DNA of 64,000 nucleotides, taken from positions 736,001 to 800,000 of the forward strand of contig CAWBZV010000003.1 of assembly GCA_963793305.1 (NCBI GenBank), written 5' to 3'. Source of the stretch: an uncultured Gemmatimonadales bacterium. GTDB taxonomy: Bacteria > Gemmatimonadota > Gemmatimonadetes > Gemmatimonadales > Gemmatimonadaceae. This document shows positions 1 through 64,000 of this stretch, in pieces (position 1 is the stretch's first letter; each line of letters begins with the position of its first letter). The notes under the pieces are model-generated. The model had not been told where the DNA came from, searched no databases, and saw only the letters and a list, made by a program, of their open reading frames with translations. The position numbers and the translations under genes are program-made.

Positions 1-311
1 ACAAGGTCCGGCCTCGCACACTTCGCATTGGCGTGTTCGCCAAAGATGGCGCCCAGTTGTCAGAGTTGAAGACCATTACCTTCGACTCCAAGGAGACGGA
101 AGCGCGAATGCGTGAAACGTCCGTGGTGCTCGTCCTTTCGGGGACGGCAGACGCGCAGAACAATCGCACGGTCGAGCTTCGACTCGAAGAAACCGTTCAG
201 GGCACGACCCACTGGGTCACGTACAAAATGCACGATGTCAAGATTCAGAGAGCCTTTATGAGTGACTTCGATGACGTTCTGATTCGACGCCCGCCGAGGA
301 GACTGAGGTAG
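1..311 (+). CDS. pglZ: BREX PglZ alkaline-phosphatase-domain protein, C-terminal fragment (partial at window edge)
   Basis: C-terminus LSELKTITFDS...VELRLEETVQGTTHWVTYK...RAFMSDFDD resembles the end of BREX-1 PglZ and lies directly upstream of brxL. The true stop is probably near 275 (possible indel). Confidence 0.7.
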   Translation, partial: KVRPRTLRIGVFAKDGAQLSELKTITFDSKETEARMRETSVVLVLSGTADAQNNRTVELRLEETVQGTTHWVTYKMHDVKIQRAFMSDFDDVLIRRPPRRLR

Positions 312-2417
312 CCCCGCCAGCGCAGCATGCGCCGACTGCGCTCGATCGGAAAATTCTCGAGAACTTCACTGGGCTCGTCGTGCGAAAGGATTTGACACAG
401 GGCCTGAAGCAGAACGCTGTCGTTCCGACATATGTGCTCGAGTACTTGCTCGGCCAGCACTGTGCGACTGACGACACCGGCAGTCATAGATCGCTGGCCT
501 GCAGTCCGTCCAGCGCATTCTCGCCAAACACTACGTCCACCGAAATCAGGCGGAGCTGGTCAAGTCCACTATCAAGGAAAGGGGCCGGCACAAGGTTATC
601 GACAAGCTGACTGTTGAGCTGAACGACAAGGGTGGATTTTACGAGGCAGAATTCACCAACCTCGGGCTCAAGAAAGTGCCGGTCGCGGATGACTTCGTGC
701 GTACGGTTCCGAAGCTGCTGGTTGGCGGCATCTGGTGCATCACCGATGTCACCTACGAAGTGGTGGAAGACTCGAAGGGAAGTCCGTGGCAGATCGAGAC
801 GCTCAAGCCCATCCAAGTCGCCAACGCCAACGTCGAGGAGTATCTCGCCGCGCGGGCGAAGTTCACAACGGAAGAGTGGATGGATGTGCTCATGCAGAGC
901 ATGGGCTTCAATCCGGAGTTCTTTGGGCGCCGAGCAAAACTGCTCACTTTGATTCGCCTTATCCCGTATTGCGAGCGCAACTACAACCTTCTCGAACTCG
1001 GCCCCAAGGGCACCGGCAAATCGCACATTTACGCCGAGTTTTCACCGCACGGGATGCTCATATCCGGATCCGAGGTCACGGCGCCCAAGCTCTTTGTGAA
1101 CAACAACGCGAGCGGCAAGATCGGCTTGGTTGGATACTGGGACTGCGTCTGCTTCGATGAGTTCGCCGGCAAGGACAAGAGAGGTCGACAAGACGCTGGT
1201 CGACATCATGAAGAACTACATGGCCAACCGCACGCTTCTCGCGCGGCATCGAGCAACTCACGGCCGAGGCGTCAATGGTCTTCATGGGCAACACGCAGAA
1301 GTCGGTTGCGTACATGCTCAAGCACTCGCACTTCTTCGAACCGTTGCCGGACAAGTACATCGATTCCGCATTTCTCGATCGCATTCACGCCTACAATCCC
1401 GGATGGGAAGTTGCGCCGATTCGCCATGAGCTGTTCACGCATGGCTACGGCTTTGTCGTCGACTACATCGCGGAGGTGCTGAAGCATTTGCGAACTGAGG
1501 ACTTCACTGGCACGTATAAGAAGCATTTTGAGATCACTTCGGAAGTCTCGACGCGGGACCAGACCGGGTTTGAGAAGACGTTCTCGGGGTTGATGAAGAT
1601 CCTGTATCCGGACGGGAAGGCAACGCCGGCGGAGATCGAGGAACTCTTGTCCTTCGCGATGGAGGCTCGTCGCCGCGTACGCGAACACATTCTGCGAATC
1701 GACGACACCTTCAAGCGAAACGAGTTCGCCTATCGACCGGTGGGTGGGGGTGCGACCGTTCGCGTCGTGACGCCGGAGGAGCTGCAGTATCCGGCATTCG
1801 CTGCTCCGCCAGTTCCCGAAGCCGAGGACGAGCCCCTGGCCGCTGGCGTCGAACGCGTGGATGTAGCGGCAGCGCCTGCCGAAAGTGCCGGGACGGCAGT
1901 CCTTCCGATCGCCGCTGTTGAAGGACCAACCCATACAGGCCCAACGCACGTGGTGGTCCCGGAAAACGCCAAGGGATGGAGCTATCGGCGGCTATTTGCG
2001 GGGTACCTGGCGGGTGCGACGAAGATCACGATCAGGGATCCCTATGTTCGCCAGTTCTTCCAGGTGCGGAATCTTGTGGACTTCCTGCACCTGGTCTACG
2101 AAATGGCTCCGGAGGGTGATGAGGTGGCGGTGCACCTGACTACGTACGCCGATTCAGAAACCGCCGAGAGGCAGGAGGAGTTTTTGAACCAGGTGGTGAA
2201 GAACTTCGTCGGGTCCAAGGTGGCGTTCACATGGGACATTGATTCGAGTCCAAACTTCCATGCGCGGAGTATCGTGACCGATACGGGCTGGAAGATCAGC
2301 CTGGACCGAGGACTCGATCTCTTTCAGCGGTTTGATGGTGGGCCGCTGTCGCTTGAGCAGGGAAGTCAGGAGGCTCGCCTAACTCGTGGTGCGGAAATCA
2401 GCTATGTGAGGACGTAG
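271..2417 (+). CDS. brxL: BREX BrxL AAA+ ATPase with C-terminal MIT_C (PLD-like) domain; split by 2-3 frameshifts
   Basis: Fragments VVRKDLT..VPTYVLEYLLGQHCATDD (380-480), ERNYNLLELGPKGTGKSH and GLVGYWDCVCFDE (676-1190), SAFLDRIHAYNPGWE and HARSIVTDTGWKISLDRGLD (1275-2417). Frame changes near 485 and 1180-1240. Start is approximate. Confidence 0.88.
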
Positions 2418-2795
2418 AGGAACACACGCGTCTCAGCTGCGGCGTACGACTTGGACGCCGCTCGACGACTGGAATTTGGCTCAGTATCCACGCATTGGAT
2501 GCGGAACGTTGAGACGAGCGCATAAGCGTGCTAAGGAAGTGGGGCGAGGCACCGCCAAGGCCGCAGCTACCGCCTGCGATGCCAGGAGACGAGGTCGAGT
2601 GGTTGCAGGAGGCGGGCCCGCGCGCATGGCGCTCGACCCGGCGCAGTCGTCACGAACTCCAGTCCAAGGCTACCCAAAGTCCGCGAACGCCGAATGTGTC
2701 TTAGCTACCGCCGTGAGTCCAGAGGGCCGCGCGATGCGCTCGATCGATCTTTTTCCGAGGGAGTGGGCCAGCTGGTCTCGGGTGTCACATCTGTA

Positions 2796-3158
2796 ATGCC
2801 TCAATGCTACCTCATCACACCGCCTGACCGGCAAAGCTCGGACTTGACCATCCAGTACCTCATTCGGCCAGTAGTGGCGCAGCATTTGTTCGAGGTCGAG
2901 GAGGCGGATCCGCGTTTCATCTCGATGCGTATGCTGCGGCTCCCACTCTGCATCGCGTACCTCCCGCGCGGCAATGCGAACGTCTATCACCAAATCCAGC
3001 TCCGCGAACAGATGAATCGTCCGCTGATCCCGATCATCCGCACGAGATTCTCGATGCCACGCGAAGTCACTCGTCAGCCGATTCTCGTGATCGACGACGA
3101 TTTGACGGCTGCTCGCCACGCGCTCGCCGAACGCCTGCCTCGCATTCTCGGTCACTAG
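2796..3158 (+). CDS. Small nucleoside 2-deoxyribosyltransferase-like (flavodoxin-fold) protein
   Basis: CYLITP...LIRPVV..HLFEVEEAD...IAYLPRGNANVYHQIQLREQMNRPLIPI parallels the NDT-like pattern CFVI.P..I.P...RAD..IADL...NPNV.YELG.R....P.I.I. Confidence 0.5.
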   Translation: MPQCYLITPPDRQSSDLTIQYLIRPVVAQHLFEVEEADPRFISMRMLRLPLCIAYLPRGNANVYHQIQLREQMNRPLIPIIRTRFSMPREVTRQPILVIDDDLTAARHALAERLPRILGH

Positions 3159-4264
3159 CGCATCATAGGTGCCGGAACGAGGGCTCCACGGCGCACCAGC
3201 GTCACGACGAGCGGGGTCACTTCGGGATCCCCTCCGGCCGAGAACGCAATCGGCCCGGTGATACCCTGATAGGGATGCTGGGCCGTCAGACCCGCGAGGT
3301 ACGTCCGCACACCCGCGCGCGCGCGCGCACCATCGGCAAGCGCCTGTATCAGCAGGTTGGTCGCGTCATACGCCATCGTCCCGTCTTGCGCCGGCGAAAC
3401 ACCCCACCGCGCACGGAATTTGGCAACGAACGCCTGCACGTTTGGCCGCGGATCCGCGTCGGTAAATGGGACGCCAATGTACGCCCCTTCTGCGACTGCT
3501 GCATTCGCGACGATACCCGTCCATGCATCACCGCCGACGAACGCGGCGCCGAGGTTCTGTCGCTTGGCCTCTTCGAGCAGTTCGAGCCCCGCGCGCTCGA
3601 GGCTCACCGAGAACACGACTTCGGTCTTGAGTTGCTTCAAGTACGCGACGTAAGGCTCGAACGTCTTGGGGTTTTGGTCGACCGGCTCCGATGCGACCAC
3701 GGTGCCGCCGAACCCATCGCGGAACGCCCTACCCAGCCCACGCCCGTAGGCGTCGTTCTCATATAGTATCGCCGCCCGCCCACCGGGCCTGAGTCCCGCC
3801 GCAAACCTCCCGATCGCGCGCCCGCTCAGCGAGTCTGATGGCACGAGCCGGAACACCCACGGCGAAATGCCACTGAGCTCAGGCGCGGTCGCTGCCGAGG
3901 ACACGGCGACGAGGTGGCCATCATAAAGTCGTGCCGCCGCCAGGAGCGCCGGCGAGTTCACGTGTCCGATGACCGCGAGTACGCTCGGGTCATTCACCAG
4001 GGACTCAGCGACGACGGCGCCGAGCGCACCGGAGCGATGGTCGTCGACATAGCGGATGCGGATGGGTCGACTGTCGACGCCGCCCTTGGCGTTCACCTCT
4101 TCGACCGCGAGGTCGATGCCGTCCTTGGTGAGCGCCATCGACGGCTCGCTCCAGGGTCCGGCGGCGCCGAGAACTAGGGGCTTGGCGCTCACCGAGCAGT
4201 CGGTCAGGAACGCCGTCAGCGCGGTTGACAGAGCGACGGAGACACGTCTCGCGACTTTACTCAC
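3155..4264 (-). CDS. Branched-chain amino acid ABC transporter substrate-binding protein (LivJ/LivK-like)
   Basis: GIDLAVEEVNAKGGV, VLAVIGHVNS, ILYENDAYGRGL, AYDAT motifs; N-terminal signal region. Confidence 0.88.
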   Translation of the reverse strand: MSKVARRVSVALSTALTAFLTDCSVSAKPLVLGAAGPWSEPSMALTKDGIDLAVEEVNAKGGVDSRPIRIRYVDDHRSGALGAVVAESLVNDPSVLAVIGHVNSPALLAAARLYDGHLVAVSSAATAPELSGISPWVFRLVPSDSLSGRAIGRFAAGLRPGGRAAILYENDAYGRGLGRAFRDGFGGTVVASEPVDQNPKTFEPYVAYLKQLKTEVVFSVSLERAGLELLEEAKRQNLGAAFVGGDAWTGIVANAAVAEGAYIGVPFTDADPRPNVQAFVAKFRARWGVSPAQDGTMAYDATNLLIQALADGARARAGVRTYLAGLTAQHPYQGITGPIAFSAGGDPEVTPLVVTLVRRGALVPAPMMR

Positions 4265-4303
4265 GCTAGTAAGCGACGAGCGGAAGGGCCGCGGGTCACT
4301 CGT

Positions 4304-5599
4304 TTAGCGTAGCAGCTCGAGCGCCGCGACGTAGGTCAACTTCGCAGGAATCGCATTGCCAATCATCTCCGCCAGTGCCGCTCGGCCAACGTCTTCAAAG
4401 CGAAAGAAGTCCGGAATGAACTGCAGTCGGGCCGCCTCGTGCGGTGTAATCGTTCGACGCGCGAGCGGGTGTACATAGCGACCCTGCCCCATCGAGCCGA
4501 ATCCAGTCGTGATCGTCTGAGCCGGCTCGTCCCATCTCAGACGACCATAGACCGACCGATACGTGTGGTCCTTCTCTCGGTGGCACTTCGGACGCTGGCT
4601 GTTCGGAAGGTCGTGCAAATCTCGTTCGAAGAGGTAGTCGATTCTTCGCCTATTCTCGGCGGACGGAGTCGGCGCGCCATCGAAGACCGATTCCGACCGC
4701 TTGCTAAGAAGGTCTCCGCACGCCCACCTGAAGTCTCGGACGCGGACCCGATAGGGCTCCAGCATCTCCTCGAGTCTTATTTCGTGCCGCATCGAGGCTA
4801 CGAGAAAATGACGCTGCCGTCGTTGAGCCACTCCGAAGTCGGAGGCATCCAACAGCGCACCATCGAGCCGATAGCCCAGTCCCTCGAGTGCACTCCAGGT
4901 CTTCGCGTACACGTCGTTGACGTCGTGGAGAATGCCTCGAACGTTCTCGATAATGATGTGGTCTGGGCGCGTGAGCTCCGCGAAGCGCGCCATCTTGATA
5001 AAAAGCGCGTTTCGAGAATCGCGGCGCCGCGTGTGATTGTTCAGATCGGAGTGCCCCTGGCACGGCGGGCCGCCAATCAGCACGTGAATACGACCGACTC
5101 TTTCGACGAGCTCCGATTCCGCTGCAGTGGGTCGTTGTCCGACGACACCGTTGACGTACGTCTCGACCAATGTCGGAAGGACGTCGGCAGTCGGAAAGTT
5201 GTCCAGGTAGACGCCCGCGGCGACGGGATTGGAGTCGACCGCGAAGACTGGCTGTGGCCGAGCGCCAACCGCTCGGGCGGCTTCGACGACGCCGAGAGTC
5301 ATGAGACCGCAGCCACTGAAGAGATCCGCAATACGGACTATCTCTTCGCCTTGGTGAGACGGGGCCGAAGTCGTGCGAAGCCAGCGGCGATCGAATTCCC
5401 GAGACAGATCGGTATTGGGTCGACCACCCACGGGCAGTCGTGACTCCACGGTACCGCCGCGGCGCCTCCTCACCGATCGCACGATTTCGTTCGTGCGGGA
5501 GTCGATCCAGAACGACTCGACTGCTGACTGAGGGGTGGGCTTTCGATCGGCTGCGACCGAAAACAACTCCCCTTGATTCGCGTGCGAAACGACCGTCAT
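4304..5599 (-). CDS. dcm: C5 cytosine DNA methyltransferase
   Basis: Motifs DLFSGCG, GGPPCQG, ENV, QRRQR, RTITPHEAARLQ, IGNA. ATG overlaps the vsr stop (ATGA). Confidence 0.95.
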   Translation of the reverse strand: MTVVSHANQGELFSVAADRKPTPQSAVESFWIDSRTNEIVRSVRRRRGGTVESRLPVGGRPNTDLSREFDRRWLRTTSAPSHQGEEIVRIADLFSGCGLMTLGVVEAARAVGARPQPVFAVDSNPVAAGVYLDNFPTADVLPTLVETYVNGVVGQRPTAAESELVERVGRIHVLIGGPPCQGHSDLNNHTRRRDSRNALFIKMARFAELTRPDHIIIENVRGILHDVNDVYAKTWSALEGLGYRLDGALLDASDFGVAQRRQRHFLVASMRHEIRLEEMLEPYRVRVRDFRWACGDLLSKRSESVFDGAPTPSAENRRRIDYLFERDLHDLPNSQRPKCHREKDHTYRSVYGRLRWDEPAQTITTGFGSMGQGRYVHPLARRTITPHEAARLQFIPDFFRFEDVGRAALAEMIGNAIPAKLTYVAALELLR

Positions 5600-6033
5600 C
5601 CCAGGTGCTTCCTGGAGCCGACATTCCAAAACCGCTCCAGTCGGCCGCGGAGTTGCCGCCGATTCGCCAACTGACACTCCCACACGACGAGCACACGGTA
5701 TCCGGCCGACCGAAGCTCAGCTATTTTGCGCTGATCGCGCCGAACGTTTTCCAGAAGCTTTTGTTTCCAGAATGCCTTATTATTGCTGGGCACGCTTCCT
5801 CGACCACATATGGCGTGATGATGCCAAAAACAACCGTGTACGAACACCGCCTTACGGAGTTTTTGATTGGCGATGTCTGGCTGTCCCGGCAGGGATTTGA
5901 CGTTCACGCGGTAACGAGCCCCGAAACACGAGAGCTGCCGTCGGACCTGGAGTTCGGGCGTCGTGCCGCGCTGCCGGATGCGCTTCATCAGCGCTGACCG
6001 GTCAGGCGTTGTTAGAAGTTTTTCTCTGGCCAT
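5596..6033 (-). CDS. vsr: Very short patch repair endonuclease
   Basis: RSALMKRIRQRGTTPEL, LPGQPDI, FVHGCFWH, FWKQKLLENVRRD, VLVVWEC. Confidence 0.95.
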   Translation of the reverse strand: MAREKLLTTPDRSALMKRIRQRGTTPELQVRRQLSCFGARYRVNVKSLPGQPDIANQKLRKAVFVHGCFWHHHAICGRGSVPSNNKAFWKQKLLENVRRDQRKIAELRSAGYRVLVVWECQLANRRQLRGRLERFWNVGSRKHLG

Positions 6034-6159
6034 CACGCCGGAACGACGTTTATTCGAAGAGAATATAGTGCGGCGCCGATTGGCGGCAATGGTGGCCAAT
6101 TGGCGAACGGGTAAATATTGATCGAAGAGGTACCGAGCGGGCGAGCTGAATCGAGACGC

Positions 6160-7404
6160 ATGGACGCTCTGAACAAACTGAAATCGGCCACGACTGTTGC
6201 CGGCATCTTCCAAGCGCTCCTCCCGGGTGAAAGCGAGGCCGTTCGGAGGCTGCGGTCGGACGCCTTGGATTTGAGCGGCGACGTGGTGACGCGTGGCGCT
6301 CTGATCATCGGTAATCCCGGCACGGGCAAGTCAACACTCGCCCGTGCGATCGCGCTCGGACGATACGCAAGCATACTCCGATCGCCGCGCGTGTCCGAGG
6401 TGCTGAAGTCGATGTCGCTCGATGGGCCAGCTCGGCTGTCGACCAGGAATATGGATTGGTACCGAGAGCTCTCACTGACGGGCCTCGTTGAAAATCTGGC
6501 CGCCAGCCAACTCTTCGGAATCGCCAAGGGCACAGCGACGGGTGTCACGCCGAAGGATGGGTTATTTCGACAAGCCATGCACGGGGGGCCACTTTCCGAG
6601 GGCCAGTCGGCCACGGCGGCAGCGACAATAACCGGAGGGGTGGTATTTCTCAATGAGATCGGCGACCTGCCCGCACCGCTCCAGCCGATGCTCCTGACAG
6701 TGCTCACGGGAGCCCAGGTGTATCCGGTGGGGTCGGAGGGTCATGCCGATCGCGGGTTCAGCTTTCACGGTCTGACCATCGCCGCCACTTGGCGTGACAT
6801 CGACTCCATTCGGCCCGACCTTCTCGCTCGGTTGTCGGATCACGTCATCCGCGTTCCTTCGCTCGCCGATCGACTCGATGATCTTCCGGAAATCGTCCGG
6901 GGCGTGATCGATGAAACGCGTCGTATCATCGCTGAGCGCGTGAAGCGGCTGACCGATCTGCCCTATTCGGATATCGATAAACACCGATTCGCTAGCCAGG
7001 AACCGGCGTACAACATTTCATCGTCCGATCTCGACAGACTCGGTCGGGTCGACTGGACCACGCACGGCGATATTCGTGGACTCGGTCAAATTCTTCACGC
7101 CGTAATGCAGCGAGGCCGCTCGGTGGCCGACGCGATCGCCGAGCACGAGAGCATCAGAAGACAAGAGGCGGGGCCGCGAACGGCGGAAATTCTGCTCGAA
7201 GAAATCCAGAGTGAGGCCCGGCCCGACCGGTCGCTCGTTTCGGCAGTTAGCGCCGCCGAGCAGCGGCTTCGGTGTGATGTAGCCGGTCTATTGCTCCAGG
7301 ACGATGGTCGATTCGAAGCCCTCGCCGAGGCTCTCGGGCTGAACCACGCCGCACTCAAGAAGCAGCTTTCGGATCTTCAACGCGACAGGAAGCGGCGCTC
7401 CTAG
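6160..7404 (+). CDS. Sigma-54-interacting AAA+ transcriptional activator (bEBP-like, no sensor domain, divergent motifs)
   Basis: Walker A GNPGTGKS; SQLFGIAKGTATGV in place of SELFG..KGAFTGA; GGVVFLNEIGDLPAPLQPMLL; RPDLLARL; GDIRGL; C-terminal HTH-like AEALGL. Confidence 0.8.
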   Translation: MDALNKLKSATTVAGIFQALLPGESEAVRRLRSDALDLSGDVVTRGALIIGNPGTGKSTLARAIALGRYASILRSPRVSEVLKSMSLDGPARLSTRNMDWYRELSLTGLVENLAASQLFGIAKGTATGVTPKDGLFRQAMHGGPLSEGQSATAAATITGGVVFLNEIGDLPAPLQPMLLTVLTGAQVYPVGSEGHADRGFSFHGLTIAATWRDIDSIRPDLLARLSDHVIRVPSLADRLDDLPEIVRGVIDETRRIIAERVKRLTDLPYSDIDKHRFASQEPAYNISSSDLDRLGRVDWTTHGDIRGLGQILHAVMQRGRSVADAIAEHESIRRQEAGPRTAEILLEEIQSEARPDRSLVSAVSAAEQRLRCDVAGLLLQDDGRFEALAEALGLNHAALKKQLSDLQRDRKRRS

Positions 7405-7425
7405 GCTCGAAACAATGTTCGGCGA

Positions 7426-7468
7426 TTGGCGTGCTGCCTCGCCAAGTGGCGACGCCTTTACGCGCCAA
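7426..7468. promoter_or_regulatory. Inverted-repeat candidate activator binding sites
   Basis: TTGGCG-N8-CGCCAA (7426-7445) and TGGCG-N11-CGCCA (7447-7467) upstream of the sigma-54 motif. Confidence 0.4.
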
Positions 7469-7502
7469 TCTCGTAAATAGCTGACTGGTAAGCGTTTACG
7501 AT

Positions 7503-7517
7503 TGGCACTATTACTGC
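7503..7517 (+). promoter_or_regulatory. Putative sigma-54 -24/-12 promoter
   Basis: TGGCACTATTACTGC has GG-N10-GC spacing and matches TGGCAC-N5-TTGC except for one base. It lies between the bEBP gene and the operon starting at 7711. Confidence 0.65.
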
Positions 7518-7710
7518 CACTGTGCCTCAGCGGGTAGGGACACGCCACGATCGGCTGCATCACGCCGATCGAACCGGGTCACTGCTAACGCGGGGCTCGG
7601 CCGGTAGCCGCTAGATCTAGACACTCGGATCTCCGACTAACGCTCGCGACTTCAAAACCCGATCGAGCGGCTGCCGAGTCGCTCGTGAAAGAAAATCCAT
7701 CGAGACGCGA

Positions 7711-8949
7711 ATGAACCCGCTCAACAAGAACATGCACGACTGGTACTTCCTCCGCGACGGCTTTGATAGTCTGCGTTTGGACCCCGAGCGTCACAGCGCA
7801 TTTCTCTTCGGCAAACTCGATCGCAATCGGCGCAATGCGCTCGTCAACGGCGTCGAGGAGGCCTGCTATGGGATGCGTGGCTACAAAGCGGTCATGTACG
7901 GCGACTACGGCCGCGGCAAGACCCATCAATGCAACAACATTATCTACGAGATTCACCGCCGTGAACTGCCTGTGCACCCTGTGTACGTGAAGTGCATCGA
8001 GTACGGCTCGAAAGAGGCGTTCGCAAGCTTGTTTTCGCAAATGGTCCTCGGTCTCGGAGTCGCTAACGTTCGGCGCGTCGCTCAGGAGTACGAGCATCGC
8101 GTGGCGAATGGCGGGACGGACACGCCATTGCCCATTGATGACGTCATTGGCAAAGGCGACGTCGCTCACGTCTTCAAGTCGCTGTCGCTCCAGAATGAGC
8201 TAATGGTAATGCTCGCGCTCAAATGGCTCGGCGGTGAGAAGTTGGACAAGGCGAACATCGAAAAACTCGGCGCCGCGTTGACGCCGCAGCTCACCGTGAG
8301 CCGCGATTTCGCAGCCGTGATGAAGGGGCTGGCCCACATGTTCCGCGAGGTAGACCGCCGCGTCATTCTCTTTTTCGTAGATGAAGCCGAATTGCTCAAA
8401 GGCGTCACCAATCCTGAGGCGAACCAGAAGTGGACGTCATCACTCCGAGCGCTGACGGAGATCACGCCAGTGGGCTACATCTTCTTCGTCGGGGCCAACA
8501 ACGAAGATGACATCCCTCAAGTGCTGGTGTGGGACGAGGTGCGCACCCGAATCGGTGCGGCGAATTACCGCGATCTGCCGAACCCCGGCGATGCGGCAAT
8601 GCGTCAATGGATCTTGGAATTTCTTCAGACTTTCGTCGCGAAGGGACCGGTACCCGAGCCGCAGCTCAATGCGCTCCCGGCAGATGCACAATCGACCGGT
8701 ATCGCTCCGGAGCTCAGTAGCATCGTAGGGAACGACGACGAAGCGCTTCGGGCCTTCCCGTTCACTCCGGACGCGTTGAACGAGTTCGTCAATCACTCTG
8801 TCACCGACCTCTTTGGCAACAAGCCTCGCGAGATCCTGGACCGCATTGATCGTGCGGCCGCTCGGGCGATGCGCTTCGGCCGGCATCGCATCGAGGTCTC
8901 CGACGTGATGTCCGTCCGGGGGGAGACCACGGATGAGGAGGACGAATGA
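7711..8949 (+). CDS. P-loop ATPase, BrxD/DUF2791-like
   Basis: Walker A GDYGRGKT, Walker B ILFFVDEAE, LKWLGGE, C-terminal FPFTPDAL...KPREIL AAA lid. Confidence 0.7.
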   Translation: MNPLNKNMHDWYFLRDGFDSLRLDPERHSAFLFGKLDRNRRNALVNGVEEACYGMRGYKAVMYGDYGRGKTHQCNNIIYEIHRRELPVHPVYVKCIEYGSKEAFASLFSQMVLGLGVANVRRVAQEYEHRVANGGTDTPLPIDDVIGKGDVAHVFKSLSLQNELMVMLALKWLGGEKLDKANIEKLGAALTPQLTVSRDFAAVMKGLAHMFREVDRRVILFFVDEAELLKGVTNPEANQKWTSSLRALTEITPVGYIFFVGANNEDDIPQVLVWDEVRTRIGAANYRDLPNPGDAAMRQWILEFLQTFVAKGPVPEPQLNALPADAQSTGIAPELSSIVGNDDEALRAFPFTPDALNEFVNHSVTDLFGNKPREILDRIDRAAARAMRFGRHRIEVSDVMSVRGETTDEEDE

Positions 8950-10328
8950 CACACACGTACGATTTGGAGCCGCGCATCAACGGCGAAGTCCGTCTTGGCA
9001 GCTTGCGTGGTGACAACCTCATCTACGCAGGGCGATTGGCCGAGCGGAACAACAATTCAAAGATCATTCTCGACGCGTCCGACAATTTCATCGTTCTGGA
9101 AGTCGGAAAAAGAGGATCGGGGAAATCCTACGGCATGGCGTCGATGCTCGAGGCGTTCGCCACAAACGGTGAATCACTTATCGGGACGCATCGCGCCCCG
9201 CGTGGCGTATTGCTGCTGGACCCCCTCGATATCCATTGGACGGCGATCGAACCATTGTGTGCCAATGGACCGGAAGGATTGGTGCGGCAGCACGGCATCT
9301 TGCGCAAATGGAGTGATTTGGCCGTCGAGCCGATCAATGTTCAAGTTTTCGTTCCGGCGGGGTTCGCTCGCGACATGGACCCGCCGGCGTTTCGGTCCTA
9401 CGAGCTGCCGGTCGCGGCGCTCGACGCTGCCGATTGGGCGCACCTTTTGAGTTGTGACTTGGTGAACGAGCCGAGAGGCCAGCTCATCGATGAGGTACAT
9501 CGAAAGGTCACCGAGCTCGGTTGGCGAAACGGTGTCCAATGGATGCCGGCGAAACCAGACTACACGATCGACGACCTCATCGAGTGTGCCGAGAACGATG
9601 CCGATGTTCAACGCTTGTACCAGGCGGGAACCGTGCGCAGCATCGTGCAACCGCTACGTGCGTACGTTCGGATGCCGTTATTCGGGTCAACATTGGGAAC
9701 TCCGCTGACTACACTGGTTCAGCCGGGTGTGCTTTCGATCATGTCCCTGGGGCGAGTTCCGGCAGCACTCCGAACGGTTTTGACGACGGTCCTCGTGAGG
9801 AAGCTGCGTGCCGACCGGATGCAGGCGAGCCAGATTCAGCGGCGTCTCACCCTGTTCCGGACCGACAATGCCACCCGAGCCGAGCTCGAAGCGGAATTGC
9901 TTCGTCACGTCCCGCGTCTGGTGCTGGCCATAGATGAGGCGCAGATCCTGATGCCCGCGCGTGGATCCGGCGCGGCTCGGAAGGAGCTCGATGCATTCGT
10001 GCTCGAGGGTCGAAACTATGGCCTGTCCCTCTGGATGGCCACGCAACGTCCCAAGGGTGCGATCTCTGGTGCCGCGGTGAGTCAAATCGACATGTTCATC
10101 GTCCACCGCCTCAGCGTGCGCGAGGATATCGATGCGGTTTGCGGGATGTTGCAGAATGCCGAGCCGGAAAAAGTCAAATTCAACGGGCGACAGATCGGCC
10201 TGCACGACCTGATTCGTTCTCTCGATATCGGCCAAGCCGTTTTCTCGAGCGCCGTTAACAGTGCGCCTCGTTTGGTGATCGGCAACATTCGGCCCCGAAT
10301 GGTCGCTCACGGAGGAGAGGCGTTCTAA
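8946..10328 (+). CDS. HerA/DUF87-family ATPase
   Basis: VGKRGSGKSY, LLLDP, LAIDEAQ, EGRNYGLSLWMATQRP. ATGA overlap with the upstream gene. Confidence 0.85.
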   Translation: MTHTYDLEPRINGEVRLGSLRGDNLIYAGRLAERNNNSKIILDASDNFIVLEVGKRGSGKSYGMASMLEAFATNGESLIGTHRAPRGVLLLDPLDIHWTAIEPLCANGPEGLVRQHGILRKWSDLAVEPINVQVFVPAGFARDMDPPAFRSYELPVAALDAADWAHLLSCDLVNEPRGQLIDEVHRKVTELGWRNGVQWMPAKPDYTIDDLIECAENDADVQRLYQAGTVRSIVQPLRAYVRMPLFGSTLGTPLTTLVQPGVLSIMSLGRVPAALRTVLTTVLVRKLRADRMQASQIQRRLTLFRTDNATRAELEAELLRHVPRLVLAIDEAQILMPARGSGAARKELDAFVLEGRNYGLSLWMATQRPKGAISGAAVSQIDMFIVHRLSVREDIDAVCGMLQNAEPEKVKFNGRQIGLHDLIRSLDIGQAVFSSAVNSAPRLVIGNIRPRMVAHGGEAF

Positions 10329-11674
10329 TGTCGTCGTTGCGCTGGTCGAAACTCCAAGATTTCTGTCTTCGACTCGGTCTCTTGAAGACGCTTGTCGCCG
10401 TGCTGCCGGAGCAGAGGCGACCCATGAATCGCGATGAGGTCATCCTTCGACTTCGGAAGGCGCTGTACGGCCACTCGGCCGTCGCCGCCAATCGGGGAGC
10501 GCGAGAACACAACCCTTCGGCATCGAGTGAAAGTCTCGCCGACCGTTTGCTGCGCTCGTCGGCATCGGCATCGTGGGGTCAGCCCATTCACGCACGGACC
10601 GTCTATAAGATCGTCGAATGGGGGCTCACGGTCGGTCTCGTCGTGCAAGGCAACAGAATCAGTGAGCGTGGCTTGCTTCTGCGGTCACTGTTGAACCGCG
10701 AGCGCGTGGCCGACTTTCTGCGTGGCGATACGGCGATTTGGAATCCCTTTACCATCGAGCCGATCGAGCGAGGCCTGTTGTTGTATCATCTCAGTGAAGT
10801 GGATGAGCTTCTTTTTCAGTTGGCTATCGACCTCGGTCGGAGTGGATCGGGCGCGGTCTTTGCGGCGGCCGATGCCCACGCGTTGACGGCCAATGCGTTG
10901 CGGAAAGTACTCGAGAGGGCGGGCGCATCTCTGCCCTTGGAGGAGCGAGCGACGTTCAGTACCGTTCGGGAACTCTCCGCGATCATCGACTGGGAAGTCG
11001 CGCAGAATCCCAAGTTGACCAAACCTCGCAGTCGCTTCGCGAAGCCGGTGATGCGGCGGTCCTCCGCCAGGGCCGGTGTCTCGTCTCGGGTCACGACGAA
11101 GAACGCGGATCATCAAGCGATTCCTCGGTTCGAGCAGCTCGTGGATCTGGGTATCCTCACGAAACCCGTATCGCCGGAACTCGACGAGAAGGAGACGGAG
11201 CGGGTGCGCAAAGGTTGGACATTCGAGGTTACCGCGAATGCCGCGCGTCTCGCCGAGGCGTTCGGCCATGACGATCGCTTCCGCGACCCGAGCTGGCGGA
11301 CAACAGCCTTTGCGGCGGTAGTCGGCGCGTCGGGTGTCGCGGGGCCAGCGGCGATGCGCCAGGCCGGGGAGGAGGAAGCGATGAATCTATTCTTCGACGC
11401 ATTCGACTCGATACGCCGCCCCGTCGGCCATACACCGTTCGCCTCAGCAGCCATCCTCACGATGGCACGCGGTCTACAAGCCGGTCTCATCGTAGAGATT
11501 CAGCAACTCCTCGACGTGTTCCTCCGTCTCAAGCGCGAGGGAGGGCTTGGTGGCAAGGTATTCTTCGCGGCTGGTAACGACGTCGAGCGCATGTACCTCA
11601 TCGTCAGACCCGAGGCCCGGGCCAGCTATCAGCAGCGAGGCGAGACGGGCGAAAAAGAGCGGGGGCACGTATGA
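10328..11674 (+). CDS. Hypothetical protein, possibly with winged-helix DNA-binding segments
   Basis: 448-aa ORF translationally coupled on both sides (TAATG, ATGA). IVEWGLTVGLV and PRFEQLVDLGIL resemble wHTH helices. Confidence 0.65.
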   Translation: MSSLRWSKLQDFCLRLGLLKTLVAVLPEQRRPMNRDEVILRLRKALYGHSAVAANRGAREHNPSASSESLADRLLRSSASASWGQPIHARTVYKIVEWGLTVGLVVQGNRISERGLLLRSLLNRERVADFLRGDTAIWNPFTIEPIERGLLLYHLSEVDELLFQLAIDLGRSGSGAVFAAADAHALTANALRKVLERAGASLPLEERATFSTVRELSAIIDWEVAQNPKLTKPRSRFAKPVMRRSSARAGVSSRVTTKNADHQAIPRFEQLVDLGILTKPVSPELDEKETERVRKGWTFEVTANAARLAEAFGHDDRFRDPSWRTTAFAAVVGASGVAGPAAMRQAGEEEAMNLFFDAFDSIRRPVGHTPFASAAILTMARGLQAGLIVEIQQLLDVFLRLKREGGLGGKVFFAAGNDVERMYLIVRPEARASYQQRGETGEKERGHV

Positions 11675-12547
11675 AGCACTGGCTGGGGGAGGCACAGTTC
11701 TACGCTACCTATTACTACGCCAACTGTCCGCAACATTATCTGCGACCAGTTCGGTCATCTTCGCACCCTCGATGAGTTCCACGACGATCGGGTGGTCGGC
11801 TTCACCAAGCCATTCGAGCGTCGGTCGGCTTTTCACTCTTTTATTAGGTTCGTCATCGAGAACATCATCGTTGAGGAATCGGGAAACGTAGATTTGGAAA
11901 TTCGCCAACGCCAGTTCGAAGATTTCAAGAACATTCCCGAGGCCCTCGAGGACCTGGAGCCGACACTCTTACCGATCGAAGCCGAGTTGCGTGCAAATAA
12001 TATCGGGCACGACACTTTCGTGAACTGGCTCGCGGACCAGGGGAAGACGTTCGCCGCCGCGACAGATGATGACGTTTATGAGTACTTCCAGGATCTGCGA
12101 ATATCGGAAGAGTTCGACACGTTGTTGGAGCGATCCGTGGACGAGGTGTTTACGTTGATGTTCCACGACCGCCAGTGCCTGTTGATTTTCAATGAGATCA
12201 TCGCCCGTTGGATCGGAGATCTCGAAGTCGATGACCTGCAGGGCGATGAGCGTGCGCGGTTCGACCAACCCGGCGTGCTGAAGCGGGTAGCCGTCCCGCG
12301 ATGGGCGCGCAACGCGGTCGAGCATCGTGATCGCGGTCTCTGCACCCTCTGTCATCGTGATCTGACGGGGCAAATCAACATCGGAAACACCGCCCACTTG
12401 GATCACATCGTACCGCTCGCGCAGGGGGGTCTGAACGACATCACGAATCTCCAACTCTTGTGCGATGAATGCAATTTGAAGAAGCGAGGAGGTGAGGCGA
12501 TAACGTCATCTCACTACGAGAAGTGGTATCCACCCGATGACGATTGA
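11671..12547 (+). CDS. HNH endonuclease (one frameshift near 11727)
   Basis: C-terminal RDRGLCTLC...HLDHIVPLAQGGLNDITNLQLLCDECNLKK. ATG at 11671 (MKHWLGEAQFYATYYYAN) joins the 11792 frame (RNIICDQFGHL...) after an apparent 2-nt loss. Confidence 0.85.
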
Positions 12548-12683
12548 TGGTTAACGGTTCACGACCCGTCCCTCCTCGATCTTGTGATCGATGCCGTTCG
12601 ACATCAGCTTCGCGCTGGTGCATTCCTGGCGCGGCAGCGGTGTCCTCGCATCATTCAGTGGCGAGGAATTGCCTCGACTCGAG

Positions 12684-13385
12684 TCACGCACACCTCGTCC
12701 TCACGCCCGCGGGCGTGAGCAGGTGCACCGCAATGACGACGGCGTCCGGCGATTGCTGCGTCCCTGCCGAAGTCAGCGTCAGATGCGACGGATCGACGCA
12801 CGTGAGCCCGGGCAGTCGTGGCGGTGGAAGGCTCGGGTCCGCGGTCGCCGCAGCGAGATGTTGCACCAGGTCGATCTTCACTTTCTGATCGACGTACTGC
12901 GCGATCTGATCGTGCGTGACGGCCAAGAACCCGTTGAACACCGCGTCACCGCCGCCGGAGGCGACCTCGGTCTGCGTCATGCGAATGGCGTTTTCTCGCA
13001 CCGTCGGGATGGACGATAGATCCAACGTCCCTTGCACGCTCGGCGCAAAGAACTGGCTCATCGGATACGTCCCCTGGATGTGCACGGACAAGACGAGCCG
13101 CGAGCCGTCGGTCTTGATCGCCGGCCGACTAAGCGCGATGTCGTGCCCCCAACTGTCGCATTTCGATGCTTCGACGCGGCACGGGTAGAACCGTCCACCA
13201 GTGTCGGTAAAGACGACCTGATTGAGCATGGCCATCATTTCGTCGGCGCGGACCATGACGGTATAGGTCGTATCCCGCGCGCCCTCGGCACTCGCCCGCC
13301 GCGTCCCTTGGCCTCGCGCCGCTAAGGCGCCGATGACAAGGAGGGCAGGGGCGATACGGATCAGTCTGGTTCGAAATTCGGGCAT
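12684..13385 (-). CDS. Hypothetical exported protein
   Basis: Signal-like N-terminus RLIRIAPALLVIGALAA; beta-rich body with several Cys. Confidence 0.6.
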   Translation of the reverse strand: MPEFRTRLIRIAPALLVIGALAARGQGTRRASAEGARDTTYTVMVRADEMMAMLNQVVFTDTGGRFYPCRVEASKCDSWGHDIALSRPAIKTDGSRLVLSVHIQGTYPMSQFFAPSVQGTLDLSSIPTVRENAIRMTQTEVASGGGDAVFNGFLAVTHDQIAQYVDQKVKIDLVQHLAAATADPSLPPPRLPGLTCVDPSHLTLTSAGTQQSPDAVVIAVHLLTPAGVRTRCA

Positions 13386-13583
13386 GTCGGTACTACACAC
13401 CTCGCGGCGTTAGGCTCCCGGTCACGCTTCGAATCTATCCGACCGCCGCGCTATCGTCTCCTCCGAATAGGGTCAACTAACGGCAATCGGGACGCGATGA
13501 AATGCCAGGGTCGCATCAGTCGCAGCCGGCGCTTTCTTCCCCGTCAACAGATCGGCGCGATGAGCACCAGACGCCGCGGTGTC

Positions 13584-15002
13584 TTACTCGATCGCCGCCA
13601 GCGACCTCGCGAGCATCGACGGGTCGTGAGACCAGTACACGCGCAACAGTGGTACGATTTGCGTCTCGATGATCGATGCGTACCACGCGTCATCGAGCGT
13701 CTCATCATCGGCGCCGGGAGTGAAGTATCCGTGCCCGATGGCGAACCCCCGGCCAAGCTCGGACGATGCGGCGATGATCGCATTGAGATTCGTCATGCCC
13801 CTCACGATGCGCTCGACGAGCGCCGGAGCGGCGCCGCGACTTTCGAGATACGCCGCGAATCGCTCGTTCCCGAACGCCGGTGCCAACTCGAAGAACGCGA
13901 ACCGCCGGCGCAGCGCATAATCCACGGTCGCGCGCGCGCGGTCCGCGGTGTTCATGAGGCCGATCACGAACACGTTCGGAGGGACGAAGAAGGTCCGACC
14001 CGCGCTTTCAAAGTCGGGATGCGCCAACTGCACGGCGTAGCTCGCGTCACGCTTGTCCGCGTCGATCAGCATCACGAGCTCGCCGAATATCTCGATCGGG
14101 TTGCCCCGGTTGATCTCATCGATGATGAAGGCGTAGCGGTGGCCCTGATCGTACCTCGCCTCCAGGCAGAACCTCACGAACACGCCGTCGATGTGGCCTT
14201 TGAGGCCCAGTCGCGAGCCCCGCACAAACTCTTCGTACGAATATGAGGGGTGGAACTGAACCATCTCGACCCGATGTGCAACGCTCCCGCCCACGATGGC
14301 CTGAGCGAGTCGCCGAGCTGAGAGGGTCTTCCCGACACCGGGTGGCCCTTCCAGCACGATGTTCTTCTTCCGCAGCAACGTGTCGTGCGTCCGCATGAAG
14401 TGTTCGGGTGTCCAGAAAAGATCTGCCATGGCTTGCTCGACAGTATACGTCGACGGCGAGCCTTGCACGCCGGGAAGCAACTTGTCCGCCGCCTGTAGGT
14501 CCGAGTCCTGATCGCCTTGGGATTGGTCGACCTCCCGATCCAACTGGATGGTGCGAGAGAAGTACGCGTAGTGCGGTTCGAACCGCTCGCTGAGCTGGCC
14601 CGACTCGACCAGCGCTCTCAGTGTCCACTCAGGGCTCGAGCCTTCCGCGTTGCGTGCGTAGATGAGAACCGCATGCGTCGGTGGCTCTCCCTCGCCCAGT
14701 ACGTTGGCGACCTTCCCCCTTGCACGGCGAACCTCGGCCTCCGCCCGATCGAGCGTCGGCGTGTTGAGTATCAGGACCCTGATCGGCGTCCGGTGTCGCC
14801 ACTCCTCCAGGCGGTTGTCGAGCGTCCTCCCGACGTCGGTCACCGAGACGGTCGATACGTGGGCAGGGTCAACGTCAATGACCTTAGCGAGCGCCTTCTC
14901 GAACGCGGAGAATTTTCCTTTCGTGTATTTCTGACCCGGCGCGACTGCTTCGTTTATGAGTCGCGAGAGGCGATCGGGGACCGGCTGCTTCGGTGTCGTC
15001 AT
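13584..15002 (-). CDS. McrB-like AAA+ GTPase
   Basis: KKNIVLEGPPGVGKT, VQFHPSYSYEEFVRG, FIIDEINRGN, McrB signature MNTADR, DYALRRRF, IGHGYF. Confidence 0.9.
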   Translation of the reverse strand: MTTPKQPVPDRLSRLINEAVAPGQKYTKGKFSAFEKALAKVIDVDPAHVSTVSVTDVGRTLDNRLEEWRHRTPIRVLILNTPTLDRAEAEVRRARGKVANVLGEGEPPTHAVLIYARNAEGSSPEWTLRALVESGQLSERFEPHYAYFSRTIQLDREVDQSQGDQDSDLQAADKLLPGVQGSPSTYTVEQAMADLFWTPEHFMRTHDTLLRKKNIVLEGPPGVGKTLSARRLAQAIVGGSVAHRVEMVQFHPSYSYEEFVRGSRLGLKGHIDGVFVRFCLEARYDQGHRYAFIIDEINRGNPIEIFGELVMLIDADKRDASYAVQLAHPDFESAGRTFFVPPNVFVIGLMNTADRARATVDYALRRRFAFFELAPAFGNERFAAYLESRGAAPALVERIVRGMTNLNAIIAASSELGRGFAIGHGYFTPGADDETLDDAWYASIIETQIVPLLRVYWSHDPSMLARSLAAIE

Positions 15003-15225
15003 GCCCGCATGTTATCGAGCACCCGAGCGCAGACCCTCATCGTTTTGTAGCGTCCCGCATCGCCCAATACGTAGGTGGGCCGTCTCGTGCGACTCTATAC
15101 ATGCTGCGAAATCAGACCCATTCGCAACGTGAATGAAGACGCACGTAGGGAATAAACGGCTGGCTCAGTCTTATCTAAGCCTGCCGCGGCGGTCTCACCA
15201 ACAGCACACTCGTGGGAGGTGTGCG

Positions 15226-15432
15226 ATGATAGATGGACCGGATGGACGGGTTCCCCGGCGCAAGAGAAGCCCAGACTCGATCTGGGAGCGCTACCTAACG
15301 GGCAAGCTCTCGCTCGAGGACAAAGAAACCCTCCCGGCGCTGATCAAAGAGCTCCATCGGGAGATCGCGCAACACCTTGGCCACAAGGTGGATGCGGACG
15401 ATCCGGCAGACGTTCGAGCCGATGGACATTGA
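15226..15432 (+). CDS. Small hypothetical protein
   Basis: GGGAGG RBS then MIDGPDG...WERYLTGKLSLEDKETLPALIKELHREIA; helical composition. Confidence 0.4.
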   Translation: MIDGPDGRVPRRKRSPDSIWERYLTGKLSLEDKETLPALIKELHREIAQHLGHKVDADDPADVRADGH

Positions 15433-15544
15433 CGTGCCGCCGGCGCCGCCGCCGCTCAAGAAGCCGACTCCTATAGTAGACCTCAACGTGCGCCGGAATC
15501 ACATCGCGAGACGTCGCCGGATCGACCCGCGGCAGAACTAGCGA

Positions 15545-16261
15545 TCAGTCGTCTCGACGCAGCTCGCCCAGTTCCTGTCTCAATGACTTGAGCGCCAGCC
15601 GGAGGTGCGTGTGGACCGTCCCGACTTCCACTTCCAGCAATTCAGCGATCGCTCGCTCCGGGAGCTCGCATTTGTAACGGAGTATCAGCGCCCGTCGACG
15701 ACGCTCGGGCAGAGCGGCGACGGCGAGCTCGACGGTTGCGAGCAGCTCCGTCTCGCGTTCCGACGCTCCCGCTATCGGATCTGGCTCGACCCCGGGACTC
15801 GCCGCCGGCGCTCCAGTCTGTTCCGCCGTCGTATGCGCGCGAGTGCGCGTCGCTCGCTGGCGGAGGATGTCATACGCGCGATGGCGAACAGCGGAGTAGA
15901 GGTAGAGCGAGGAGCTCGAGGTGATGTCGAGGGTCTCTCGATGACACCACAAAGTTGTGAACACGCTTTGCACAACGTCCTCGGCGTCTTCCCGACTATC
16001 GACCACAACCGAGGCGTAGTTGACGAGCGCGACGTAGAAGGCGGTGAAGATCGCCTTGAACCCGACGTTATCGCTTCGCCGGAGAACACCAGCGATATCC
16101 TCGACATCCACCGGCGGCGCTGGTGGACGACGCGGACTCCGCGGGAATAAGCGATACGGATCCGATCGCACGGGATACTCCCCGCTATCGGGAGACAAAA
16201 CGTCTATTGTGCAGCCAGCGGCGAAACTCGCTGGCGAAGGACGCGACAGTCTGGAAGCCAT
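15545..16261 (-). CDS. ECF sigma-70 factor
   Basis: DAEDVVQSVFTTLW, YLYSAVRHRAYD, ALPERRRRALIL, IAELLEVEVGTVHTHLRLALKSL. True start is probably downstream of 16261. Confidence 0.9.
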   Translation of the reverse strand: MASRLSRPSPASFAAGCTIDVLSPDSGEYPVRSDPYRLFPRSPRRPPAPPVDVEDIAGVLRRSDNVGFKAIFTAFYVALVNYASVVVDSREDAEDVVQSVFTTLWCHRETLDITSSSSLYLYSAVRHRAYDILRQRATRTRAHTTAEQTGAPAASPGVEPDPIAGASERETELLATVELAVAALPERRRRALILRYKCELPERAIAELLEVEVGTVHTHLRLALKSLRQELGELRRDD

Positions 16262-16495
16262 CGTGACGGCTCACCAGTGTATGCGTGACCGTTACGCGAT
16301 ACAAACGGTTCACGAAGAACAGAGAAAATGCACAGATGTGTTTCAGGGCGCAAGTAGCAGATCGGCCGTGTGCGTAAGCAGTGCAACACGCCGCTCGCTG
16401 TGTCACGGCGTTCACCCGACGTCCCGCCTTCTACGTCTTATTGGGCATCCGAGAAGACCCACGAGCACTCACGTCGTCCAGCCAATGGTACCGCC

Positions 16496-17273
16496 ATGAT
16501 CACCGGTATCTCCGATCTCGTCGGCTCGAGAATCCTCTGTATCGATCCAGACAAAGAGACCCGCAAGTTCGTCTGCGAGCAGCTCGGCAAGCTCGGGCTG
16601 TCAGTGCGACTCGCCGAGGATGGCCTTGAAGGCTTGCGGGCAGCGCTGTCGCTGCCGCGGCCGGACCTCATCATCATGGAGTTCGGGCTCCCGAGCTTAT
16701 CCGGGATCGAGGTCATCCAACGCCTGCGCACGCGCGGGAATTGGGTGCGGATCATCCTCATGACCGACAAACCCGAGAATGACGATGCGCATCTCCTCGC
16801 GATCGACAATGCCGTCATCGACATCATGGGGAAGCCGTTCACGGACGACTCTCTCCGCGTGCGCACCATCGCGGCGCTGAGGCGTGCGGCAGTCAAGAAA
16901 TCCGTGTTCCGGTACGCCGACCTGTCGCTCGATCTCGCGACCCGGTACTGCGTGCGGGGGACGCGGCCCATGCAGCTCACGCCGTCGGAGACTGAGCTCC
17001 TCCACTACTTCATCGAGAGGCCGGAGGTGCCGCTGTCGTCGGAGCGGCTCCGCGAGGAGGTGTGGGGAGAGGAGCGCCAGTCATCGAGCGAGCATGCGCT
17101 GCTTCCGCGCATCTCCGAGACTCCGGCAGAAGCTCCACGGGCCGGGGGAGTCGGTCATCCTGCATACGGTGCCGAGTATGGGGTACATGCTGGCGATACC
17201 GTGTGCTGATGATCCGACGCTCGCAGGGCTGGGCGATTTGCCTTGGCCGGGGTCGTTTGATCAGTTCACTTGA
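16496..17273 (+). CDS. OmpR-family response regulator with atypical receiver (frameshift near 17090-17115)
   Basis: RILCIDPD, PDLIIMEFGLPSLSGIEV, MGKPF, LTPSETELL. The C-terminus RLRQKLHGPGESVILHTVPSMGY is in the adjacent frame ending at 17273. Confidence 0.8.
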
Positions 17274-17797
17274 TCCCAGGCGAACAGATCGCCCTGTTGA
17301 CCGAGTGGTGCCCACGCCATCGCTTCGGCGTTGGCGGCGCGGCCGGATTCAATACCGACGATGTTGTGGTGCTCGACGATAAAAACCTTCCCTTGCCGCA
17401 CGAGGGTTCGAGCAGGTGGTCGTGGGGTCGCGGATTACCCAGCGAATCAGCGTCGATACGACCGATGCGGCGCGTACGCGCCTTGCTCTTTTTGCGTGGG
17501 CTGGGTCACGCCACAAATGTACTCGATCGCTCATCAGGCGACACGTCGGCTGTGACGGACGGCAAACGGGCCGTCGGGGGGATTACGAGCGTCACATCGG
17601 CAAGAGCAAGCCAGCATTTCGTATGCATTGCAACAGGTGCTTGCAAGGTCGAGAGTACTCACAAGGGTGCCAGTACGCGCGAGATAGTGCCCGATTCAGC
17701 GATCTGCGGTCAATACTCGATCACGCCATACTCAGGAGATTGGCGCTCTTCGACTAGGGGATGTAGCGCTTCACACTCACCCTACTCGGAGGTATCG

Positions 17798-17932
17798 ATG
17801 TTCTCTCGCGCGAAGGCCCTCGCCGTGATCGCTCTCGCCGGGGCCATTCTCGAATCCTGTACGTCCGCGAACGCGCCGGCAACTCACGGTGACTGCGGCG
17901 GTGGCGTAACCACGGGCACTGGTCCCTGCTGA
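17798..17932 (+). CDS. 44-aa putative small lipoprotein or secreted peptide
   Basis: GGAGG RBS at 17788; MFSRAKALAVIALAGAILES-CTSANAPATHGDCGGGVTTGTGPC. Confidence 0.55.
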   Translation: MFSRAKALAVIALAGAILESCTSANAPATHGDCGGGVTTGTGPC

Positions 17933-17939
17933 GCGACTG

Positions 17940-18572
17940 CAAGCCAGCGGCGGTAGAGGCTCCAGCCACAACGGTCGCGAGTACCCAGCACGATGAACGC
18001 CTGGCGCACGCCCCGCAGCATCGTCGCGCGAGCGAAGTCGACCTGCGCCCGGTGACCCGGCGGCGTCTCGATCCGCACGATGGGATCCGCGACCGCGGCC
18101 GCCGGAGGAGCGCGACGAGGGGCGCAGCTGACTCACGCTGCCGGTATAGCCCGCCGCACGGATCTCAGCCAGGATGCGCCGTGGTGAGCTCCGGGTACTC
18201 CCCAAGCCGCATCGTAATCAGTGGCACGAACAGGTCGAGCTTCGCTGGCTGCCGCGGCCGCCGCGTGTAGCGTACATCACGCATAGAGATCCCGGTCCAA
18301 CTCCCCGGCCGCATCCATCGCAGTAGAGTGCGGCGCATCAGCCGGGCCGTGTGGCGATCGCTCGCTTCGACAACCTTGGTCCAACAGTCTCTGAGTCGCA
18401 CGTGTCGCCCCCAAGCGTACACCGGCGTCTCTCAGCATGCGGGGGACTCAACATGGGTAGGGCGCCGGCCGGCCACGAGAGGGAACATCTGCCGGAGATG
18501 CCTCGTCATGACCAAATGTTACGAGGCGACATCAGCGGCCCGTGAGAGTGCGACATACAACCGATGCCAACA
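17940..18572 (-). mobile_element. Degenerate IS21-family remnant (istA 5' part)
   Basis: Broken frames MYAWGRHVRL.., KLDLFVPLITMRLGEYPELT, EIRAAGYTGSVSQL, RIETPPGHRAQVDFA are homologous to istA at 32328. A TGTTGGC end lies at 18572. Confidence 0.75.
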
Positions 18573-19097
18573 CCTAGTTCCGACATTGATCGCAATCAGC
18601 AATTGTTCCCGCCCAGCTGTCCTGAATGTGATAGTGAGCAAAGCCGCAGCGCTCCGATCCTCAACGGATGTACCAGGATTTGTACTGCGGAGAGCGTCAA
18701 TCGCCACTGCGACTTTCTACTTCTAATGCATGCCCGGGAAGGAAGACCCTGCCTTCCTGCCTTGGTCGTTTCGGGAATGTGATCCTTGGGTAGCTCGGTC
18801 CATTGGGGTTACGTCGCCGCGAAAAACGATGGCTAAGATGTGACGACAATGCAATGTAGGGACGGTGGACCTATCGCTGACCCTGATTTGGTGGCGCATA
18901 GCTGACGCGGTTTGCCTGGCGCTTACAGACGCTTCGTGCGGAATAGCATGGAGCGTCCGCGGGCGGTTTGAATCGCCGGCTGGTTAGCCCGCCTTTCGAA
19001 TGGCAGATCTGAGTGAGATGCATCTTCTTCCCTCAGTGCTGAAGCACAGTTAGCCAGACAGCTCCACACGCGCGCTCCGCCTGTTGTGTAGCATGCT

Positions 19098-22000
19098 ATG
19101 AGAGCCCACCCTGTGATTGCAGTGTTAACCCTGCAGCTTTCCGACCATTCGCCAAGGCTCGTCATGTTACGTATGTGTCCCACGGCAACCCAGGTCATGT
19201 CTGGACTGCTCGTCATCCTGACTCAAATTACGGCTGCAGCTCAGGAGACAGTACAGATCACCCAGTTGGTCGATCGCGGGCCGATGTTCTACTCGTCGTC
19301 GCACGGGGAGCGCACGGCGGCGGTCGACGCGCGGACTATTGCGACATTGCAGCAGAGCATCTCCTTGGACCTCGATTCAGCGCCATTGCCACTGGCCATC
19401 GCTGCTATTTCACGCGCGGCACATGTGGAGATCAGTTTTCGCAACGAGGATGTACCGGTAAGTCACCGGGTCACACTTTCTGCTAAGAAGATCACGGTAG
19501 CCGCCGCTTTAACGGTTGCACTTTATGATCTGAATCTCGATGTCCGGATATCACAGAGTGGGAGCCTAAGCCTTTCTTCGCATAGCGCACCATCGGCCTC
19601 ACCGCGCAACGGCGAGCAACCCGCCGGAGAGATCGTTGGGGTAGTGACCGACGCCGATACGCATATTCCACTTATTGGTGCCGTCATCCACGTGGAAGGA
19701 ATCAATCGAACCGCGATCACCGGTACCGATGGAAAGTACAGCTTGTCGGGTGTTGCCTCCGGTGTCGCCACAATTGTAGCTCGCCGTCTCGGATATCTAC
19801 CTCTTAAGCACACGGTGACCATCAACGGCGAATCGAGCACGAACGTCGACTTCGCCTTGCACATCTCGCCTGTATCTCTCGACGAAGTTGTCACAACGGT
19901 CACCGGCGACGAAGAGAAGCGAAGTCTTGGGAATAGCATCGGTACTCTCAGGGTGGACTCACTTGTTGACGTCGCACCTGTTACTGATCTGGGCAGCATA
20001 GTTAATGCGCGTGTGCCAGGAGTGCAGGTGTTCTTCAATGGCGGGCTCACCGGGGCGTCGCCCCAGATAAATATTCGCGGTCAGAACAGTATGCAATTGT
20101 CAAATCAACCGTTGCTTTACGTAGATGGCGTACGAGTTAGCAACACTTCTGCTGGTCGCGCGGCCGATAGCACATCCGTGGGGGCGACATCGGGACGCCT
20201 AAACGACATTCTGCCCGAAGACATCCAGTCAATCGAAGTTGTCCGCGGCCCATCTGCCGCCACTCTGTATGGAACCGACGCGGCGAACGGTGTGATCTTG
20301 ATCACCACAAAGCACGGTGCGCCGGGTAGTCGCAAATGGACGCTATTCGGCGAGCAGGGAATGATGTCGGTGGATCGCGACCGGTTCCCCTACTCGTATG
20401 ATGCCTGGGGTACTACCACAGACGGCACAAATACCCCCACGGCCTGTGGGTTGCAGGCGCTTGCTACGAAGGCATGCACCGTAGACAGCATCACTCGATT
20501 CAGCCCTTTGAGGGATGCGGCTACGACTCCAATTGGCACAGGGCAGCACGCCAGTTACGGATTGCAGGTCGCGGGTGGAAATGGGGCGCTTCGTTACTTC
20601 GCCTCAGGTGGGTTGACCTCAGAACTTGGAGCGCTGAAACTGCCCGGACCCGACTTGAGCCTGTTGGCGGCCGAGCGAGGTGCGGTAGGCGTTGGTGATG
20701 CCGAGCGCAGGCCTAACGCACTCCAAAAATATAACGTTCGCGACAACCTTACAGCCGATCTTGGTGCTCGGGCTGACCTGACGTTGTCGACTTCACTGCT
20801 CTCCCAAGACTCTCGGATTCCTTCGTCGCCAGTCGCAGAGGGCACCCTTGGCCCGGGATACCGTGACGCATCCGATGGATGGGCGTTTGGCAATCGACCA
20901 GCTTACATATTCGCACAGCATAACGATGAGAGCATTACGCACATCACAGGCAGCGCGACCACTAACTGGCATACAACGGATTGGCTGACTAATCACGCAA
21001 TTGCAGGGATTGATTTTGACAACGAGTACTACAGCGGCCTGCTGCGAGCAGGGGATAGCCCGCTTGACCCCACTGGTTTTAGAACTAATACAAAAACTGC
21101 CACCACGCTCTATTCGGTCGATCTAGGATCGTCAGCATCTTATAACGTACCGCTATTGACCAGCGCTCAAACGTCAGTTGGGGTTCAGTACAATCGACAA
21201 CTGATCTTAATCAACACACTGTCCGCGAACAGCCTGATTCCTGGATGCACCACGTTTAGCTGTGGGTCACAGCCCGGGGGGCAAGAGGGTACTCAAGAAT
21301 CAGTCGTAGCCGGTGCGTATGCTGAGCAGCAACTCCGTTTGCGACCGACCCTATATTTGACCGGCGCTCTTCGAGCTGATGGCGGCAGCACCTTTGGTCG
21401 CGATTTCAAGGTCGCGCTTTATCCAAAGGCAAGTGCCTCGTGGGTAGTATCCGACGAGGCGATCTGGCCTCGCTCGCCGGTAATCAGCCAGCTTCGTTTC
21501 CGTGGGGCATTTGGAGAATCTGGTGTCGAGCCAAGTACAATTGCTGCATTGGCAACCGAAAGAATCTTTCCGGCAATAGTGGATGGACAGCCAGCCAGCG
21601 CCGCATTGGACCAGTCACCTGGCAACGGAAATCTTCAACCGGAACGGGATCGAGAATGGGAAGGGGGACTCGATGCGGATCTCTTTGGGGCGCGCGTGAC
21701 CCTATCCGCTACTTACTACGACAAAACAAGCTTTGATGACATCGTCAGTGTGACTTTGCCCGCATCTGAGGGCGGAAGTAGCGAAACCGTCAACGCAGGA
21801 TCCGTACGCAATTGGGGATATGAAGGACAGATCAGTATTCGCGCGTTGGCAAGCAAATGGCTTACGTGGGATCTAACGAGCAACGGATCAATCAACCACA
21901 ATCAGCTCGTGAAGCTCGCGCCACAGTTCGCGCCGATTATTAGCCCCGGCGGAGGTTCGAGTATAGTGGCCGGTTACCCACTCTTCTCCGCATTTGATTA

Positions 22001-22580
22001 CCCGATCCTCGGTTATCAAGATAAGAATGGGGATGGCATTATCGAACCAAATGAGCTCACGGTTGGCTCTACTCCGGTCTTCCGGGGGCAAATGTATCCG
22101 AAAGTGCAACTTACGTTGGGGTCGACGTTGGGCCTTTTCAACTCTCGATTCCATGCCAACATCCAATTTGACTATCGCGGTGGGTTCAGGCTTTTCAATC
22201 AAGTCCTAGCACTTCAATGCGCTGTTGGTGTGTGCCAAGCGCTTGAGACTCGTGGCGCATCGCTGGCTGATCAAGCACGCGCATTGGCTTACACAACGAA
22301 AGGTACAACTTGGGGGTACTATGAGGACGCTTCGTTCACTCGTCTGCGGGAAGTGGGTTTGTCTTATGATATGCCCCAGAGGGTCGCCCGTGTCATGCGA
22401 ATGCGAAGCGCGGTAATAACTGTCGCCGCGCGCAACTTGGCACTGTGGACGCGCTACTCCGGCCCGGATCCGGAAGTGGCAAGCAGTCCCGGCCAAAATA
22501 CAAACGTAGGTGCTTACTCTGACCTCGGCGGGTTACCGCCAAGCCAATATTATGTCATTCGCTTGTCGCTTGGGCTGTAA
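19098..22580 (+). CDS. SusC/RagA-family TonB-dependent transporter with N-terminal STN signalling domain
   Basis: STN-like [18 protein letters not shown]; carboxypeptidase-regulatory-like domain; plug motifs INIRG, [55 protein letters not shown]. Start is probably 19164-19197. Confidence 0.95.
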   Translation: [1160 protein letters not shown]

Positions 22581-22581
22581 C

Positions 22582-23964
22582 ATGTGGCCCATAATGGTAT
22601 TCAATCGCGAAGCGCCGGGGTTCGCCAAGATCTTTCGCTGCCTCATCGCGGTGCTTCCGCTGTTCACTGCGTGTAGCGACTTGACGCGTGTTACCGCTCC
22701 CGATGTGGTGCAGGAGGGGTCGCTTAACAATTCCTCGGGTGCCACTCTGCTCCGTAATGGGGCCATTACTAGCTTCAATGGCGCCTATGCTGAACAAGCG
22801 CTGCTCAGCGGAATGCTCTCGGATGAGTTTAGTGACAGATCGGGGGGGCAGTTCAAGTCTGACCAGCGCATTGTTCCGCCGATTGACCCAACCTCCTCGG
22901 TCGACCGATATCCGTATTCGGACTTAAGTGCCGCGCGAATAGCCGCCCTGCACGCGATCTCGACTACTGAGAAGTATGACACGACTGAGGGCTCGCAGGT
23001 GGGCGCGATGTTCGCCTATCTCGCGGCAACTGAGCTGTTCTTTGTTGAGGATCTCTGTTCGGGTGTTCCGGTTGGGTTATTCAGCAACGGTGCGGCTGCA
23101 CCCGGCCCCGTACTGGACCGCCAGGGCCTCATTGTCTTGGCGCTTCAACACCTAGATTCGGCGGCTGCACACGGCACGGCGAGCGATAGCGTAGAGAACT
23201 GGGCACGAGTGCTGCGTGCAAGGGCGCTTCTTGACAGCAACAATGTGCAAGGCGCGACCATTACCGCTGCGCAAGTACCCGATGGGTTTGAGTACGTGGC
23301 TCAATTCGGTGGTTCCGCGGTGCCATATAATATCGTTGCGTACTGGGTATACTCTGCATTGTACGCCTCAGTGTCAGATAATGAAGGCGGAAACGGACTC
23401 GATTTCGTGAGCGCTCACGATCCGCGAGTGCCGACGCAGGACCTAGGGGCCGGGGCAGGCGGCGGAGAGGTATTCGGTTTCGCGTTGTACACGACTCTCG
23501 GTTCGCCCATCGTTGTGGCCGGATCCGTCGAGGCCAGGTTGATTCAGGCGGAAGCGTTATTGCGAGCCGGACAGACGAGCCTATGGATACAAATACTGAA
23601 CAACCTTCGAACGAATTCGACTTTTAGCACCCACCCGGATTCGGCAAACCCGTCGCAGACCGACACGGTCTGGAATGCAGGGACTGGAGGTGTATCCGGT
23701 TTGAGCCCAGTAGTGATTCCGGCATCAGCTGCTGCCCAAGTCGATCTAATGTTCCGTGAGCGTGCGTTTTGGCTCTTTGGGACGGGTCATCGCCAAGGCG
23801 ACTTGCGACGACTCGTTCGTCAGTACGGGCGATCTGTTGGGATCGTCTTTCCCTCCGGGACCTATCAGGGCGGACCCGCGCAATATGGGACGGACGTAAC
23901 CTTCGTGCCGTACTTCGAGGAAAACAACCCCGCCTATCACGGGTGTGAGAATAGAAATCCTTGA
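22582..23964 (+). CDS. SusD/RagB-family outer-membrane lipoprotein
   Basis: Lipobox FTAC; EARLIQAEA, LNNLR, RERAFWLFGTGHRQGDLRR; directly follows the susC-like gene. Confidence 0.9.
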   Translation: MWPIMVFNREAPGFAKIFRCLIAVLPLFTACSDLTRVTAPDVVQEGSLNNSSGATLLRNGAITSFNGAYAEQALLSGMLSDEFSDRSGGQFKSDQRIVPPIDPTSSVDRYPYSDLSAARIAALHAISTTEKYDTTEGSQVGAMFAYLAATELFFVEDLCSGVPVGLFSNGAAAPGPVLDRQGLIVLALQHLDSAAAHGTASDSVENWARVLRARALLDSNNVQGATITAAQVPDGFEYVAQFGGSAVPYNIVAYWVYSALYASVSDNEGGNGLDFVSAHDPRVPTQDLGAGAGGGEVFGFALYTTLGSPIVVAGSVEARLIQAEALLRAGQTSLWIQILNNLRTNSTFSTHPDSANPSQTDTVWNAGTGGVSGLSPVVIPASAAAQVDLMFRERAFWLFGTGHRQGDLRRLVRQYGRSVGIVFPSGTYQGGPAQYGTDVTFVPYFEENNPAYHGCENRNP

Positions 23965-24019
23965 CCCGAGCCATCATCCTGCCGCTGCAGGTTTGAGTGC
24001 GCGTCTCAACAATCGCTTA

Positions 24020-26578
24020 ATGTGCCGACTTGCTGCGCGCGTGTCACGGTCAGTGATCGCCCAAGTCATTACCTACTCCGCGCTCGCAGCTATCGTGGGC
24101 GCCCGAGTATGTACTGCCCAGGTAATAGCACAGAGCAAATGGAGTTATGCGAGTTGGGTTCGACAGCGCGTGACTCCACCAGAGCACCCGGCGCTGACAC
24201 TCCGAGGGGATGCTGTAGCCTACGCATTGAATCGTGCGCTCGAGAAGACGCTGCGACGGTATGGCGGTGCGCAGATCCTCAACGACGTGTGGTTTGCTGC
24301 AGCACCGAAATGGCAGCCAACGAGAATCGTAAGCCAGGGCGACGAGGGTATGCTGTTCAGCGGGCTTCGCTGGTCTCCGGATGGAGAGTCACTGGCGTTT
24401 CTCGCCACGCATGGGTTGCGTAGCGTTCTTGAAGTTTGGAACAGACGCACGCATCGGATTGTCGTCACCAGTGCGTGTGTCATCAGAGCTCGGGCTGCGT
24501 ACCCACCCGAAACTTGGGCACCGATTTGGATCGATAGGCACCATGTCAGTCTGTGGATTCGAGCCGCACGATGTCGACCTGAAGATGGTCACATTTGGTC
24601 GGAAGAGTATCAGGGGATTGCTGACGCCGAAGCAGCCTGGCGACGTTGGGAAAACGGGCGAAGCGCAACATACGACGTGTTGCAGTCTGGCGTAGAACAA
24701 GACCCCGAGAGATTTCCCTTGGCCGAAATCATCGTCCTCGATACTTGGACGGGAAAAATCTCGTGTATTGCGCGCGGAGTGTTTGACCAAGTTCTCCCTT
24801 CGCCTGATCGGCATATGCTCGCAATACTTGTTGCCCGGAAATTCGTGACGCCGTCAGAAAATGTACGATGGCGGCATCTCTGGACGCATTTCCTATCCGA
24901 TGTGCTGCTGCTTCCTGTGTTGCATCCAGCCGACAGCGCAGTGGTGTCAACGAATGGTTCCGCCATGTGGCGCAGTTTGCGGTGGTCGCCAGACGGGGAG
25001 CGTCTTGCTTTCATCGATTACGATCCGAATACAAATGCTCCACCCTGTGCTGTTGCATACAGTTGGAGGCTATCCCGTCGCACTGTCAATTATTGCGGAT
25101 CGATCGGAGATGGGTCAGCTGTACCTAACGACCAATGGGCGCTTGATCACCCGGCTCAGCACAGTATTGCCTGGACAGGCACCGGCGATCTTGCCGTAAG
25201 ATTACAGAGCCGCACGTCCCAGCGGGACCGATCAGATTGGGTGCTTGTACATGACTCCACTCCGGCCATTAACCTGACGGGTTGCCTGCAGTCCGTACCA
25301 GCTGAACTGTATGCGGATAGTGGACGCACCTTCGCTCTTGCCGACGGGCGGCTAATCGTGCTCGAAGTGCTGGCTGGAGGGGGCTCGGTCGCTGGATGTC
25401 GACCGGTCGAGGGAGACGTGCCCGCGAATATGGGCGTTGATACCGTTGTGGCGACCCAGCCTGAGCTCGCGCTGCGCGTTGCTGTCAGAGGGGCGAACGC
25501 CGGGCACTCAGCCTATATCCGGGTTGCGCGAGGGCGACAGACCGTACAACTGTTGGAATTGCCCAAGGCTCTACGACAGGGTTCGGTCGCCGCCGAATCA
25601 TTTGATGTTAAGCAGTTGCGCGCGCTAGTGGCGGTCTTGAATGACAGCGATGGCACTCAACGATTCGCAGTCTGGACCGCCTCCGACGGTTACCATCTGC
25701 TGGCAAAGGTCGCGCAGCATTTGGCTCATGTCCTCGAGCACACCATCGTGTATCGCTCTCAGCGTGGCGAAATACTCGGCGCCCGAGTGACTTTGCCAGT
25801 TGGGTATGATTCAACTAAACGCTACCCTACAATTGTCGAAGTTTATCCTGGCATCCTGATTCCAGCCGTACACGCGACGCGAGTTGTTGTTGCTAGTCCT
25901 TACTCCGTCGAAGGATTTGCTGTTTTAACTCCGAGCATGCCTTACGATTACAGCTTGGATAGCGGGAGTGTAGAGCCTTTCTCAACACTAACAAATGGAG
26001 TGCTGCCGGCGATCGACGAAGCAGTGAATGAGGGACTCATAGACTCCGCACGAGTTGGAATCCTGGGCCACAGTTTCGGCGGCTTCGCCGTGTATGGCCT
26101 TATCGCGCAGACGACACGGTTTCGCGCTGCTGTTGCCCTCAACGGAATGAGTGATTTTATCTCGGCCTACGGGAGCATGTACCCACCGGAGCGATACGCC
26201 GCGAATCCACTGACAGTGTCATATGAAATGAGTTATTTCGAATCGGGTCAAGTGGGTCTCGGCAGTCCTCCGTGGGACGCGGTGGACGCGTATGTTCGCA
26301 ATAGCCCTTTCTTCCATATAGCTACGATTCATACGCCTTTGCTGATCGCTCAAGGAGACATGGATGTGACGCCAATCTCGCAAGGCGAGCAAATGTTCAA
26401 CGCGTTGTTTAGACTTGGCCGACGCGTTGACCTGGTGCGCTATTGGGGCGAGGGTCACAACATCGGTGGTTCATACTTCAACGCTGTTGATTTTGAGAGT
26501 CGCGTTGTTAGTTGGTTTCGAGAGTTCCTGAGTGTACCTGACTCGACGGACAAGCATCGCGTTGATGCAGAACACTAG
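24020..26578 (+). CDS. S9 prolyl-oligopeptidase-family peptidase, candidate lasso isopeptidase
   Basis: WSPDG propeller repeats; triad motifs GHSFGG, QGDMD, GEGH; signal-like N-terminus; adjacent to lasso genes. Confidence 0.85.
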   Translation: MCRLAARVSRSVIAQVITYSALAAIVGARVCTAQVIAQSKWSYASWVRQRVTPPEHPALTLRGDAVAYALNRALEKTLRRYGGAQILNDVWFAAAPKWQPTRIVSQGDEGMLFSGLRWSPDGESLAFLATHGLRSVLEVWNRRTHRIVVTSACVIRARAAYPPETWAPIWIDRHHVSLWIRAARCRPEDGHIWSEEYQGIADAEAAWRRWENGRSATYDVLQSGVEQDPERFPLAEIIVLDTWTGKISCIARGVFDQVLPSPDRHMLAILVARKFVTPSENVRWRHLWTHFLSDVLLLPVLHPADSAVVSTNGSAMWRSLRWSPDGERLAFIDYDPNTNAPPCAVAYSWRLSRRTVNYCGSIGDGSAVPNDQWALDHPAQHSIAWTGTGDLAVRLQSRTSQRDRSDWVLVHDSTPAINLTGCLQSVPAELYADSGRTFALADGRLIVLEVLAGGGSVAGCRPVEGDVPANMGVDTVVATQPELALRVAVRGANAGHSAYIRVARGRQTVQLLELPKALRQGSVAAESFDVKQLRALVAVLNDSDGTQRFAVWTASDGYHLLAKVAQHLAHVLEHTIVYRSQRGEILGARVTLPVGYDSTKRYPTIVEVYPGILIPAVHATRVVVASPYSVEGFAVLTPSMPYDYSLDSGSVEPFSTLTNGVLPAIDEAVNEGLIDSARVGILGHSFGGFAVYGLIAQTTRFRAAVALNGMSDFISAYGSMYPPERYAANPLTVSYEMSYFESGQVGLGSPPWDAVDAYVRNSPFFHIATIHTPLLIAQGDMDVTPISQGEQMFNALFRLGRRVDLVRYWGEGHNIGGSYFNAVDFESRVVSWFREFLSVPDSTDKHRVDAEH

Positions 26579-26595
26579 GCCCGATACGTAAAGTC

Positions 26596-27537
26596 TCATG
26601 TCCTGACCGTCGGCGGCGACAATGCCGGCGTTTCAGCAAAGCAATCCACTAGCTCAAGTAGGTCATCCCGAACCTGCGACAAACGAGACGGCCGCTGCTC
26701 AGGCGCGCATCGCAGCATCGCCGATAGCAGAGCCCGCAGCCCAAGTGGAACAGGTGGTTCCGTTGGAAGCTCAACGTCTTCGCTGAGACGCCTAAGAACG
26801 AATGGACCAGTAAACAGGTCGGGAGTCTCAGGCCCCTTGACTAGACGCTCCAACGGCGTTTCAGACATCGGCGATCGACCATACAAAAGATGATACATCG
26901 TTGCGCCAAGAGCGAATACATCGGTCGCGCGCAGCTGCTTCCGGCCCGCAAGCTGTTCGGGCGCCATGTACCAAACCGTTCCGCCAAATTGCCCAAACCG
27001 TGTGCGCTCGGCGCCACTCACATCCTCAGTGAGCCTTGCTGCATGGCTGAAGTCGATGAGTGTCGCTTCACTGAATCTCGCTGTGCCAGCAGTCCAAGGA
27101 ATCATGATATTAGTCGGCTTCACATCTCTATGAAGCCAACTCAACTCATGTAGGGCCCCAAGAGCACCGGCAACGGCGGCAGCAACTGTGGCAACAGCGG
27201 ACCACATTGTCGAGTCCGACCGAACCATCTCATCCGCCGAACTGCCGTCGATCCATTCAGTAGCGACATAGCGGTGGGATGCATCAATCCAATCATGTGC
27301 AATGAGTCTACTCGCGTTCGGGTGTTTTAAGGTGGTCAGAATTTGTCCTTCCTTCTCAAGCATCAGCGTGCCGATGGTTGAGCTATATCTTGCCACCTTA
27401 AGTGCACAATGCCGGCTCGACTGGCTATCGACAGCGAGAAAAACGAAAGCGCATCCACCACGCCCGAGACGGCGCTCAATTGTGAAACGAGACGCGATCA
27501 CCTGCCCTTCTTGATAGTCAATGGTATTCTCTCGCAT
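26596..27537 (-). CDS. Hanks-type Ser/Thr protein kinase (kinase domain only)
   Basis: LGRGGCAFVF, ALK, HRDVKPTNIM, DFS (for DFG), YMAPEQ, DVFALG, PEQRP. Confidence 0.92.
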   Translation of the reverse strand: MRENTIDYQEGQVIASRFTIERRLGRGGCAFVFLAVDSQSSRHCALKVARYSSTIGTLMLEKEGQILTTLKHPNASRLIAHDWIDASHRYVATEWIDGSSADEMVRSDSTMWSAVATVAAAVAGALGALHELSWLHRDVKPTNIMIPWTAGTARFSEATLIDFSHAARLTEDVSGAERTRFGQFGGTVWYMAPEQLAGRKQLRATDVFALGATMYHLLYGRSPMSETPLERLVKGPETPDLFTGPFVLRRLSEDVELPTEPPVPLGLRALLSAMLRCAPEQRPSRLSQVRDDLLELVDCFAETPALSPPTVRT

Positions 27538-27731
27538 AGAGCCGACAGTAAAGAGCGCGATGTGAATTGGGCCAGGTTTGTCTCACGCGGTTAGGGGCCG
27601 GAACGGGCGCATGGAGCGCCAGCTTATCTCATTCCTCCGCTGATCTCATGAATCGGCCACCTGGGATACTCGCCATCGGCGACCCCGAGAGGTAGTCTGC
27701 ATCCTCTTCCTGTTGCAAGTGGAGTTTCGCA

Positions 27732-28025
27732 ATGTCTCGAACGGAACTGCAGCCTCTCCTCTCCGAGCGGTGGAAGCCACGGCCCAGTGTAATTTCGGTG
27801 ACTCGAGATGATGAGACAATAATCCTGGATGCTGAGACGAGTCACTACTATGCATTGACCGGCGTTGGTGGACGTATTTGGGAACTCCTCTGCGATTCAT
27901 GGCCAATCAATGCCATAATCGACCAGATTGCGCAAGAATCGCATGAGCTTAGGACGGTAATTGATCTTGATGTCCGCGCCCTAGTGAGCGAATTGCAGGC
28001 CAGGTTACTGGTGGTCGTTGCATGA
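27732..28025 (+). CDS. Lasso peptide B1 protein (PqqD-like RiPP recognition element)
   Basis: DETIILDAETSHYYALTGVGGRIWELL...DVRALVSELQARLLV. Confidence 0.9.
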   Translation: MSRTELQPLLSERWKPRPSVISVTRDDETIILDAETSHYYALTGVGGRIWELLCDSWPINAIIDQIAQESHELRTVIDLDVRALVSELQARLLVVVA

Positions 28026-28423
28026 CTTCGCCGCGATACGCACCGAGCTTCGCTTATTGCGCCATCGCACTCATGGTAGTGCGTACAATGCTGAAGGTGC
28101 GAGGCCTGGGCGCGACGGTGCGCTTCACTCAAAGTGCGTCGCGAATATCGGGCCCCAACTGTGGCGACGGAGTCACATTGACAACTGAGACGGCTACACG
28201 AGTCGCTACTGCGGCAGCGTTCTTCCCGGGGCGGGCGCGCTGTCTCGAGCAGTCGATAGTGTTGCAGTACCTACTTCGTCGGCGTGGAATTGCGGCCGCG
28301 CTGCGATTAGGGATGGAACCACGTCGACCGATTGCACACGCGTGGGTTGAGGTGGGCGGCAATCCGGTAAATGAGGGGCGCGAAACGGTACGCAAGGTTG
28401 TGCCCCTGCCGGAGTTGACGTGA
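28022..28423 (+). CDS. Lasso peptide B2 leader peptidase (transglutaminase-like)
   Basis: ARCLEQS catalytic Cys, LRLG, AHAWVE. Confidence 0.93.
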   Translation: MTSPRYAPSFAYCAIALMVVRTMLKVRGLGATVRFTQSASRISGPNCGDGVTLTTETATRVATAAAFFPGRARCLEQSIVLQYLLRRRGIAAALRLGMEPRRPIAHAWVEVGGNPVNEGRETVRKVVPLPELT

Positions 28424-30309
28424 GGCCATTTCTAGTTGGGCGAGCTGCCTCGATCAGAATAGCTTCGATTGTTGACCGCGCAACACGCGATCTTGAAGCT
28501 GCACGGTTGCCGGTGGCCCAGTTGCATCAGCCGCACGACCTGCCCATCGCGGCCATTGTGACTCTTGACAGCAAGGGTATCGCACCGGTGGCCCGTTCGG
28601 GACGGCATGTAGTTATCGGCGAGGCCCGTCTCCACAACCAACGTGAACTAGCTGATCTGATCAACCCATGCGAGCCCCCATGCAGCGATCTCTCAATTGT
28701 TGCGAGAGGTATCGCAACAGGTAGTTGTGATGTGCTTCAGCGCCTGATTGGTGACTTCGCATTCATAGCTTGGAATCGTGAAGCGCGAACGTTATTAGCA
28801 GCACGTGACGCCCTCGGCATTTTCCCGCTCTATTGGCTCGCCGTTGATCGTAGCGTAATCTTCTGCTCGCGTGTACGTCCGATCGTGGACGATCAACGGC
28901 TGAGTGGTGAATACATTGCTGACTTCTTGGCCGCGGGCTGTGGAGTTGCCGGCTATACGAGCCATGAGTCAATCGTAGAGGTTCCCCCCGGAGGGTACGT
29001 ATCGGTCGATGCGGATGGTCGGGTAGCTGTCGGCCGGTATTGGCGCGCCGAGGCATTTACGCGTCGTGCCAAAAGCGACCCTGACGGCGAGGCGGCGGAG
29101 TTTCGAGCCCTGCTTCAGACAGCCGTCAGTAGCCGCCTTACCTCGGATGGGCGAACATGGTCTCACCTGTCGGGCGGGCTCGACTCTTCATCAATAGTCT
29201 GTGTGGCAGAGTCGCTCGCGGCGGACGGCATGGCACCAGTCGGCCTCGGCGGCACGGTGACATTTGTCGATACACTAGCGAGCGCCGATGAGCGAGAGTT
29301 CTCTGATCTTGTTGTAGAGAAATGGCAGGTACGTAACGAGCAAATCGTTGACTATTGGATGTGGCAATGGGACGAGGTCGGTCCTCCAGATTTTGATCAA
29401 CCTCACTTGTTCTACCCATTTTACGCACGTGAACGTCGCATGATGAAGGTGGTCGGCGACAACGGCGGGGTGGCACTGTTATCTGGTCACGGATCTGACC
29501 ACTACCTCACAGGGTCGCCACTACTGTTGGCTGATTTGCTTGCACATGGTCGCATTGGTCAGCTGTTGCATCAGGCGACGTCGTGGGCGGTTGCGAATCG
29601 TAGTTCGTTCTGGAAGTACCTATACCGTCGTGCTATGCTGCCGAACTTCCCGTCCGATCTTCGAGCCCGCTTCTTACCGCGCAGTGGCCGGCCGCCAGAC
29701 TGGATTATGCCAAAGTTCGTGTCGCGACACGAGCTCAGTAATAGAACTGCGATGGCGGAAGAACTCGCCGGTCAGCGCGGAGAAAAGTTCAGCCATAGCG
29801 TTCTCTACTACCTGCGGCAAGTCGGCTCGCAGTTACCCCGAAGTTTCCTAGATGATGAGATCGAAGTCAGATATCCGTTTTTGGATCGCCGGCTCGTCGA
29901 GTTTTGCCTTACGCTCAAGCCTAGTGCGATAGCCCAACCGTTGTATAGCAAAGTCCCCCTCCGTCTCGCCATGCGAGGTGTTCTGCCGGAGCGGATCCGC
30001 ACTCGTGCGGGCAAGGGCACATTGGGCGCTCGATTTCGCTGGTCCCTCGACCGGGAGCGCGAGACAGTAACCGAGCTGGTAACTGATCCCATCCTAGCAG
30101 ACTATGGCGTGGTCGAGCCCATTGAGTTGGGACGGGCGCTGCGCCGAGTCCAGGAAGGGCGATCAACTCGCTATCACTGGTTGATACGATTTTTGGCGCT
30201 AGAGACCTGGCTCCGAGTACGGTCTGGTCGGTGGGCAGGTCGATCTGGACTGACCGATAATTTCGTTGTTGATACGCTGCACAAACATCAATTAGAGAGG
30301 ACAGTATGA
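28420..30309 (+). CDS. Lasso cyclase (asparagine synthetase-like C protein)
   Basis: GDFAFIAWN, ARDALG, LSGGLDSSSI, LLSGHGSDH, RYPFLDRRLVEF; no N-terminal Cys1; follows B1/B2. Confidence 0.92.
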   Translation: MRPFLVGRAASIRIASIVDRATRDLEAARLPVAQLHQPHDLPIAAIVTLDSKGIAPVARSGRHVVIGEARLHNQRELADLINPCEPPCSDLSIVARGIATGSCDVLQRLIGDFAFIAWNREARTLLAARDALGIFPLYWLAVDRSVIFCSRVRPIVDDQRLSGEYIADFLAAGCGVAGYTSHESIVEVPPGGYVSVDADGRVAVGRYWRAEAFTRRAKSDPDGEAAEFRALLQTAVSSRLTSDGRTWSHLSGGLDSSSIVCVAESLAADGMAPVGLGGTVTFVDTLASADEREFSDLVVEKWQVRNEQIVDYWMWQWDEVGPPDFDQPHLFYPFYARERRMMKVVGDNGGVALLSGHGSDHYLTGSPLLLADLLAHGRIGQLLHQATSWAVANRSSFWKYLYRRAMLPNFPSDLRARFLPRSGRPPDWIMPKFVSRHELSNRTAMAEELAGQRGEKFSHSVLYYLRQVGSQLPRSFLDDEIEVRYPFLDRRLVEFCLTLKPSAIAQPLYSKVPLRLAMRGVLPERIRTRAGKGTLGARFRWSLDRERETVTELVTDPILADYGVVEPIELGRALRRVQEGRSTRYHWLIRFLALETWLRVRSGRWAGRSGLTDNFVVDTLHKHQLERTV

Positions 30310-30470
30310 ATACGTACTCCTACATTGCTCCGCGTTTGATCGATCGGGGCTCGGCAATTACTCGCACGTTAGGCTCCGGCGGTGATACGGCTGACGGCGG
30401 CCTGAATCACGTCAAGGCGAATTCAACCGTTGGCGCAACGACCTCGAGCGACTCAACCCCGGGGACATGA
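30306..30470 (+). CDS. Lasso precursor A1 (54 aa; not in ORF track)
   Basis: MNTYSYIAPRLIDRGSAITRTL|GSGGDTADGGLNHVKANSTVGATTSSDSTPGT. YxxPxLxxxG leader, Thr at -2, Gly1 and Asp8; GAGAGG RBS. Confidence 0.92.
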   Translation: MNTYSYIAPRLIDRGSAITRTLGSGGDTADGGLNHVKANSTVGATTSSDSTPGT

Positions 30471-30551
30471 TCACGGTAAAGGGAGCCTGAGCGACACACT
30501 TTTCGATGGTGCCGACCAGACCGCTTACATCTCAGTCTCCCTCGCGGACCA

Positions 30552-30583
30552 TCGCAACGGTACGAAACAGCGTACCGTTGCGA
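30552..30583 (+). other. Stem-loop after A1
   Basis: TCGCAACGGTACG-AAACAG-CGTACCGTTGCGA, perfect 13-bp stem with no U-tract. Confidence 0.7.
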
Positions 30584-30714
30584 CTATCCGATGTAACTCA
30601 GCTCAAGTCGCCGCTACGGCTTCGGAGTTCGTGCCAAGATTTAAGTAGTAAGGGTCCAACCTGACCGATAGTTTCGTTTTGAGACGTAGCGCACACTCAA
30701 TTAGAGAGGACAGT

Positions 30715-30882
30715 ATGAAAGCGGCTCACTCTTACGTAGGGCCCCGTCTAATCGATCGGGGTTCGGCTATTACTCGCACGTTGGGCGCGAACGGCGATAC
30801 GGTTGATGGCGGCCTGAATCACATTCGGTTGAACTCAACCGTTAACGCAACGACCTCGGACGACTCAACGTTTGGGACATGA
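30715..30882 (+). CDS. Lasso precursor A2 (55 aa)
   Basis: MKAAHSYVGPRLIDRGSAITRTL|GANGDTVDGGLNHIRLNSTVNATTSDDSTFGT; same leader motif, Gly1 and Asp8. Confidence 0.92.
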   Translation: MKAAHSYVGPRLIDRGSAITRTLGANGDTVDGGLNHIRLNSTVNATTSDDSTFGT

Positions 30883-30948
30883 AGGGTAGGGGGAGCCTAA
30901 GCGACGCATTTCGATGGCGATTCCTGCTTACAACCTCCGCCTCCTCAC

Positions 30949-30994
30949 GGTTGTCGCAACGGTTACGCTACAAGCTCTTGCCGTTGCGATAACC
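30949..30994 (+). other. Stem-loop after A2
   Basis: GGTTGTCGCAACGG...CCGTTGCGATAACC, 14-bp stem with one G-U pair. Confidence 0.65.
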
Positions 30995-31073
30995 AATGCA
31001 ACTCCGATCAAGATCGCAGGTACGGCCGCGACTATGGTCTTGCAGTCCGTGTCCAGAACCTGGTGAGGGTTCG

Positions 31074-31247
31074 ATGGGCTACGCTTATGTAAAACCTCGA
31101 TTAATTGATCGGGGCTATGCCGTTGCGCGAACGCAGGGCGCCGGTGGCGCAACGGTCGATCCTGTGATAACGCCCGGGCGGCAGGAGACTCATGGTGAAC
31201 TGTCAACGGCGGCCGACTCGACCGCAAGTGGCGACCTGCGTTGTTAA
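31074..31247 (+). CDS. Lasso precursor A3 (57 aa)
   Basis: MGYAYVKPRLIDRGYAVARTQ|GAGGATVDPVITPGRQETHGELSTAADSTASGDLRC; Gly1 and Asp8. Confidence 0.9.
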   Translation: MGYAYVKPRLIDRGYAVARTQGAGGATVDPVITPGRQETHGELSTAADSTASGDLRC

Positions 31248-31367
31248 CCATCAATAACCCTAGTCAAGAGACACGTGATTTGATCGATTCCTCATTCAGC
31301 AAAACGCCGACTCCCTTGCTGTTATCTACGGCAACCCGTACGACCACCACTTCTACGCTGTGAGATC

Positions 31368-31463
31368 AGGCAGGGTGGTGACACTGTCGATCCCGGTGAA
31401 TCCGGGCGCAACTACGAATCCACTGCCGAAGTCTCCACATTGGTAGATTCAACGCGTGGTACC
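31368..31463 (+). pseudogene. Leaderless fourth lasso core remnant
   Basis: The frame reads RQGGDTVDPGESGRNYESTAEVSTLVDSTRGT and aligns with the A3 core. There is no in-frame start or leader back to the TGA at 31281. Confidence 0.65.
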
Positions 31464-31740
31464 CAAGGGCGACTTACTGAAATCTGCCCCGTTTCTTGTG
31501 GTCCGGCGGCTAGCAAGTTCGATATCGTGATTTACCCGACAAAGTTGCGGGAATGAAAACCGCTGCCATCTATCAGTTGCTGTCGGCTCCTCGTCCATAC
31601 CCTGGGCGCATTTCGCTTATCGCGCTGCGTATGAAGGCTGGTCTTTCAGTTGCGTAGGCAATTGGATGGGCTTCGTGTGTGAAGGCTCTGCTGTCGGTGG
31701 CGCGCCCGCTAATCTCGCCATGCGACGAGGCGATGGGCCG

Positions 31741-32015
31741 TGTCAGCGGCGGAGATAATCGCGCACTTGCAGGACAGCGCTGAGCTGCGGGAACGTCGCT
31801 GAGCGGGTTTGTCGATGTTGGCCTCAAAGGAGTCGAGCTTCGTCGCGTGCACTGGGCACCCGCGCGGTGGCTCGGCAGAGACCGCGATCGAGTTGGCCAG
31901 TCTCGATCCAGTGTTAGGTCACGCCGCTCACCCCGAGCCGGTCCGCGATGACTGTCTTCGGTCCGCCTTATTCCAGCAGGTGCCTGAATGGCACGAGTCG
32001 GTCCCATCCATGCGC
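31741..32015 (-). mobile_element. Internally deleted IS21 remnant (istA 5' end joined to a right-end IR)
   Basis: Minus strand reads HGWDRLVPFRHLLE*GGPKTVIADRLGVS... TGTCAGCGGCGGAGATAATCGCGCACTT at 31741 matches the right IR of the intact element. Confidence 0.8.
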
Positions 32016-32327
32016 GGGGCGCCCCTCCCTGCCGAGGCGCCAACATGGGGTCAGATCGCCTGGCTGCGAGCAAAATCGCTTCATCGGGAATCTGGTATTT
32101 GGCGAGTGTGCGATTCGAGTGTTAGCGGCGGCGCGAGATTGCACGAAATCGGCGGCGATAATTGCACACTTTCGTCCATTGCGTGGCAGAAATCGTGCTG
32201 GTTGGGCCATGACGCGTTTGAGCAACGTGCCCGAACGTGCACAAATTGTGATATGTAGCATTGGTCCATCTGGCGCGATCGCCCCGCTGACTCTGTATTG
32301 CTTCGATCTATCAGGGTCGAGGCCTCA

Positions 32328-33368
32328 GTGTACGGGTGGGACCGACTCGTGCTGCTCAAACACTTGCTGGAAGAAGGCGTGCCGAAGACGGTCATCGCGG
32401 ACCGGCTCGGCGTCAGTCGTCGGGTGATCTACCACTGGATCGAGAGCGGCCAACTCGATCGCGATCTCGCGGAGCCGCCGCCGCCGCGCCGACGCGTGGT
32501 GTACGCGAGGAAGCTCGATGCCTATAAGGCCATCGTGGATACGCGCCTCGCGACGTTCCCGGAGCTGAGCGCGGTGCGGTTGTTCGAGGAGTGTCGCGCC
32601 GCCGGGTACACCGGCAGTCTGACCCAGCTCAAGGTCTACGTGCGCGGCGTCCGACCACGACCCGTCGAAGAGCCGGTGATCCGGTTCGAGACCGCCCCGG
32701 GCGTTCAAGTCCAGGTGGACTTCGCCGATGTGCGCTTCCCCTGGGGGAAGCGCTACGCGTTCCTGGCGGTGCTGGGCTACTCGCGGTTGTTGTATCTCGA
32801 GTTCGTGGAGCGCCAGACGATGGACGCGGTCGTGCGAGGTCTGGAAGCCGCGTTCACCTACTTCGGGGGCGTGCCGCAGGAGGTGTTGTTCGACCAGATG
32901 CGGGCCGTGGTCGTGAGCGATGCCCGTCCTCGGGGCGGCCGGCTGCTGGAGAACCCGGAGTTCCTCCGCGTCGCGGCACACTGGAGCTTCCGCATCCGCG
33001 CCTGTCGGCCGTATCGCGCTCAGACGAAGGGCAAGATCGAGCGGCCGGTGAGCTATCTCCGGCGGAACTTCCTCTACGGCCGCACGTTCCTCGGCGACGC
33101 GGATCTGGCGTCGCAGGCGCGGGCCTGGCTGGGTGGCACGGCCAACGCTCGCGTGCACGGCACGACGCACGAAGTGCCACGACTGCGCTTCGAGCGCGAT
33201 GAACGGCCCGCGCTGGGTCCGCTGGCGGTGCGGCCGTACGAACTGCTCGTCCTGCCCACGGCGCGCCGGCCGGCGAGTTCGCGCAGCGCGCCGGCCGTTC
33301 CGCGGATCGCCGTCGAGCGACGGCCGCTCGTGGCGTACACGCGGCTGGCGAGCGGGGGGCAGCGATGA
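32328..33368 (+). CDS. istA: IS21 transposase
   Basis: RFETAPGVQVQVDF, LGYSR, FGGVPQEVLFDQM, PYRAQTKGKIER, HGTT. Confidence 0.95.
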   Translation: MYGWDRLVLLKHLLEEGVPKTVIADRLGVSRRVIYHWIESGQLDRDLAEPPPPRRRVVYARKLDAYKAIVDTRLATFPELSAVRLFEECRAAGYTGSLTQLKVYVRGVRPRPVEEPVIRFETAPGVQVQVDFADVRFPWGKRYAFLAVLGYSRLLYLEFVERQTMDAVVRGLEAAFTYFGGVPQEVLFDQMRAVVVSDARPRGGRLLENPEFLRVAAHWSFRIRACRPYRAQTKGKIERPVSYLRRNFLYGRTFLGDADLASQARAWLGGTANARVHGTTHEVPRLRFERDERPALGPLAVRPYELLVLPTARRPASSRSAPAVPRIAVERRPLVAYTRLASGGQR

Positions 33369-34210
33369 CGCCCACTACTCCGCCCACCCTTCGCGATCGG
33401 ATCCGCGCCCAACTCGCCGACCTCAAGATGCCGGGGAGCCTCGAGGCGCTTGACGATATCCTCCGCCAGGCCGATAGCGGTGCGCTCGTCGCCGGCCCGG
33501 CGATCGAGCAGGTCCTGGGCGCCCACATCGCGCTGCGTAACGCGCGCCGGTTGGAGACCGCGCGCCGCGCCTCGCGCTTGCCGGCGATCAAGACGCTGGC
33601 CGACTTCGACTTCAGCTTCCAGCCGAGCGTGCGGCGCGAGCAGATCGCGAGCCTCCACACCCTGGGCTTCATCGAGCGCAAGGAGAACGTCGTGTTCTTA
33701 GGCCCGCCGGGCGTCGGGAAGACGCACCTCGCGCTCAGTCTCGCGGTCGCCGCCGTCACGGGTGGGCGGCGGGTCTACTACACCACGCTCGCCGAGCTCG
33801 TCGTCTCACTCGAAGAAGCCCAGGCGCAGGGCCGGCTCTCGCATCGCCTGCGGACGCTCGTCTTCCCGAGCCTCATGCTGGTCGACGAGATCGGCTATCT
33901 GCCGCTCAGTCGCACCGGGGCCATGCTCTTCTTCCAGCTCATGTCGCGGCGCTATGAAGTCGCGAGCACCATCCTGACGAGCAACAAGGGCTTCGAAGAC
34001 TGGGGCGACATCTTCGGCGACGACGTGATGGCGGCCGCGCTCATCGATCGGCTCGTGCACCACTGCCACATCGTCAACATCCGCGGCAACAGCTACCGCA
34101 TGAAGCACCACGCCGAGCTCTACGCGGCGTTGCACCCCCATGAACATGAACGAGAACAAGATCGACCCCCCAAACCCAAGGCGTCACGCCGGGAGGTTGC
34201 GGCGCGCTAG
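33365..34210 (+). CDS. istB: IS21 helper ATPase
   Basis: KTLADFDFSFQP, GPPGVGKTHLA, LVDEIGY, TSNK, DRLVHH, GNSYR. Confidence 0.96.
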   Translation: MTPTTPPTLRDRIRAQLADLKMPGSLEALDDILRQADSGALVAGPAIEQVLGAHIALRNARRLETARRASRLPAIKTLADFDFSFQPSVRREQIASLHTLGFIERKENVVFLGPPGVGKTHLALSLAVAAVTGGRRVYYTTLAELVVSLEEAQAQGRLSHRLRTLVFPSLMLVDEIGYLPLSRTGAMLFFQLMSRRYEVASTILTSNKGFEDWGDIFGDDVMAAALIDRLVHHCHIVNIRGNSYRMKHHAELYAALHPHEHEREQDRPPKPKASRREVAAR

Positions 34211-34376
34211 CGGCTCGCCCCCTGTGCAATCTGAGGCCGCCGAAAGTGTGCAATTATCTCCGCCGTTGACACCGCGACAATCATCACCTACGCGTGGATA
34301 ACTGCAATTTCCAAGCAAGGCATCAATCGACGGCCGCCGTCATTGCACAGCCAATTAAGTTGAGCCGCACCGGTGA

Positions 34377-35600
34377 CTATTTTGGCACTTTCCCGGCAAA
34401 TGGCGGTTCGCACACTGTCCGAAGTGCGTTCGCCATTTGGGTCAACGTTTGCACGGGCGCAAAATACCTTACAATTCTTCGATCGATCACAAACCCCTGC
34501 TGTTGCTCGACCGCCAAAGCTTCACGCACCGCACTGACGAGATAGTCCCGAATCGTCGACTCGGCGACCGACCGCCCTAAGCGTTCCTTTCCATCACGCG
34601 GTTTGGTGTTGCGCCCGAGCAAAAGGGTTACGCATGTGTTGGTCAGGCTCCTAAGGCTGTAGTACAGCGTCTGGACTAGGAGTGACTCAGAATCTAATTC
34701 AGATATTGGTATGACTGAATCCAGGTCTACAAATCCGCCATCGAGAACGGCATTTTGGGGGTTGCAGCAGTCACCTGTGCCGCGCGAGCCGAGCGCCCCT
34801 GGGATATACCCCAGCGCGAGGAGTCGGCTGAAGGCTTTGGCCCAAAGCGGCACCGACAGTTGTGGTGGCGGCCATATGCTTGCAAATGCCTTTTCGCGTT
34901 CCGCGAAAGTTGCACTACCGTCAAACGAGCGATCGAAATGGGCTACTCGAAGGGGCAAGCTTCGGTAATAGTACACATAGACAGCGAGACCCCCTGCAAT
35001 TTGACTGTATACTCGGTCCCAAGCACGCGATGACAGATATGACCGTAGTTGTATCGCAAAGCGCTCGACCAACGATCGTGGGAGTGGGTATATGAATAGT
35101 GGAACCGGGTGAGGGCCAGTTCTCCGTACACCATCCAATGCCGCCCTTGGACTTCAAGGGCGACTTTCGCTTCGCGCTCTGCTTCGTAGAGCGTCAGAGC
35201 GCCTGGCACTTTGTTTTCGTATAGGCAAAAATGCTCAGACGAAGTCTCTTGCGTACTTGTGGCATGGAAGGACCCATGTGCCAAATGTGACAGCCATCCA
35301 TCGATATCGTCGCTCAATTCTTCCGCTCCCTTGATCGCAATAACGCCTTTACCAGAACTCGTTCGACGGAAGTAGAGCGATACGCATATAATGCGGCAAC
35401 CTGAGGAAATGATGGCTCGTTCCAGACTTGCCGCGGAGGGCGAGTACGGAAATCCACTTCGCAGGCTTGCGGCTGTTTTCGGTAACCAAGAGATCCTTTC
35501 CGTTTCTGCTATAGCTGGCCAGTACTGCTCACTTGTGGCCAAATCGCAGCACGGCGAGCCTCTCTCTCCAGCCGCAACCTTCGGTTTGTGCAATCGCTAG
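34377..35600 (-). CDS. Hypothetical protein with kinase-like (SelO-reminiscent) motifs; frameshifted near 35110
   Basis: Overlapping ORFs 34943-35593 and 34377-35138 join as ...VIAIKGAE...ENKVPGAL..EAEREA...YGELA/PVPLFIY...GDCCNPQNAVLDGGFVDLDS. 5' end uncertain. Confidence 0.5.
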
Positions 35601-35952
35601 CACGTCCATCGGCTCGTCTCGGATTTAGCAAGAATACATCTCTCTTTGTACAGGTTCGTCGAAGGTTGCTCTCAACTGATCGTGCCGACACCCCCGATGT
35701 CGCGGAATATTATGTGGTTCTGTAAAGTAAGGCTGCCCGAGCCTGCGATCGTGTCGCCCGCTACCCTAGGCTCTAGGTCAGTGGGACCGTCTTCTCACGA
35801 TCTGCCCCGGCCTCAGAACTCGTTCGGCAAGTGCTACTGCGTCTCCTCACTGGTCTGACATTGCATCCAATCGAAGCTTAGTCATCTTGGTTTGTACACG
35901 GCGACCTTGCGTGGCTCAACGTGTGTTCTATTTGGGTCGGGGACAATATCTT

Positions 35953-37839
35953 CTATTTATATCCGGCAGCCTGCATCATGAACAGTTCCCGGTAGAGGCC
36001 GGCGCGACTGACGAGATCATGGTGGACCCGTGGTCTCGCGATGGCGCCCCCTCCCCGAAGGACAATGATTCGGTCTGCCATTCGCACTGTGGAGAAGCGG
36101 TGCGAGATTGACACCGCCGTCCGGGCACTCGTTACGGTTCAGAAGAACCGGTTCGAACACTTCATATTCAGCGCGAGCATCGAGTGCCGCAGTCGGCTCG
36201 TCGCACACGAGCACTTGCGCGTTTCGCATGTACGCTCGGGCGAGCGCGACTTTTTGCCACTCGCCACCGGATAGGTCGACGCCACCTTCGAATCGACGGC
36301 CAAGGACCTGACGATAGCCTGCCGGAGTCGCCAGGTAGCACTGACGCGGCGAGCGAGCGCTCCGCGGCGTTGGCGATTGCGGGCGAAGACGGAGTGCTCG
36401 ATCGCGACAGCATTGTCATTGGCGATGTGCTTGCGCTACCGTGATCTCCCAACCGCAATGTTCTCATCGAATCGAAAGTCGTAACGAACGAAATCCTGAA
36501 AAATGACGCCGATAGCATTGCGAAGTGAGTGAATGTCGTATTCTCGAAGGTCAATCCCATCCAAGAGCACTCGGCCTTCGGTCGGATCGTAAAGCCGAGT
36601 AAGGAGTTTCGTCAACGTCGTCTTGCCGGCTCCGTTCTCGCCGACAAGGGCGACCCGTTCTCCTGAACGAAGCTCGAGGTTAACGCCTCTGACTGCCCAA
36701 CGATCGCTATTGTGGTAGCGAAATCCGACATTCTCGAATACGAACCCGTGTTGGATCGCCTTCGGGACAAGCAAGCCTTGTTGGCGAATGCTTATGGCAG
36801 GCCGAATCTCGAAGTACAGGAACAGGTCTCGCAGGTAGAGTGTCTGGTCGTAGATCTCTCGGAATGTCTGCAGGATGCTCTGGATGTAGCTACGGCTACC
36901 GGAGAACGAAGAGGCGAGGAAGGTCAGTGTGCCGATCGTGATGCGTCCGCGTGCAGCGTCGGCGAGGATCAGAATGTACGCGATGTAGTAGCCTAGCGTG
37001 CCAAGGATCGGCAGGGCTCCGCTGACCCAGGCGCGCTGGATCGCCAGAGTTTTGTTCTCCTCGTAGAAAGTCTGAGACATCGTGCGGAACCGTTCGACCA
37101 ACCACGGGGCGAGCCCGAAGGTCTGTACCTCCTTCGCTGTCTTGTCGCACGCCCCGACATAGCGCAGGTACTCAAGCATGCGCCGACCCTCGGTGCGGCC
37201 GAAGAACAATGAGTACGCTCGGCGAGAATAGTGCGTCTCACCAATGAAGCTCGGGAAGATCGCAAGGACCAGGAGTCCCAGCAGCCACGGGTTGAAGGCG
37301 ACGATCGCGCCGCTCAAGCTGAGCAACGTCAGTGAGTACTGGCAGACGCTCAGGAGCTGACCGAGCAGAGTGAGCCGTGCCGTCGAATTCTGCCGCGCAC
37401 GTTCGAGCAAGTCATAGAATTCCGAATTCTCGAACTGCTCGAGATCGAGCGTCGCGGCGTGCTCCATGATCCGGACACTGACATGATTCGTGAACAGGTC
37501 GCCAAGCAGGCTCTCGACCAACGTCGATGCCCGGGATATCGCCTGGTCCGTCACGACGATCGCGATCTCGATCGCGACGAGCGTCCACAGGTGCCGCCAG
37601 TCGGGACCGTGCTGGCGCGCTTTGACGACAGCATCGATGATGAGCTTCGCCACCCACATCGTCGCCAGCGGCGTTGCCGCCCGGACGATGCGGAGCACCA
37701 TCATCGCGAGCGTCAGTTGCCAGTTCGTCTCCCAAATCAGCGCGATGAACTTTGGAACGTACCTGAGCGCGGAGATCCGGTCGCGAAGCTTGGGCGGCTG
37801 TTTGGCAGCCGTGCCGTTACTGCCGTTCGTCGTCGCCAC
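35953..37839 (-). CDS. ABC exporter (fused TMD and NBD), frameshifted in the C-terminal part; candidate lasso exporter
   Basis: GENGAGKT, VIFQDF; downstream frames give LSGGEWQKVALARA, DEPTAALD, SHRFSTVRMAD, ELFMMQAAGYK*. Confidence 0.88.
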
Positions 37840-37848
37840 GTGTCGTGC

Positions 37849-38040
37849 TCAGGGGTGTGCCGCGAGCAATGTCGGCGTAGCGGTCGTCACTGGCGTGGTG
37901 GAGTGGGCCACCGCCTTGTGCGCGTGGTGACGCGTCGAGCGAAATACGGAGCACAACGGCTCGAACGCCAGCGCTGCCGTGAGTCCAGCAGCGATCAAAC
38001 CCGCACTTGCGAGCACGACAATCCGATGACGCAGTGACAT
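37849..38040 (-). CDS. Small exported or membrane protein
   Basis: GGAG RBS; hydrophobic N-terminus; His/Thr-rich tail; stops 10 bp before the ABC gene start. Confidence 0.5.
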   Translation of the reverse strand: MSLRHRIVVLASAGLIAAGLTAALAFEPLCSVFRSTRHHAHKAVAHSTTPVTTATPTLLAAHP

Positions 38041-38202
38041 GCGATGATCTCCTGCCTGTCACCGCAACGTAAGGTTCGCTGCTCGCGCTCGATACGAACC
38101 ACTAGGCGAATCCCGGCCACACCCACGACAAACGCACGCCCGCATGGAGCGCGCGTCGTAGCGTCGTGGTCTACTGAGCGAGCACGTCGAGCGCGATCGC
38201 TC

Positions 38203-39039
38203 TCAGTACTCGTCCCACTGCCGCGGCCGATTCGGATCGTCGTCATCCCACCCCAGCACGTCATGCGGCAGCGGCGGCAGCTTGAGCCGCTCCTCATTCG
38301 CCGCCCACGCCTTGCGGATGATCTTCTGCAGCGTCTCATACGCCGAGACCATCTTCCACCCCTCCCGCGTCGGCACAATGAGCGGATCCTCATCCCGATG
38401 CGTCATCTTCGCCCGTAGCGTCCGGAACGTCGTCCGATACTCGGGATGCACCGAGCTCCAGTCGGCCTGGAAGTACGCCTCGAGCAGCGTGTCGTGCGGG
38501 ATGCTCTTGCCGGCGAGCATGAAGAGGTGGAAGAAGACGTTGAGCTCCTTGTCGGTGAGCCGCGTCGTGCGACCGTGGCGCGTGACGTTGCGCGTGTGGA
38601 GGTTGACGGTGATGCCTTGGCTCTTGATGATCGGCACACCGGGCGGCTCAGGCTTCGGCGCCTTCCGCATGAAGTTGAGCATCTGCTCGAGCAGTTGCTC
38701 GGAGTCGAACGGCTTCTGGATGCACTTGAGATCCAGCTCCACCTGATCGACCGCGATCATCTCGATCGGGTAGCCCGTCATGAGAATCGTCGGCACCGTC
38801 GAGCCGTACTTCCGCGTCAAGCGAAAGAGATCGAGGCCCTTGATGTCGGGCAGGAAGACATCGAGGAGGAAGAACGATGGCGGCGGGATCGTGAGCGTGT
38901 AGCGAAGGGCGCGCGGGGCATCGGGTGCGGCGCGCACCTCGAACCCGGCGTCGCGCATGGTGCGCGCGGCCATCGCGAGGACGGCGCGGTCGTCCTCACA
39001 GATCACGACGGTCCGGCCGGCGAGCTCCGAAGTGGTCAT
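38203..39039 (-). CDS. OmpR-family response regulator (divergent)
   Basis: VICEDD, FLLDVFLPDIKG, LMTG, QKPF, LTDKELNVF, TLRAKM. Confidence 0.85.
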   Translation of the reverse strand: MTTSELAGRTVVICEDDRAVLAMAARTMRDAGFEVRAAPDAPRALRYTLTIPPPSFFLLDVFLPDIKGLDLFRLTRKYGSTVPTILMTGYPIEMIAVDQVELDLKCIQKPFDSEQLLEQMLNFMRKAPKPEPPGVPIIKSQGITVNLHTRNVTRHGRTTRLTDKELNVFFHLFMLAGKSIPHDTLLEAYFQADWSSVHPEYRTTFRTLRAKMTHRDEDPLIVPTREGWKMVSAYETLQKIIRKAWAANEERLKLPPLPHDVLGWDDDDPNRPRQWDEY

Positions 39040-39452
39040 TTCTCGCTATCCAAGAAGAAGAATGGCGCGAGTAAGGAACTACAGACAAATGAATCACTTC
39101 GCAAGTGGGCAACGGACTCAGCCGTAGCAACATTTACTAGCGCGGTGTGACGATAACGGCTATATGACCTCTACGTCGATACGTAATCGTCACGCTTCAT
39201 GCGTCTCTCTTCTTCAGGGAGGCGAAATGTGCCGGAAATACGTCGCCGACGACGCATTGCTGTGTATGGATCGCATGACGTACGGCGGCGGGAGGGCCAG
39301 TGGGTCGTCCCCGCCGAGCGAAACAGGTACGGGCTCTGCAATTAGAGGCCATCTGACCAGACGGTGTCGCGACTCGGTCAGACCACAAATCCGATTCCGC
39401 GCGACAGACGTATAACCATGCAGCGTATAGTGTGTAGCCGCATAGGGTACGC

Positions 39453-39746
39453 ATGCGGCAACATCCACCTAGTATGACACCACAGGCATCGCGGCAGCCT
39501 ATGCAGCAAGCTGTGGATCGGCCAGAGGCTCCGGCCCGCATTACGTTCGCCACGAACGTCCGGCGAGCGAGAATGCAACTCGGTATCTCCCAGGAGAAAC
39601 TCGCCGAGCTCTCTGGGCTCCACCGGACGTTCGTTTCCTCCGTCGAGAGAGGCGAACGCAATATCTCGGTCGACAATATGGAACGCGTGGCTTCCGCACT
39701 TCGCGTGAAGCTCGCGATCCTGCTCACGCCGCCACTCGGCGACTGA
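39453..39746 (+). CDS. XRE-family HTH regulator
   Basis: FATNVRRARMQLGISQEKLAELSGLHRTFVSSVERGERNISVDNM. Confidence 0.92.
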   Translation: MRQHPPSMTPQASRQPMQQAVDRPEAPARITFATNVRRARMQLGISQEKLAELSGLHRTFVSSVERGERNISVDNMERVASALRVKLAILLTPPLGD

Positions 39747-39766
39747 GCAAGCGACCCCTGGGAGAT

Positions 39767-39804
39767 CGGCCGGCCGGCACACCGTAAAATGTGCCGGCTG
39801 GCCG
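39767..39804. terminator. Hairpin between convergent XRE genes
   Basis: CGGCCGGCCGGCACA-CCGTAAAA-TGTGCCGGCTGGCCG, 15-bp stem. Confidence 0.6.
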
Positions 39805-39812
39805 GTGGGCCA

Positions 39813-40088
39813 TCAGTCGCCGCGGCTGCGACGATGCGAGTGGCCTTTCGTCGGCAACGGATCCAGTTCCTGCAACGCGGCGCCGAACTCGCGCCAGTTG
39901 ATCCCGAGACCCACCAGCAGCTGGCGGATCTTCCGAAATCCCACGTTGCGCTCGGCCCGTTCGACCGCGCCCACGAACCCGCGGTCCAAACGGGCTTCGT
40001 ACGCGAACCCCTCCTGCGTGTAGCCGGCCGAGCGGCGATACGTGCGAATTACCTCGGCCAATGGCTGCAACTCTTCATGTCGTTCCAC
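39813..40088 (-). CDS. XRE-family HTH regulator
   Basis: LAEVIRTYRRSAGYTQEGFAYEARLDRGFVGAVERAERNV; GTG start inferred. Confidence 0.85.
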   Translation of the reverse strand: MERHEELQPLAEVIRTYRRSAGYTQEGFAYEARLDRGFVGAVERAERNVGFRKIRQLLVGLGINWREFGAALQELDPLPTKGHSHRRSRGD

Positions 40089-40216
40089 AGCGGAAGCATA
40101 TCTATGCGACCATGCACCGATACAAGGGTGAGAATACATCCTCGTACACTGCGATGATGTGTATTCGCATACGGTGTATCGGCAACCGGTGAGTATGACT
40201 CTGTTAGTGATCGCAC

Positions 40217-41344
40217 TCAGTACGGGTGCTCGAATACCAAGTCCCGCGACACCATCACCAGAAACAACGTCCCGCCGCGCACCGTGATCACCGGTGTCAT
40301 ACGCGCGTCGTTGCGCAACACCTCGAGACTCTGCTCCGTCACCTGCTGACCGAGCGAGCCCGCGAGTACCTGGCCCGGGGAAGCCACGCCGTACGGGACA
40401 CTCGATGGCGGCTGACTCAGTTGCGCGCCGGCGCCGACCAACGACAGCAAGCCCGCGTCGAGATACGCGCGACCCAGGTGCGAGTTCACCGCGCCCCGTA
40501 GTCCCGACGTGCCACCCGCGTCCGCGGACTCGAGGTCCGGCAACGAGAGCGTGCGGCCGCTTGGGAATATCAGGCGCGTCCACACTACCGACAGCGCATC
40601 TTCTCCTTGCGCGACCTTCGAGTCGTAGTGGCCGACTATGCGCGAGCCACGGGGGATCAATACCCAGCGCAGCGACGGCGTGTCGTACACATCGCGCGTG
40701 ACCTGGGCGATAACGAGGCCCGGAAGCGTCGAGTGGATCTCGGTCAGCAATGACGCTGGGATCATCGCGCCGGACTCCAGCACGTAAGGCGATGGCGCTA
40801 CGACCGCGGTCGTGTCCCTGTGCACCACGAGCGCGCTCGTCCACGCGCGAGGAGGCGCGGCTGGTGCCATCAGCGCGACGCGCGCTGGTGGGGTAGGCGA
40901 AGGTAATGGTGAAATCGGCGGCGCGAGAGAGTCTTGCGGACACGACGGCTGCTGCGGATACGACAGCTGCGGCGGATACGACGTGCGCTGCGGATATGAC
41001 GTGCGCTGCGGATATGACGTGCGCTGCGGATATGACGTGCGCTGCGGATACGACGTGCGCTGCGGATACGACGCACGCTGCGGATACGACGCGCGCTGCG
41101 GATATGACGGACGCTGCGGACACGACGGACGCTGCGGATACGACGGGGGCTGCGGATACGACGGACGCTGCGGGACTACGCGTGGCGCGACCGAGGTGGG
41201 CTCGGGCGATGGAGCACGCGCGTGCAATGTCGTCGACCAGAGTACGACCAGCACCGTCACGAATATCAGCACGCCGACCACCACCAGCGCAACGTGGTTG
41301 AGCCGCATCGGACTCGGCGGCCGCGGTCGAAAACTCGTCGACAT
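40217..41344 (-). CDS. trbI: T4SS VirB10-like protein
   Basis: N-terminal TM; SPYVLESGAMIPASLLTEIHSTLPG, AQVTRDVYD, LIPRGS, WTRLIFP, MVSRDLVF. Confidence 0.92.
   Translation of the reverse strand: MSTSFRPRPPSPMRLNHVALVVVGVLIFVTVLVVLWSTTLHARAPSPEPTSVAPRVVPQRPSYPQPPSYPQRPSCPQRPSYPQRASYPQRASYPQRTSYPQRTSYPQRTSYPQRTSYPQRTSYPPQLSYPQQPSCPQDSLAPPISPLPSPTPPARVALMAPAAPPRAWTSALVVHRDTTAVVAPSPYVLESGAMIPASLLTEIHSTLPGLVIAQVTRDVYDTPSLRWVLIPRGSRIVGHYDSKVAQGEDALSVVWTRLIFPSGRTLSLPDLESADAGGTSGLRGAVNSHLGRAYLDAGLLSLVGAGAQLSQPPSSVPYGVASPGQVLAGSLGQQVTEQSLEVLRNDARMTPVITVRGGTLFLVMVSRDLVFEHPY
40940..41173 (-). repeat. 13 x 18-bp coding tandem repeat (PQRxSY) in the trbI linker
   Basis: GCTGCGGATA(C/T)GACG(T/C/G)(G/A)C units on the + strand. 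Confidence 0.92.
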
Positions 41345-41353
41345 CGCGTTGCG

Positions 41354-42085
41354 TTACTTGGGGACGAATAACCGCGTGTTGACGATCTCGATCTGACGAC
41401 CCTTGTCGCGCAAGATCGCGCGCGAGAATAGCCGGTCCGTGATGTACGTGTCGTTCGAGACCAAGTACGTCAGCAGCGACGTCGACTTGTCGTCCAACTC
41501 GAGCAGCAAGATCGGTAGGTCCGCGTGACGCGCTGAATCCGACAACCGCACATACGCGTGCGTGCCGTCGTCATACACAGCGACCGGCGACCACGCGACG
41601 TGGCGGTCGGACCGCCAGCGATACGTGAACGACAACGACTCCGGGTGGAACGCGTCCACGGGAATGGCCGCGAGGAGTGAAGCACCCGAATACGAGAAAC
41701 GCACGCGGCGCGTGTACCGCACCGGCCGCCGACCGCACACCGGCGACTCGAGCGCGACATCGTACACCCGGCGATCCGTCGACACCACCAAGTTGGTTGC
41801 GATATCGCAACCCGTCGGCTTGATGATCACCACCGGCGTGCGCCCGACCGTCAGCGTCTGGTCCACGAGCCAACGCTCCGTGTCGCCGAGCGCCGTCGCC
41901 AACACCCGTTCACCCGCTTCGAGCTCGATCACGCAGGCGCGAAGCGGTGCGCACGTGACCACCGGCTGCGAGTGCCCGTACGGATACACGATCGCGTCAC
42001 CTGTTTCGACTACAGACGTATCCGCCTGCTGCGCCAACAACCGCCCCACAATCATTAGATGTGCAACCAGCGGCGACATCCGCAT
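41354..42085 (-). CDS. trbG: T4SS VirB9-like protein
   Basis: VYPYGHSQPVVTCAPLRACVIELEAGE, GDTERW, IKP, TNLVVSTDRRVY, VYDDGTHAY. Confidence 0.9.
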   Translation of the reverse strand: MRMSPLVAHLMIVGRLLAQQADTSVVETGDAIVYPYGHSQPVVTCAPLRACVIELEAGERVLATALGDTERWLVDQTLTVGRTPVVIIKPTGCDIATNLVVSTDRRVYDVALESPVCGRRPVRYTRRVRFSYSGASLLAAIPVDAFHPESLSFTYRWRSDRHVAWSPVAVYDDGTHAYVRLSDSARHADLPILLLELDDKSTSLLTYLVSNDTYITDRLFSRAILRDKGRQIEIVNTRLFVPK

Positions 42086-42733
42086 CAGGCCGGCGCCCCC
42101 ACCCGCGTCCACGTGATCGACGTGATGTACACACCCAACGGATTCCGCTCGATCGACTCCGTCGTCTCCGGCGGTGAAAGCCGAACACCCACATACGCTT
42201 CCCACGAATGCACCTCCGGCGTCCTCGCCGTCCACCGGATACTCCGTCTCCACCCACTGAACGCGCCACCCCGGCCCCGATGGCAACACCGCCGTCACCT
42301 CGGCCGTCCTCGTCATCAACCGCCCCAACGCATGCGGGTTGTTCCGCGGATCCGTGAAGTACGCGTTCAAGAACGCCGCCCCTCCCTGATCCACAAACCC
42401 ATACGCCCGCGCCATCACCTCGCCCTCGGCCACATCCGACGGCACAATCGTCCGCACCTCGCGCACGAACTCGGCGATCTGCGATACCACGAGCCGCGTG
42501 TCCGTGTGCCGCAACGGCTCGACCGGCCCCAACGCCCGCGCGAGACCGAGCTTGTCGACCTCCACGACGTACGGCGTCACCCGCGCCGTCAACGACAGCC
42601 GCACAAACCCGAGCGTCTCCGTCAATAAAACGGCGAGCAGTCCGAACGCGACCAGCTGCCAGTTGCGCTTCCCCCGAGCCAAGTTCGCGTACACTCCCTC
42701 GAACTCGGCCCGCGCCGCGAGCCATGTACTCAT
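42085..42733 (-). CDS. trbF: T4SS VirB8-like protein (frameshift near 42220)
   Basis: RNWQLVAF, TPYVVEVDKLG, WRVQWVE; C-terminus RNPLGVYITSITW in the adjacent frame. Confidence 0.88.
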
Positions 42734-43570
42734 AGGCCCTTGAGCGCCGCCGCCAGTGAGAAATCCTGTCGACGCGCGATCCACGACGAGCCGACCTCCG
42801 GCACCCGCGTCGACAGCATCGCGAAGATCAACGCGCCGCCCACCACCTGCCCGAGCGGCGAGCCTGGACCGAACAGCTGGTCCGCGCGAATGAGATCGAT
42901 CCACCCGCGCGAGAGCTCGCTCCCCAAACTCACCATCAAATACAACAGAAAAATCTTCACCCCGACATGCACCGCGTAACTCAAGAACCCCTCGGCGATC
43001 CCCGCCGTCCCCCGAAACGCCGCAAACCCCAGAAACACCACACCGCCACTCAGCACGACGTAGCTCTCGACGAGCACCAGCACGAGCTGCGCGGCCACCG
43101 TCACGTAGGCGAACAACACGAGACACGCCGAGAGCCCAGCGACGATCGCCATCGCGGGGTTCGAGAGCACGCCGACGACGTTCGAGCGACGACAAGAGCT
43201 TGCCGGAGAGCGCGACGCCGATGTCGATCACGTCCGAGGGGTTGACCGTGCCCGGTGCGCCGATCGCGCGCTCGCCCGCGGCCGCGAACCCCGCCACGAA
43301 TGGCGGCATCCAGAACGCGAACGACGTGATCAGCGACAACAGCACCGCCAACAGCATGAACTTGAGCACGAACCGCGCGGCGACTTCGTCCAACGCGTTC
43401 CGCCGAAACCCGTACACCAGCGCCGAGATCGCGACCTCGACCCCCGCCAGAATCGCGAACGTGCGCTGCGCGACCGGAACGAGACGCGCAAGCCAGACGT
43501 GCGAGGCCGCGGCGTAGGCGCTCCCGATCCCGTCCAGGATCTGGCCGCCGGCGTCAGTGGGGAGCTGCAT
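42730..43570 (-). CDS. trbL: T4SS VirB6-like protein (frameshift near 43185)
   Basis: Polytopic membrane protein; NPSDVIDIG, VLVESY, FLGFAAFRGT, VGVKIF. Confidence 0.82.
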
Positions 43571-44180
43571 ACGATACCAGTGGTCGATGCGCCGGCGCCG
43601 TCGCCATCGCCGACCAAAGCGCTCGCGCATTCTCATCCGACTCGGCCTGCGCATTCACCTGATGCGCATAGTACACCGCCTCGGCGCTCGTCTGCGCCGC
43701 CACGGCTTGTCGCAAGAGCGTGAGCTCCTGGGCCGTGTACACGTGGATCGTGTTCGCGAGCTCCAGCGACTCCTCGTGACCCTGCGAGGCCGCGACCTGT
43801 GGTTGGAACCGGTCGAGTTGCGCGGCCCCCGGCGCAACGGTCGATGACGACGCGCGGGCGCCGTCGAGAACGCCCGCCAACGTCGACAACGTCGAGCGCG
43901 AACGAGCACGATCGTCCGCCGGGAAATCGCGTGTGGCGACGGCACCCGGGAACACCGATGAGAACCGGCGACTCAAATCTGTCCCCGGCGACTGGGACGC
44001 GGTGACCGTGGATACCACCGACGATATGTCCCGCCACTCCGGAGACCTAAGCTTCCGCAACGCTTGCTCCGCCAACTTGATCTGCTCAACGGCCTTCACG
44101 ACATGCAGAACGTTCTCGGCGTAGTTCGTGGGGTCGAATACGGCGAGTTGAGCGAGTACCAGACTAAGACACAGGTGCAT
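43554..44180 (-). CDS. trbJ: TrbJ/VirB5-like protein
   Basis: AVFDPTNYAENVL motif after a signal peptide; ASQG...ELAN. Confidence 0.8.
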   Translation of the reverse strand: MHLCLSLVLAQLAVFDPTNYAENVLHVVKAVEQIKLAEQALRKLRSPEWRDISSVVSTVTASQSPGTDLSRRFSSVFPGAVATRDFPADDRARSRSTLSTLAGVLDGARASSSTVAPGAAQLDRFQPQVAASQGHEESLELANTIHVYTAQELTLLRQAVAAQTSAEAVYYAHQVNAQAESDENARALWSAMATAPAHRPLVSYAAPH

Positions 44181-46540
44181 CGGAACCTCCCAGCCAATGG
44201 TCGAGCCACGCGGCTCCGTGTTCGTGCATCGCTCGAGTTGCCCCGGCGCGAACGGCATCGCCAGAAGCCAGCAATGCGCGCGCGACGGGCCCAAGCGAGA
44301 GCTCGAACAAACGGCTGCCACGGGGCGAAGTGAAGTAGTAGTCACGCTTGGGCGCGGCGCGGGCGATCAACGAGATCTCGCGCGCCGTGAGGCCAAGGCC
44401 GGCGTAGATCGCGGCCGTGTCCGGTGAGGCGGCGTCGGCGTTCGGGAGATAGATCCGCGTGGGACACGACTCCCAGATGATCGGCGCCCCCGACAGCTGC
44501 GTCACGTTGTGGGCGACGAGAACGACGGCCGCGTTCTGTTTTCGGAGCGTCAGCAGCCACTGCTTGATCCGCGCGGCGAACGCCGAGCGCATGAGCGGTG
44601 CCCAGACTTCTTCGATCACGATCAGCGCCGGGCGACCGTCGAGGCGGCGCTCGACCTGGTGGAACAACGCCAGCAACGTCGGCACGAGCACGCGGTCGTC
44701 CATGTCCAGCAGCGATCGGAGCTCGAACACCGTGTAGTGCGACTCGCCACTCTCCGCGTCCGCTACGCCATCCAACACGCCGGCATACGCGCCGCCCTTG
44801 ATGTACGACACGAGCGACGCCACCACCGACGCGTCCTGCACCTGCCGCGCGAGCTCGGCCAACGTCCGATGCTCCGGCTCGCACCCGGCCAACAATGTCA
44901 GCGCGCGCTCGATCGCGTTCCGCGACCGCCGGTCTGACTCGCCGACCAACGTCTCGACCCACTCGGCGCACCACGCACGCTCCGCCGTATCATCGACATG
45001 ACGCAACGGTTGCAACACCGCCGCTACCCCGCCCGCCGACAGGTCCACGTGCCGCCCACCGAGCGCGTGGCACAACACCCACGCCGAATACCCGACATCG
45101 AACAGAAATACCCGCGCGTCCGGATACCGGAGAAACTGCGCCGTGAGCAGCCCGACCAACGTCGACTTCCCCGCACCCGTCTGCCCGACAATGAGCGCGT
45201 GCCCGACATCGGACACGTGCAGGTTGACCCGAAACGGAGTCGAGCCATCGGTCGCCGCCCACAACAACGGCGGGCTCTCCGGCGGATAATACGGACACGG
45301 ATTATGCGCGAGCCCCGGCCACGTGCTCGTCACCGGCACGAGATCCGCGATCGCCGCCCCACTCACCACCGGCCGCCGCACGTTCGGCGCGCCGTGCCCG
45401 GGCAACGTGCCCAGAAACGCGTCGACCGCGTTCACCGTCTCGATCCGCGCCCCAAACCCGGCATCACCAAACGCACGCACGATCGACGTGGCCACCGCAT
45501 CGGCGACCTGAGGATCGTCCTCGATCACCACCGCGATCGCGTTGTACACGCAAAACCGCGCGCGCCCGCTGGCGTTCTCCGTCGCCGCCGCGGCCGCATC
45601 GTGCGCCATCCGCGTGGCGTCGTTGTCCAACCACATGCTCTCCCGCGCCGACTCACGACTCGCCATCTCCTGCACCCACTCGGCCGCTCCCTTCCGCTTC
45701 TGAAACCACCGCAACTGATGCCGCCGAATCAATCGCGACGCGGTAGCCTGCGACAGCGGCAGAATCCGGTGCGACCACCGATACGCCGCCGGCAAACTCG
45801 CGATCGGCTCCAACACGCCGGGCGACGAAAGCTCTGGCCACCCCATCACCGCCACACACCGAATCGCCCGCCCGCCGATCGTGGGCTCGAACCCGCCGAC
45901 GAGCTCCTGCGTCGCAAGCGCGAGGTTCAAGTACACACCACCCGGCGGCGCGCGAAGCGGAGACGCCGAGCCGGTGAGACACCCATGCAGATGCGTCACG
46001 AGCGCGTCCGCGCCCAACGGCTCGAGCACGAGACGGTGCCCAAGCCGGTCGGACAACGCGCGCAACGACCGGCGATACGCGCCGAGCACCCCGTTCCAAT
46101 CCACCCGAGCTCCACGACGTCCCGAGAGCAACAACGCCCTCGCCCGCGAATCCGCCTCCGACGGCGGGAGCCACGAGACGCTCAACACATACGACGTTCT
46201 CATATCGCCGCCCCGCACTCGCGTACGCCGCCCGACGCTCCTCATCGATCAGCGCCGCCGCCCGACACGGAAACTCCCCCTGCGGATACGGCGCGGCCGG
46301 CCGCCGCACCGCGTCCAGGTGCCAACACCAGTCGTCCCCATACGCCAACAGCGCGTCGTTGAACGTCCGCGACAACGCCTCCCGCTCGGCGTCACTCGCC
46401 GCCGTCACATCCGGCCCGTGATAGCTGAACGCCGAGAGCAGCGCGCCGTCTTTCTGCAAGATCACGCCGTCGTCCACCATGAACGCCCAGTTCAGGAGAT
46501 CGGCGACGCCTTGGGGTCTCGAACGATGCTCAGCGAGCAT
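44164..46540 (-). CDS. trbE: T4SS VirB4 ATPase (frameshift near 46220)
   Basis: ADLLNWA..DGVILQKDG, STPFRVNLHVSDVGH, GQTGAGKST, IEEVW, WLLTLRKQNA, ESCPTRIYLPN. Confidence 0.93.
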
Positions 46541-46796
46541 ACCCGTGCGGCGGATAGTAGTCCGCGAACCGAAGCGACCGGATGTACACCGCCGTAATCG
46601 CCGGATCGACCGCGGTCGCGCGCGCCATCGCCCAATGCACGCCACCGAGGTAGACGGCCGCAAGCGCGATCGTCGTCACGTGGAGCCCGACGACGATGAG
46701 CAGCCCAAGCGTTGCCGCGCCCTCGGTGATCGCCACCGCGGGCTCGACCCCGGCGAACAAAACGCTACGATGAAGCGAAGCGTGAATCACAGCCAT
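46530..46796 (-). CDS. trbD: T4SS VirB3-like protein
   Basis: IHASLHRSVLFAGVE, two TM segments, DP...VYIRSL. Confidence 0.85.
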   Translation of the reverse strand: MAVIHASLHRSVLFAGVEPAVAITEGAATLGLLIVVGLHVTTIALAAVYLGGVHWAMARATAVDPAITAVYIRSLRFADYYPPHGYAR

Positions 46797-46834
46797 GCAG
46801 AGTTCACAGTAGTTCGCGATGCGCCGACCCCGCG

Positions 46835-47137
46835 CTACACCGTCGCCCCCGCAAACTGCAGCAACCCCACGATCTGCACCGCCCCAAACATGAGCGCAAT
46901 CGCGAAGATGGCCTGCCCGATGCGCCGCGCCCCTTCCTCGTGCCGCGTAAACCCCCACACGACACCGCCGATCACGAGCATGAGCCCCGCCATGACGCGC
47001 GCCGTCGGCCCCGTGAGGTTCGCCAGCAGCGTCGAGAACGGCGCGTTCCACGGCATGTCCGTGCCGCCCGTACCCGCGTGCGCGAGCCGCGGCCACAGCG
47101 ACAACCACAGCGCGATCAGGGAAAGTCGAGCTCGCAC
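46835..47137 (-). CDS. trbC: T4SS pilin VirB2-like
   Basis: AHAGTGGTDMPWNAPFSTLLANLTGPTA plus hydrophobic hairpin. Confidence 0.9.
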   Translation of the reverse strand: MRARLSLIALWLSLWPRLAHAGTGGTDMPWNAPFSTLLANLTGPTARVMAGLMLVIGGVVWGFTRHEEGARRIGQAIFAIALMFGAVQIVGLLQFAGATV

Positions 47138-48075
47138 TGGTCCTCCACCGGATCGATGATGAACCGCCCCGCCTCATCCAGCCCGACCACTCGGACGAGG
47201 CTCTTCACTCGCCGCCCCGGCCCCATCATCACGATCCAGTCCACCGCCTCCACGATGAGCGCGGCCTGCGATGGCACGTTCGCCCGCTGCGCAAGCCGAT
47301 CGAGCCGCGCCAGCGCCCCCGCGGGCGTCATCGCGTGCAGCGTCGCGACGCCGCCCGGATGCCCGGTCGCCCACGCGTCGAGGAGATCGAGCGCGGCCTC
47401 GTCGCGCACCTCGCCGACGATGATCCGGTCCGGACTCGCGCGGAGCGTCGCCTTGACCAGCTGCGCGAGCGTCCCGCCAACCGGCGTCCTGAGCGCCAGA
47501 TGATCGTCCGCCACGCACTGGAGCTCGGCCGTGTCCTCCAAGATCACGATGCGCTCGGACGGGAAGATCGCCGTGATCTCGTGGATGACGGCGTTGGCGA
47601 ACGTCGTCTTCCCCGAGTTCGTGCTGCCGCACACGAGAATGCTCTCGCGACTCCTGATCGCGGACCCGAGTCGCTGGCGATGCGCCGGCCACAGCGCCAG
47701 GCGCGCCACGTAGTCGTCGAGCCCGTACACGATCGCCGGTGGCTTCCGAATCGTGAACGCGGGCTCACGCGTCACCGGCGGCACGAACCCTTGCAGCCGC
47801 GCCCGCCGGAAGAACTCGTCCGGCAGCGTCGTCTGCAGGAACGGCGACTCGGACTTGAGCAACACGCCCTCACGCGCGGCGGCCGCGTTCAAGAACATCT
47901 CGACCTGCTCACTCTCGAGCGTGCACGGGAACGACGTGCGCCCGGCCGAACGCGTCTCGAGCCGCACTTGATGGTCGTGCGGGTTGACGTACACCTCGGT
48001 CACGTCCGGGTCCGTCAATGCGCCCGCTATCACCGGCCCGAGGTGCCGGAGCAGCGGTTCAGCTTCGTCGATCAC
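47116..48075 (-). CDS. trbB: P-type conjugative transfer ATPase
   Basis: DPDVTEVYVNP, FTIRK, GSTNSGKTT, LEDTAEL, LRASPDRIIVGEVR, WATGHPGG. Confidence 0.95.
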   Translation of the reverse strand: MIDEAEPLLRHLGPVIAGALTDPDVTEVYVNPHDHQVRLETRSAGRTSFPCTLESEQVEMFLNAAAAREGVLLKSESPFLQTTLPDEFFRRARLQGFVPPVTREPAFTIRKPPAIVYGLDDYVARLALWPAHRQRLGSAIRSRESILVCGSTNSGKTTFANAVIHEITAIFPSERIVILEDTAELQCVADDHLALRTPVGGTLAQLVKATLRASPDRIIVGEVRDEAALDLLDAWATGHPGGVATLHAMTPAGALARLDRLAQRANVPSQAALIVEAVDWIVMMGPGRRVKSLVRVVGLDEAGRFIIDPVEDQCELDFP

Positions 48076-48130
48076 TCTAGCCTCCTGTCGAATGTCCCTA
48101 CTTCATACGACAGGGCTCCCCTCGAATTAA

Positions 48131-48749
48131 TCAACGGACCTGAACCGTATCCCCCGCATGCAGCAACCGGCCGGGCGCGACCAGCACGGTCCCTTCTTCG
48201 ACCGACACTCGTACCGTTGGCTCCCAAGGGTTCGCGCGCACCGTGAATATCGTGCCGACCGCGGTAATCGTCGCGTCGCCCGCGTGCACTTGGAAGGGAT
48301 GCGCGGCATCGGGCCGCACCAGGAACCGCGCCTCGCCTTCGAGATCGACCACGCGTGGTGGACGGAAGAACGACACGCGATAGCGCACACGCGCGAGCGG
48401 TTCCAGCACCGCGCGCGAGCCATCCGGCAGCCGAACCGTCGCTGGGCCGAGGTAGCGTTCATCGACATGCGCCGCGATCACCGGCGCGACACTCAGGTAC
48501 GTCACTATGCCGAACACGAGGAGCGCCGCTACGCCAACGATCACTTCCAGTCGACGCAGCGTCCGACGCACCGTGAGACGCGCCGTGAGCTCCCCCCATC
48601 CCTGATCGACGTTCGAGCGCCGGTGCCGGTGGCAGCGCGCTCTCGGCCAACGCCAACAATCGCGCGGCACGCTCGCGCGCGGGATCGCCTTCGATCTCGC
48701 CCGCGAGCACCTCGAGGTACTCGGCGTCGTCGCGCGGCAGCTCGGTCAT
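48131..48749 (-). CDS. FecR-family anti-sigma (short; frameshift near 48615)
   Basis: MTELPRDD start overlaps the sigma stop; TM; VRLPDGSRAVL, VDLEGEARFLV, AVGTIFTV, VSVEEGTV. Lacks the usual C-terminal domain. Confidence 0.82.
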
Positions 48750-49321
48750 CGCGAGTCCAAAACCTTCGCCAGCGTGTCCGCCCACTCGGTATCGGCGAGA
48801 CCGCGCGCCAGCAGGTGGAGGGCGCGTGCGTGATGGCGGTTCACGGTGATCACCGAGAGTCCGAGTGCCGTGGCAATGGCCCGCGTGTCCAGGCCATCCA
48901 CGTGGTACAGGAGATAGACTTGGCGGCATCGCTTCGGCATCGCCTCGATAATCGACGCGACCCGTTCCTCGAGCTCGCGAACCACGGGACGGTGCGGCCC
49001 GGAGTTGTCCACCGTTGGCTCCCATTCAGACAGTGGGGGGTCGATCGCTCGCCGGCGCTTGACCCCCAGTTCCGGGGCGCGATTGTTGACGGCGCCGAAC
49101 AGGTAACTCGAGAGGCTATCGCGCACCGACCAGCGCTCGCGCGAGCGCCAGAGGGCCAAGAAAACGTCCTGGACCAGCTCCTTGGCGTCCTCGATCGCCA
49201 GCCCGCCAATCCGGCGGGCGAACTTGACCAGCAACGGCCAATACGCCCGGTACAGCGTCTCGAACGCCTGCCGGTCGCCCGCGCGGACCGCGGCGATCAA
49301 GGCCTCTTCTTCGCGTTGCAT
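48746..49321 (-). CDS. ECF sigma-70 factor (FecI-like)
   Basis: GDRQAFETLYRAY, AKELVQDVFLALW, MPKRCRQVYLL, IATALGLSVITV. Confidence 0.92.
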   Translation of the reverse strand: MQREEEALIAAVRAGDRQAFETLYRAYWPLLVKFARRIGGLAIEDAKELVQDVFLALWRSRERWSVRDSLSSYLFGAVNNRAPELGVKRRRAIDPPLSEWEPTVDNSGPHRPVVRELEERVASIIEAMPKRCRQVYLLYHVDGLDTRAIATALGLSVITVNRHHARALHLLARGLADTEWADTLAKVLDSR

Positions 49322-49334
49322 GTGACGTTTTTGA

Positions 49335-50639
49335 GTGCCGGTCGTATCCCGCCAGATGACCCTTGCGCGCGAAGCTGGTGGGTCAGCGTCTACTCGGCAA
49401 GATGGCGATGATGCGGTTGATCGAACGACGCGTCACCGCTGTCATCCGCGTTCCCGCGCCCTCCTGATCTGCCTCTTCCCCGCCATCACCGCATGCGCGA
49501 GGCACGCCGCGCCATCGCCGGGAATCACCGCCGCACCGCCTGCGGCGCCGGCCGCGTACCTGCCCGCGCACAACGTCGTGAGCGGGAGCCTCGCGCAACG
49601 ACGCGCGACGTTACAACGGGTGCTCGACGCCTACCGGACGCGGAGCGCCGTACCAGGCGCCGTGATCGCCGCGCGGTTCTCCGACAACACGACCATCGCC
49701 GTTGCCTCCGGCCTCGCCGATCGCGAGCGCGGCACAACCATGCCGGCTGAGGCACGGATGCTGGCCAGCGGCGCGGCCAAAACGTTCTACGCGGCGCTGG
49801 CTATGGAGCTCGTCGGCGAAGGACGGCTCAACCTCGACACGCCGATCACCGCGTATCTCCACGGCGCGCCATGGTTGCATCGCCTGCCCAACGTCGACCA
49901 CGTGACCACGCGCATGCTCATGCTGCAGACGAGTGGATACGGCTCGTATACGCAGGCGTTCTACGACGATCTCGCGAAAGAGCCCCTCAGACCTCGCGAG
50001 CACATCGAGATACTAAAATCGCTCTTCGATACTCCACCCAAAGCCGAACCCGGCGAGCGGTTCGAGCCAAGTGACCTCGACTACGATCTGTTGGCCGTGG
50101 TCGAGGAAGCCGTCGCGCACGAGAGTCCGTACGCCGAGATCGACCGGCGGTTCATACACAAGTTCGCGCTGCGAGAGACGGTGCCCGTGCACGGCCCGCG
50201 CGTCGAAGGGCTCGTGCCTGGATATCTCGGCGTGGAAAGTCCTGTCGGGAATGTCCTCACCAGTGACGGCACCTTGGTCGTGAACCCTCAATACGAGTGG
50301 GCCGGCGGTGGCTACGTGTCGACGGCCTCGGACCTGGCGCGATGGATGGGCGCATACTGTCGCGGCGAAGTGCTCTCGCCCAAGCTCTGGGCCGAAGTCG
50401 TCCGCGGCGTCGACGCGCCCGGTGGTCAGTGGGGACTCGGCCTCTGGATCGAGCACACACCGCTCGGGCCGGCGTATCGCGCCCAAGGCATGTTCCCAGG
50501 CTATCGCACTGAAGTGCGGTGGTACCGGGATCTCGATCTCGCGGTGGCCATCCAGGTGAACATCTCCGACAGCGACCCCCTGGCCGCCGTCCTCGACGAG
50601 GCGGCACGCGCCTTATCAGCTTCGCCAACTAACAGCTGA
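49335..50639 (+). CDS. Beta-lactamase/serine hydrolase-fold lipoprotein with degenerate catalytic motifs
   Basis: Lipobox ITAC; PGA, ELVGEGRLNLD, TTRMLMLQTSG, PGERF, WAGGGYVSTASDLARW. Start is probably downstream of 49335. Confidence 0.85.
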   Translation: MPVVSRQMTLAREAGGSASTRQDGDDAVDRTTRHRCHPRSRALLICLFPAITACARHAAPSPGITAAPPAAPAAYLPAHNVVSGSLAQRRATLQRVLDAYRTRSAVPGAVIAARFSDNTTIAVASGLADRERGTTMPAEARMLASGAAKTFYAALAMELVGEGRLNLDTPITAYLHGAPWLHRLPNVDHVTTRMLMLQTSGYGSYTQAFYDDLAKEPLRPREHIEILKSLFDTPPKAEPGERFEPSDLDYDLLAVVEEAVAHESPYAEIDRRFIHKFALRETVPVHGPRVEGLVPGYLGVESPVGNVLTSDGTLVVNPQYEWAGGGYVSTASDLARWMGAYCRGEVLSPKLWAEVVRGVDAPGGQWGLGLWIEHTPLGPAYRAQGMFPGYRTEVRWYRDLDLAVAIQVNISDSDPLAAVLDEAARALSASPTNS

Positions 50640-50660
50640 GGCCGGTCAAGATCTGTCCGG

Positions 50661-52148
50661 TTGCTGCCACGCCACGACATATTGCCAGGTGTGGAGAGGA
50701 GCGTAGGCGCTGATGTCGAATGGACCTATAACGTCCATACCGGCACGGTGAAAATGAGCGAGGCTCTAGAGACAGCGTTCGGTTGGTCTCCCGCCAGCGC
50801 TAAGCCCCGCCGTTGGTGGATCGATCGGGTGCACCCCGATGACCGCGAGCGCGTCATCGTCAAGACCGACGACATGCTGCGCGGCGACGAGAAAGCGTGC
50901 GGGCTGTCTTATCGGTTCCGACATAAGAGCGGGCAATACGTGCGCGTCCTCGACCGGTGGTCGGTCGAACGCGACGGCGAAGGTCGGGCAACCCGCGTCA
51001 CCGGCACCATGGTCAACCTGTCGATGCGCGGCGCGACGCTCGATGCGGCCCGACTCCGATTGGCGCTCGCCGCGGGCCAGGTCGGCACGTGGGACTGGGA
51101 CCTCACCACCAACGAGTGGACCCTCGACGCCCGCGGCCGCGCCATCCTCGGCCTCTCCGACACGGGCCCCGAACAGTTCCTGCGCACCGTGCACCCGGAC
51201 GACCGCGAGCGCGTCTCGGCCCGCCTCGGTCAAATCCAGTCTGACGCCGAAAGCGACTACGACGACACCTTCCGCATCATCCGCCGGCCCGAGGGCCTGC
51301 GATGGGTCGCCGTCAAAGGCAAAGTCGTGAGCGACGGCGACGACCGGCGGCTCCTCGGCACAATAGTCGACGTCACCGACCGGCGCGCGTACGAAGTCCA
51401 AGTCCTCGCGGCCGAGGCGGCGAAACGCAACGACGCCGAGGAGGCGAACAAGGCCAAGTCCGAGTTCCTGGCGGCGATGAGCCACGAGCTCCGCACACCG
51501 CTCAACGCCATCGCGGGCTACACCGAGCTCCTGGAGCTCGGCGTCCACGGCGAGCTCACCGATGCACAGCGCGAAGACCTCCGCCGCATCCGCCACGCCA
51601 GCGGCCACCTGCTCGGTCTCATCTCCGATATCCTCGACTTCACGCGCATCGAGGCCAAACGCATCGAGCTCAAGATCCGCGACGTCGAGCTCGACCCGGT
51701 GCTGACCGAAGCGTTCGCGATGATCGAGCCGCAAGCGCGGTCGAAAAACGTGACCGCGACATACACCGGCGCGCCAGGCGGCTGCACCACGAGAGCGGAC
51801 GCGGAGCGCGTACGCCAGATCGTCCTCAATCTCCTCTCCAACGCCGTCAAGTTCACCCGCGGGGGCGGCTGCGTCGCGCTCGGCTGCGAAGTGATCACGG
51901 CTGGGCCGATGCAGATCACCGTCACCGACACGGGTCGCGGCATCCCGCCCGACAAGCTCGAGGCGATCTTCGAGCCGTTCGTCCAAGTCGGCCGCGCCCT
52001 CGCGCCCGGCGAGCACGCCGGCGTCGGACTCGGCCTCGCCATCAGCCGCGAGCTCGCGCGACGCATGGCCGGCGATCTCACCGTCGTCTCCGTGCACGGC
52101 GAGGGATCGACATTTACTCTGACGCTGCCCGCTGGTGGAGACGCCTGA
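50661..52148 (+). CDS. PAS-domain sensor histidine kinase
   Basis: Two PAS/PAC (VHPDDRERV); MSHELRTPL, NLLSNAVKFT, DTGRGI, GLGLAIS. Confidence 0.95.
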   Translation: MLPRHDILPGVERSVGADVEWTYNVHTGTVKMSEALETAFGWSPASAKPRRWWIDRVHPDDRERVIVKTDDMLRGDEKACGLSYRFRHKSGQYVRVLDRWSVERDGEGRATRVTGTMVNLSMRGATLDAARLRLALAAGQVGTWDWDLTTNEWTLDARGRAILGLSDTGPEQFLRTVHPDDRERVSARLGQIQSDAESDYDDTFRIIRRPEGLRWVAVKGKVVSDGDDRRLLGTIVDVTDRRAYEVQVLAAEAAKRNDAEEANKAKSEFLAAMSHELRTPLNAIAGYTELLELGVHGELTDAQREDLRRIRHASGHLLGLISDILDFTRIEAKRIELKIRDVELDPVLTEAFAMIEPQARSKNVTATYTGAPGGCTTRADAERVRQIVLNLLSNAVKFTRGGGCVALGCEVITAGPMQITVTDTGRGIPPDKLEAIFEPFVQVGRALAPGEHAGVGLGLAISRELARRMAGDLTVVSVHGEGSTFTLTLPAGGDA

Positions 52149-52494
52149 GGCGATCGTCGGAGCCGTCCGCGCGCTCATCGACTACGAGGCGTCGATGGCC
52201 GACTACGTCGCGCTCGCGCGCCGCGTCACTTCGTCGGGCTCCCTCAAGCGCCTGACCGCGGACCGCGCGCAGCTCGCCGGCGACCGCCGCCGCGTGCGGC
52301 GCGAGCTCAAGGCGATGCTGGCCGACTACTGCGCCGCGCTCAAGGCCGAGGGCATACCGCCCGAGCGCATGGTGATCGCGATCAAGGACCTCGCGGTCGT
52401 GGCGCTCGGTGCGCAGCAGACGTTGCAGACGAACGCATTGCGCGGCGATCTCCTCGCGTGGGCGATCGAGGGATACTACGCCGTCCCGGATTGA
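52135..52494 (+). CDS. Hypothetical protein
   Basis: Overlaps the kinase stop; LKAEGIPPERMVIAIK...WAIEGYY. Confidence 0.65.
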   Translation: METPEAIVGAVRALIDYEASMADYVALARRVTSSGSLKRLTADRAQLAGDRRRVRRELKAMLADYCAALKAEGIPPERMVIAIKDLAVVALGAQQTLQTNALRGDLLAWAIEGYYAVPD

Positions 52495-52787
52495 GACACG
52501 TCAACCCAATCGATAAAAATTCTGATCATATCGACGAGATTGCGGCTGCCGCCATCACCGATGAAGTGTCCATCGGACACACGGCAGTAGAGCCAATCGT
52601 CGTCGCCGTTCTTCCAACGGACAGCCTCGAACGGCTTGCCCTCCACGGGAGTCTCCTCTATCGGAATGGAGACTCGCCACCCGGGATTGTCCACGTTGTG
52701 GATATTGATCCCATAGCTATGCTCCCAATCGCCATCGACGTTCGAGTGATACCAGTCCTGTAGCGCTTCGAGATAGTCTCGGCCCAT
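52476..52787 (-). CDS. Imm53-family immunity protein
   Basis: LQDWYHSNVDGDWEHSYGINIHNVDNPGWRVSI...DDDW..C...F.G.G. Confidence 0.88.
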   Translation of the reverse strand: MGRDYLEALQDWYHSNVDGDWEHSYGINIHNVDNPGWRVSIPIEETPVEGKPFEAVRWKNGDDDWLYCRVSDGHFIGDGGSRNLVDMIRIFIDWVDVSQSGTA

Positions 52788-52928
52788 GTGCGTCAGCTTC
52801 CTCGCATATCAATTCGGAATTTCACCTGGCTGCGGAGGCCTCGCCGAGCCATCGGGCTCTTGGACGCGCGGTGTCTCGACCTGCCACCGAATCGTTCGTC
52901 GCGGCGAGCCAGGCGAACACGAGTGGGA

Positions 52929-54026
52929 TCATCGGCGGGTCTCGACTTCGTGGTAGACCCGAACCAAGTCACGCGCGATGGCCGCGAAGCTCAGCCGCCG
53001 TTCGAAATCCGCGGCAACGTCGTTCGATGCCTGCGGGAGCGGCCGTGTCATCGCGCGCCGGAACGCGGCGGCGAACGCGTTGGCGTCGCCGGGTGGCCAG
53101 AGCTCGCCACTCGCACCCACGATCCGTCGGAACGATGGGATGTCGCTCACGACCGGTACGACGCCGCACGCCATGGCTTCGAGCAGCGAGTACCCGCCGC
53201 TCTCGGAGTGGCTGCCGAGCACGAAATAGTCTGCGCTACTATAGATGTCCTGGAGCTCGGCGTGCGGCCTGGGCCCCAGGAGCGTGATCGCGGGATGAGC
53301 CGGGAGAGCGCTCCGGAGTGTGTCGTCAGTATAGACCATATAGAGGTGTGCGCCCGGCACCTCCGATAACGCGGACAGAAATCCCCGAACAACCGTGACC
53401 GGGTCCTTGAGCGCGATCAGCCGGCCCACCCAGAGCACGACCGGCGAGCCCGCGAGACCCGTGCGCGCTCGGGCGGCGGCGCGGTCGGCGCGCCGGAACA
53501 GCGTCGAGCCCTCGGTGATCTCGTAGATGGGCTGACGCGCCGAGATGACGCCGGCATCGAGCCACGGCTTGGCCTGGTCGCGCGTCGTGAACACGAACGC
53601 ATCGATCGGAGCGAAGCACCAGCGGTGCAACGCGCGCAGGCGGCGCGACGGTGCACCCGCGTGGTCCTGCGCGATGAGCCGCGTAGTTGCCGGAAGTGCG
53701 GCACGCAGCGCTCGGAGTTGCAGCGGGAACGTGAGACCGTTCGCGTGGACGAGCGTGGGTTCGAGGCGTCTGGCGGCGCGGTGGAAGTCCCACGGGATGT
53801 CCCAGCGGCCGAGCCCGGGGCGTAGGCGGTCCGCGTGGAAGACATACGCCACGCCGTTCCGGTCAACGCGCGCGCTGCGGTGGAACCGCTGCAGCACCGT
53901 GATCTCGACGCCCTCGGACGCGAGGGCCTCCGCGGTCCCGCTCACGGTAACGTACCGCGCGAGGAGGTCCTCGGGCGACGCCAGCTCGCGGTCGTAGGCG
54001 TAGTTCAAGTACAGGACTCGCGTCAT
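52929..54026 (-). CDS. GT4 glycosyltransferase
   Basis: VLWVGRLIALKD, FVLGSHSESGGYSLLEAMACGVVPVVSDIP. Confidence 0.9.
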   Translation of the reverse strand: MTRVLYLNYAYDRELASPEDLLARYVTVSGTAEALASEGVEITVLQRFHRSARVDRNGVAYVFHADRLRPGLGRWDIPWDFHRAARRLEPTLVHANGLTFPLQLRALRAALPATTRLIAQDHAGAPSRRLRALHRWCFAPIDAFVFTTRDQAKPWLDAGVISARQPIYEITEGSTLFRRADRAAARARTGLAGSPVVLWVGRLIALKDPVTVVRGFLSALSEVPGAHLYMVYTDDTLRSALPAHPAITLLGPRPHAELQDIYSSADYFVLGSHSESGGYSLLEAMACGVVPVVSDIPSFRRIVGASGELWPPGDANAFAAAFRRAMTRPLPQASNDVAADFERRLSFAAIARDLVRVYHEVETRR

Positions 54027-54240
54027 CAATTCAAGTCCGGCTGGACCGCGCAAGCCGTGGCGATCGTTGCGGCCAAGACGACGCCGGGCGATCTCGCTAC
54101 AAGGTTGAGACGGACGCGCGCGGGCGTTACGTCCCGCGTCACAAGTGCGATGTGACCGGGTACTGTCCTCGTCGCGTTGCCCGCTGAGTCACAGCACATT
54201 CGCCCTGTCTTCGTCGATTCCGCAATTTTGTCAGCATCCG

Positions 54241-54280
54241 CCGTTTCTCAGCGTGCCACGCCATTCCTCAGCGTGCCACA
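54241..54280. promoter_or_regulatory. 20-bp direct repeat upstream of the AraC/T2SS operon
   Basis: CCGTTTCTCAGCGTGCCACG / CCATTCCTCAGCGTGCCACA. Confidence 0.4.
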
Positions 54281-54464
54281 CGCGGCGCGTGACGTCTCAA
54301 AGTAGTCGTGTCTCCAATTCGCGTCACGTTGGCGCACGTTGTGTTTTCATGCGTGCGCAACAACCTGATAATCCACCGGCAATGGCGCGTCCTCGCAACG
54401 TGTCATATACTCGTCGCCCCGCGAAGCTCTCGTTGCTTCGTGTCACCGCCTCATCGAGCAGTCG

Positions 54465-55256
54465 ATGTCCGTCCGTCTCGCGTCATCGCTGGTGGCTGTG
54501 AACGTGTACCCCGAGCACCGGGCGCACATCGCCAGAGCCGTATGGCCGGTGTCTCGCATCGCGTTTCTGGACTACTGGGACATCGATCGACATCTCCGAC
54601 ACCAGGACGCCACCGAGGCGACGTACCTCGTCTCGATCAATCCCGTGAGTCGCTCCGAGATCAGCGACGTCATTCGCGAAATTCGTCGCGCCCGGCCGGT
54701 CACGCCGATTATCGCCTACGCCACGCTCCTCGACGACTGGGCCGTGGAAGCCGTCCGCGCGATCCAGGCTGGCGCCAACCATCTCGCGCTCCGCGGGTTC
54801 GATGACCTGCGACGCGTCATGTCGCACGTGCACGCCGACGCGCAACTCGTACCCGCGTGCGCGGATACCCTGAAGATCGTTCTCCCCTGGGTCCCGCAAC
54901 CGGCGCACACCGTCGTCGGACTCTGCACCATGCGCGCGGCGCGCACCCTGTCCGTGAACGACGTCGCGCACACGATCGGTACCAGCAAACGCTCCCTGCA
55001 CCGGCAGCTGCACTCGCTCGGCCTGCCCACCCCCGAATCCACCATCAGTTGGTGCCGGCTCTTCGTGGCCGTCTACCTCTTCGCCCTCAAACGCGAGCCC
55101 GTCGACCACGTCGCCGGTGCACTCGGCTTCGGAACCGGTGCGGAGCTCCGCAACATGCTGCGGCGATACACCGGGTGCACGCCCACCGCGACGCGCGACC
55201 CGGATGCCGTCTCGCGGCTGGCCCGACTCTATCGCCAAGCCGGGCGGACCGCATGA
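54465..55256 (+). CDS. AraC-family regulator with receiver-like N-terminus
   Basis: AVRAIQAGA; SVNDVAHTIGTSKRSLHRQL; VAGALGF...LRNMLRRYTG. Confidence 0.82.
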   Translation: MSVRLASSLVAVNVYPEHRAHIARAVWPVSRIAFLDYWDIDRHLRHQDATEATYLVSINPVSRSEISDVIREIRRARPVTPIIAYATLLDDWAVEAVRAIQAGANHLALRGFDDLRRVMSHVHADAQLVPACADTLKIVLPWVPQPAHTVVGLCTMRAARTLSVNDVAHTIGTSKRSLHRQLHSLGLPTPESTISWCRLFVAVYLFALKREPVDHVAGALGFGTGAELRNMLRRYTGCTPTATRDPDAVSRLARLYRQAGRTA

Positions 55257-56638
55257 CCACCGAGATCGCACTCGCCGACGGACTGACGCGCGACTACCTC
55301 CTCCACCATCGCGTGTGCCCCACCGGATACGCCGACGGCGGCGCCGTTCGTATCTCGGCCGCGCCCGACGCGCTGCTCGACGACGCGCTCGATGATCTCC
55401 GCTTCGTCTACGGCGCCGAGGTCGTCGTCGAGCCGGCGAGCTTGGGCAACGTCGAACGCGCCATCGAACGGCTCACCACGCGCGCGGGCCGCGACATCGA
55501 GTTGGCGCGCGTCGATCACGAGGACGAGCGCACGGCCAATGTCCGCGACCTCGCGACGCAGCCGCCGGTCGTCCGGTTCGTCAACCTGCTCGTGCGCGAC
55601 GCCTACGACGCCGGCGCGAGCGACATCCATCTCGAATCGGCCCGATCCGGACTCGGCGTCCGGTTCCGGCTGGACGGCGTGCTTGGCCCCGCGCCCGAGC
55701 CGCCGGCCGAGCTAGCCCACGCGGTCGTCTCGCGCATCAAGCTCCTGGCCGAGCTCGACATCGCCGAGCGGCGGCGGCCACAGGACGGTCGCATACGTGT
55801 ACGGCTCGAAGACCGGGAGCTCGACCTTCGCGTGTCGACCGTGCCAACACTCTTCGGCGAAAGCGTCGTGCTCCGACTACTCGATCGCGGCGGTCGACCC
55901 GTCGCACTCGAGGAGCTCGGCATGCCGGCCGGGATCCTGGCGAGCGTCAGCCGCCTCGCCGCGCGGCCCCATGGCATGATCCTCGTGACCGGGCCGACCG
56001 GTAGCGGAAAGACCACGACACTCTACTCCGCACTCCAGCGGCGCGACACGAAGGCCGAGAAAATTATCACGGTCGAGGACCCGGTCGAATATGAGTTGCC
56101 GGGGATCACCCAGGTCCCGGTGCACCGGCAAGCCGGCGTCACGTTCGCCGCCGCGCTCCGGTCCATTCTTCGCCAGGACCCCAACGTCGTCATGCTCGGC
56201 GAGATGCGCGACCCCGAGACGGCCGAAGTCGCGGTGCAAGCGGCCATGACCGGCCACGTGGTGTTCTCGACCCTGCACACGAACGACGCCGTGAGCGCGA
56301 TCCCGCGGCTCGTCGACCTCGGCGTCCCGCCCTATCTCATCGCCGCCACGCTGGACGGCGTACTCGCCCAACGCTTGGTGAGAAAAATCTGCGACGCCTG
56401 TCGCGGCGAGCAATGTCCGGCATGTCGCAACACGGGCTATCGCGGGCGGCTCGGTCTGTTCGAGCTATTCCCCGTCGACGATGAGGCAAAGCAAGCGATT
56501 GTCTCCGGCGCCTCGCGCGCCGATCTCACGGCGCTCGCCCGAACGAAAGGCATGCGAACGCTGGCCGAGGATGGCCAGACGAAAGTGGCGGCTGGGCTCA
56601 CGACTCTCGAGGAGGTACTCCGTGCGGCGGACGCGTAA
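55253..56638 (+). CDS. gspE: Type II secretion ATPase
   Basis: ASDIHLE, LDIAERRRPQDG, GPTGSGKTTT, TVEDPVEY, LRQDP, GEMRD, STLHTN. Confidence 0.95.
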   Translation: MTTEIALADGLTRDYLLHHRVCPTGYADGGAVRISAAPDALLDDALDDLRFVYGAEVVVEPASLGNVERAIERLTTRAGRDIELARVDHEDERTANVRDLATQPPVVRFVNLLVRDAYDAGASDIHLESARSGLGVRFRLDGVLGPAPEPPAELAHAVVSRIKLLAELDIAERRRPQDGRIRVRLEDRELDLRVSTVPTLFGESVVLRLLDRGGRPVALEELGMPAGILASVSRLAARPHGMILVTGPTGSGKTTTLYSALQRRDTKAEKIITVEDPVEYELPGITQVPVHRQAGVTFAAALRSILRQDPNVVMLGEMRDPETAEVAVQAAMTGHVVFSTLHTNDAVSAIPRLVDLGVPPYLIAATLDGVLAQRLVRKICDACRGEQCPACRNTGYRGRLGLFELFPVDDEAKQAIVSGASRADLTALARTKGMRTLAEDGQTKVAAGLTTLEEVLRAADA

Positions 56639-57065
56639 CGCATTTACGCTCATTGAGCTCATCGTCGTTATCGCGATCATCGCGACGCTGGCCGCCGTCG
56701 TGGCGCCGGCCGTGTTCAGAAATGTCGGCGATGCAAAAGTCGGCGCCGCGAAGAGTCAGATCGAAGTCTTCGCGCTGGCGCTCAACGCGTATCGGCTGGA
56801 CAACGACAACTTCCCGACCACTGATCAGGGCCTGGAAGCGCTGCGCACGTCGCCGACCGCCGGCGATCCACCGCGGAACTGGCGCGGGCCATACCTGAGT
56901 CGTGTCGTACCGCTCGATCCCTGGGGCCGGCCCTACGTCTATGTGGCACCCGGCAAAACGAACCCGCAGTCGTTCGATCTCTATACGCTTGGGCGAGACG
57001 GGAAGCCCGGTGGTGATGGCGAGGATGCCGACATCACCTCATGGGGCGGCCCAGTCCAGCCGTGA
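56622..57065 (+). CDS. gspG: T2SS major pseudopilin
   Basis: AFTLIEL, YRLDN..FPTTDQGLEAL, WRGPYL, DPWGRPY, GRDG. Confidence 0.95.
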   Translation: MRRTRNAFTLIELIVVIAIIATLAAVVAPAVFRNVGDAKVGAAKSQIEVFALALNAYRLDNDNFPTTDQGLEALRTSPTAGDPPRNWRGPYLSRVVPLDPWGRPYVYVAPGKTNPQSFDLYTLGRDGKPGGDGEDADITSWGGPVQP

Positions 57066-58249
57066 CGACTTCGGCGTACTCGTATCGCGCCGCGCGCGGC
57101 GATGGCACCGTGGAGCTCGGCACCGTCGATGCCGCGAGTCGGGATGCCGCGTCGAGTGTCCTCTCCGGCCGCGGCCTGTGGGTACTCAACGTCCGGCCCG
57201 CCACGCCAACCCTGACTCGCGCCAAGCTCTCGTCCGGTGAGCTGGCATTGGGACTGAGACTGCTTGGCTCGCTGCTCGACGCGGGACTGCCCGTGGCGCG
57301 CGCACTCGCCGCGTTCGCCGACGTTGCGCCCGATGGCTGGCGGCCCGCGCTCGGCGGACTCACGGCCGGTGTCCGCGAAGGACAGTCCTTAGGCGCCGCG
57401 CTCGGAGCAAGCCCGATCGACATCCCGGCCGTCGTCATCGGCATGGTGCAAGCCGGCGAAGCCGGCAGCGGCCTCTCGGCCGCCGTCATCCGTGCCGCCG
57501 ATCTCATGGAGTCGGCCGCGGCCACGCGTTCGGCAGTGCGCAGCGCGCTCGTCTACCCGGTCGTGCTCACCGTCGCCGGCTCGGGGTCACTCGTGTTGCT
57601 CGTCGGCGTCGTCCTCCCGCGATTCGCGAAGGTGCTCGCCGATCTGGGCGCCGCGCTACCGGCGAGCACGCGCGCCGTGCTCGATATCTCCGCGGTCGTG
57701 CGCGCCGGGGCGATACCGGGCGCAATCGCGTTGGCCTTGGCACTCGGTGCATGGCGGGCATGGGTCGGCACCGCGAGCGGGCGAGCGCGGTGGGACGCAT
57801 GGCTTCTCTCGCTGCCGCTCATCGGTACGATCCGACGTGCCTCCGGGACCGCACGAGTGGGAGCCGCCGTGGCGTCGCTCCTCGACAGCGGCGTGCCGAT
57901 CGCACCGGCGTTGCTCGCCGGAGCGAGAGCGAGCGGGGACGCGGCGCTCGAAGCGCGGCTCATGGAAGCGCGGGCCAGTGTCATCGCCGGGACGCCGTTG
58001 TCGAGCGCCATCGCGGCGAGCGACGCGGCGACATCGACTGTTGTGCGCCTCGTGCGAGCCGGCGAAGAGAGCGGGCGGCTGGCCGAGATGCTGAGTCGGG
58101 GGAGTGTGCTGGAGGCGGAGCGGGCACGGAGGCTCGTGAACGGTGCCGTGAAGCTCTTGGAGCCGGCGCTCATTCTCATGTTCGGCGGCATCGTCGCGTT
58201 CGTCGCCGCGGCACTGCTGCAAGCCGTGTACAGCGTGCGGCCGACATGA
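57062..58249 (+). CDS. gspF: T2SS inner-membrane platform protein
   Basis: LLDAGLPV, AGEAGS, ALVYP, GEESGRL, LLEP. Confidence 0.92.
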   Translation: MTTSAYSYRAARGDGTVELGTVDAASRDAASSVLSGRGLWVLNVRPATPTLTRAKLSSGELALGLRLLGSLLDAGLPVARALAAFADVAPDGWRPALGGLTAGVREGQSLGAALGASPIDIPAVVIGMVQAGEAGSGLSAAVIRAADLMESAAATRSAVRSALVYPVVLTVAGSGSLVLLVGVVLPRFAKVLADLGAALPASTRAVLDISAVVRAGAIPGAIALALALGAWRAWVGTASGRARWDAWLLSLPLIGTIRRASGTARVGAAVASLLDSGVPIAPALLAGARASGDAALEARLMEARASVIAGTPLSSAIAASDAATSTVVRLVRAGEESGRLAEMLSRGSVLEAERARRLVNGAVKLLEPALILMFGGIVAFVAAALLQAVYSVRPT

Positions 58250-58545
58250 ACCGACTCGGTGTCACACTGATCGAGCTCATCGTCGTGCTGGCGATCCTGA
58301 GCGTCATGGCGGGCGTGACGACGCTGGCGTTTCGGAGCGCGGACATGACGCCGCGAGTTGCGCCGTGGGTGAGCGCGATTGCCGCGGCGCGGCGGACCGC
58401 GGTGGACTCGAACCGCACGGTGAGCCTCACCGTGCGGGTAGGCGACAACGTGTATGCGGCGACCGCTCTCCCAGACGGGAGTGTCGTCGCGGACGCAGCC
58501 TTGGGCGTCGACCGGGTCACCGGAGAGGTCACGCGTGCGCCGTAG
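58246..58545 (+). CDS. Minor pseudopilin (GspH-like)
   Basis: GVTLIELIVVLAIL prepilin motif. Confidence 0.82.
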   Translation: MNRLGVTLIELIVVLAILSVMAGVTTLAFRSADMTPRVAPWVSAIAAARRTAVDSNRTVSLTVRVGDNVYAATALPDGSVVADAALGVDRVTGEVTRAP

Positions 58546-58891
58546 ACCACGTCGCGGGGTGGTGCTGCTGGAAGCGATCGTGGCGCTCACGATCCTGACC
58601 ATCGCCGCGCTGGCCAGCGCCGCGATGGTTCGGCAAGCCGTGGACGGTGTGCGCCGCGCGCAGGAGGCCGAGCACGACGTCCGTAAGGCGAGCGCCTTCA
58701 TGGAGGCGATCGCGCTCTGGCCGCGCGCCGATCTCGACCGGCACCTCGGTAATCGCGCCGAAGGCCCCTGGCGGCTCCAGATCGATCGGCCGGTGCCGAC
58801 GCTATACCTGGTTGCGCTGACGGACTCGCTGGCGCGGCGTGAGCTCGTGCGGACCGCGCTCTACAGGCCGGAGCCGCCCAGTGCGCCGTAG
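58535..58891 (+). CDS. Minor pseudopilin (GspI-like)
   Basis: RRGVVLLEAIVALTIL. Confidence 0.8.
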   Translation: MRRRPRRGVVLLEAIVALTILTIAALASAAMVRQAVDGVRRAQEAEHDVRKASAFMEAIALWPRADLDRHLGNRAEGPWRLQIDRPVPTLYLVALTDSLARRELVRTALYRPEPPSAP

Positions 58892-59420
58892 CCGGAGGCG
58901 AGGGTTCACCCTCATCGAGCTCATGGTCGCGATCACGCTGTCCGGCATCGTGCTCCTCGGCGCGCGCGCGCTGTGGGAATCGCTCGCGGGATCCGTCGAC
59001 CGGCTGCGGACCCAGGCGACTGCCGACGCCCGAGACATGAATGGCGAGCGGCTACTGCGGTCGCTCGTGGGCCGGCTCGAGGTCGGCACCGACCAATCGC
59101 ACGAGTTCGCGGGCGATGAGTCCCATGCCCAGTTCACGACGTGGTGCGATATGCCGGCCGGGTGGCAGGAGCGGTGCGACGCGGTGATCGCGATCGAGCC
59201 CGACTCGAGCGCGGGACTGAGGCTCGTCGCGCGACTCTCGACCGGTGATGTCGTCGCGCTCGAGCGCGGGTTCAGCACCGGGAAGCTCCGCTATCTCAAT
59301 GATCCCATTGGCGGGGGCGTGTGGTTCCGGATCTGGGGTCACGGGATCACGGCGCCACTGGCGATCGGCGTCATCACCGATGGCGACACCACGATCGTAC
59401 GGATCGGGGAGCGCGGGTGA
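58881..59420 (+). CDS. Minor pseudopilin (GspJ-like)
   Basis: RRGFTLIELMVAI. Confidence 0.82.
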   Translation: MRRSRRRGFTLIELMVAITLSGIVLLGARALWESLAGSVDRLRTQATADARDMNGERLLRSLVGRLEVGTDQSHEFAGDESHAQFTTWCDMPAGWQERCDAVIAIEPDSSAGLRLVARLSTGDVVALERGFSTGKLRYLNDPIGGGVWFRIWGHGITAPLAIGVITDGDTTIVRIGERG

Positions 59421-60334
59421 CGACCCGGCGAAACGGCTTCGCGTTGCTCGCGGCGCTCTGGGTGACGGTCGCCCTGAGCGCGATGGCCCTGACGGGCCTC
59501 TTGGTGGCTCGCGAGGTCATGAGCGGCTCAAGAAACCGGATCGCGCTCATGCGCGGCCAGTGGCGGGCCGAGGACTGCCTCGAGCGCGCGCGAGCGGTGA
59601 TCAATGACGCGCTGAGCGGCGGGCACGCGATCCCGCGGCCGGTCGCCGGTGGATGGGAGGCACTCGATCGCGTCGTCGCCGCGTCGCCAGCCATCACCGA
59701 CGCCGCGTGCGACGTGACGCTGGCGCCCGCGGGCATGGCGGTGGACTTGAACACGGCCGATGGCGAGCAACTGCTCGCGCTGTTCCGCGCAATGGGTATT
59801 GGCGAGCCGCGTGCCGACTCGATGGTCGACGCGCTGCTCGACTGGCGCGATGCGGACGACATCCCGCGACCGCTGGGAGCCGAGCGGAGCTGGTATCACG
59901 CGGAGGGGCGGTTCGCGCCGCGCAATGGGCCGTTCGCTGACGTCAAGGAGCTGCGCCGCGTGCGCGGGTTCGAGGATCTGCCGGACTCGATACTCGACGC
60001 GGTGTTCACGGTCGAGCCGGGGCGGATCGTATGGACGCGCGCGCCGCTCGTGGTGCTGGCGAGCCTTCCTGGCATTGGTGAGGAGGCCCTGGCGCGGATC
60101 ATCGAGCGACGCGAGCGCGGCATCTCGGTCGCGGACATGAACGCGCTCTCGGCCGACCTGTCACCCGGCGCGCGACAACTGCTCGTCGCGCGGTATGGCG
60201 ATCTCGCTCGGCTGACGACGGACCGGCCCGACTCATGGATCCTCACCGCGCGTGGGGGCAGCTACGCGATCGAAGTCCGCCTCGCCCCGGCGGGCTCGCG
60301 CGCCGCCATCGTGCGACGCCGGACGACGCCATGA
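59417..60334 (+). CDS. gspK: T2SS minor pseudopilin
   Basis: GFALLAALW, DLNTA, DALLDWRDAD, GAE..WY, PRNGPF..VKELRRVRG. Confidence 0.9.
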   Translation: MTTRRNGFALLAALWVTVALSAMALTGLLVAREVMSGSRNRIALMRGQWRAEDCLERARAVINDALSGGHAIPRPVAGGWEALDRVVAASPAITDAACDVTLAPAGMAVDLNTADGEQLLALFRAMGIGEPRADSMVDALLDWRDADDIPRPLGAERSWYHAEGRFAPRNGPFADVKELRRVRGFEDLPDSILDAVFTVEPGRIVWTRAPLVVLASLPGIGEEALARIIERRERGISVADMNALSADLSPGARQLLVARYGDLARLTTDRPDSWILTARGGSYAIEVRLAPAGSRAAIVRRRTTP

Positions 60335-61377
60335 GTCTCACCGTCGGCCTGGCCATCGAGCGCGATCGACTCCGCGCCGTCGGCGTGCGCGGGGCGCGCG
60401 TCCTCTGGGGCGTGGACGCCTCCCTCACCGACTCGACGCCGCTCGCCGACGCACTCACGGAGTTCCTGGCGCAACTGCCGCTCGGCCGATTCTCGCGGCC
60501 ACGGGTCACGATAGCGCTTGGCGCCACCTTCGCGCAAACGAAGCGACTTGCTGGCCTCCCGCCGATCGGTGATGAGCGCCTGTTGGCGCGAACCGTGAGC
60601 GAGCACGCGTCCCGGTTCTTCCTCAAGAACGGCGTCCCGCTCGTGACGACGTCGGTTCGTCTCGACGAGCACGGAAACCCATGGGGCGCCGCGCTGCAAA
60701 AGACCGTCGTCGACACGATCGTGAGCGCGTGCCGCACGAGCCGCCTTCGACTCTCCGGCATCGTGCCGGCAGTCGATGTCGCCAGGACCGAGGTCGCGGC
60801 CCTCGCGCCATTGGGCAGCGAAGCGACGCTGTTCGCGGCGGCGTACGGAGCCGCGGTGACCGCCGGCGCGCTCACGTGGCGCGCGGGAACCACGGACCAC
60901 GAGGTCGCGCCGCGCTGGCGCATGATCACCATAGCGAGCGCCGCGGGAATGGCGCTTCTCCTCGCGATCCTCGCGCCCGGCCTGGGCGCCCGCGTCGCCG
61001 AGCATCGCGCGGTTGCGCATCTGGCGACGATCGCGGCGTCGACGCGAGCGACGCAGCGCGTCGCGCGCGACTTAGGGTTGGTGACCGAGGCCCTCGGCGA
61101 GGTCGCGACGTTCGATCGCGGTCGCCGGCCGGTGACGATGCTGATGGCCGCGCTCGCCAAGGCCTTGCCGGACGGCGCGGCGTTGTTGGCGTTCCACGTC
61201 GACAGCGCGGGCGGTTCCGTTGTCGCCCTCGCGCCGCGCGCCGCTTCGCTGCTCACGCGTCTGGAAAGCGTGTCAGGGCTCGCTTCGCCGGAGATCGTGG
61301 GACCCGTGACCCGCGAGACGGCGGCCGGAAATCAGGTCGAGCGCGTGACGATCCGATTCCGGTGGAGCACGAAATGA
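60331..61377 (+). CDS. GspL/PilM-PilN-like protein
   Basis: Position in operon; cytoplasmic domain, TM, LAKALPDGA periplasmic domain. Confidence 0.7.
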   Translation: MSLTVGLAIERDRLRAVGVRGARVLWGVDASLTDSTPLADALTEFLAQLPLGRFSRPRVTIALGATFAQTKRLAGLPPIGDERLLARTVSEHASRFFLKNGVPLVTTSVRLDEHGNPWGAALQKTVVDTIVSACRTSRLRLSGIVPAVDVARTEVAALAPLGSEATLFAAAYGAAVTAGALTWRAGTTDHEVAPRWRMITIASAAGMALLLAILAPGLGARVAEHRAVAHLATIAASTRATQRVARDLGLVTEALGEVATFDRGRRPVTMLMAALAKALPDGAALLAFHVDSAGGSVVALAPRAASLLTRLESVSGLASPEIVGPVTRETAAGNQVERVTIRFRWSTK

Positions 61378-61955
61378 CGACACTCTCCGCGCGCGACCGA
61401 CGCACGCTGCTCGTGGGGAGTGCGGTCATCGCGTCCCTCGTCGTGCTTGCCAAGGGCGTTCCGGCTTGGCGCCAATGGGTGGCCGAGTCACGCTCGGGCG
61501 CCGAGGAGCAAGCGCGGGCGGCCGCGAGCGCGGATGCGCTGCTCGCGCACGCGACGCCGATGCGGGACACGCTCGCCGCGCGGAACGTGCGGTACATCGC
61601 GCTCGCGCCGGCGGTCGTGGCAGGCAATACGCTGGCCGAAGCCTCGGCGACGTTGGCGTCGCTCGTGTCGAGTGCCGCGTCCGCGGCCGGGGTCAAGTTG
61701 GGTGCGGTGCAACTCCGGTCACCGGCTGATACCGGAGGGCGCCGGGCGTTCGTGCGCGTCAGCGTCCACGCCGATCTCGTTGGCGATATCCACGGCGTCA
61801 TGGCCATGCTCGCGATCCTGGAACGCGGGCCCGCGCGACTTCGCGTGCGCGAGCTCACGGTGACGCAGCCGGATGCCAGTGCGCCGGGCGATCGCGTGGA
61901 AGCATTACGGGCGGATCTCACGGTCGAGGGAGTAGCGATGGCAAAGCGCCAATGA
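61374..61955 (+). CDS. GspM-like protein
   Basis: LSARDRRTL plus TM; ferredoxin-like C-terminus (LRVRELTV). Confidence 0.75.
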   Translation: MTTLSARDRRTLLVGSAVIASLVVLAKGVPAWRQWVAESRSGAEEQARAAASADALLAHATPMRDTLAARNVRYIALAPAVVAGNTLAEASATLASLVSSAASAAGVKLGAVQLRSPADTGGRRAFVRVSVHADLVGDIHGVMAMLAILERGPARLRVRELTVTQPDASAPGDRVEALRADLTVEGVAMAKRQ

Positions 61956-62419
61956 CGCGCGTCGAACGGGTTCTCATGGTCACCACCGCAGCCCTCGCCG
62001 CGCTCGCCGCGGTCGGTTGGTACTCGAACGCTCGCGCCGGAGCGCCAATGGGTGACTCGCTCGCGGGGGCCGCACGCGATGTCGGTGCGGCGCCTGCGGA
62101 ATCGATCGAAGCCGCCGCCGCGCGCGTGGCGGAGACAGACCCGTTTCGGATAGAACGGAAACCCGCCGCGATCGCGTACCGACCCGATCTCGAAGGGGTG
62201 GCGCCACCGCCCAAGCCGCCCAAGCCCCAGCTCGTACTCGAGGGGTTGGTCGGCGGCGCGGCGCTCATCGATGGCGCGCCGGGGCATCCCGCGACCGCCA
62301 TTGTGCACGTCGGCGATACGCTCGGCGGACTGCGCATTCGGCACATCGGCCGCGACACCGTCATCGTGTCGGGCTCGGACACGACCTGGCGACTGACCTT
62401 GAGGCACGCATGGCAATGA
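61952..62419 (+). CDS. T2SS accessory protein (GspC/PilP-like)
   Basis: TM, DPF, Pro linker, LEGLVGG..ALI, VGD. Confidence 0.6.
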   Translation: MTRVERVLMVTTAALAALAAVGWYSNARAGAPMGDSLAGAARDVGAAPAESIEAAAARVAETDPFRIERKPAAIAYRPDLEGVAPPPKPPKPQLVLEGLVGGAALIDGAPGHPATAIVHVGDTLGGLRIRHIGRDTVIVSGSDTTWRLTLRHAWQ

Positions 62420-63891
62420 TCCGGCACGGACTCGCTGTTCTCGCGATCGCCTCGAGCCTGAGCGCACAGCGAGCCCCGTCGCCGGTGAGCGACGTCGGCG
62501 ACAGCGTCACGATCCACCTCGTGGATGTCGATCTCCGCGTCGCGGTCTCGGCACTCGCGCCATATCTGGACCGGCCGGTCGTCTTCGGCAACGTGCCCGC
62601 GTTACGGGTGACGCTCGAGACGCCGCATCCCGTTCCTCGATCGGATATCGAGCGCCTCTTACGGGGCGTCGTCGAATCCCAAAATATGGAGGTCGTCGTC
62701 GACTCCGCGGCCGGCCTCTATCGAGTCAAGCCGCATGACCCTCTGCCACCGCCGGTCGCGACCTCGCGTGGCACGGGAGCGCATGGCGATGGGCAGGAGC
62801 TCTACGTCATTCATTTGAGCCACGCCCGCGCGGCCAATGTCGCCGCGACGGTCAATGCGCTCTATGGCCACGCGAGCGCGCTCGGCGAGCCGGGCGCGAC
62901 GCGAGAGGGCACGCTCTCGGGTCAGCTGGCGCAGAGCGCGTTTCAACCGGCGCTCGCGCCGCCGCCGACGTCGCCCGGCCCCGGAAGTCTGGCCGGCGGC
63001 AAATCGGCGGCGCTCTCCGGCGAGACCGCGATCATCCCTGATGCCGGGACGAACAGCCTGCTGATCCGCGCCAACCCGGCGGACTACGAGCTCATTGCCG
63101 CGGCGGTCAAGGAGCTCGACATCCGGCCGCTCCAAGTGCTGATCGAGGTGCTGATCGTCGAGATCAGCAAGAACTCGAACTGGACCGCCGGGCTCGGGGT
63201 CACCTTCCCGAATCAACAAGCGAAGGGGACGAGCACATCGATCGGCGGCTCCACGCCGAGCGCGGGGCTCGGCGACTTCGCGTTCAACGTGATGCGGACG
63301 GGGAGTCCGGCGTTCAGCGCGAGCCTCACCGCGGCGGCCGCGAAGGGCGAAGCGCGCATTCTCTCGCGACCCATCGTGTTGGCCGAGAACAACGAGGAGG
63401 CCGAGATCCTGGTCGGGAGCCAGCAGCCGTTCATTCAGGTGCAGCAGACGCAGGTCGGCGCGGTCGCGCAGAATCAGGTCGTGCAGTACCAGGACGTGGG
63501 CACGAAGCTCACGGTGCGTCCCACGATTTCGGCCGATGGGTTTGTGCAACTGCTCCTCACGCAAGAAGTGAATCAGGCGACGACGCAAGTGCAATTCAAC
63601 GCGCCGGTGATTTCGACCCGCACGTTGCGCACGCGGCTCCTCGTGCGGGATAGTCAGACGGTGGTGCTTGGTGGCCTGTCCAGTCGGGAGCGGGACAAGA
63701 ACTCGAGCGGCGTGCCCATCTTGTCGTCGATTCCACTCATCGGCCTCCTGTTCGGGCAACAAGGTCGCACCAACACGGGCACCGAGTTCTTTCTCTTTCT
63801 CACGCCGCACATCGTGCGCGACGATATCGACGCGGCCCGGGTGACGCAGCCGATCGATTCCCTGATGCGGCGGGAGGCGCCCGCGCCATGA
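62410..63891 (+). CDS. gspD: T2SS secretin
   Basis: DAGTNSLLIR, LDIRPLQVLIEVLIVE, NNEEAEILVG, DVGTKLTVRPTI, GVPILSSIPLIG, FLTPHIV. Confidence 0.95.
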   Translation: MAMIRHGLAVLAIASSLSAQRAPSPVSDVGDSVTIHLVDVDLRVAVSALAPYLDRPVVFGNVPALRVTLETPHPVPRSDIERLLRGVVESQNMEVVVDSAAGLYRVKPHDPLPPPVATSRGTGAHGDGQELYVIHLSHARAANVAATVNALYGHASALGEPGATREGTLSGQLAQSAFQPALAPPPTSPGPGSLAGGKSAALSGETAIIPDAGTNSLLIRANPADYELIAAAVKELDIRPLQVLIEVLIVEISKNSNWTAGLGVTFPNQQAKGTSTSIGGSTPSAGLGDFAFNVMRTGSPAFSASLTAAAAKGEARILSRPIVLAENNEEAEILVGSQQPFIQVQQTQVGAVAQNQVVQYQDVGTKLTVRPTISADGFVQLLLTQEVNQATTQVQFNAPVISTRTLRTRLLVRDSQTVVLGGLSSRERDKNSSGVPILSSIPLIGLLFGQQGRTNTGTEFFLFLTPHIVRDDIDAARVTQPIDSLMRREAPAP

Positions 63892-64000
63892 TCGAACGCG
63901 GCGGTGCATTTGACATCGGCCAGCATCTCATCGGTGACTCGCGCGCAATGCAGGAATTGCGCGCGGTCGTGGCGCGTCTGGCGCCGACGAAGTTGGCGGT
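63888..64000 (+). CDS. Sigma-54-dependent regulator, N-terminus (partial)
   Basis: LIGDSRAMQELRAVVARLAPTKLAV. Confidence 0.7.
   Translation, partial: MIERGGAFDIGQHLIGDSRAMQELRAVVARLAPTKLA

Follow-up and report, generated by a model that had tools for sequence, protein, structure and literature searches.

We analysed a 64,000-nt stretch of DNA (the window) from the genome of an uncultured Gemmatimonadales bacterium, G000, together with five other genomes of the same Gemmatimonadaceae genus, G001–G005. The initial annotation had reported lasso-peptide synthesis genes, an ABC exporter, SusC, a SusD-like protein, an S9 peptidase, an ECF/fecR pair and a trb operon, and gene coordinates and profile matches confirm that all of these are present. 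Beyond that annotation, the window also contains three lasso precursors, a Hanks-type Ser/Thr kinase, an IS21 element, a second ECF gene, two response regulators and an XRE pair. No tRNA was found within the window. The features, in order along the sequence, are as follows.

15545..16261, minus strand: ECF_A, an ECF sigma factor without an adjacent anti-sigma factor, kept in G003 and G005
16496..17209, plus strand: RR_A, an OmpR-family response regulator with a frameshift near its C-terminus, probably an assembly error
19098..22580, plus strand: SusC/RagA TonB-dependent receptor (TIGR04056, 370.8 bits, cut-off 368.25)
About 19332-19592, plus strand: divergent N-terminal STN-like domain of SusC
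22510..23964, plus strand: SusD-like lipoprotein, assigned from a weak match (PF07980, E 0.004) and synteny
23945..26578, plus strand: S9 prolyl-oligopeptidase-family peptidase, candidate lasso isopeptidase
26596..27537, minus strand: Hanks-type Ser/Thr kinase, candidate tailoring enzyme for Ser/Thr-rich tails
27732..28025, plus strand: lasso B1 (RRE/PqqD), lasso-model match below the clade cut-off
28022..28423, plus strand: lasso B2 leader peptidase (NF033537, 73.8 bits, cut-off 33)
28420..30309, plus strand: lasso cyclase C, lasso-model match below the clade cut-off
30306..30470, plus strand: lasso precursor A1, 54 aa
30715..30882, plus strand: lasso precursor A2, 55 aa
31074..31247, plus strand: lasso precursor A3, 57 aa
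32298..34210, plus strand: IS21 istA-istB, between the lasso and ABC genes, not found at this site in G003 or G005
34377..35593, minus strand: two overlapping ORFs, probably one frameshifted gene, with no match in the syntenic loci
36017..37839 (about), minus strand: MsbA-like ABC exporter, frameshifted in G000
37849..38040, minus strand: small conserved membrane ORF ahead of the ABC gene
38203..39039, minus strand: RR_B, an OmpR-like response regulator
39483..39746, plus strand: XRE1, an XRE-family regulator with 92-98% identity in relatives
39843..40082, minus strand: XRE2, a second XRE-family regulator, not found in G003
40217..48075, minus strand: P-type mating-pair operon trbB, C, D, E, J, L, F, G, I (trbB at 48075)
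46530-46796, minus strand: trbD
46835-47104, minus strand: trbC
48109..48134, minus strand: promoter-like motif TTGATT-N16-TGTC before trbB, whose TGA is also the fecR stop codon
48131..48749, minus strand: short FecR anti-sigma factor, split by a frameshift in G000 and ~205 aa in relatives
48746..49321, minus strand: ECF_B, an ECF sigma factor whose stop overlaps the fecR start
49335..50639, plus strand: serine hydrolase with a beta-lactamase fold, probably a lipoprotein, its start codon uncertain
49417..49443, plus strand: motif TTGATC-N17-TGTC, pointing from ECF_B toward the serine hydrolase gene
50661..52148, plus strand: PAS-PAS histidine kinase, encoded after the hydrolase, which may pair with RR_A or RR_B

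The gene order ECF–fecR–trbB-I–XRE–RR–ABC–lasso–S9–SusD–SusC is conserved in three of the six genomes of the genus (G000, G003 and G005), and these three loci represent one common ancestor rather than independent events. The initial annotation had allowed that the blocks might be unrelated neighbours, and had named a lack of co-occurrence of lasso and trb blocks elsewhere as grounds for rejecting its circuit; the same order in G003 and G005 shows that they do co-occur and indicates that the lasso, SusCD and trb blocks are not chance neighbours. As G000 carries 11-12 FecR matches, ~24 ECF loci, 33 TonB-receptor loci and three lasso clusters, co-location within this single genome would come cheaply, but conserved synteny exceeds chance. 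The blocks do differ in GC, as had been noted, with values of 0.563 for the lasso/SusCD cassette and 0.671 for the trb block. Synteny, purifying selection and conserved upstream blocks also mark the PAS-PAS histidine kinase gene, ECF_A, the ABC gene, the XRE pair and both response regulators, the one upstream of XRE1 being strongly conserved and containing an inverted repeat. On the opposite side, T2SS, sigma-54 activator and Rhs genes continue in G000, G001 and G003. The G000 assembly has frameshifts in fecR, trbE, trbL, trbF, RR_A and the ABC gene. Near-identical contigs of close relatives lack at least three of the single-base insertions, and similar insertions disrupt the ilv/leu housekeeping genes, so that the frameshifts, whose sequence context recurs, are probably sequencing errors.

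The operon shares the order trbBCDEJLFGI with Tn4371-like ICEs and Ti-plasmid trb operons, systems of known gene order and TraI/TraR control, and related Gemmatimonadota elements likewise bear an integrase, relaxase, coupling protein and traF alongside trb. In contrast with both, the trbB-I locus of G000 has no relaxase, coupling protein or integrase and is vertically inherited, and its ECF sigma gene stands where Ti plasmids have a quorum-sensing synthase gene. G000 has a single trbI, two coupling proteins and two relaxases, with neither coupling protein nor relaxase near the window; virD4–traF lies ~700 kb from trbB-I and occupies one and the same locus in G000, G001, G003, G004 and G005. 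In G002, trbE-I-virD4-traF is still one string at the virD4-traF locus, with integrase-ECF-FecR-trbB on another contig. Both halves are syntenic across the genus, vertically inherited and under purifying selection, with dN/dS values of 0.09-0.46 for the trb genes, virD4, traF, ECF_B and fecR and dS resembling that of five control genes; none of the trb genes is broken in G001, G003 or G005 (dN/dS 0.09-0.36), virD4 retains its Walker A motif and traF is retained. This pattern suggests that trbB-I is likely to be the mating-pair half of an ICE-derived T4SS, now chromosomal in two pieces. On balance we expect it to transfer DNA on behalf of elements that carry a relaxase and lie elsewhere in these genomes, with protein secretion as the less probable alternative. 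A search for the XVIPCD effector domains of the Xanthomonas-type bactericidal T4SS found them in none of the six genomes, but the control search found nothing either.

The fecR stop lies 55 bp ahead of the trbB start and the pair is co-oriented with the operon on the minus strand, exactly as had been annotated, and the proposed link from ECF to trb gains support from two sides. Of 22 Gemmatimonadota-type loci, 12 have an ECF gene in the 2.5 kb upstream of trbB, versus 2 of 62 others, using an ECF profile built from G000 proteins and with 14 of the 84 upstream stretches shorter than 1.5 kb. In addition, the motif TTGATY-N16/17-TGTC precedes trbB, the distant virD4 and the serine hydrolase gene. 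The strict form has 47 matches in G000, seven of them intergenic and upstream of a gene, and these three genes account for 3/7; the relaxed pattern is common, with 180 matches in G000 and 100-180 in five relatives. With a matrix trained without G000 and G004, the hydrolase ranked first and virD4 second among 5,769 genes, and the G000 trbB site was weak under the stricter matrix (rank 305 of 5,769). The motif also precedes trbB in 10 of 11 metagenome loci and stands divergent from ECF_B in five of six mobile copies. It was, though, first noticed at the loci under study, and related genomes do not count as independent. The conservation of the trbB site is partly explained by its TGA doubling as the fecR stop. 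In G002, whose ECF falls outside the ECF_B clade, no motif turned up ahead of trbB or of the ECF gene. We regard the motif as a likely promoter, likely read by ECF_B; since three ECFs on mobile elements that do not belong to the supported ECF_B clade are preceded by it as well, it could instead be read by another regulator, ECF_A for example.

The short FecR comprises N-terminal helices, one membrane helix and a juxtamembrane beta domain matching PupR (6ovk_R) and BDI_1681. The earlier observation that it lacks a C-terminal domain holds, FecR_C being absent in a domain profile search, and this truncation holds throughout its clade (52 best of 84 homologues). In PupR both subdomains are needed for STN binding (PMC7186176), so that wiring from an STN domain to this FecR is unsupported; the short FecR would be unable to take a TonB-receptor signal by the known route and would have to sense another cue. 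Like FecIRA and PupIR–PupB, the locus has an ECF gene overlapping fecR, a PupR-like juxtamembrane domain and an STN-like domain on a nearby TonB receptor. It differs from them in the loss of the C-terminal STN subdomain throughout the short-FecR clade, in having trbB rather than a receptor gene next after fecR, and in a receptor 25 kb off, on the opposite strand and without the motif shared by the T4SS genes. In the Pseudomonas aeruginosa PUMA3 system (VreAIR), too, a FecIR-like pair sits just ahead of a secretion system, the Hxc T2SS, and activates it (PMC2729926); in G000 the target would be a P-type T4SS in two loci, the anti-sigma factor is truncated and the genes next to the pair include no VreA-like STN protein that we could see. 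Brucella BcrS/AbcS is likewise an ECF/anti-sigma pair linked with a T4SS, whose expression it influences, but there the direct target described is a neighbouring operon for oxidative stress and the T4SS serves virulence (PMC8315932), whereas in G000 the sigma gene adjoins the trb operon directly and the two T4SS loci carry a dedicated motif. By our model the short FecR probably holds ECF_B, which once free would likely switch on both T4SS pieces, and release may come from another envelope cue, possibly tied to the serine hydrolase.

On the other side of the ABC gene, lasso precursors are recognized by a YxxP leader, Thr at -2, Gly1 and Asp/Glu at 7-9. A1 has the YxxP leader, Thr at -2, Gly1, Asp8 and a Ser/Thr-rich tail, and all three precursor ORFs, with Gly1 and Asp8, conform to the rule; their cores are ~32-35 residues long with Ser/Thr-rich tails. 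Close relatives of the Hanks-type kinase occur in 5 of 301 genomes, with lasso genes alongside in four of the five. With astexin, sphingopyxin and rubrinodin clusters the locus shares B1, B2, C, precursors, an S9-family peptidase and a TonB receptor, and with the rubrinodin cluster an ABC exporter (PMC9266682). It differs from astexin-type clusters in its long cores, in a SusC/SusD pair in place of a plain receptor, in the lack of a GntR regulator (none among 75 scanned ORFs) and of a sigma/anti-sigma pair beside the receptor, and in its peptidase. That the S9 protein is an AtxE2-type isopeptidase is not upheld, as it falls far under the family cut-off (NF033523, 55.8 bits versus 400) and none of its seven PDB hits (E≤1e-5) is a lasso isopeptidase, although it may still have that function. 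The known lasso kinases PadeK and ThcoK have a His-Lys-Asp-Asp motif, in contrast with the Hanks-type enzyme found here. The block would form a separate module that makes, re-imports and degrades lasso peptides, with phosphorylation of their tails as a prediction.

The SusCD–S9–kinase–lasso cassette fills the slot in all three genomes where this is readable, which suggests some functional tie. Unlike the lasso genes, the ABC exporter is vertically inherited, and it is intact in G003 and G005 (83-90% identity to G000); protein identity within the cassette is only 29-49%, versus 83-89% for the ABC gene, and pairwise dS is saturated in 11 of 12 comparisons. Low GC and saturated dS suggest that the cassette has probably been exchanged between lineages within a fixed slot beside the exporter. 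As a single clade of the three cyclases is not rejected (p-AU 0.21), fast divergence in place is possible instead. The lasso and SusCD genes are a conserved and likely swappable neighbour of the split T4SS, and the locus as a whole is likely to hold a domesticated, ECF-controlled T4SS beside a hypervariable lasso cassette.

Does this block signal to the T4SS? The STN-like domain of SusC scores 18.9 bits with Pfam STN (cut-off 28.4), and its model (pLDDT 67) matches the signalling domains of PupB, FpvA and PupA with TM values of 0.57-0.60, none at E≤0.001; from these weak, consistent matches we judge the domain to be real but divergent. As a whole, the explanation we lean towards is a two-piece chromosomal T4SS run by ECF_B with a separate, exchangeable lasso module, the lasso-peptide/SusCD block probably being neither a trigger of the T4SS nor an input to ECF_B.

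It is rather improbable that the two are coupled indirectly, the cassette and T4SS belonging to one contact or competition programme via regulators other than STN–FecR. ECF_B might, for example, induce the PAS kinase, which lies downstream of a motif site, and this in turn control the exporter and lasso genes by way of RR_B or RR_A; alternatively SusC might signal via ECF_A or an orphan full-length FecR ~50 kb upstream (702 kb on contig C3), which has FecR_C, lies more than 6 kb from any receptor gene and has a conserved counterpart in G003. The syntenic regulators with their conserved upstream blocks, and the T2SS, sigma-54 activator and Rhs genes across from them, would suit such a programme, but the regions ahead of the three SusC genes yielded no common element, and the orphan FecR, with a C-terminal domain 82% identical between G000 and G003 where the STN domains are 29% identical, is a poor fit with a fixed partnership.

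Peptide pheromones do control conjugation in pCF10 and ICEBs1, where a secreted peptide alters transfer-gene expression via a cognate receptor, and pherotype loci have a hypervariable core between conserved flanks. We think it unlikely, however, that the cassette is such a locus, with phosphorylated lasso peptides separating kin from non-kin and gating the two-locus T4SS through an STN-completed FecR or other regulators. The circuit first proposed, in which exported lasso peptides bind SusCD, the STN domain acts on the short FecR, ECF_B turns on trb and S9 resets the system, the cassettes being pherotypes, is very unlikely, also in the variant where the receptor STN domain substitutes for the subdomain missing from FecR. 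It draws on the conserved gene order, the cassette's hypervariability between conserved flanks, the STN-like domain in all three syntenic SusCs with no FecR between ECF_A and SusC in any of them, and lasso clusters that adjoin trbB in the unrelated locus L068 and lie 34 kb from a trbB remnant in G001 (contig C90). Against it, the subdomain bearing the interface is missing clade-wide from FecR; the STN domain is the least conserved part of SusC (26-30% identity versus 47-52%) while the FecR periplasmic domain is 59-79% identical among the same loci; neither lasso genes nor SusC accompany six mobile ECF_B/short-FecR copies within the flanking DNA examined; and the other two lasso clusters of G000 have their own ECF and a longer FecR next to the receptor. 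Moreover, the Fec sigma factor transcribes its receptor gene (PMC9249621), whereas the motif that ECF_B likely reads is absent upstream of SusC, B1, the kinase, the precursors and the ABC gene (scores of -3.5 to 2.0 versus 18.4-24.4). Least probable, and already largely refuted, is a decaying ICE with a dead trb relic and the lasso block as hitchhiking cargo, for which the G000 frameshifts, the missing relaxase, coupling protein and integrase, the IS21 and IS fragments and the commonness of lasso clusters (28 of 41 genomes) might speak, but the frameshifts also strike housekeeping genes and are in at least three cases absent from near-identical contigs, and the intact, selected trb genes, the virD4 Walker A motif and traF are kept.

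Should a lasso-peptide pheromone after all control gene transfer here, it would do so in a Gram-negative bacterium, and lasso peptides that are not antibiotics would gain a natural function. What isopeptidase-type lasso peptides do in nature is described as still open (PMC9266682), and the fixed slot, with its exchangeable alleles, is well suited to addressing that question; the long-tailed precursors with a Hanks-type kinase are a candidate new tailoring route. Among the open-access papers listed in our searches, none appeared to treat trb genes under ECF/FecR control or SusCD in combination with lasso peptides. The locus offers a predicted three-promoter regulon (trbB, virD4 and the hydrolase) with a defined motif, and a conserved FecR clade predicted to be unable to use the textbook receptor contact. 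For the Gemmatimonadota, an abundant soil phylum in which gene transfer and its control appear little described, it would represent an ICE turned into a chromosomal two-locus T4SS.

All of the genes named in the initial annotation (SusC, lasso, ABC exporter, S9 peptidase, FecI/FecR and trb) were found in the window, which additionally contains three lasso precursors, a Ser/Thr kinase, IS21, a second sigma factor without an anti-sigma (ECF_A), two response regulators (RR_A and RR_B), two XRE genes, and a serine hydrolase and PAS kinase divergent from ECF_B, the sigma factor paired with a short FecR directly upstream of trbB. As the source genome G000 holds 11–12 FecR matches, approximately 24 ECF loci, 33 TonB-receptor loci and three lasso clusters, the case hinged on comparison with relatives. 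The closest trbB matches are Gemmatimonadaceae or Gemmatimonadales sequences; a match was present in all five other genomes of the genus (this tally, that of lasso clusters across 41 genomes and the FecR and kinase searches of 301 genomes include the unpublished genome G012, on which nothing else depends) and, at E≤1e-60, in only six of 401 genomes sampled across the phylum, all of the family to which the genus belongs.

In two of these relatives, G003 (where the locus lies on a single contig) and G005, the order RR_A/ECF_A...SusC–SusD–S9–[kinase, lasso]–ABC–RR_B–XRE–trbI to trbB–fecR–ECF_B–hydrolase–kinase is kept, with only the lasso and kinase genes varying in orientation. The segment from ECF_B through RR_B is present in G001, in which orthologues of ECF_A, ABC, SusC and lasso were unmatched, but its contig stops inside RR_B, and this was not counted as absence. 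G004 shows the trb part alone, on a short contig, and the arrangement in G002 differs. The full order was thus found in three of the six genomes, all descended from one ancestor. The initial observation is largely right and the lasso and trb genes stay linked; the synteny rules out chance adjacency of the blocks. Three sequencing runs (X1, X2 and X4) cover both flanks and hardly the cassette at 18.4–35.7 kb; no contig spans the gap, and they were not taken as evidence. No Rfam family was matched and no tRNA was present in the window. XRE1 is better conserved than any other gene of the locus, and upstream of it lies a strongly conserved non-coding block (39400–39482) with the inverted repeat GCCGCAT-N9-ATGCGGC, likely the XRE1 operator.

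Positions 1–15002, together with G000:C3:716001–736000 (L003), form a defence island inserted in the conserved locus. It includes brxL with BREX-like genes upstream, and encodes a C5 methyltransferase, an HNH nuclease, a HerA-like ATPase and two AAA proteins, one sigma-54-like and the other McrB-like; type I R-M-like genes occupy this position in G005. Positions 54857–63891 and G000:C3:799888–806574 carry a compact T2SS cluster and, after it, genes for a sigma-54 activator and an Rhs protein, an order also found in G001 and G003. A second T2SS–Rhs block adjoins an ICE on contig C9 of G001, and the T2SS is possibly dedicated to Rhs proteins.

Alignment of upstream DNA revealed a motif, TTGATY-N16/17-TGTC, shared by trbB and the distant virD4; a third copy, upstream of ECF_B, lies on the other strand and is directed at the hydrolase. 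There are 47 strict matches in G000, in which the relaxed pattern is frequent, and the trbB, virD4 and hydrolase sites are three of the seven that are intergenic and upstream of a gene; the box before trbB shares bases with the stop codon of fecR. With a matrix trained on relatives these sites were the top three intergenic ones, and with training that omitted the close relative G004 the hydrolase and virD4 ranked first and second, and trbB 305th, of 5,769 genes. The motif was also found upstream of trbB in 10 of 11 metagenome loci, two of them with extra DNA between motif and fecR (two metagenome motif loci are near-identical to loci of the genomes compared), and upstream of two mobile-element ECF genes left out of the training set. 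The matrix scan gave no motif upstream of SusC, B1, the kinase, the precursors or the ABC gene, and no sigma-70 promoter or terminator was found at 47900–49700. We infer the identity of the sigma factor reading the motif, which would be ECF_B. At 14 of 84 loci the 2.5 kb upstream of trbB contain an ECF gene, comprising 12 of 22 Gemmatimonadota-type loci, whereas only two of 62 others have one, several of these loci sharing ancestry. The ECF_B clade is supported (99/95) in a tree containing one mis-framed row, on a long branch; its joining with ICE ECFs is unsupported.

G000 encodes one trbI, two coupling proteins and two relaxases, the coupling proteins and relaxases being on other contigs or ~700 kb off, and no integrase was matched near the window; an intact ICE was rejected because the locus is without relaxase, coupling protein and integrase. 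A coupling protein and traF occupy one conserved locus in G000, G001, G003, G004 and G005, with Walker A of the coupling protein intact and dN/dS of 0.11–0.24. The same locus in G002 holds trbE to trbI, virD4 and traF as a single string, suggesting that an ICE was first fixed in the chromosome and then split. G003 has a separate element with a relaxase and a partial trb set. Assembly error probably accounts for the G000 frameshifts: insertions of one base are seen repeatedly, amid similar sequence, in trbE, trbL and fecR as well as in ilv/leu genes, and those at 42225, 43181 and 46197 are missing from the contigs of close relatives. A search for XVIPCD effectors gave no match, and neither did its control. 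In trbI, at 40900–41150, the 6-residue repeat SYPQRx of the periplasmic linker is expanded beyond its length in relatives. Elsewhere in G000, a mobilisable element (L050, C2:868001–888000) has an integrase, ECF, coupling protein and relaxase and no trb genes, with a near-match to the shared motif upstream of its ECF. Rhodothermota-type trbB loci (L081, L083 and L086–L089) have a Ser/Thr kinase upstream in place of an ECF, accompanied in most by traF.

The flanks and the lasso cassette have diverged to different extents. In comparisons of G000 (or G001 where G000 is frameshifted) with G005 or G003, dS was ~0.5–1.6 and dN/dS 0.06–0.46 for the trb genes, ECF_B, fecR, hydrolase, kinase, ABC, ECF_A and RR_A, similar to five control genes, with RR_B against G003 above the other flank genes at 0.68. 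Of the 12 dS values for SusC, SusD, S9, the Ser/Thr kinase, B2 and C, 11 were saturated, and the encoded proteins were 29–49% identical. The GC content of the cassette is 0.563, compared with 0.671 for the trb block. The precursors, with Ser/Thr-rich tails, are particular to each genome (three each in G000 and G005, two in G003), and the Ser/Thr kinase subfamily occurs in five of 301 family genomes, adjoining lasso genes in four. The simplest reading is that cassettes have been exchanged in a fixed slot; in the cyclase tree a single clade of the three trb-linked copies was neither shown nor rejected (p-AU 0.21). Upstream of SusC lie a small lipoprotein-like ORF (17798–17932), also present in G005, and then an IS21 fragment (17960–18300). 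Neither Pfam nor PADLOC gave a match to an ORF pair within the cassette (34377–35593), which is without an equivalent in both G003 and G005. The G005 cassette interior contains a DUF6065 gene and a Cys-rich unknown gene (L025:14561–15373 and L025:18208–19371), and two G005 precursors lie upstream of SusC, apart from B and C. The two further lasso clusters of G000, L002 (C3:504000–524000) and L001 (C5:646000–666000), have an ECF and FecR beside each receptor; L002 includes a SusC/SusD/S9 set 40–45% identical to that of the window, and genes with weak glycosyltransferase-9 matches.

The initial annotation was right that SusC has an STN-like domain, and had proposed that lasso peptides sensed by it switch on trb through FecR. 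PMC7186176 places the PupR interface on the linker and C-terminal subdomain, with receptor-domain binding needing both subdomains. In a search confined to 112–359 aa, FecR_C was missing from all of the best 52 of 84 FecR homologues (131–258 aa), and the aligned short FecRs stop at the same strand; with 52 homologues stopping at the same domain, we rejected truncation as a pseudogene or artefact. In the predicted model (pLDDT 85), ~120 columns match the 213-residue PupR periplasmic domain. Strong matches (>200 bits) were restricted to this genus among 301 family genomes, and the next relatives in a wider library were mostly full length. Identity across the three loci is 26–30% for the STN, 47–52% for the rest of SusC and 59–79% for the FecR periplasmic domain; no conserved element was found upstream of the three SusC genes. 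Two further copies of the ECF_B/short-FecR pair occur in G001, one of them ~55 kb from a lasso cluster equipped with a separate ECF and FecR, and at six of 17 short-FecR metagenome loci no trbB follows the pair; none of these six had a lasso or SusC gene within its 5–20 kb of sequence. Eight of 10 FecR loci in G000 adjoin a receptor, the others being the short FecR and a full-length orphan; this orphan, located ~50 kb upstream of SusC, would make a more conventional partner for it. We regard the direct circuit as unlikely, given the short FecR without FecR_C, the divergent STN and the lasso-free copies of the pair, and an indirect coupling of the lasso cassette and the T4SS as possible, at a low probability.

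Among the listings of literature on ECF, trb and conjugation, on SusCD and lasso peptides, and on Gemmatimonadota ICEs, we did not find this arrangement described. The nearest regulatory precedent is PUMA3, in which a FecIR-like pair activates the Hxc system next to it (PMC2729926). Transcription of the receptor gene by the sigma factor, known from the Fec system (PMC9249621), is not indicated here; in Brucella, BcrS/AbcS is reported to influence T4SS expression (PMC8315932). A cycle of synthesis, export, re-import and degradation is proposed in PMC9266682 for isopeptidase-type lasso clusters, from which the present cassette differs by SusCD and a Hanks-type kinase.

On balance we favour, by a modest degree, an ECF-controlled split T4SS lying beside a swappable lasso cassette. 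Most likely, an envelope cue would free ECF_B from its short, receptor-independent FecR, and the freed sigma factor would transcribe trbB–I, virD4–traF and the hydrolase–kinase genes, with the resulting T4SS moving DNA on behalf of relaxase modules located elsewhere in the genome. Variable peptides would be made by the lasso cassette, and may be exported, re-imported and degraded by it.

Follow-up and report, generated by a model that had tools for sequence, protein, structure and literature searches.

We analysed a window of 64,000 nucleotides from an uncultured Gemmatimonadales bacterium (contig CAWBZV010000003.1, positions 736,001 to 800,000). The genes at its centre are predicted to form a class II lasso-peptide pathway with a threaded product, and they lie beside a Ser/Thr kinase gene in what appears to be the cargo slot of a conjugative element. 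The features are given by window position and strand.

19098-22580, +, SusC/RagA-type TonB-dependent receptor, putative importer (TIGR04056 370.8 bits, cut-off 368.25)
22510-23964, +, SusD-like lipoprotein (weak SusD_RagB match, 17 bits, below cut-off)
23945-26578, +, S9 peptidase, putative isopeptidase or tail-trimming peptidase (Peptidase_S9 73 bits; GHSFGG and EGH motifs)
26596-27537, -, stand-alone Hanks-type Ser/Thr kinase (Pkinase 123 bits)
27732-28025, +, B1, RRE, predicted leader binding (PqqD 44 bits)
28022-28423, +, B2, leader peptidase (NF033537 73.8 bits, cut-off 33; CLEQS and AHAWVE motifs)
28420-30309, +, C, lasso macrolactam synthetase (Asn_synthase 111 bits; lasso cyclase model NF033535 204 bits, below the cut-off of 525; SGGLDSS motif)
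30306-30470, +, precursor A1, 32-aa core, Asp8, tail motif DST including Thr29
30715-30882, +, precursor A2, 32-aa core, Asp8, tail motif DST, duplicate of A1
31074-31247, +, precursor A3, 36-aa core, Asp8, tail motif DST, C-terminal Cys
32298-34210, +, IS21-family element, istA and istB, between precursors and exporter (NF033546 and NF038214 over cut-off)
35953-37839, -, predicted ABC exporter, frame broken in its C-terminal half in the assembly
38040-54021, -, conjugative-element backbone flanking the cargo slot: response regulator, TrbI, VirB8/CagX, TraG-type ATPase (Pfam)

Genes of the locus and its genetic setting

All open reading frames from the kinase to A3 were checked on the window sequence and lay where a sequence-only reading of this DNA had placed them. 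That reading had described B1, B2 and C followed by three precursors with a shared leader, Gly1 and Asp8, cores of 32, 32 and 36 aa and DST-bearing tails, all of which was found as described. B1 (an RRE), B2 (a cysteine protease) and the asparagine-synthetase-like C are clustered with their catalytic motifs present and, like the three precursors, have intact reading frames. B1 did not reach the cut-off of the two NCBIfam lasso RRE models, and the B2 region also matched Transglut_core3 (Pfam, 75 bits). The kinase was said to stand head to head with B1 across about 195 bp and the two start codons are indeed 194 bases apart; a promoter and terminator scan of the locus returned signals no better than chance.

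The leader of A1-A3 reads YxxPRLIDRG..RT(L/Q) and the cores begin at Gly1 and carry Asp8, so that each precursor combines a YxxPxL leader, Thr(-2), a small first residue and an acidic residue at positions 7-9. The cores end in Thr, Thr and Cys. A1 and A2 are 79% identical over 155 nt and are not independent, as one duplicates the other. A2 and A3 are also recorded as called proteins on another contig of 6753 bases and the Cys end of A3 is therefore unlikely to be an assembly error. The open reading frame at 31241-31363 was considered as a fourth precursor and rejected as its leader does not match.

The cluster reaches upstream to the SusC, SusD and S9 genes, and these conserved genes and the ABC exporter were absent from the sequence-only reading. 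Kinase clusters in two other genomes (G003 and G005) encode homologs of SusC (45-49%) and of the SusD-like protein (43-46%). The exporter frame stops at 36436 after 467 aa, while the protein is 84-90% identical to intact homologs of 630 and 623 aa in the same two genomes. The S9 peptidase scored 55.8 bits against the Atxe2 isopeptidase model NF033523 (cut-off 400), over the catalytic domain only. Its best PDB matches were general S9 peptidases with no lasso isopeptidase among those listed, and the label isopeptidase was rejected. S9 homologs also occur in kinase-free clusters with short tails, indicating that the peptidase is not tail-specific.

Type IV secretion genes (TrbI, VirB8, CagX, the TraG P-loop and TrbL) in the window and its relatives identify the surrounding DNA as a conjugative element, with ECF sigma factors and response regulators encoded around the cargo slot. 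No integrase, relaxase or attachment-site family was found among the window open reading frames covered by the family scan. The backbone matched G003 and G005 at 66-90% and G001 at 89-92% nucleotide identity. The G001 contig, with a 92% identical backbone, stops at the cargo slot, and G001 gave no cargo match. The IS21-family element is outside the lasso pathway.

The kinase clade and the D-x-T tail motif

The kinase carries the motifs GRGG, ALK, HRDVKPTN, DFS and APE. K47, E63, D138, N143, D162, APE and R282 were invariant in 13 kinase sequences and, with the Gly loop, give the residue pattern of a Hanks kinase, namely the VAIK Lys, C-helix Glu, HRD..N, DFG Asp, APE and subdomain XI Arg, with DFS in place of DFG in the window protein and HCD in place of HRD in that of G002. 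The structural model (pLDDT 89.7), a bare kinase domain, had PknB as its best fold match, and the protein of about 300 aa has no sensor domain. LanKC and LanL models matched over their kinase part alone, and no HPr-kinase family in Pfam or NCBIfam matched.

Adjacency of such a kinase to lasso genes is weak evidence alone because the host genome has 51 kinase-domain matches. In a tree, however, this kinase fell into a clade of 14 (support 97) apart from 36 other kinase domains of the genome. A profile search of 1.84 billion proteins, its results swamped by multi-kinase proteins, added four clade members. Three further probable members bring the total to about 17 kinases. The sequence-only reading had counted absence of the kinase beside homologous clusters against its proposal, and this refutation failed: all four of the 14 members with visible context lie beside lasso genes, with differing gene orders, since the kinase is divergent from B1 in G000, G003 and G002 and downstream of the precursor in G005. 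Within the genus, where all candidates were scored, three of five other genomes have one clade member each, all beside lasso genes, at 373-390 bits compared to 202 for the next best kinase. No D-x-T precursor was found in the two genomes lacking the clade kinase. Precursors of G002, whose contig ends in B2, were sought on further contigs and not found. None of 94 control lasso loci had a clade kinase, and generic kinases lay near two of them. The proposed link of the kinase to lasso biosynthesis is thus supported by comparative genomics.

The eight precursors of the three kinase clusters with visible precursors all have an acidic ring acceptor at position 8 or 9 and D-[S/T/N]-T within the last 12 residues. 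In control clusters without a clade kinase the motif was found in 1/57 cores (1/44 loci; 1/25 cores adjoining close cyclases), the exception being the DTT of control core L160. Fisher's test of motif against kinase gave p = 2.5e-4, a value that is overstated since the clusters share one genus and slot. The motif was defined after viewing six of the sequences, and the two held-out precursors are paralogs from a genome already used. A shuffled core has D-x-T among its final 12 residues with a probability of 0.06-0.23, so that the motif is meaningful only through its conservation across genomes. In the alignment of the eight precursors D49 and T51 were the sole invariant tail columns, conservation was concentrated at the far C-terminus, and ring and loop were variable. 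A precursor profile searched against 5.8 billion proteins found nothing beyond seven sequences already known. Kinase-free SusC/SusD/S9 clusters (L021, L022, L170 and L185) have cores of 22-27 aa, barring a doubtful 53-aa open reading frame, and no D-x-T was found in the last 12 residues.

These results modify three points of the sequence-only reading. Its pairing of the kinase with a tail motif held in all eight precursors, but DST was rejected as the conserved form, relatives having DTT or DNT. Cores are long as stated (31-40 aa in 8/8), but 16/57 control cores also reach at least 31 aa (2/25 adjoining close cyclases) and length was rejected as a sole marker. The modified Ser/Thr was placed inside the tail, but the motif Thr lies 0-7 residues from the end and is the last residue in one genome, so that an internal site is not general. 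The tails are Ser/Thr/Asp-rich with 6-10 Ser/Thr beyond the ring, and the site of phosphorylation is ambiguous because 7/8 cores also end in Ser/Thr (Ser in 2/8).

The kinase family looks small: the searches yielded about 17 kinases, of which four have visible context, in one genus. In a sample of the taxonomic family 4/400 genomes matched; one of these, G171 (locus L112), encodes a longer kinase outside the clade, on an 8-kb contig devoid of lasso genes. The phylum sample gave 0/400. With five candidates scored per genome in both samples, these outcomes are to be read as not found rather than absent. When metagenomes were scanned with the kinase alignment, at least 77 loci with generic kinases came up; among the matches listed none was in the clade or beside lasso genes. 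Only generic kinases (about 28-32% identity) were seen among the 15 of 541 plasmid records listed, and a cyclase scan of the genome collection found one distant locus, without the kinase.

Proposed pathway and alternative explanations

Kinase and tail motif are both retained in related clusters, so the kinase probably phosphorylates the tail. Our preferred reading, to which we assign a probability of about 0.6, is phosphorylation of the precursor tail, likeliest at the threonine of D-x-T, by a kinase of Hanks type that is unrelated to the lasso kinases of HPr type. B1 would bind the YxxP leader, and the kinase would act on the tail of the linear precursor, with the D-[S/T/N]-T threonine as the likeliest site and more tail Ser/Thr as possible ones. 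B2 would then cleave after Thr(-2)-x, C would join Gly1 to Asp8, and the ABC exporter would release the product. By analogy with receptor-and-peptidase lasso clusters, SusC/SusD may re-import the peptide for breakdown or trimming by S9. PknA and PknB are reported to prefer Thr with acidic residues N-terminal of it (PMC7164672, bioRxiv 10.1101/2025.01.12.632604), and a PKc-like kinase domain is described as phosphorylating another RiPP class (PMC12639078).

Conservation of the far C-terminus over a variable ring and loop would also suit a tail that acts as a recognition or follower sequence and is cut off once it has been phosphorylated, or only bound, leaving a short unphosphorylated lasso and a phosphate that gates maturation, export or turnover. 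In lasso peptides, tail residues below the steric lock are described as dispensable and frequently removed (PMC13352647), and a trimming role would fit the S9 enzyme, which resembles known lasso isopeptidases little (56 of 400 bits on the model; none among the listed PDB matches). We consider this unlikely: S9 homologs occur in kinase-free short-tail clusters too, and the explanation still needs a kinase-tail link and so overlaps with the preferred one. It is similarly improbable that the kinase is regulatory, with its target among the pathway proteins or the regulators of the conjugative element, and D-x-T kept for another purpose such as SusC/SusD or exporter binding. Hanks kinases normally regulate proteins, this one is divergent from B1 in three genomes, and the slot lies among genes for ECF sigma factors and response regulators; against this, it is a bare domain without a sensor, kinase-free SusC/SusD clusters lack the motif, and the kinase and the motif coincide in presence and absence.

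The effective sample is three clusters of a single genus that occupy the same cargo slot in related conjugative elements. The clusters are therefore not independent, and shared descent could explain part of the kinase-motif correlation. That kinase and tail are functionally unlinked passengers of one ancestral cassette nevertheless seems very improbable, even with a single genus, 51 kinase matches in the genome and generic kinases near 2/94 control loci. Both features persist although cargo proteins share about 29-49% identity (lasso enzymes 32-47%), gene order differs and the only cargo DNA similarity between genomes is a 74-bp SusD piece. The three cyclases also do not form one clade in a quick tree, in which one is a long branch. 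Least of all do we expect the phosphate to be an intermediate, lost by elimination to give dehydroamino acids or further decorated, through an enzyme whose gene lies elsewhere. The kinase is a distant homolog of the kinase domains in class III/IV lanthipeptide synthetases, and PMC13352647 cites a hybrid-system lasso peptide that contains dehydroalanine, but no lyase of the kind used in class III/IV dehydration was found, and no lyase, nucleotidyltransferase or glycosyltransferase is common to the kinase clusters, among flanking open reading frames that were scanned and of which many had no family match.

Beyond the preferred reading, a broader and doubtful extension is that conjugative elements of the genus carry interchangeable cassettes for lasso peptides of up to 40 aa, longer than any described so far, with tails that a repurposed signalling kinase would phosphorylate multiply into a polyanionic arm, used with SusC/SusD and S9 for metal capture and release or as an element-specific signal. 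If so, the cargo release proposed for receptor-linked lasso peptides would become directly testable. In the reviews and papers cited here, all lasso kinases are either HPr-kinase-like or act on a serine that is terminal or in the ring. Recruitment of a stand-alone Hanks kinase to lasso phosphorylation would be a convergent solution, and D-x-T, if confirmed, a short portable motif that might tag stable peptide scaffolds for phosphorylation. What lasso clusters equipped with TonB receptors and peptidases do has been called enigmatic (PMC9266682), and the kinase-lasso pairing gives a chemical handle on this question.

Comparison with known systems

The sequence-only reading spoke of a new class, which was overstated; the locus is better described as a lasso pathway with a non-homologous kinase. 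Paeninodin/pseudomycoidin-type systems (PadeK, ThcoK, SyanK, PsmK) likewise combine A, B1, B2 and C with a clustered kinase, described as acting on the C-terminal region of the linear precursor (PMC9266682, PMC8498205). These kinases are reported as HPr-kinase homologs with a His-Lys-Asp-Asp motif and a C-terminal Ser target, whereas the kinase here is Hanks-type, cores are 31-40 aa, a terminal Ser occurs in 2/8 and the conserved Thr lies in D-x-T 0-7 residues from the end. A nucleotidyltransferase is absent here. The statement that characterised lasso kinases modify a C-terminal Ser applies to the paeninodin type but not to BsfK, for which Ser3 is reported (PMC10368454). The Bsf cluster of Bradymonas sediminis (BsfK) and the Bacillota LPP clusters (LppK) likewise have a clustered kinase, and it is described as phosphorylating a non-terminal residue of an RRE-bound precursor (PMC10368454, PMC13381572), as is proposed for the kinase here. 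Their site is Ser3 and LppK is HprK-like, whereas here Ser3 is not conserved and the leader retains Thr(-2). Cyanobactin DolG/AphG represent another recruitment of a PKc-like (Ser/Thr/Tyr protein-kinase) domain for RiPP phosphorylation, but that domain is described as embedded in the macrocyclase and acting on cyanobactin Tyr/Thr (PMC12639078), while the present kinase is stand-alone and in a lasso pathway.

The astexin, sphingopyxin and rubrinodin clusters likewise have a TonB-dependent receptor, an S9 peptidase and a nearby sigma factor, and the rubrinodin cluster, as here, an ABC transporter (PMC9266682). Compared to such isopeptidase-type clusters, this locus has a SusC/SusD pair, an S9 far below the Atxe2 model, a kinase and a location in a conjugative element. 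Pandonodin is similarly long-tailed (33 aa with an 18-aa tail, which PMC13352647 gives as the longest); it has a disulfide and the account of it in that source mentions no kinase, and the 36- and 40-aa cores described here would be longer if made intact.

The lasso cluster and its extent

Every feature of the lasso cluster described in the sequence-only reading was found at its coordinates, and the three precursors (A1-A3) have cores of 32, 32 and 36 aa, each with Gly1 and Asp8. Family searches matched the leader binder B1 to PqqD, the leader peptidase B2 to Transglut_core3 and the macrolactam synthetase (cyclase) C to Asn_synthase. B2 exceeded the lasso B2 cut-off; C, at 204 of 525 bits, was under the lasso-specific cut-off and B1 was likewise under the lasso-specific ones. 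Catalytic motifs were intact in B2, C and the stand-alone Hanks-type Ser/Thr kinase. A1 and A2 are related by duplication, and A2 and A3 were also recorded on a separate 6753-base contig. The window pathway is real and intact. The genes first assigned to the cluster are real but its extent was drawn too small, as a SusC-type receptor, a SusD-like gene and an S9 peptidase gene, whose 3' end faces that of the kinase gene, lie upstream and an ABC exporter follows an IS21 element downstream. The exporter reading frame is broken at 36436. Since one cyclase and several kinase matches are also split elsewhere in this assembly, faulty sequencing may account for the break. Identity of the S9 enzyme as a lasso isopeptidase was unsupported by family models and PDB matches. 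Three stretches of the region are as follows.

26596-27537 (-), the kinase, head to head with B1
31850-32290, directly after A3, a degraded stretch that by eye looks like the beginning of the adjoining IS21 transposase
34377-35593 (-), two overlapping ORFs of 216 and 253 aa that may together be a single split gene, with weakly kinase-like Atlas neighbours (scores under 0.9), no Pfam or NCBIfam match and no counterpart found in the G003 and G005 clusters (other genomes of the genus)

Linkage of the kinase and the tail motif

The window's own genome (G000) holds 51 Pkinase matches, making chance adjacency a real prior. A protein search with the window kinase returned six relatives (301-318 aa, 165-194 bits) before scores fell to 130. 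A FastTree built from 68 kinase domains placed 14 stand-alone kinases in one clade (support 97) that left out the 36 other kinase domains of G000; a profile search added three further probable members, which are absent from the tree. When all candidates were scored, 3 of the 5 other genus genomes held one member each at 373-390 bits (next best 202), scores partly inflated as the three kinases belong to the scoring profile; the profile that found the G002 kinase had been built without it. The sequence-only reading had counted absence of the kinase beside homologous clusters among the points against itself. The clade kinase adjoins lasso genes in all three genomes (G002, G003 and G005), and no member was detected in 94 stretches outside these clusters (of 99 scanned, each up to 20 kb and some cut by contig ends), which held two generic long kinases. 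No further members were found in 400 family and 400 phylum genomes with five candidates scored per genome; a few of these genomes are unpublished, and none of the specific claims depends on them. G003 and G002 have the kinase divergent from B1, whereas in G005 it sits between precursor and S9. In G002 it adjoins a methyltransferase gene, two more neighbouring genes are presumably mnmA-like and cysteine-desulfurase-like, and no conjugation genes were seen in the part of the contig read.

The DST tail motif noted in the window was kept in relatives in the more general form D-[S/T/N]-T. Both G003 precursors have 40-aa cores with the ending D-T-T-V-G-S, and the first G005 precursor found has a 32-aa core ending P-D-N-T. 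A profile of six precursors added two orphan G005 precursors with the identical ending (L143:12929-13623, G005:C261 about 28 kb), which lie 11 kb from their own cyclase, on the outer margin of the cargo slot and upstream of SusC. Across the eight cores only Gly1 and the motif's D and T are invariant, the distance of the motif Thr from the C-terminal end is 0, 3 or 7 residues, 6-10 Ser/Thr follow the ring and seven end in Ser or Thr. Among control cores from clusters lacking the clade kinase, D-x-T occurred within the last 12 residues in 1/57 (44 loci), anywhere after residue 9 in 3/57, and within the last 12 in 1/25 beside close cyclases. These cores come from automatic calling, and the low-scoring ones probably include false calls; at scores of at least 18 the motif was in 1/45. 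Core length separates the two groups less well than D-x-T, with 16/57 controls, and 2/25 beside close cyclases, at 31 aa or more. Kinase-free clusters with the same SusC/SusD/S9 layout (one in G000) have cores of 22-27 aa, one doubtful 53-aa ORF aside, ending mostly in hydrophobic residues.

Other lasso loci were recorded in passing. G000 carries a kinase-free SusC/SusD/S9 cluster with 22-23 aa cores (G000:C3 about 510-513 kb, L022) and a second kinase-free cluster with a split cyclase, where no precursor was found (G000:C5 about 655-657 kb, L026). Lasso B2-like genes occurred in 199 of 301 genomes of a family-wide sample, and several distant clusters (L196, L204, L208, L211, L218, L224) have 31-48 aa cores, often Cys-containing, beside divergent cyclases.

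Related conjugative elements with a cargo slot

The three complete kinase clusters (window, G003, G005) fill one slot of related conjugative elements, flanked by type IV secretion genes and by DNA matches on the left (positions 12.7-17.3 kb) and on the right (positions 36-54 kb) at 66-90%, and on this basis they probably share an origin. Within the 18.7-kb slot the DNA match is limited to one 74-bp piece. Identity between clusters is 32-38% for kinases, 34-39% for cyclases and 29-31% for S9 enzymes but 80-90% for exporters, gene order varies, and the cyclases formed no single clade in a quick tree (one long branch). This pattern speaks against mere inheritance, and co-occurrence in a small, related set supports a candidate link between kinase and tail.

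The backbone with its hypervariable slot is common to four genus genomes (window 12700-17300 and 35950-54800; L143, L144, L145, L146, L228). The G001 copy is 89-92% identical, and its cargo was looked for and not found. In the G005 element a DUF6065 protein and a Cys-rich 387-aa protein of no assigned family flank the exporter (L024:12062-12874 and 15709-16872). Left of the window slot (676-15002) lie defence-like genes for a split BrxL-like ATPase, a C5 DNA methylase, an HNH nuclease and an AAA ATPase; right of the transfer genes (49335-63891) lie a beta-lactamase-fold serine hydrolase, a PAS histidine kinase, a glycosyltransferase and a type II secretion gene set.

Proposed phosphorylation and known systems

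The kinase model is a bare Hanks domain (pLDDT 89.7) with PknB as best fold match; all catalytic residues are kept in 13 sequences and a clade-specific insert follows helix F. PknA/PknB favour Thr with acidic residues N-terminal to it (PMC7164672; bioRxiv 10.1101/2025.01.12.632604), an analogy that fits D-x-T, and known lasso kinases work on the linear precursor, some aided by B1 (PMC9266682; PMC10368454). From these we infer that the kinase would act on the still uncyclised precursor and phosphorylate its tail, with the motif Thr as the likeliest site; alternative sites would be the terminal Ser/Thr, or several positions. The product's role is less certain than tail phosphorylation. Receptor-plus-peptidase lasso clusters have been compared to siderophore systems with cargo release, their function being unsettled (PMC9266682). 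Metal capture may be one role, for which an acidic tail bearing phosphate would be apt; a signal role may be another, in keeping with the cluster's place among fast-diverging cargo of a conjugative element.

In the largely open-access literature covered on lasso peptides and kinases, no lasso cluster with a stand-alone Hanks kinase was found described. A 2025 study reportedly describes a lasso peptide that contains dehydroalanine and comes from a hybrid system, which may bear on novelty here. By its sequence the window pathway appears to be a variant of lasso phosphorylation differing from known ones in kinase family and site. Cyanobactins give precedent for a protein-kinase-like domain modifying a RiPP (PMC12639078). 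Cores of 36-40 aa in the kinase clusters are longer than the 33 aa given for pandonodin (PMC13352647). The paeninodin and pseudomycoidin pathways work similarly to the window cluster, but kinase family and site differ and the window cluster is not a member (PMC9266682, PMC8498205, PMC12639078).
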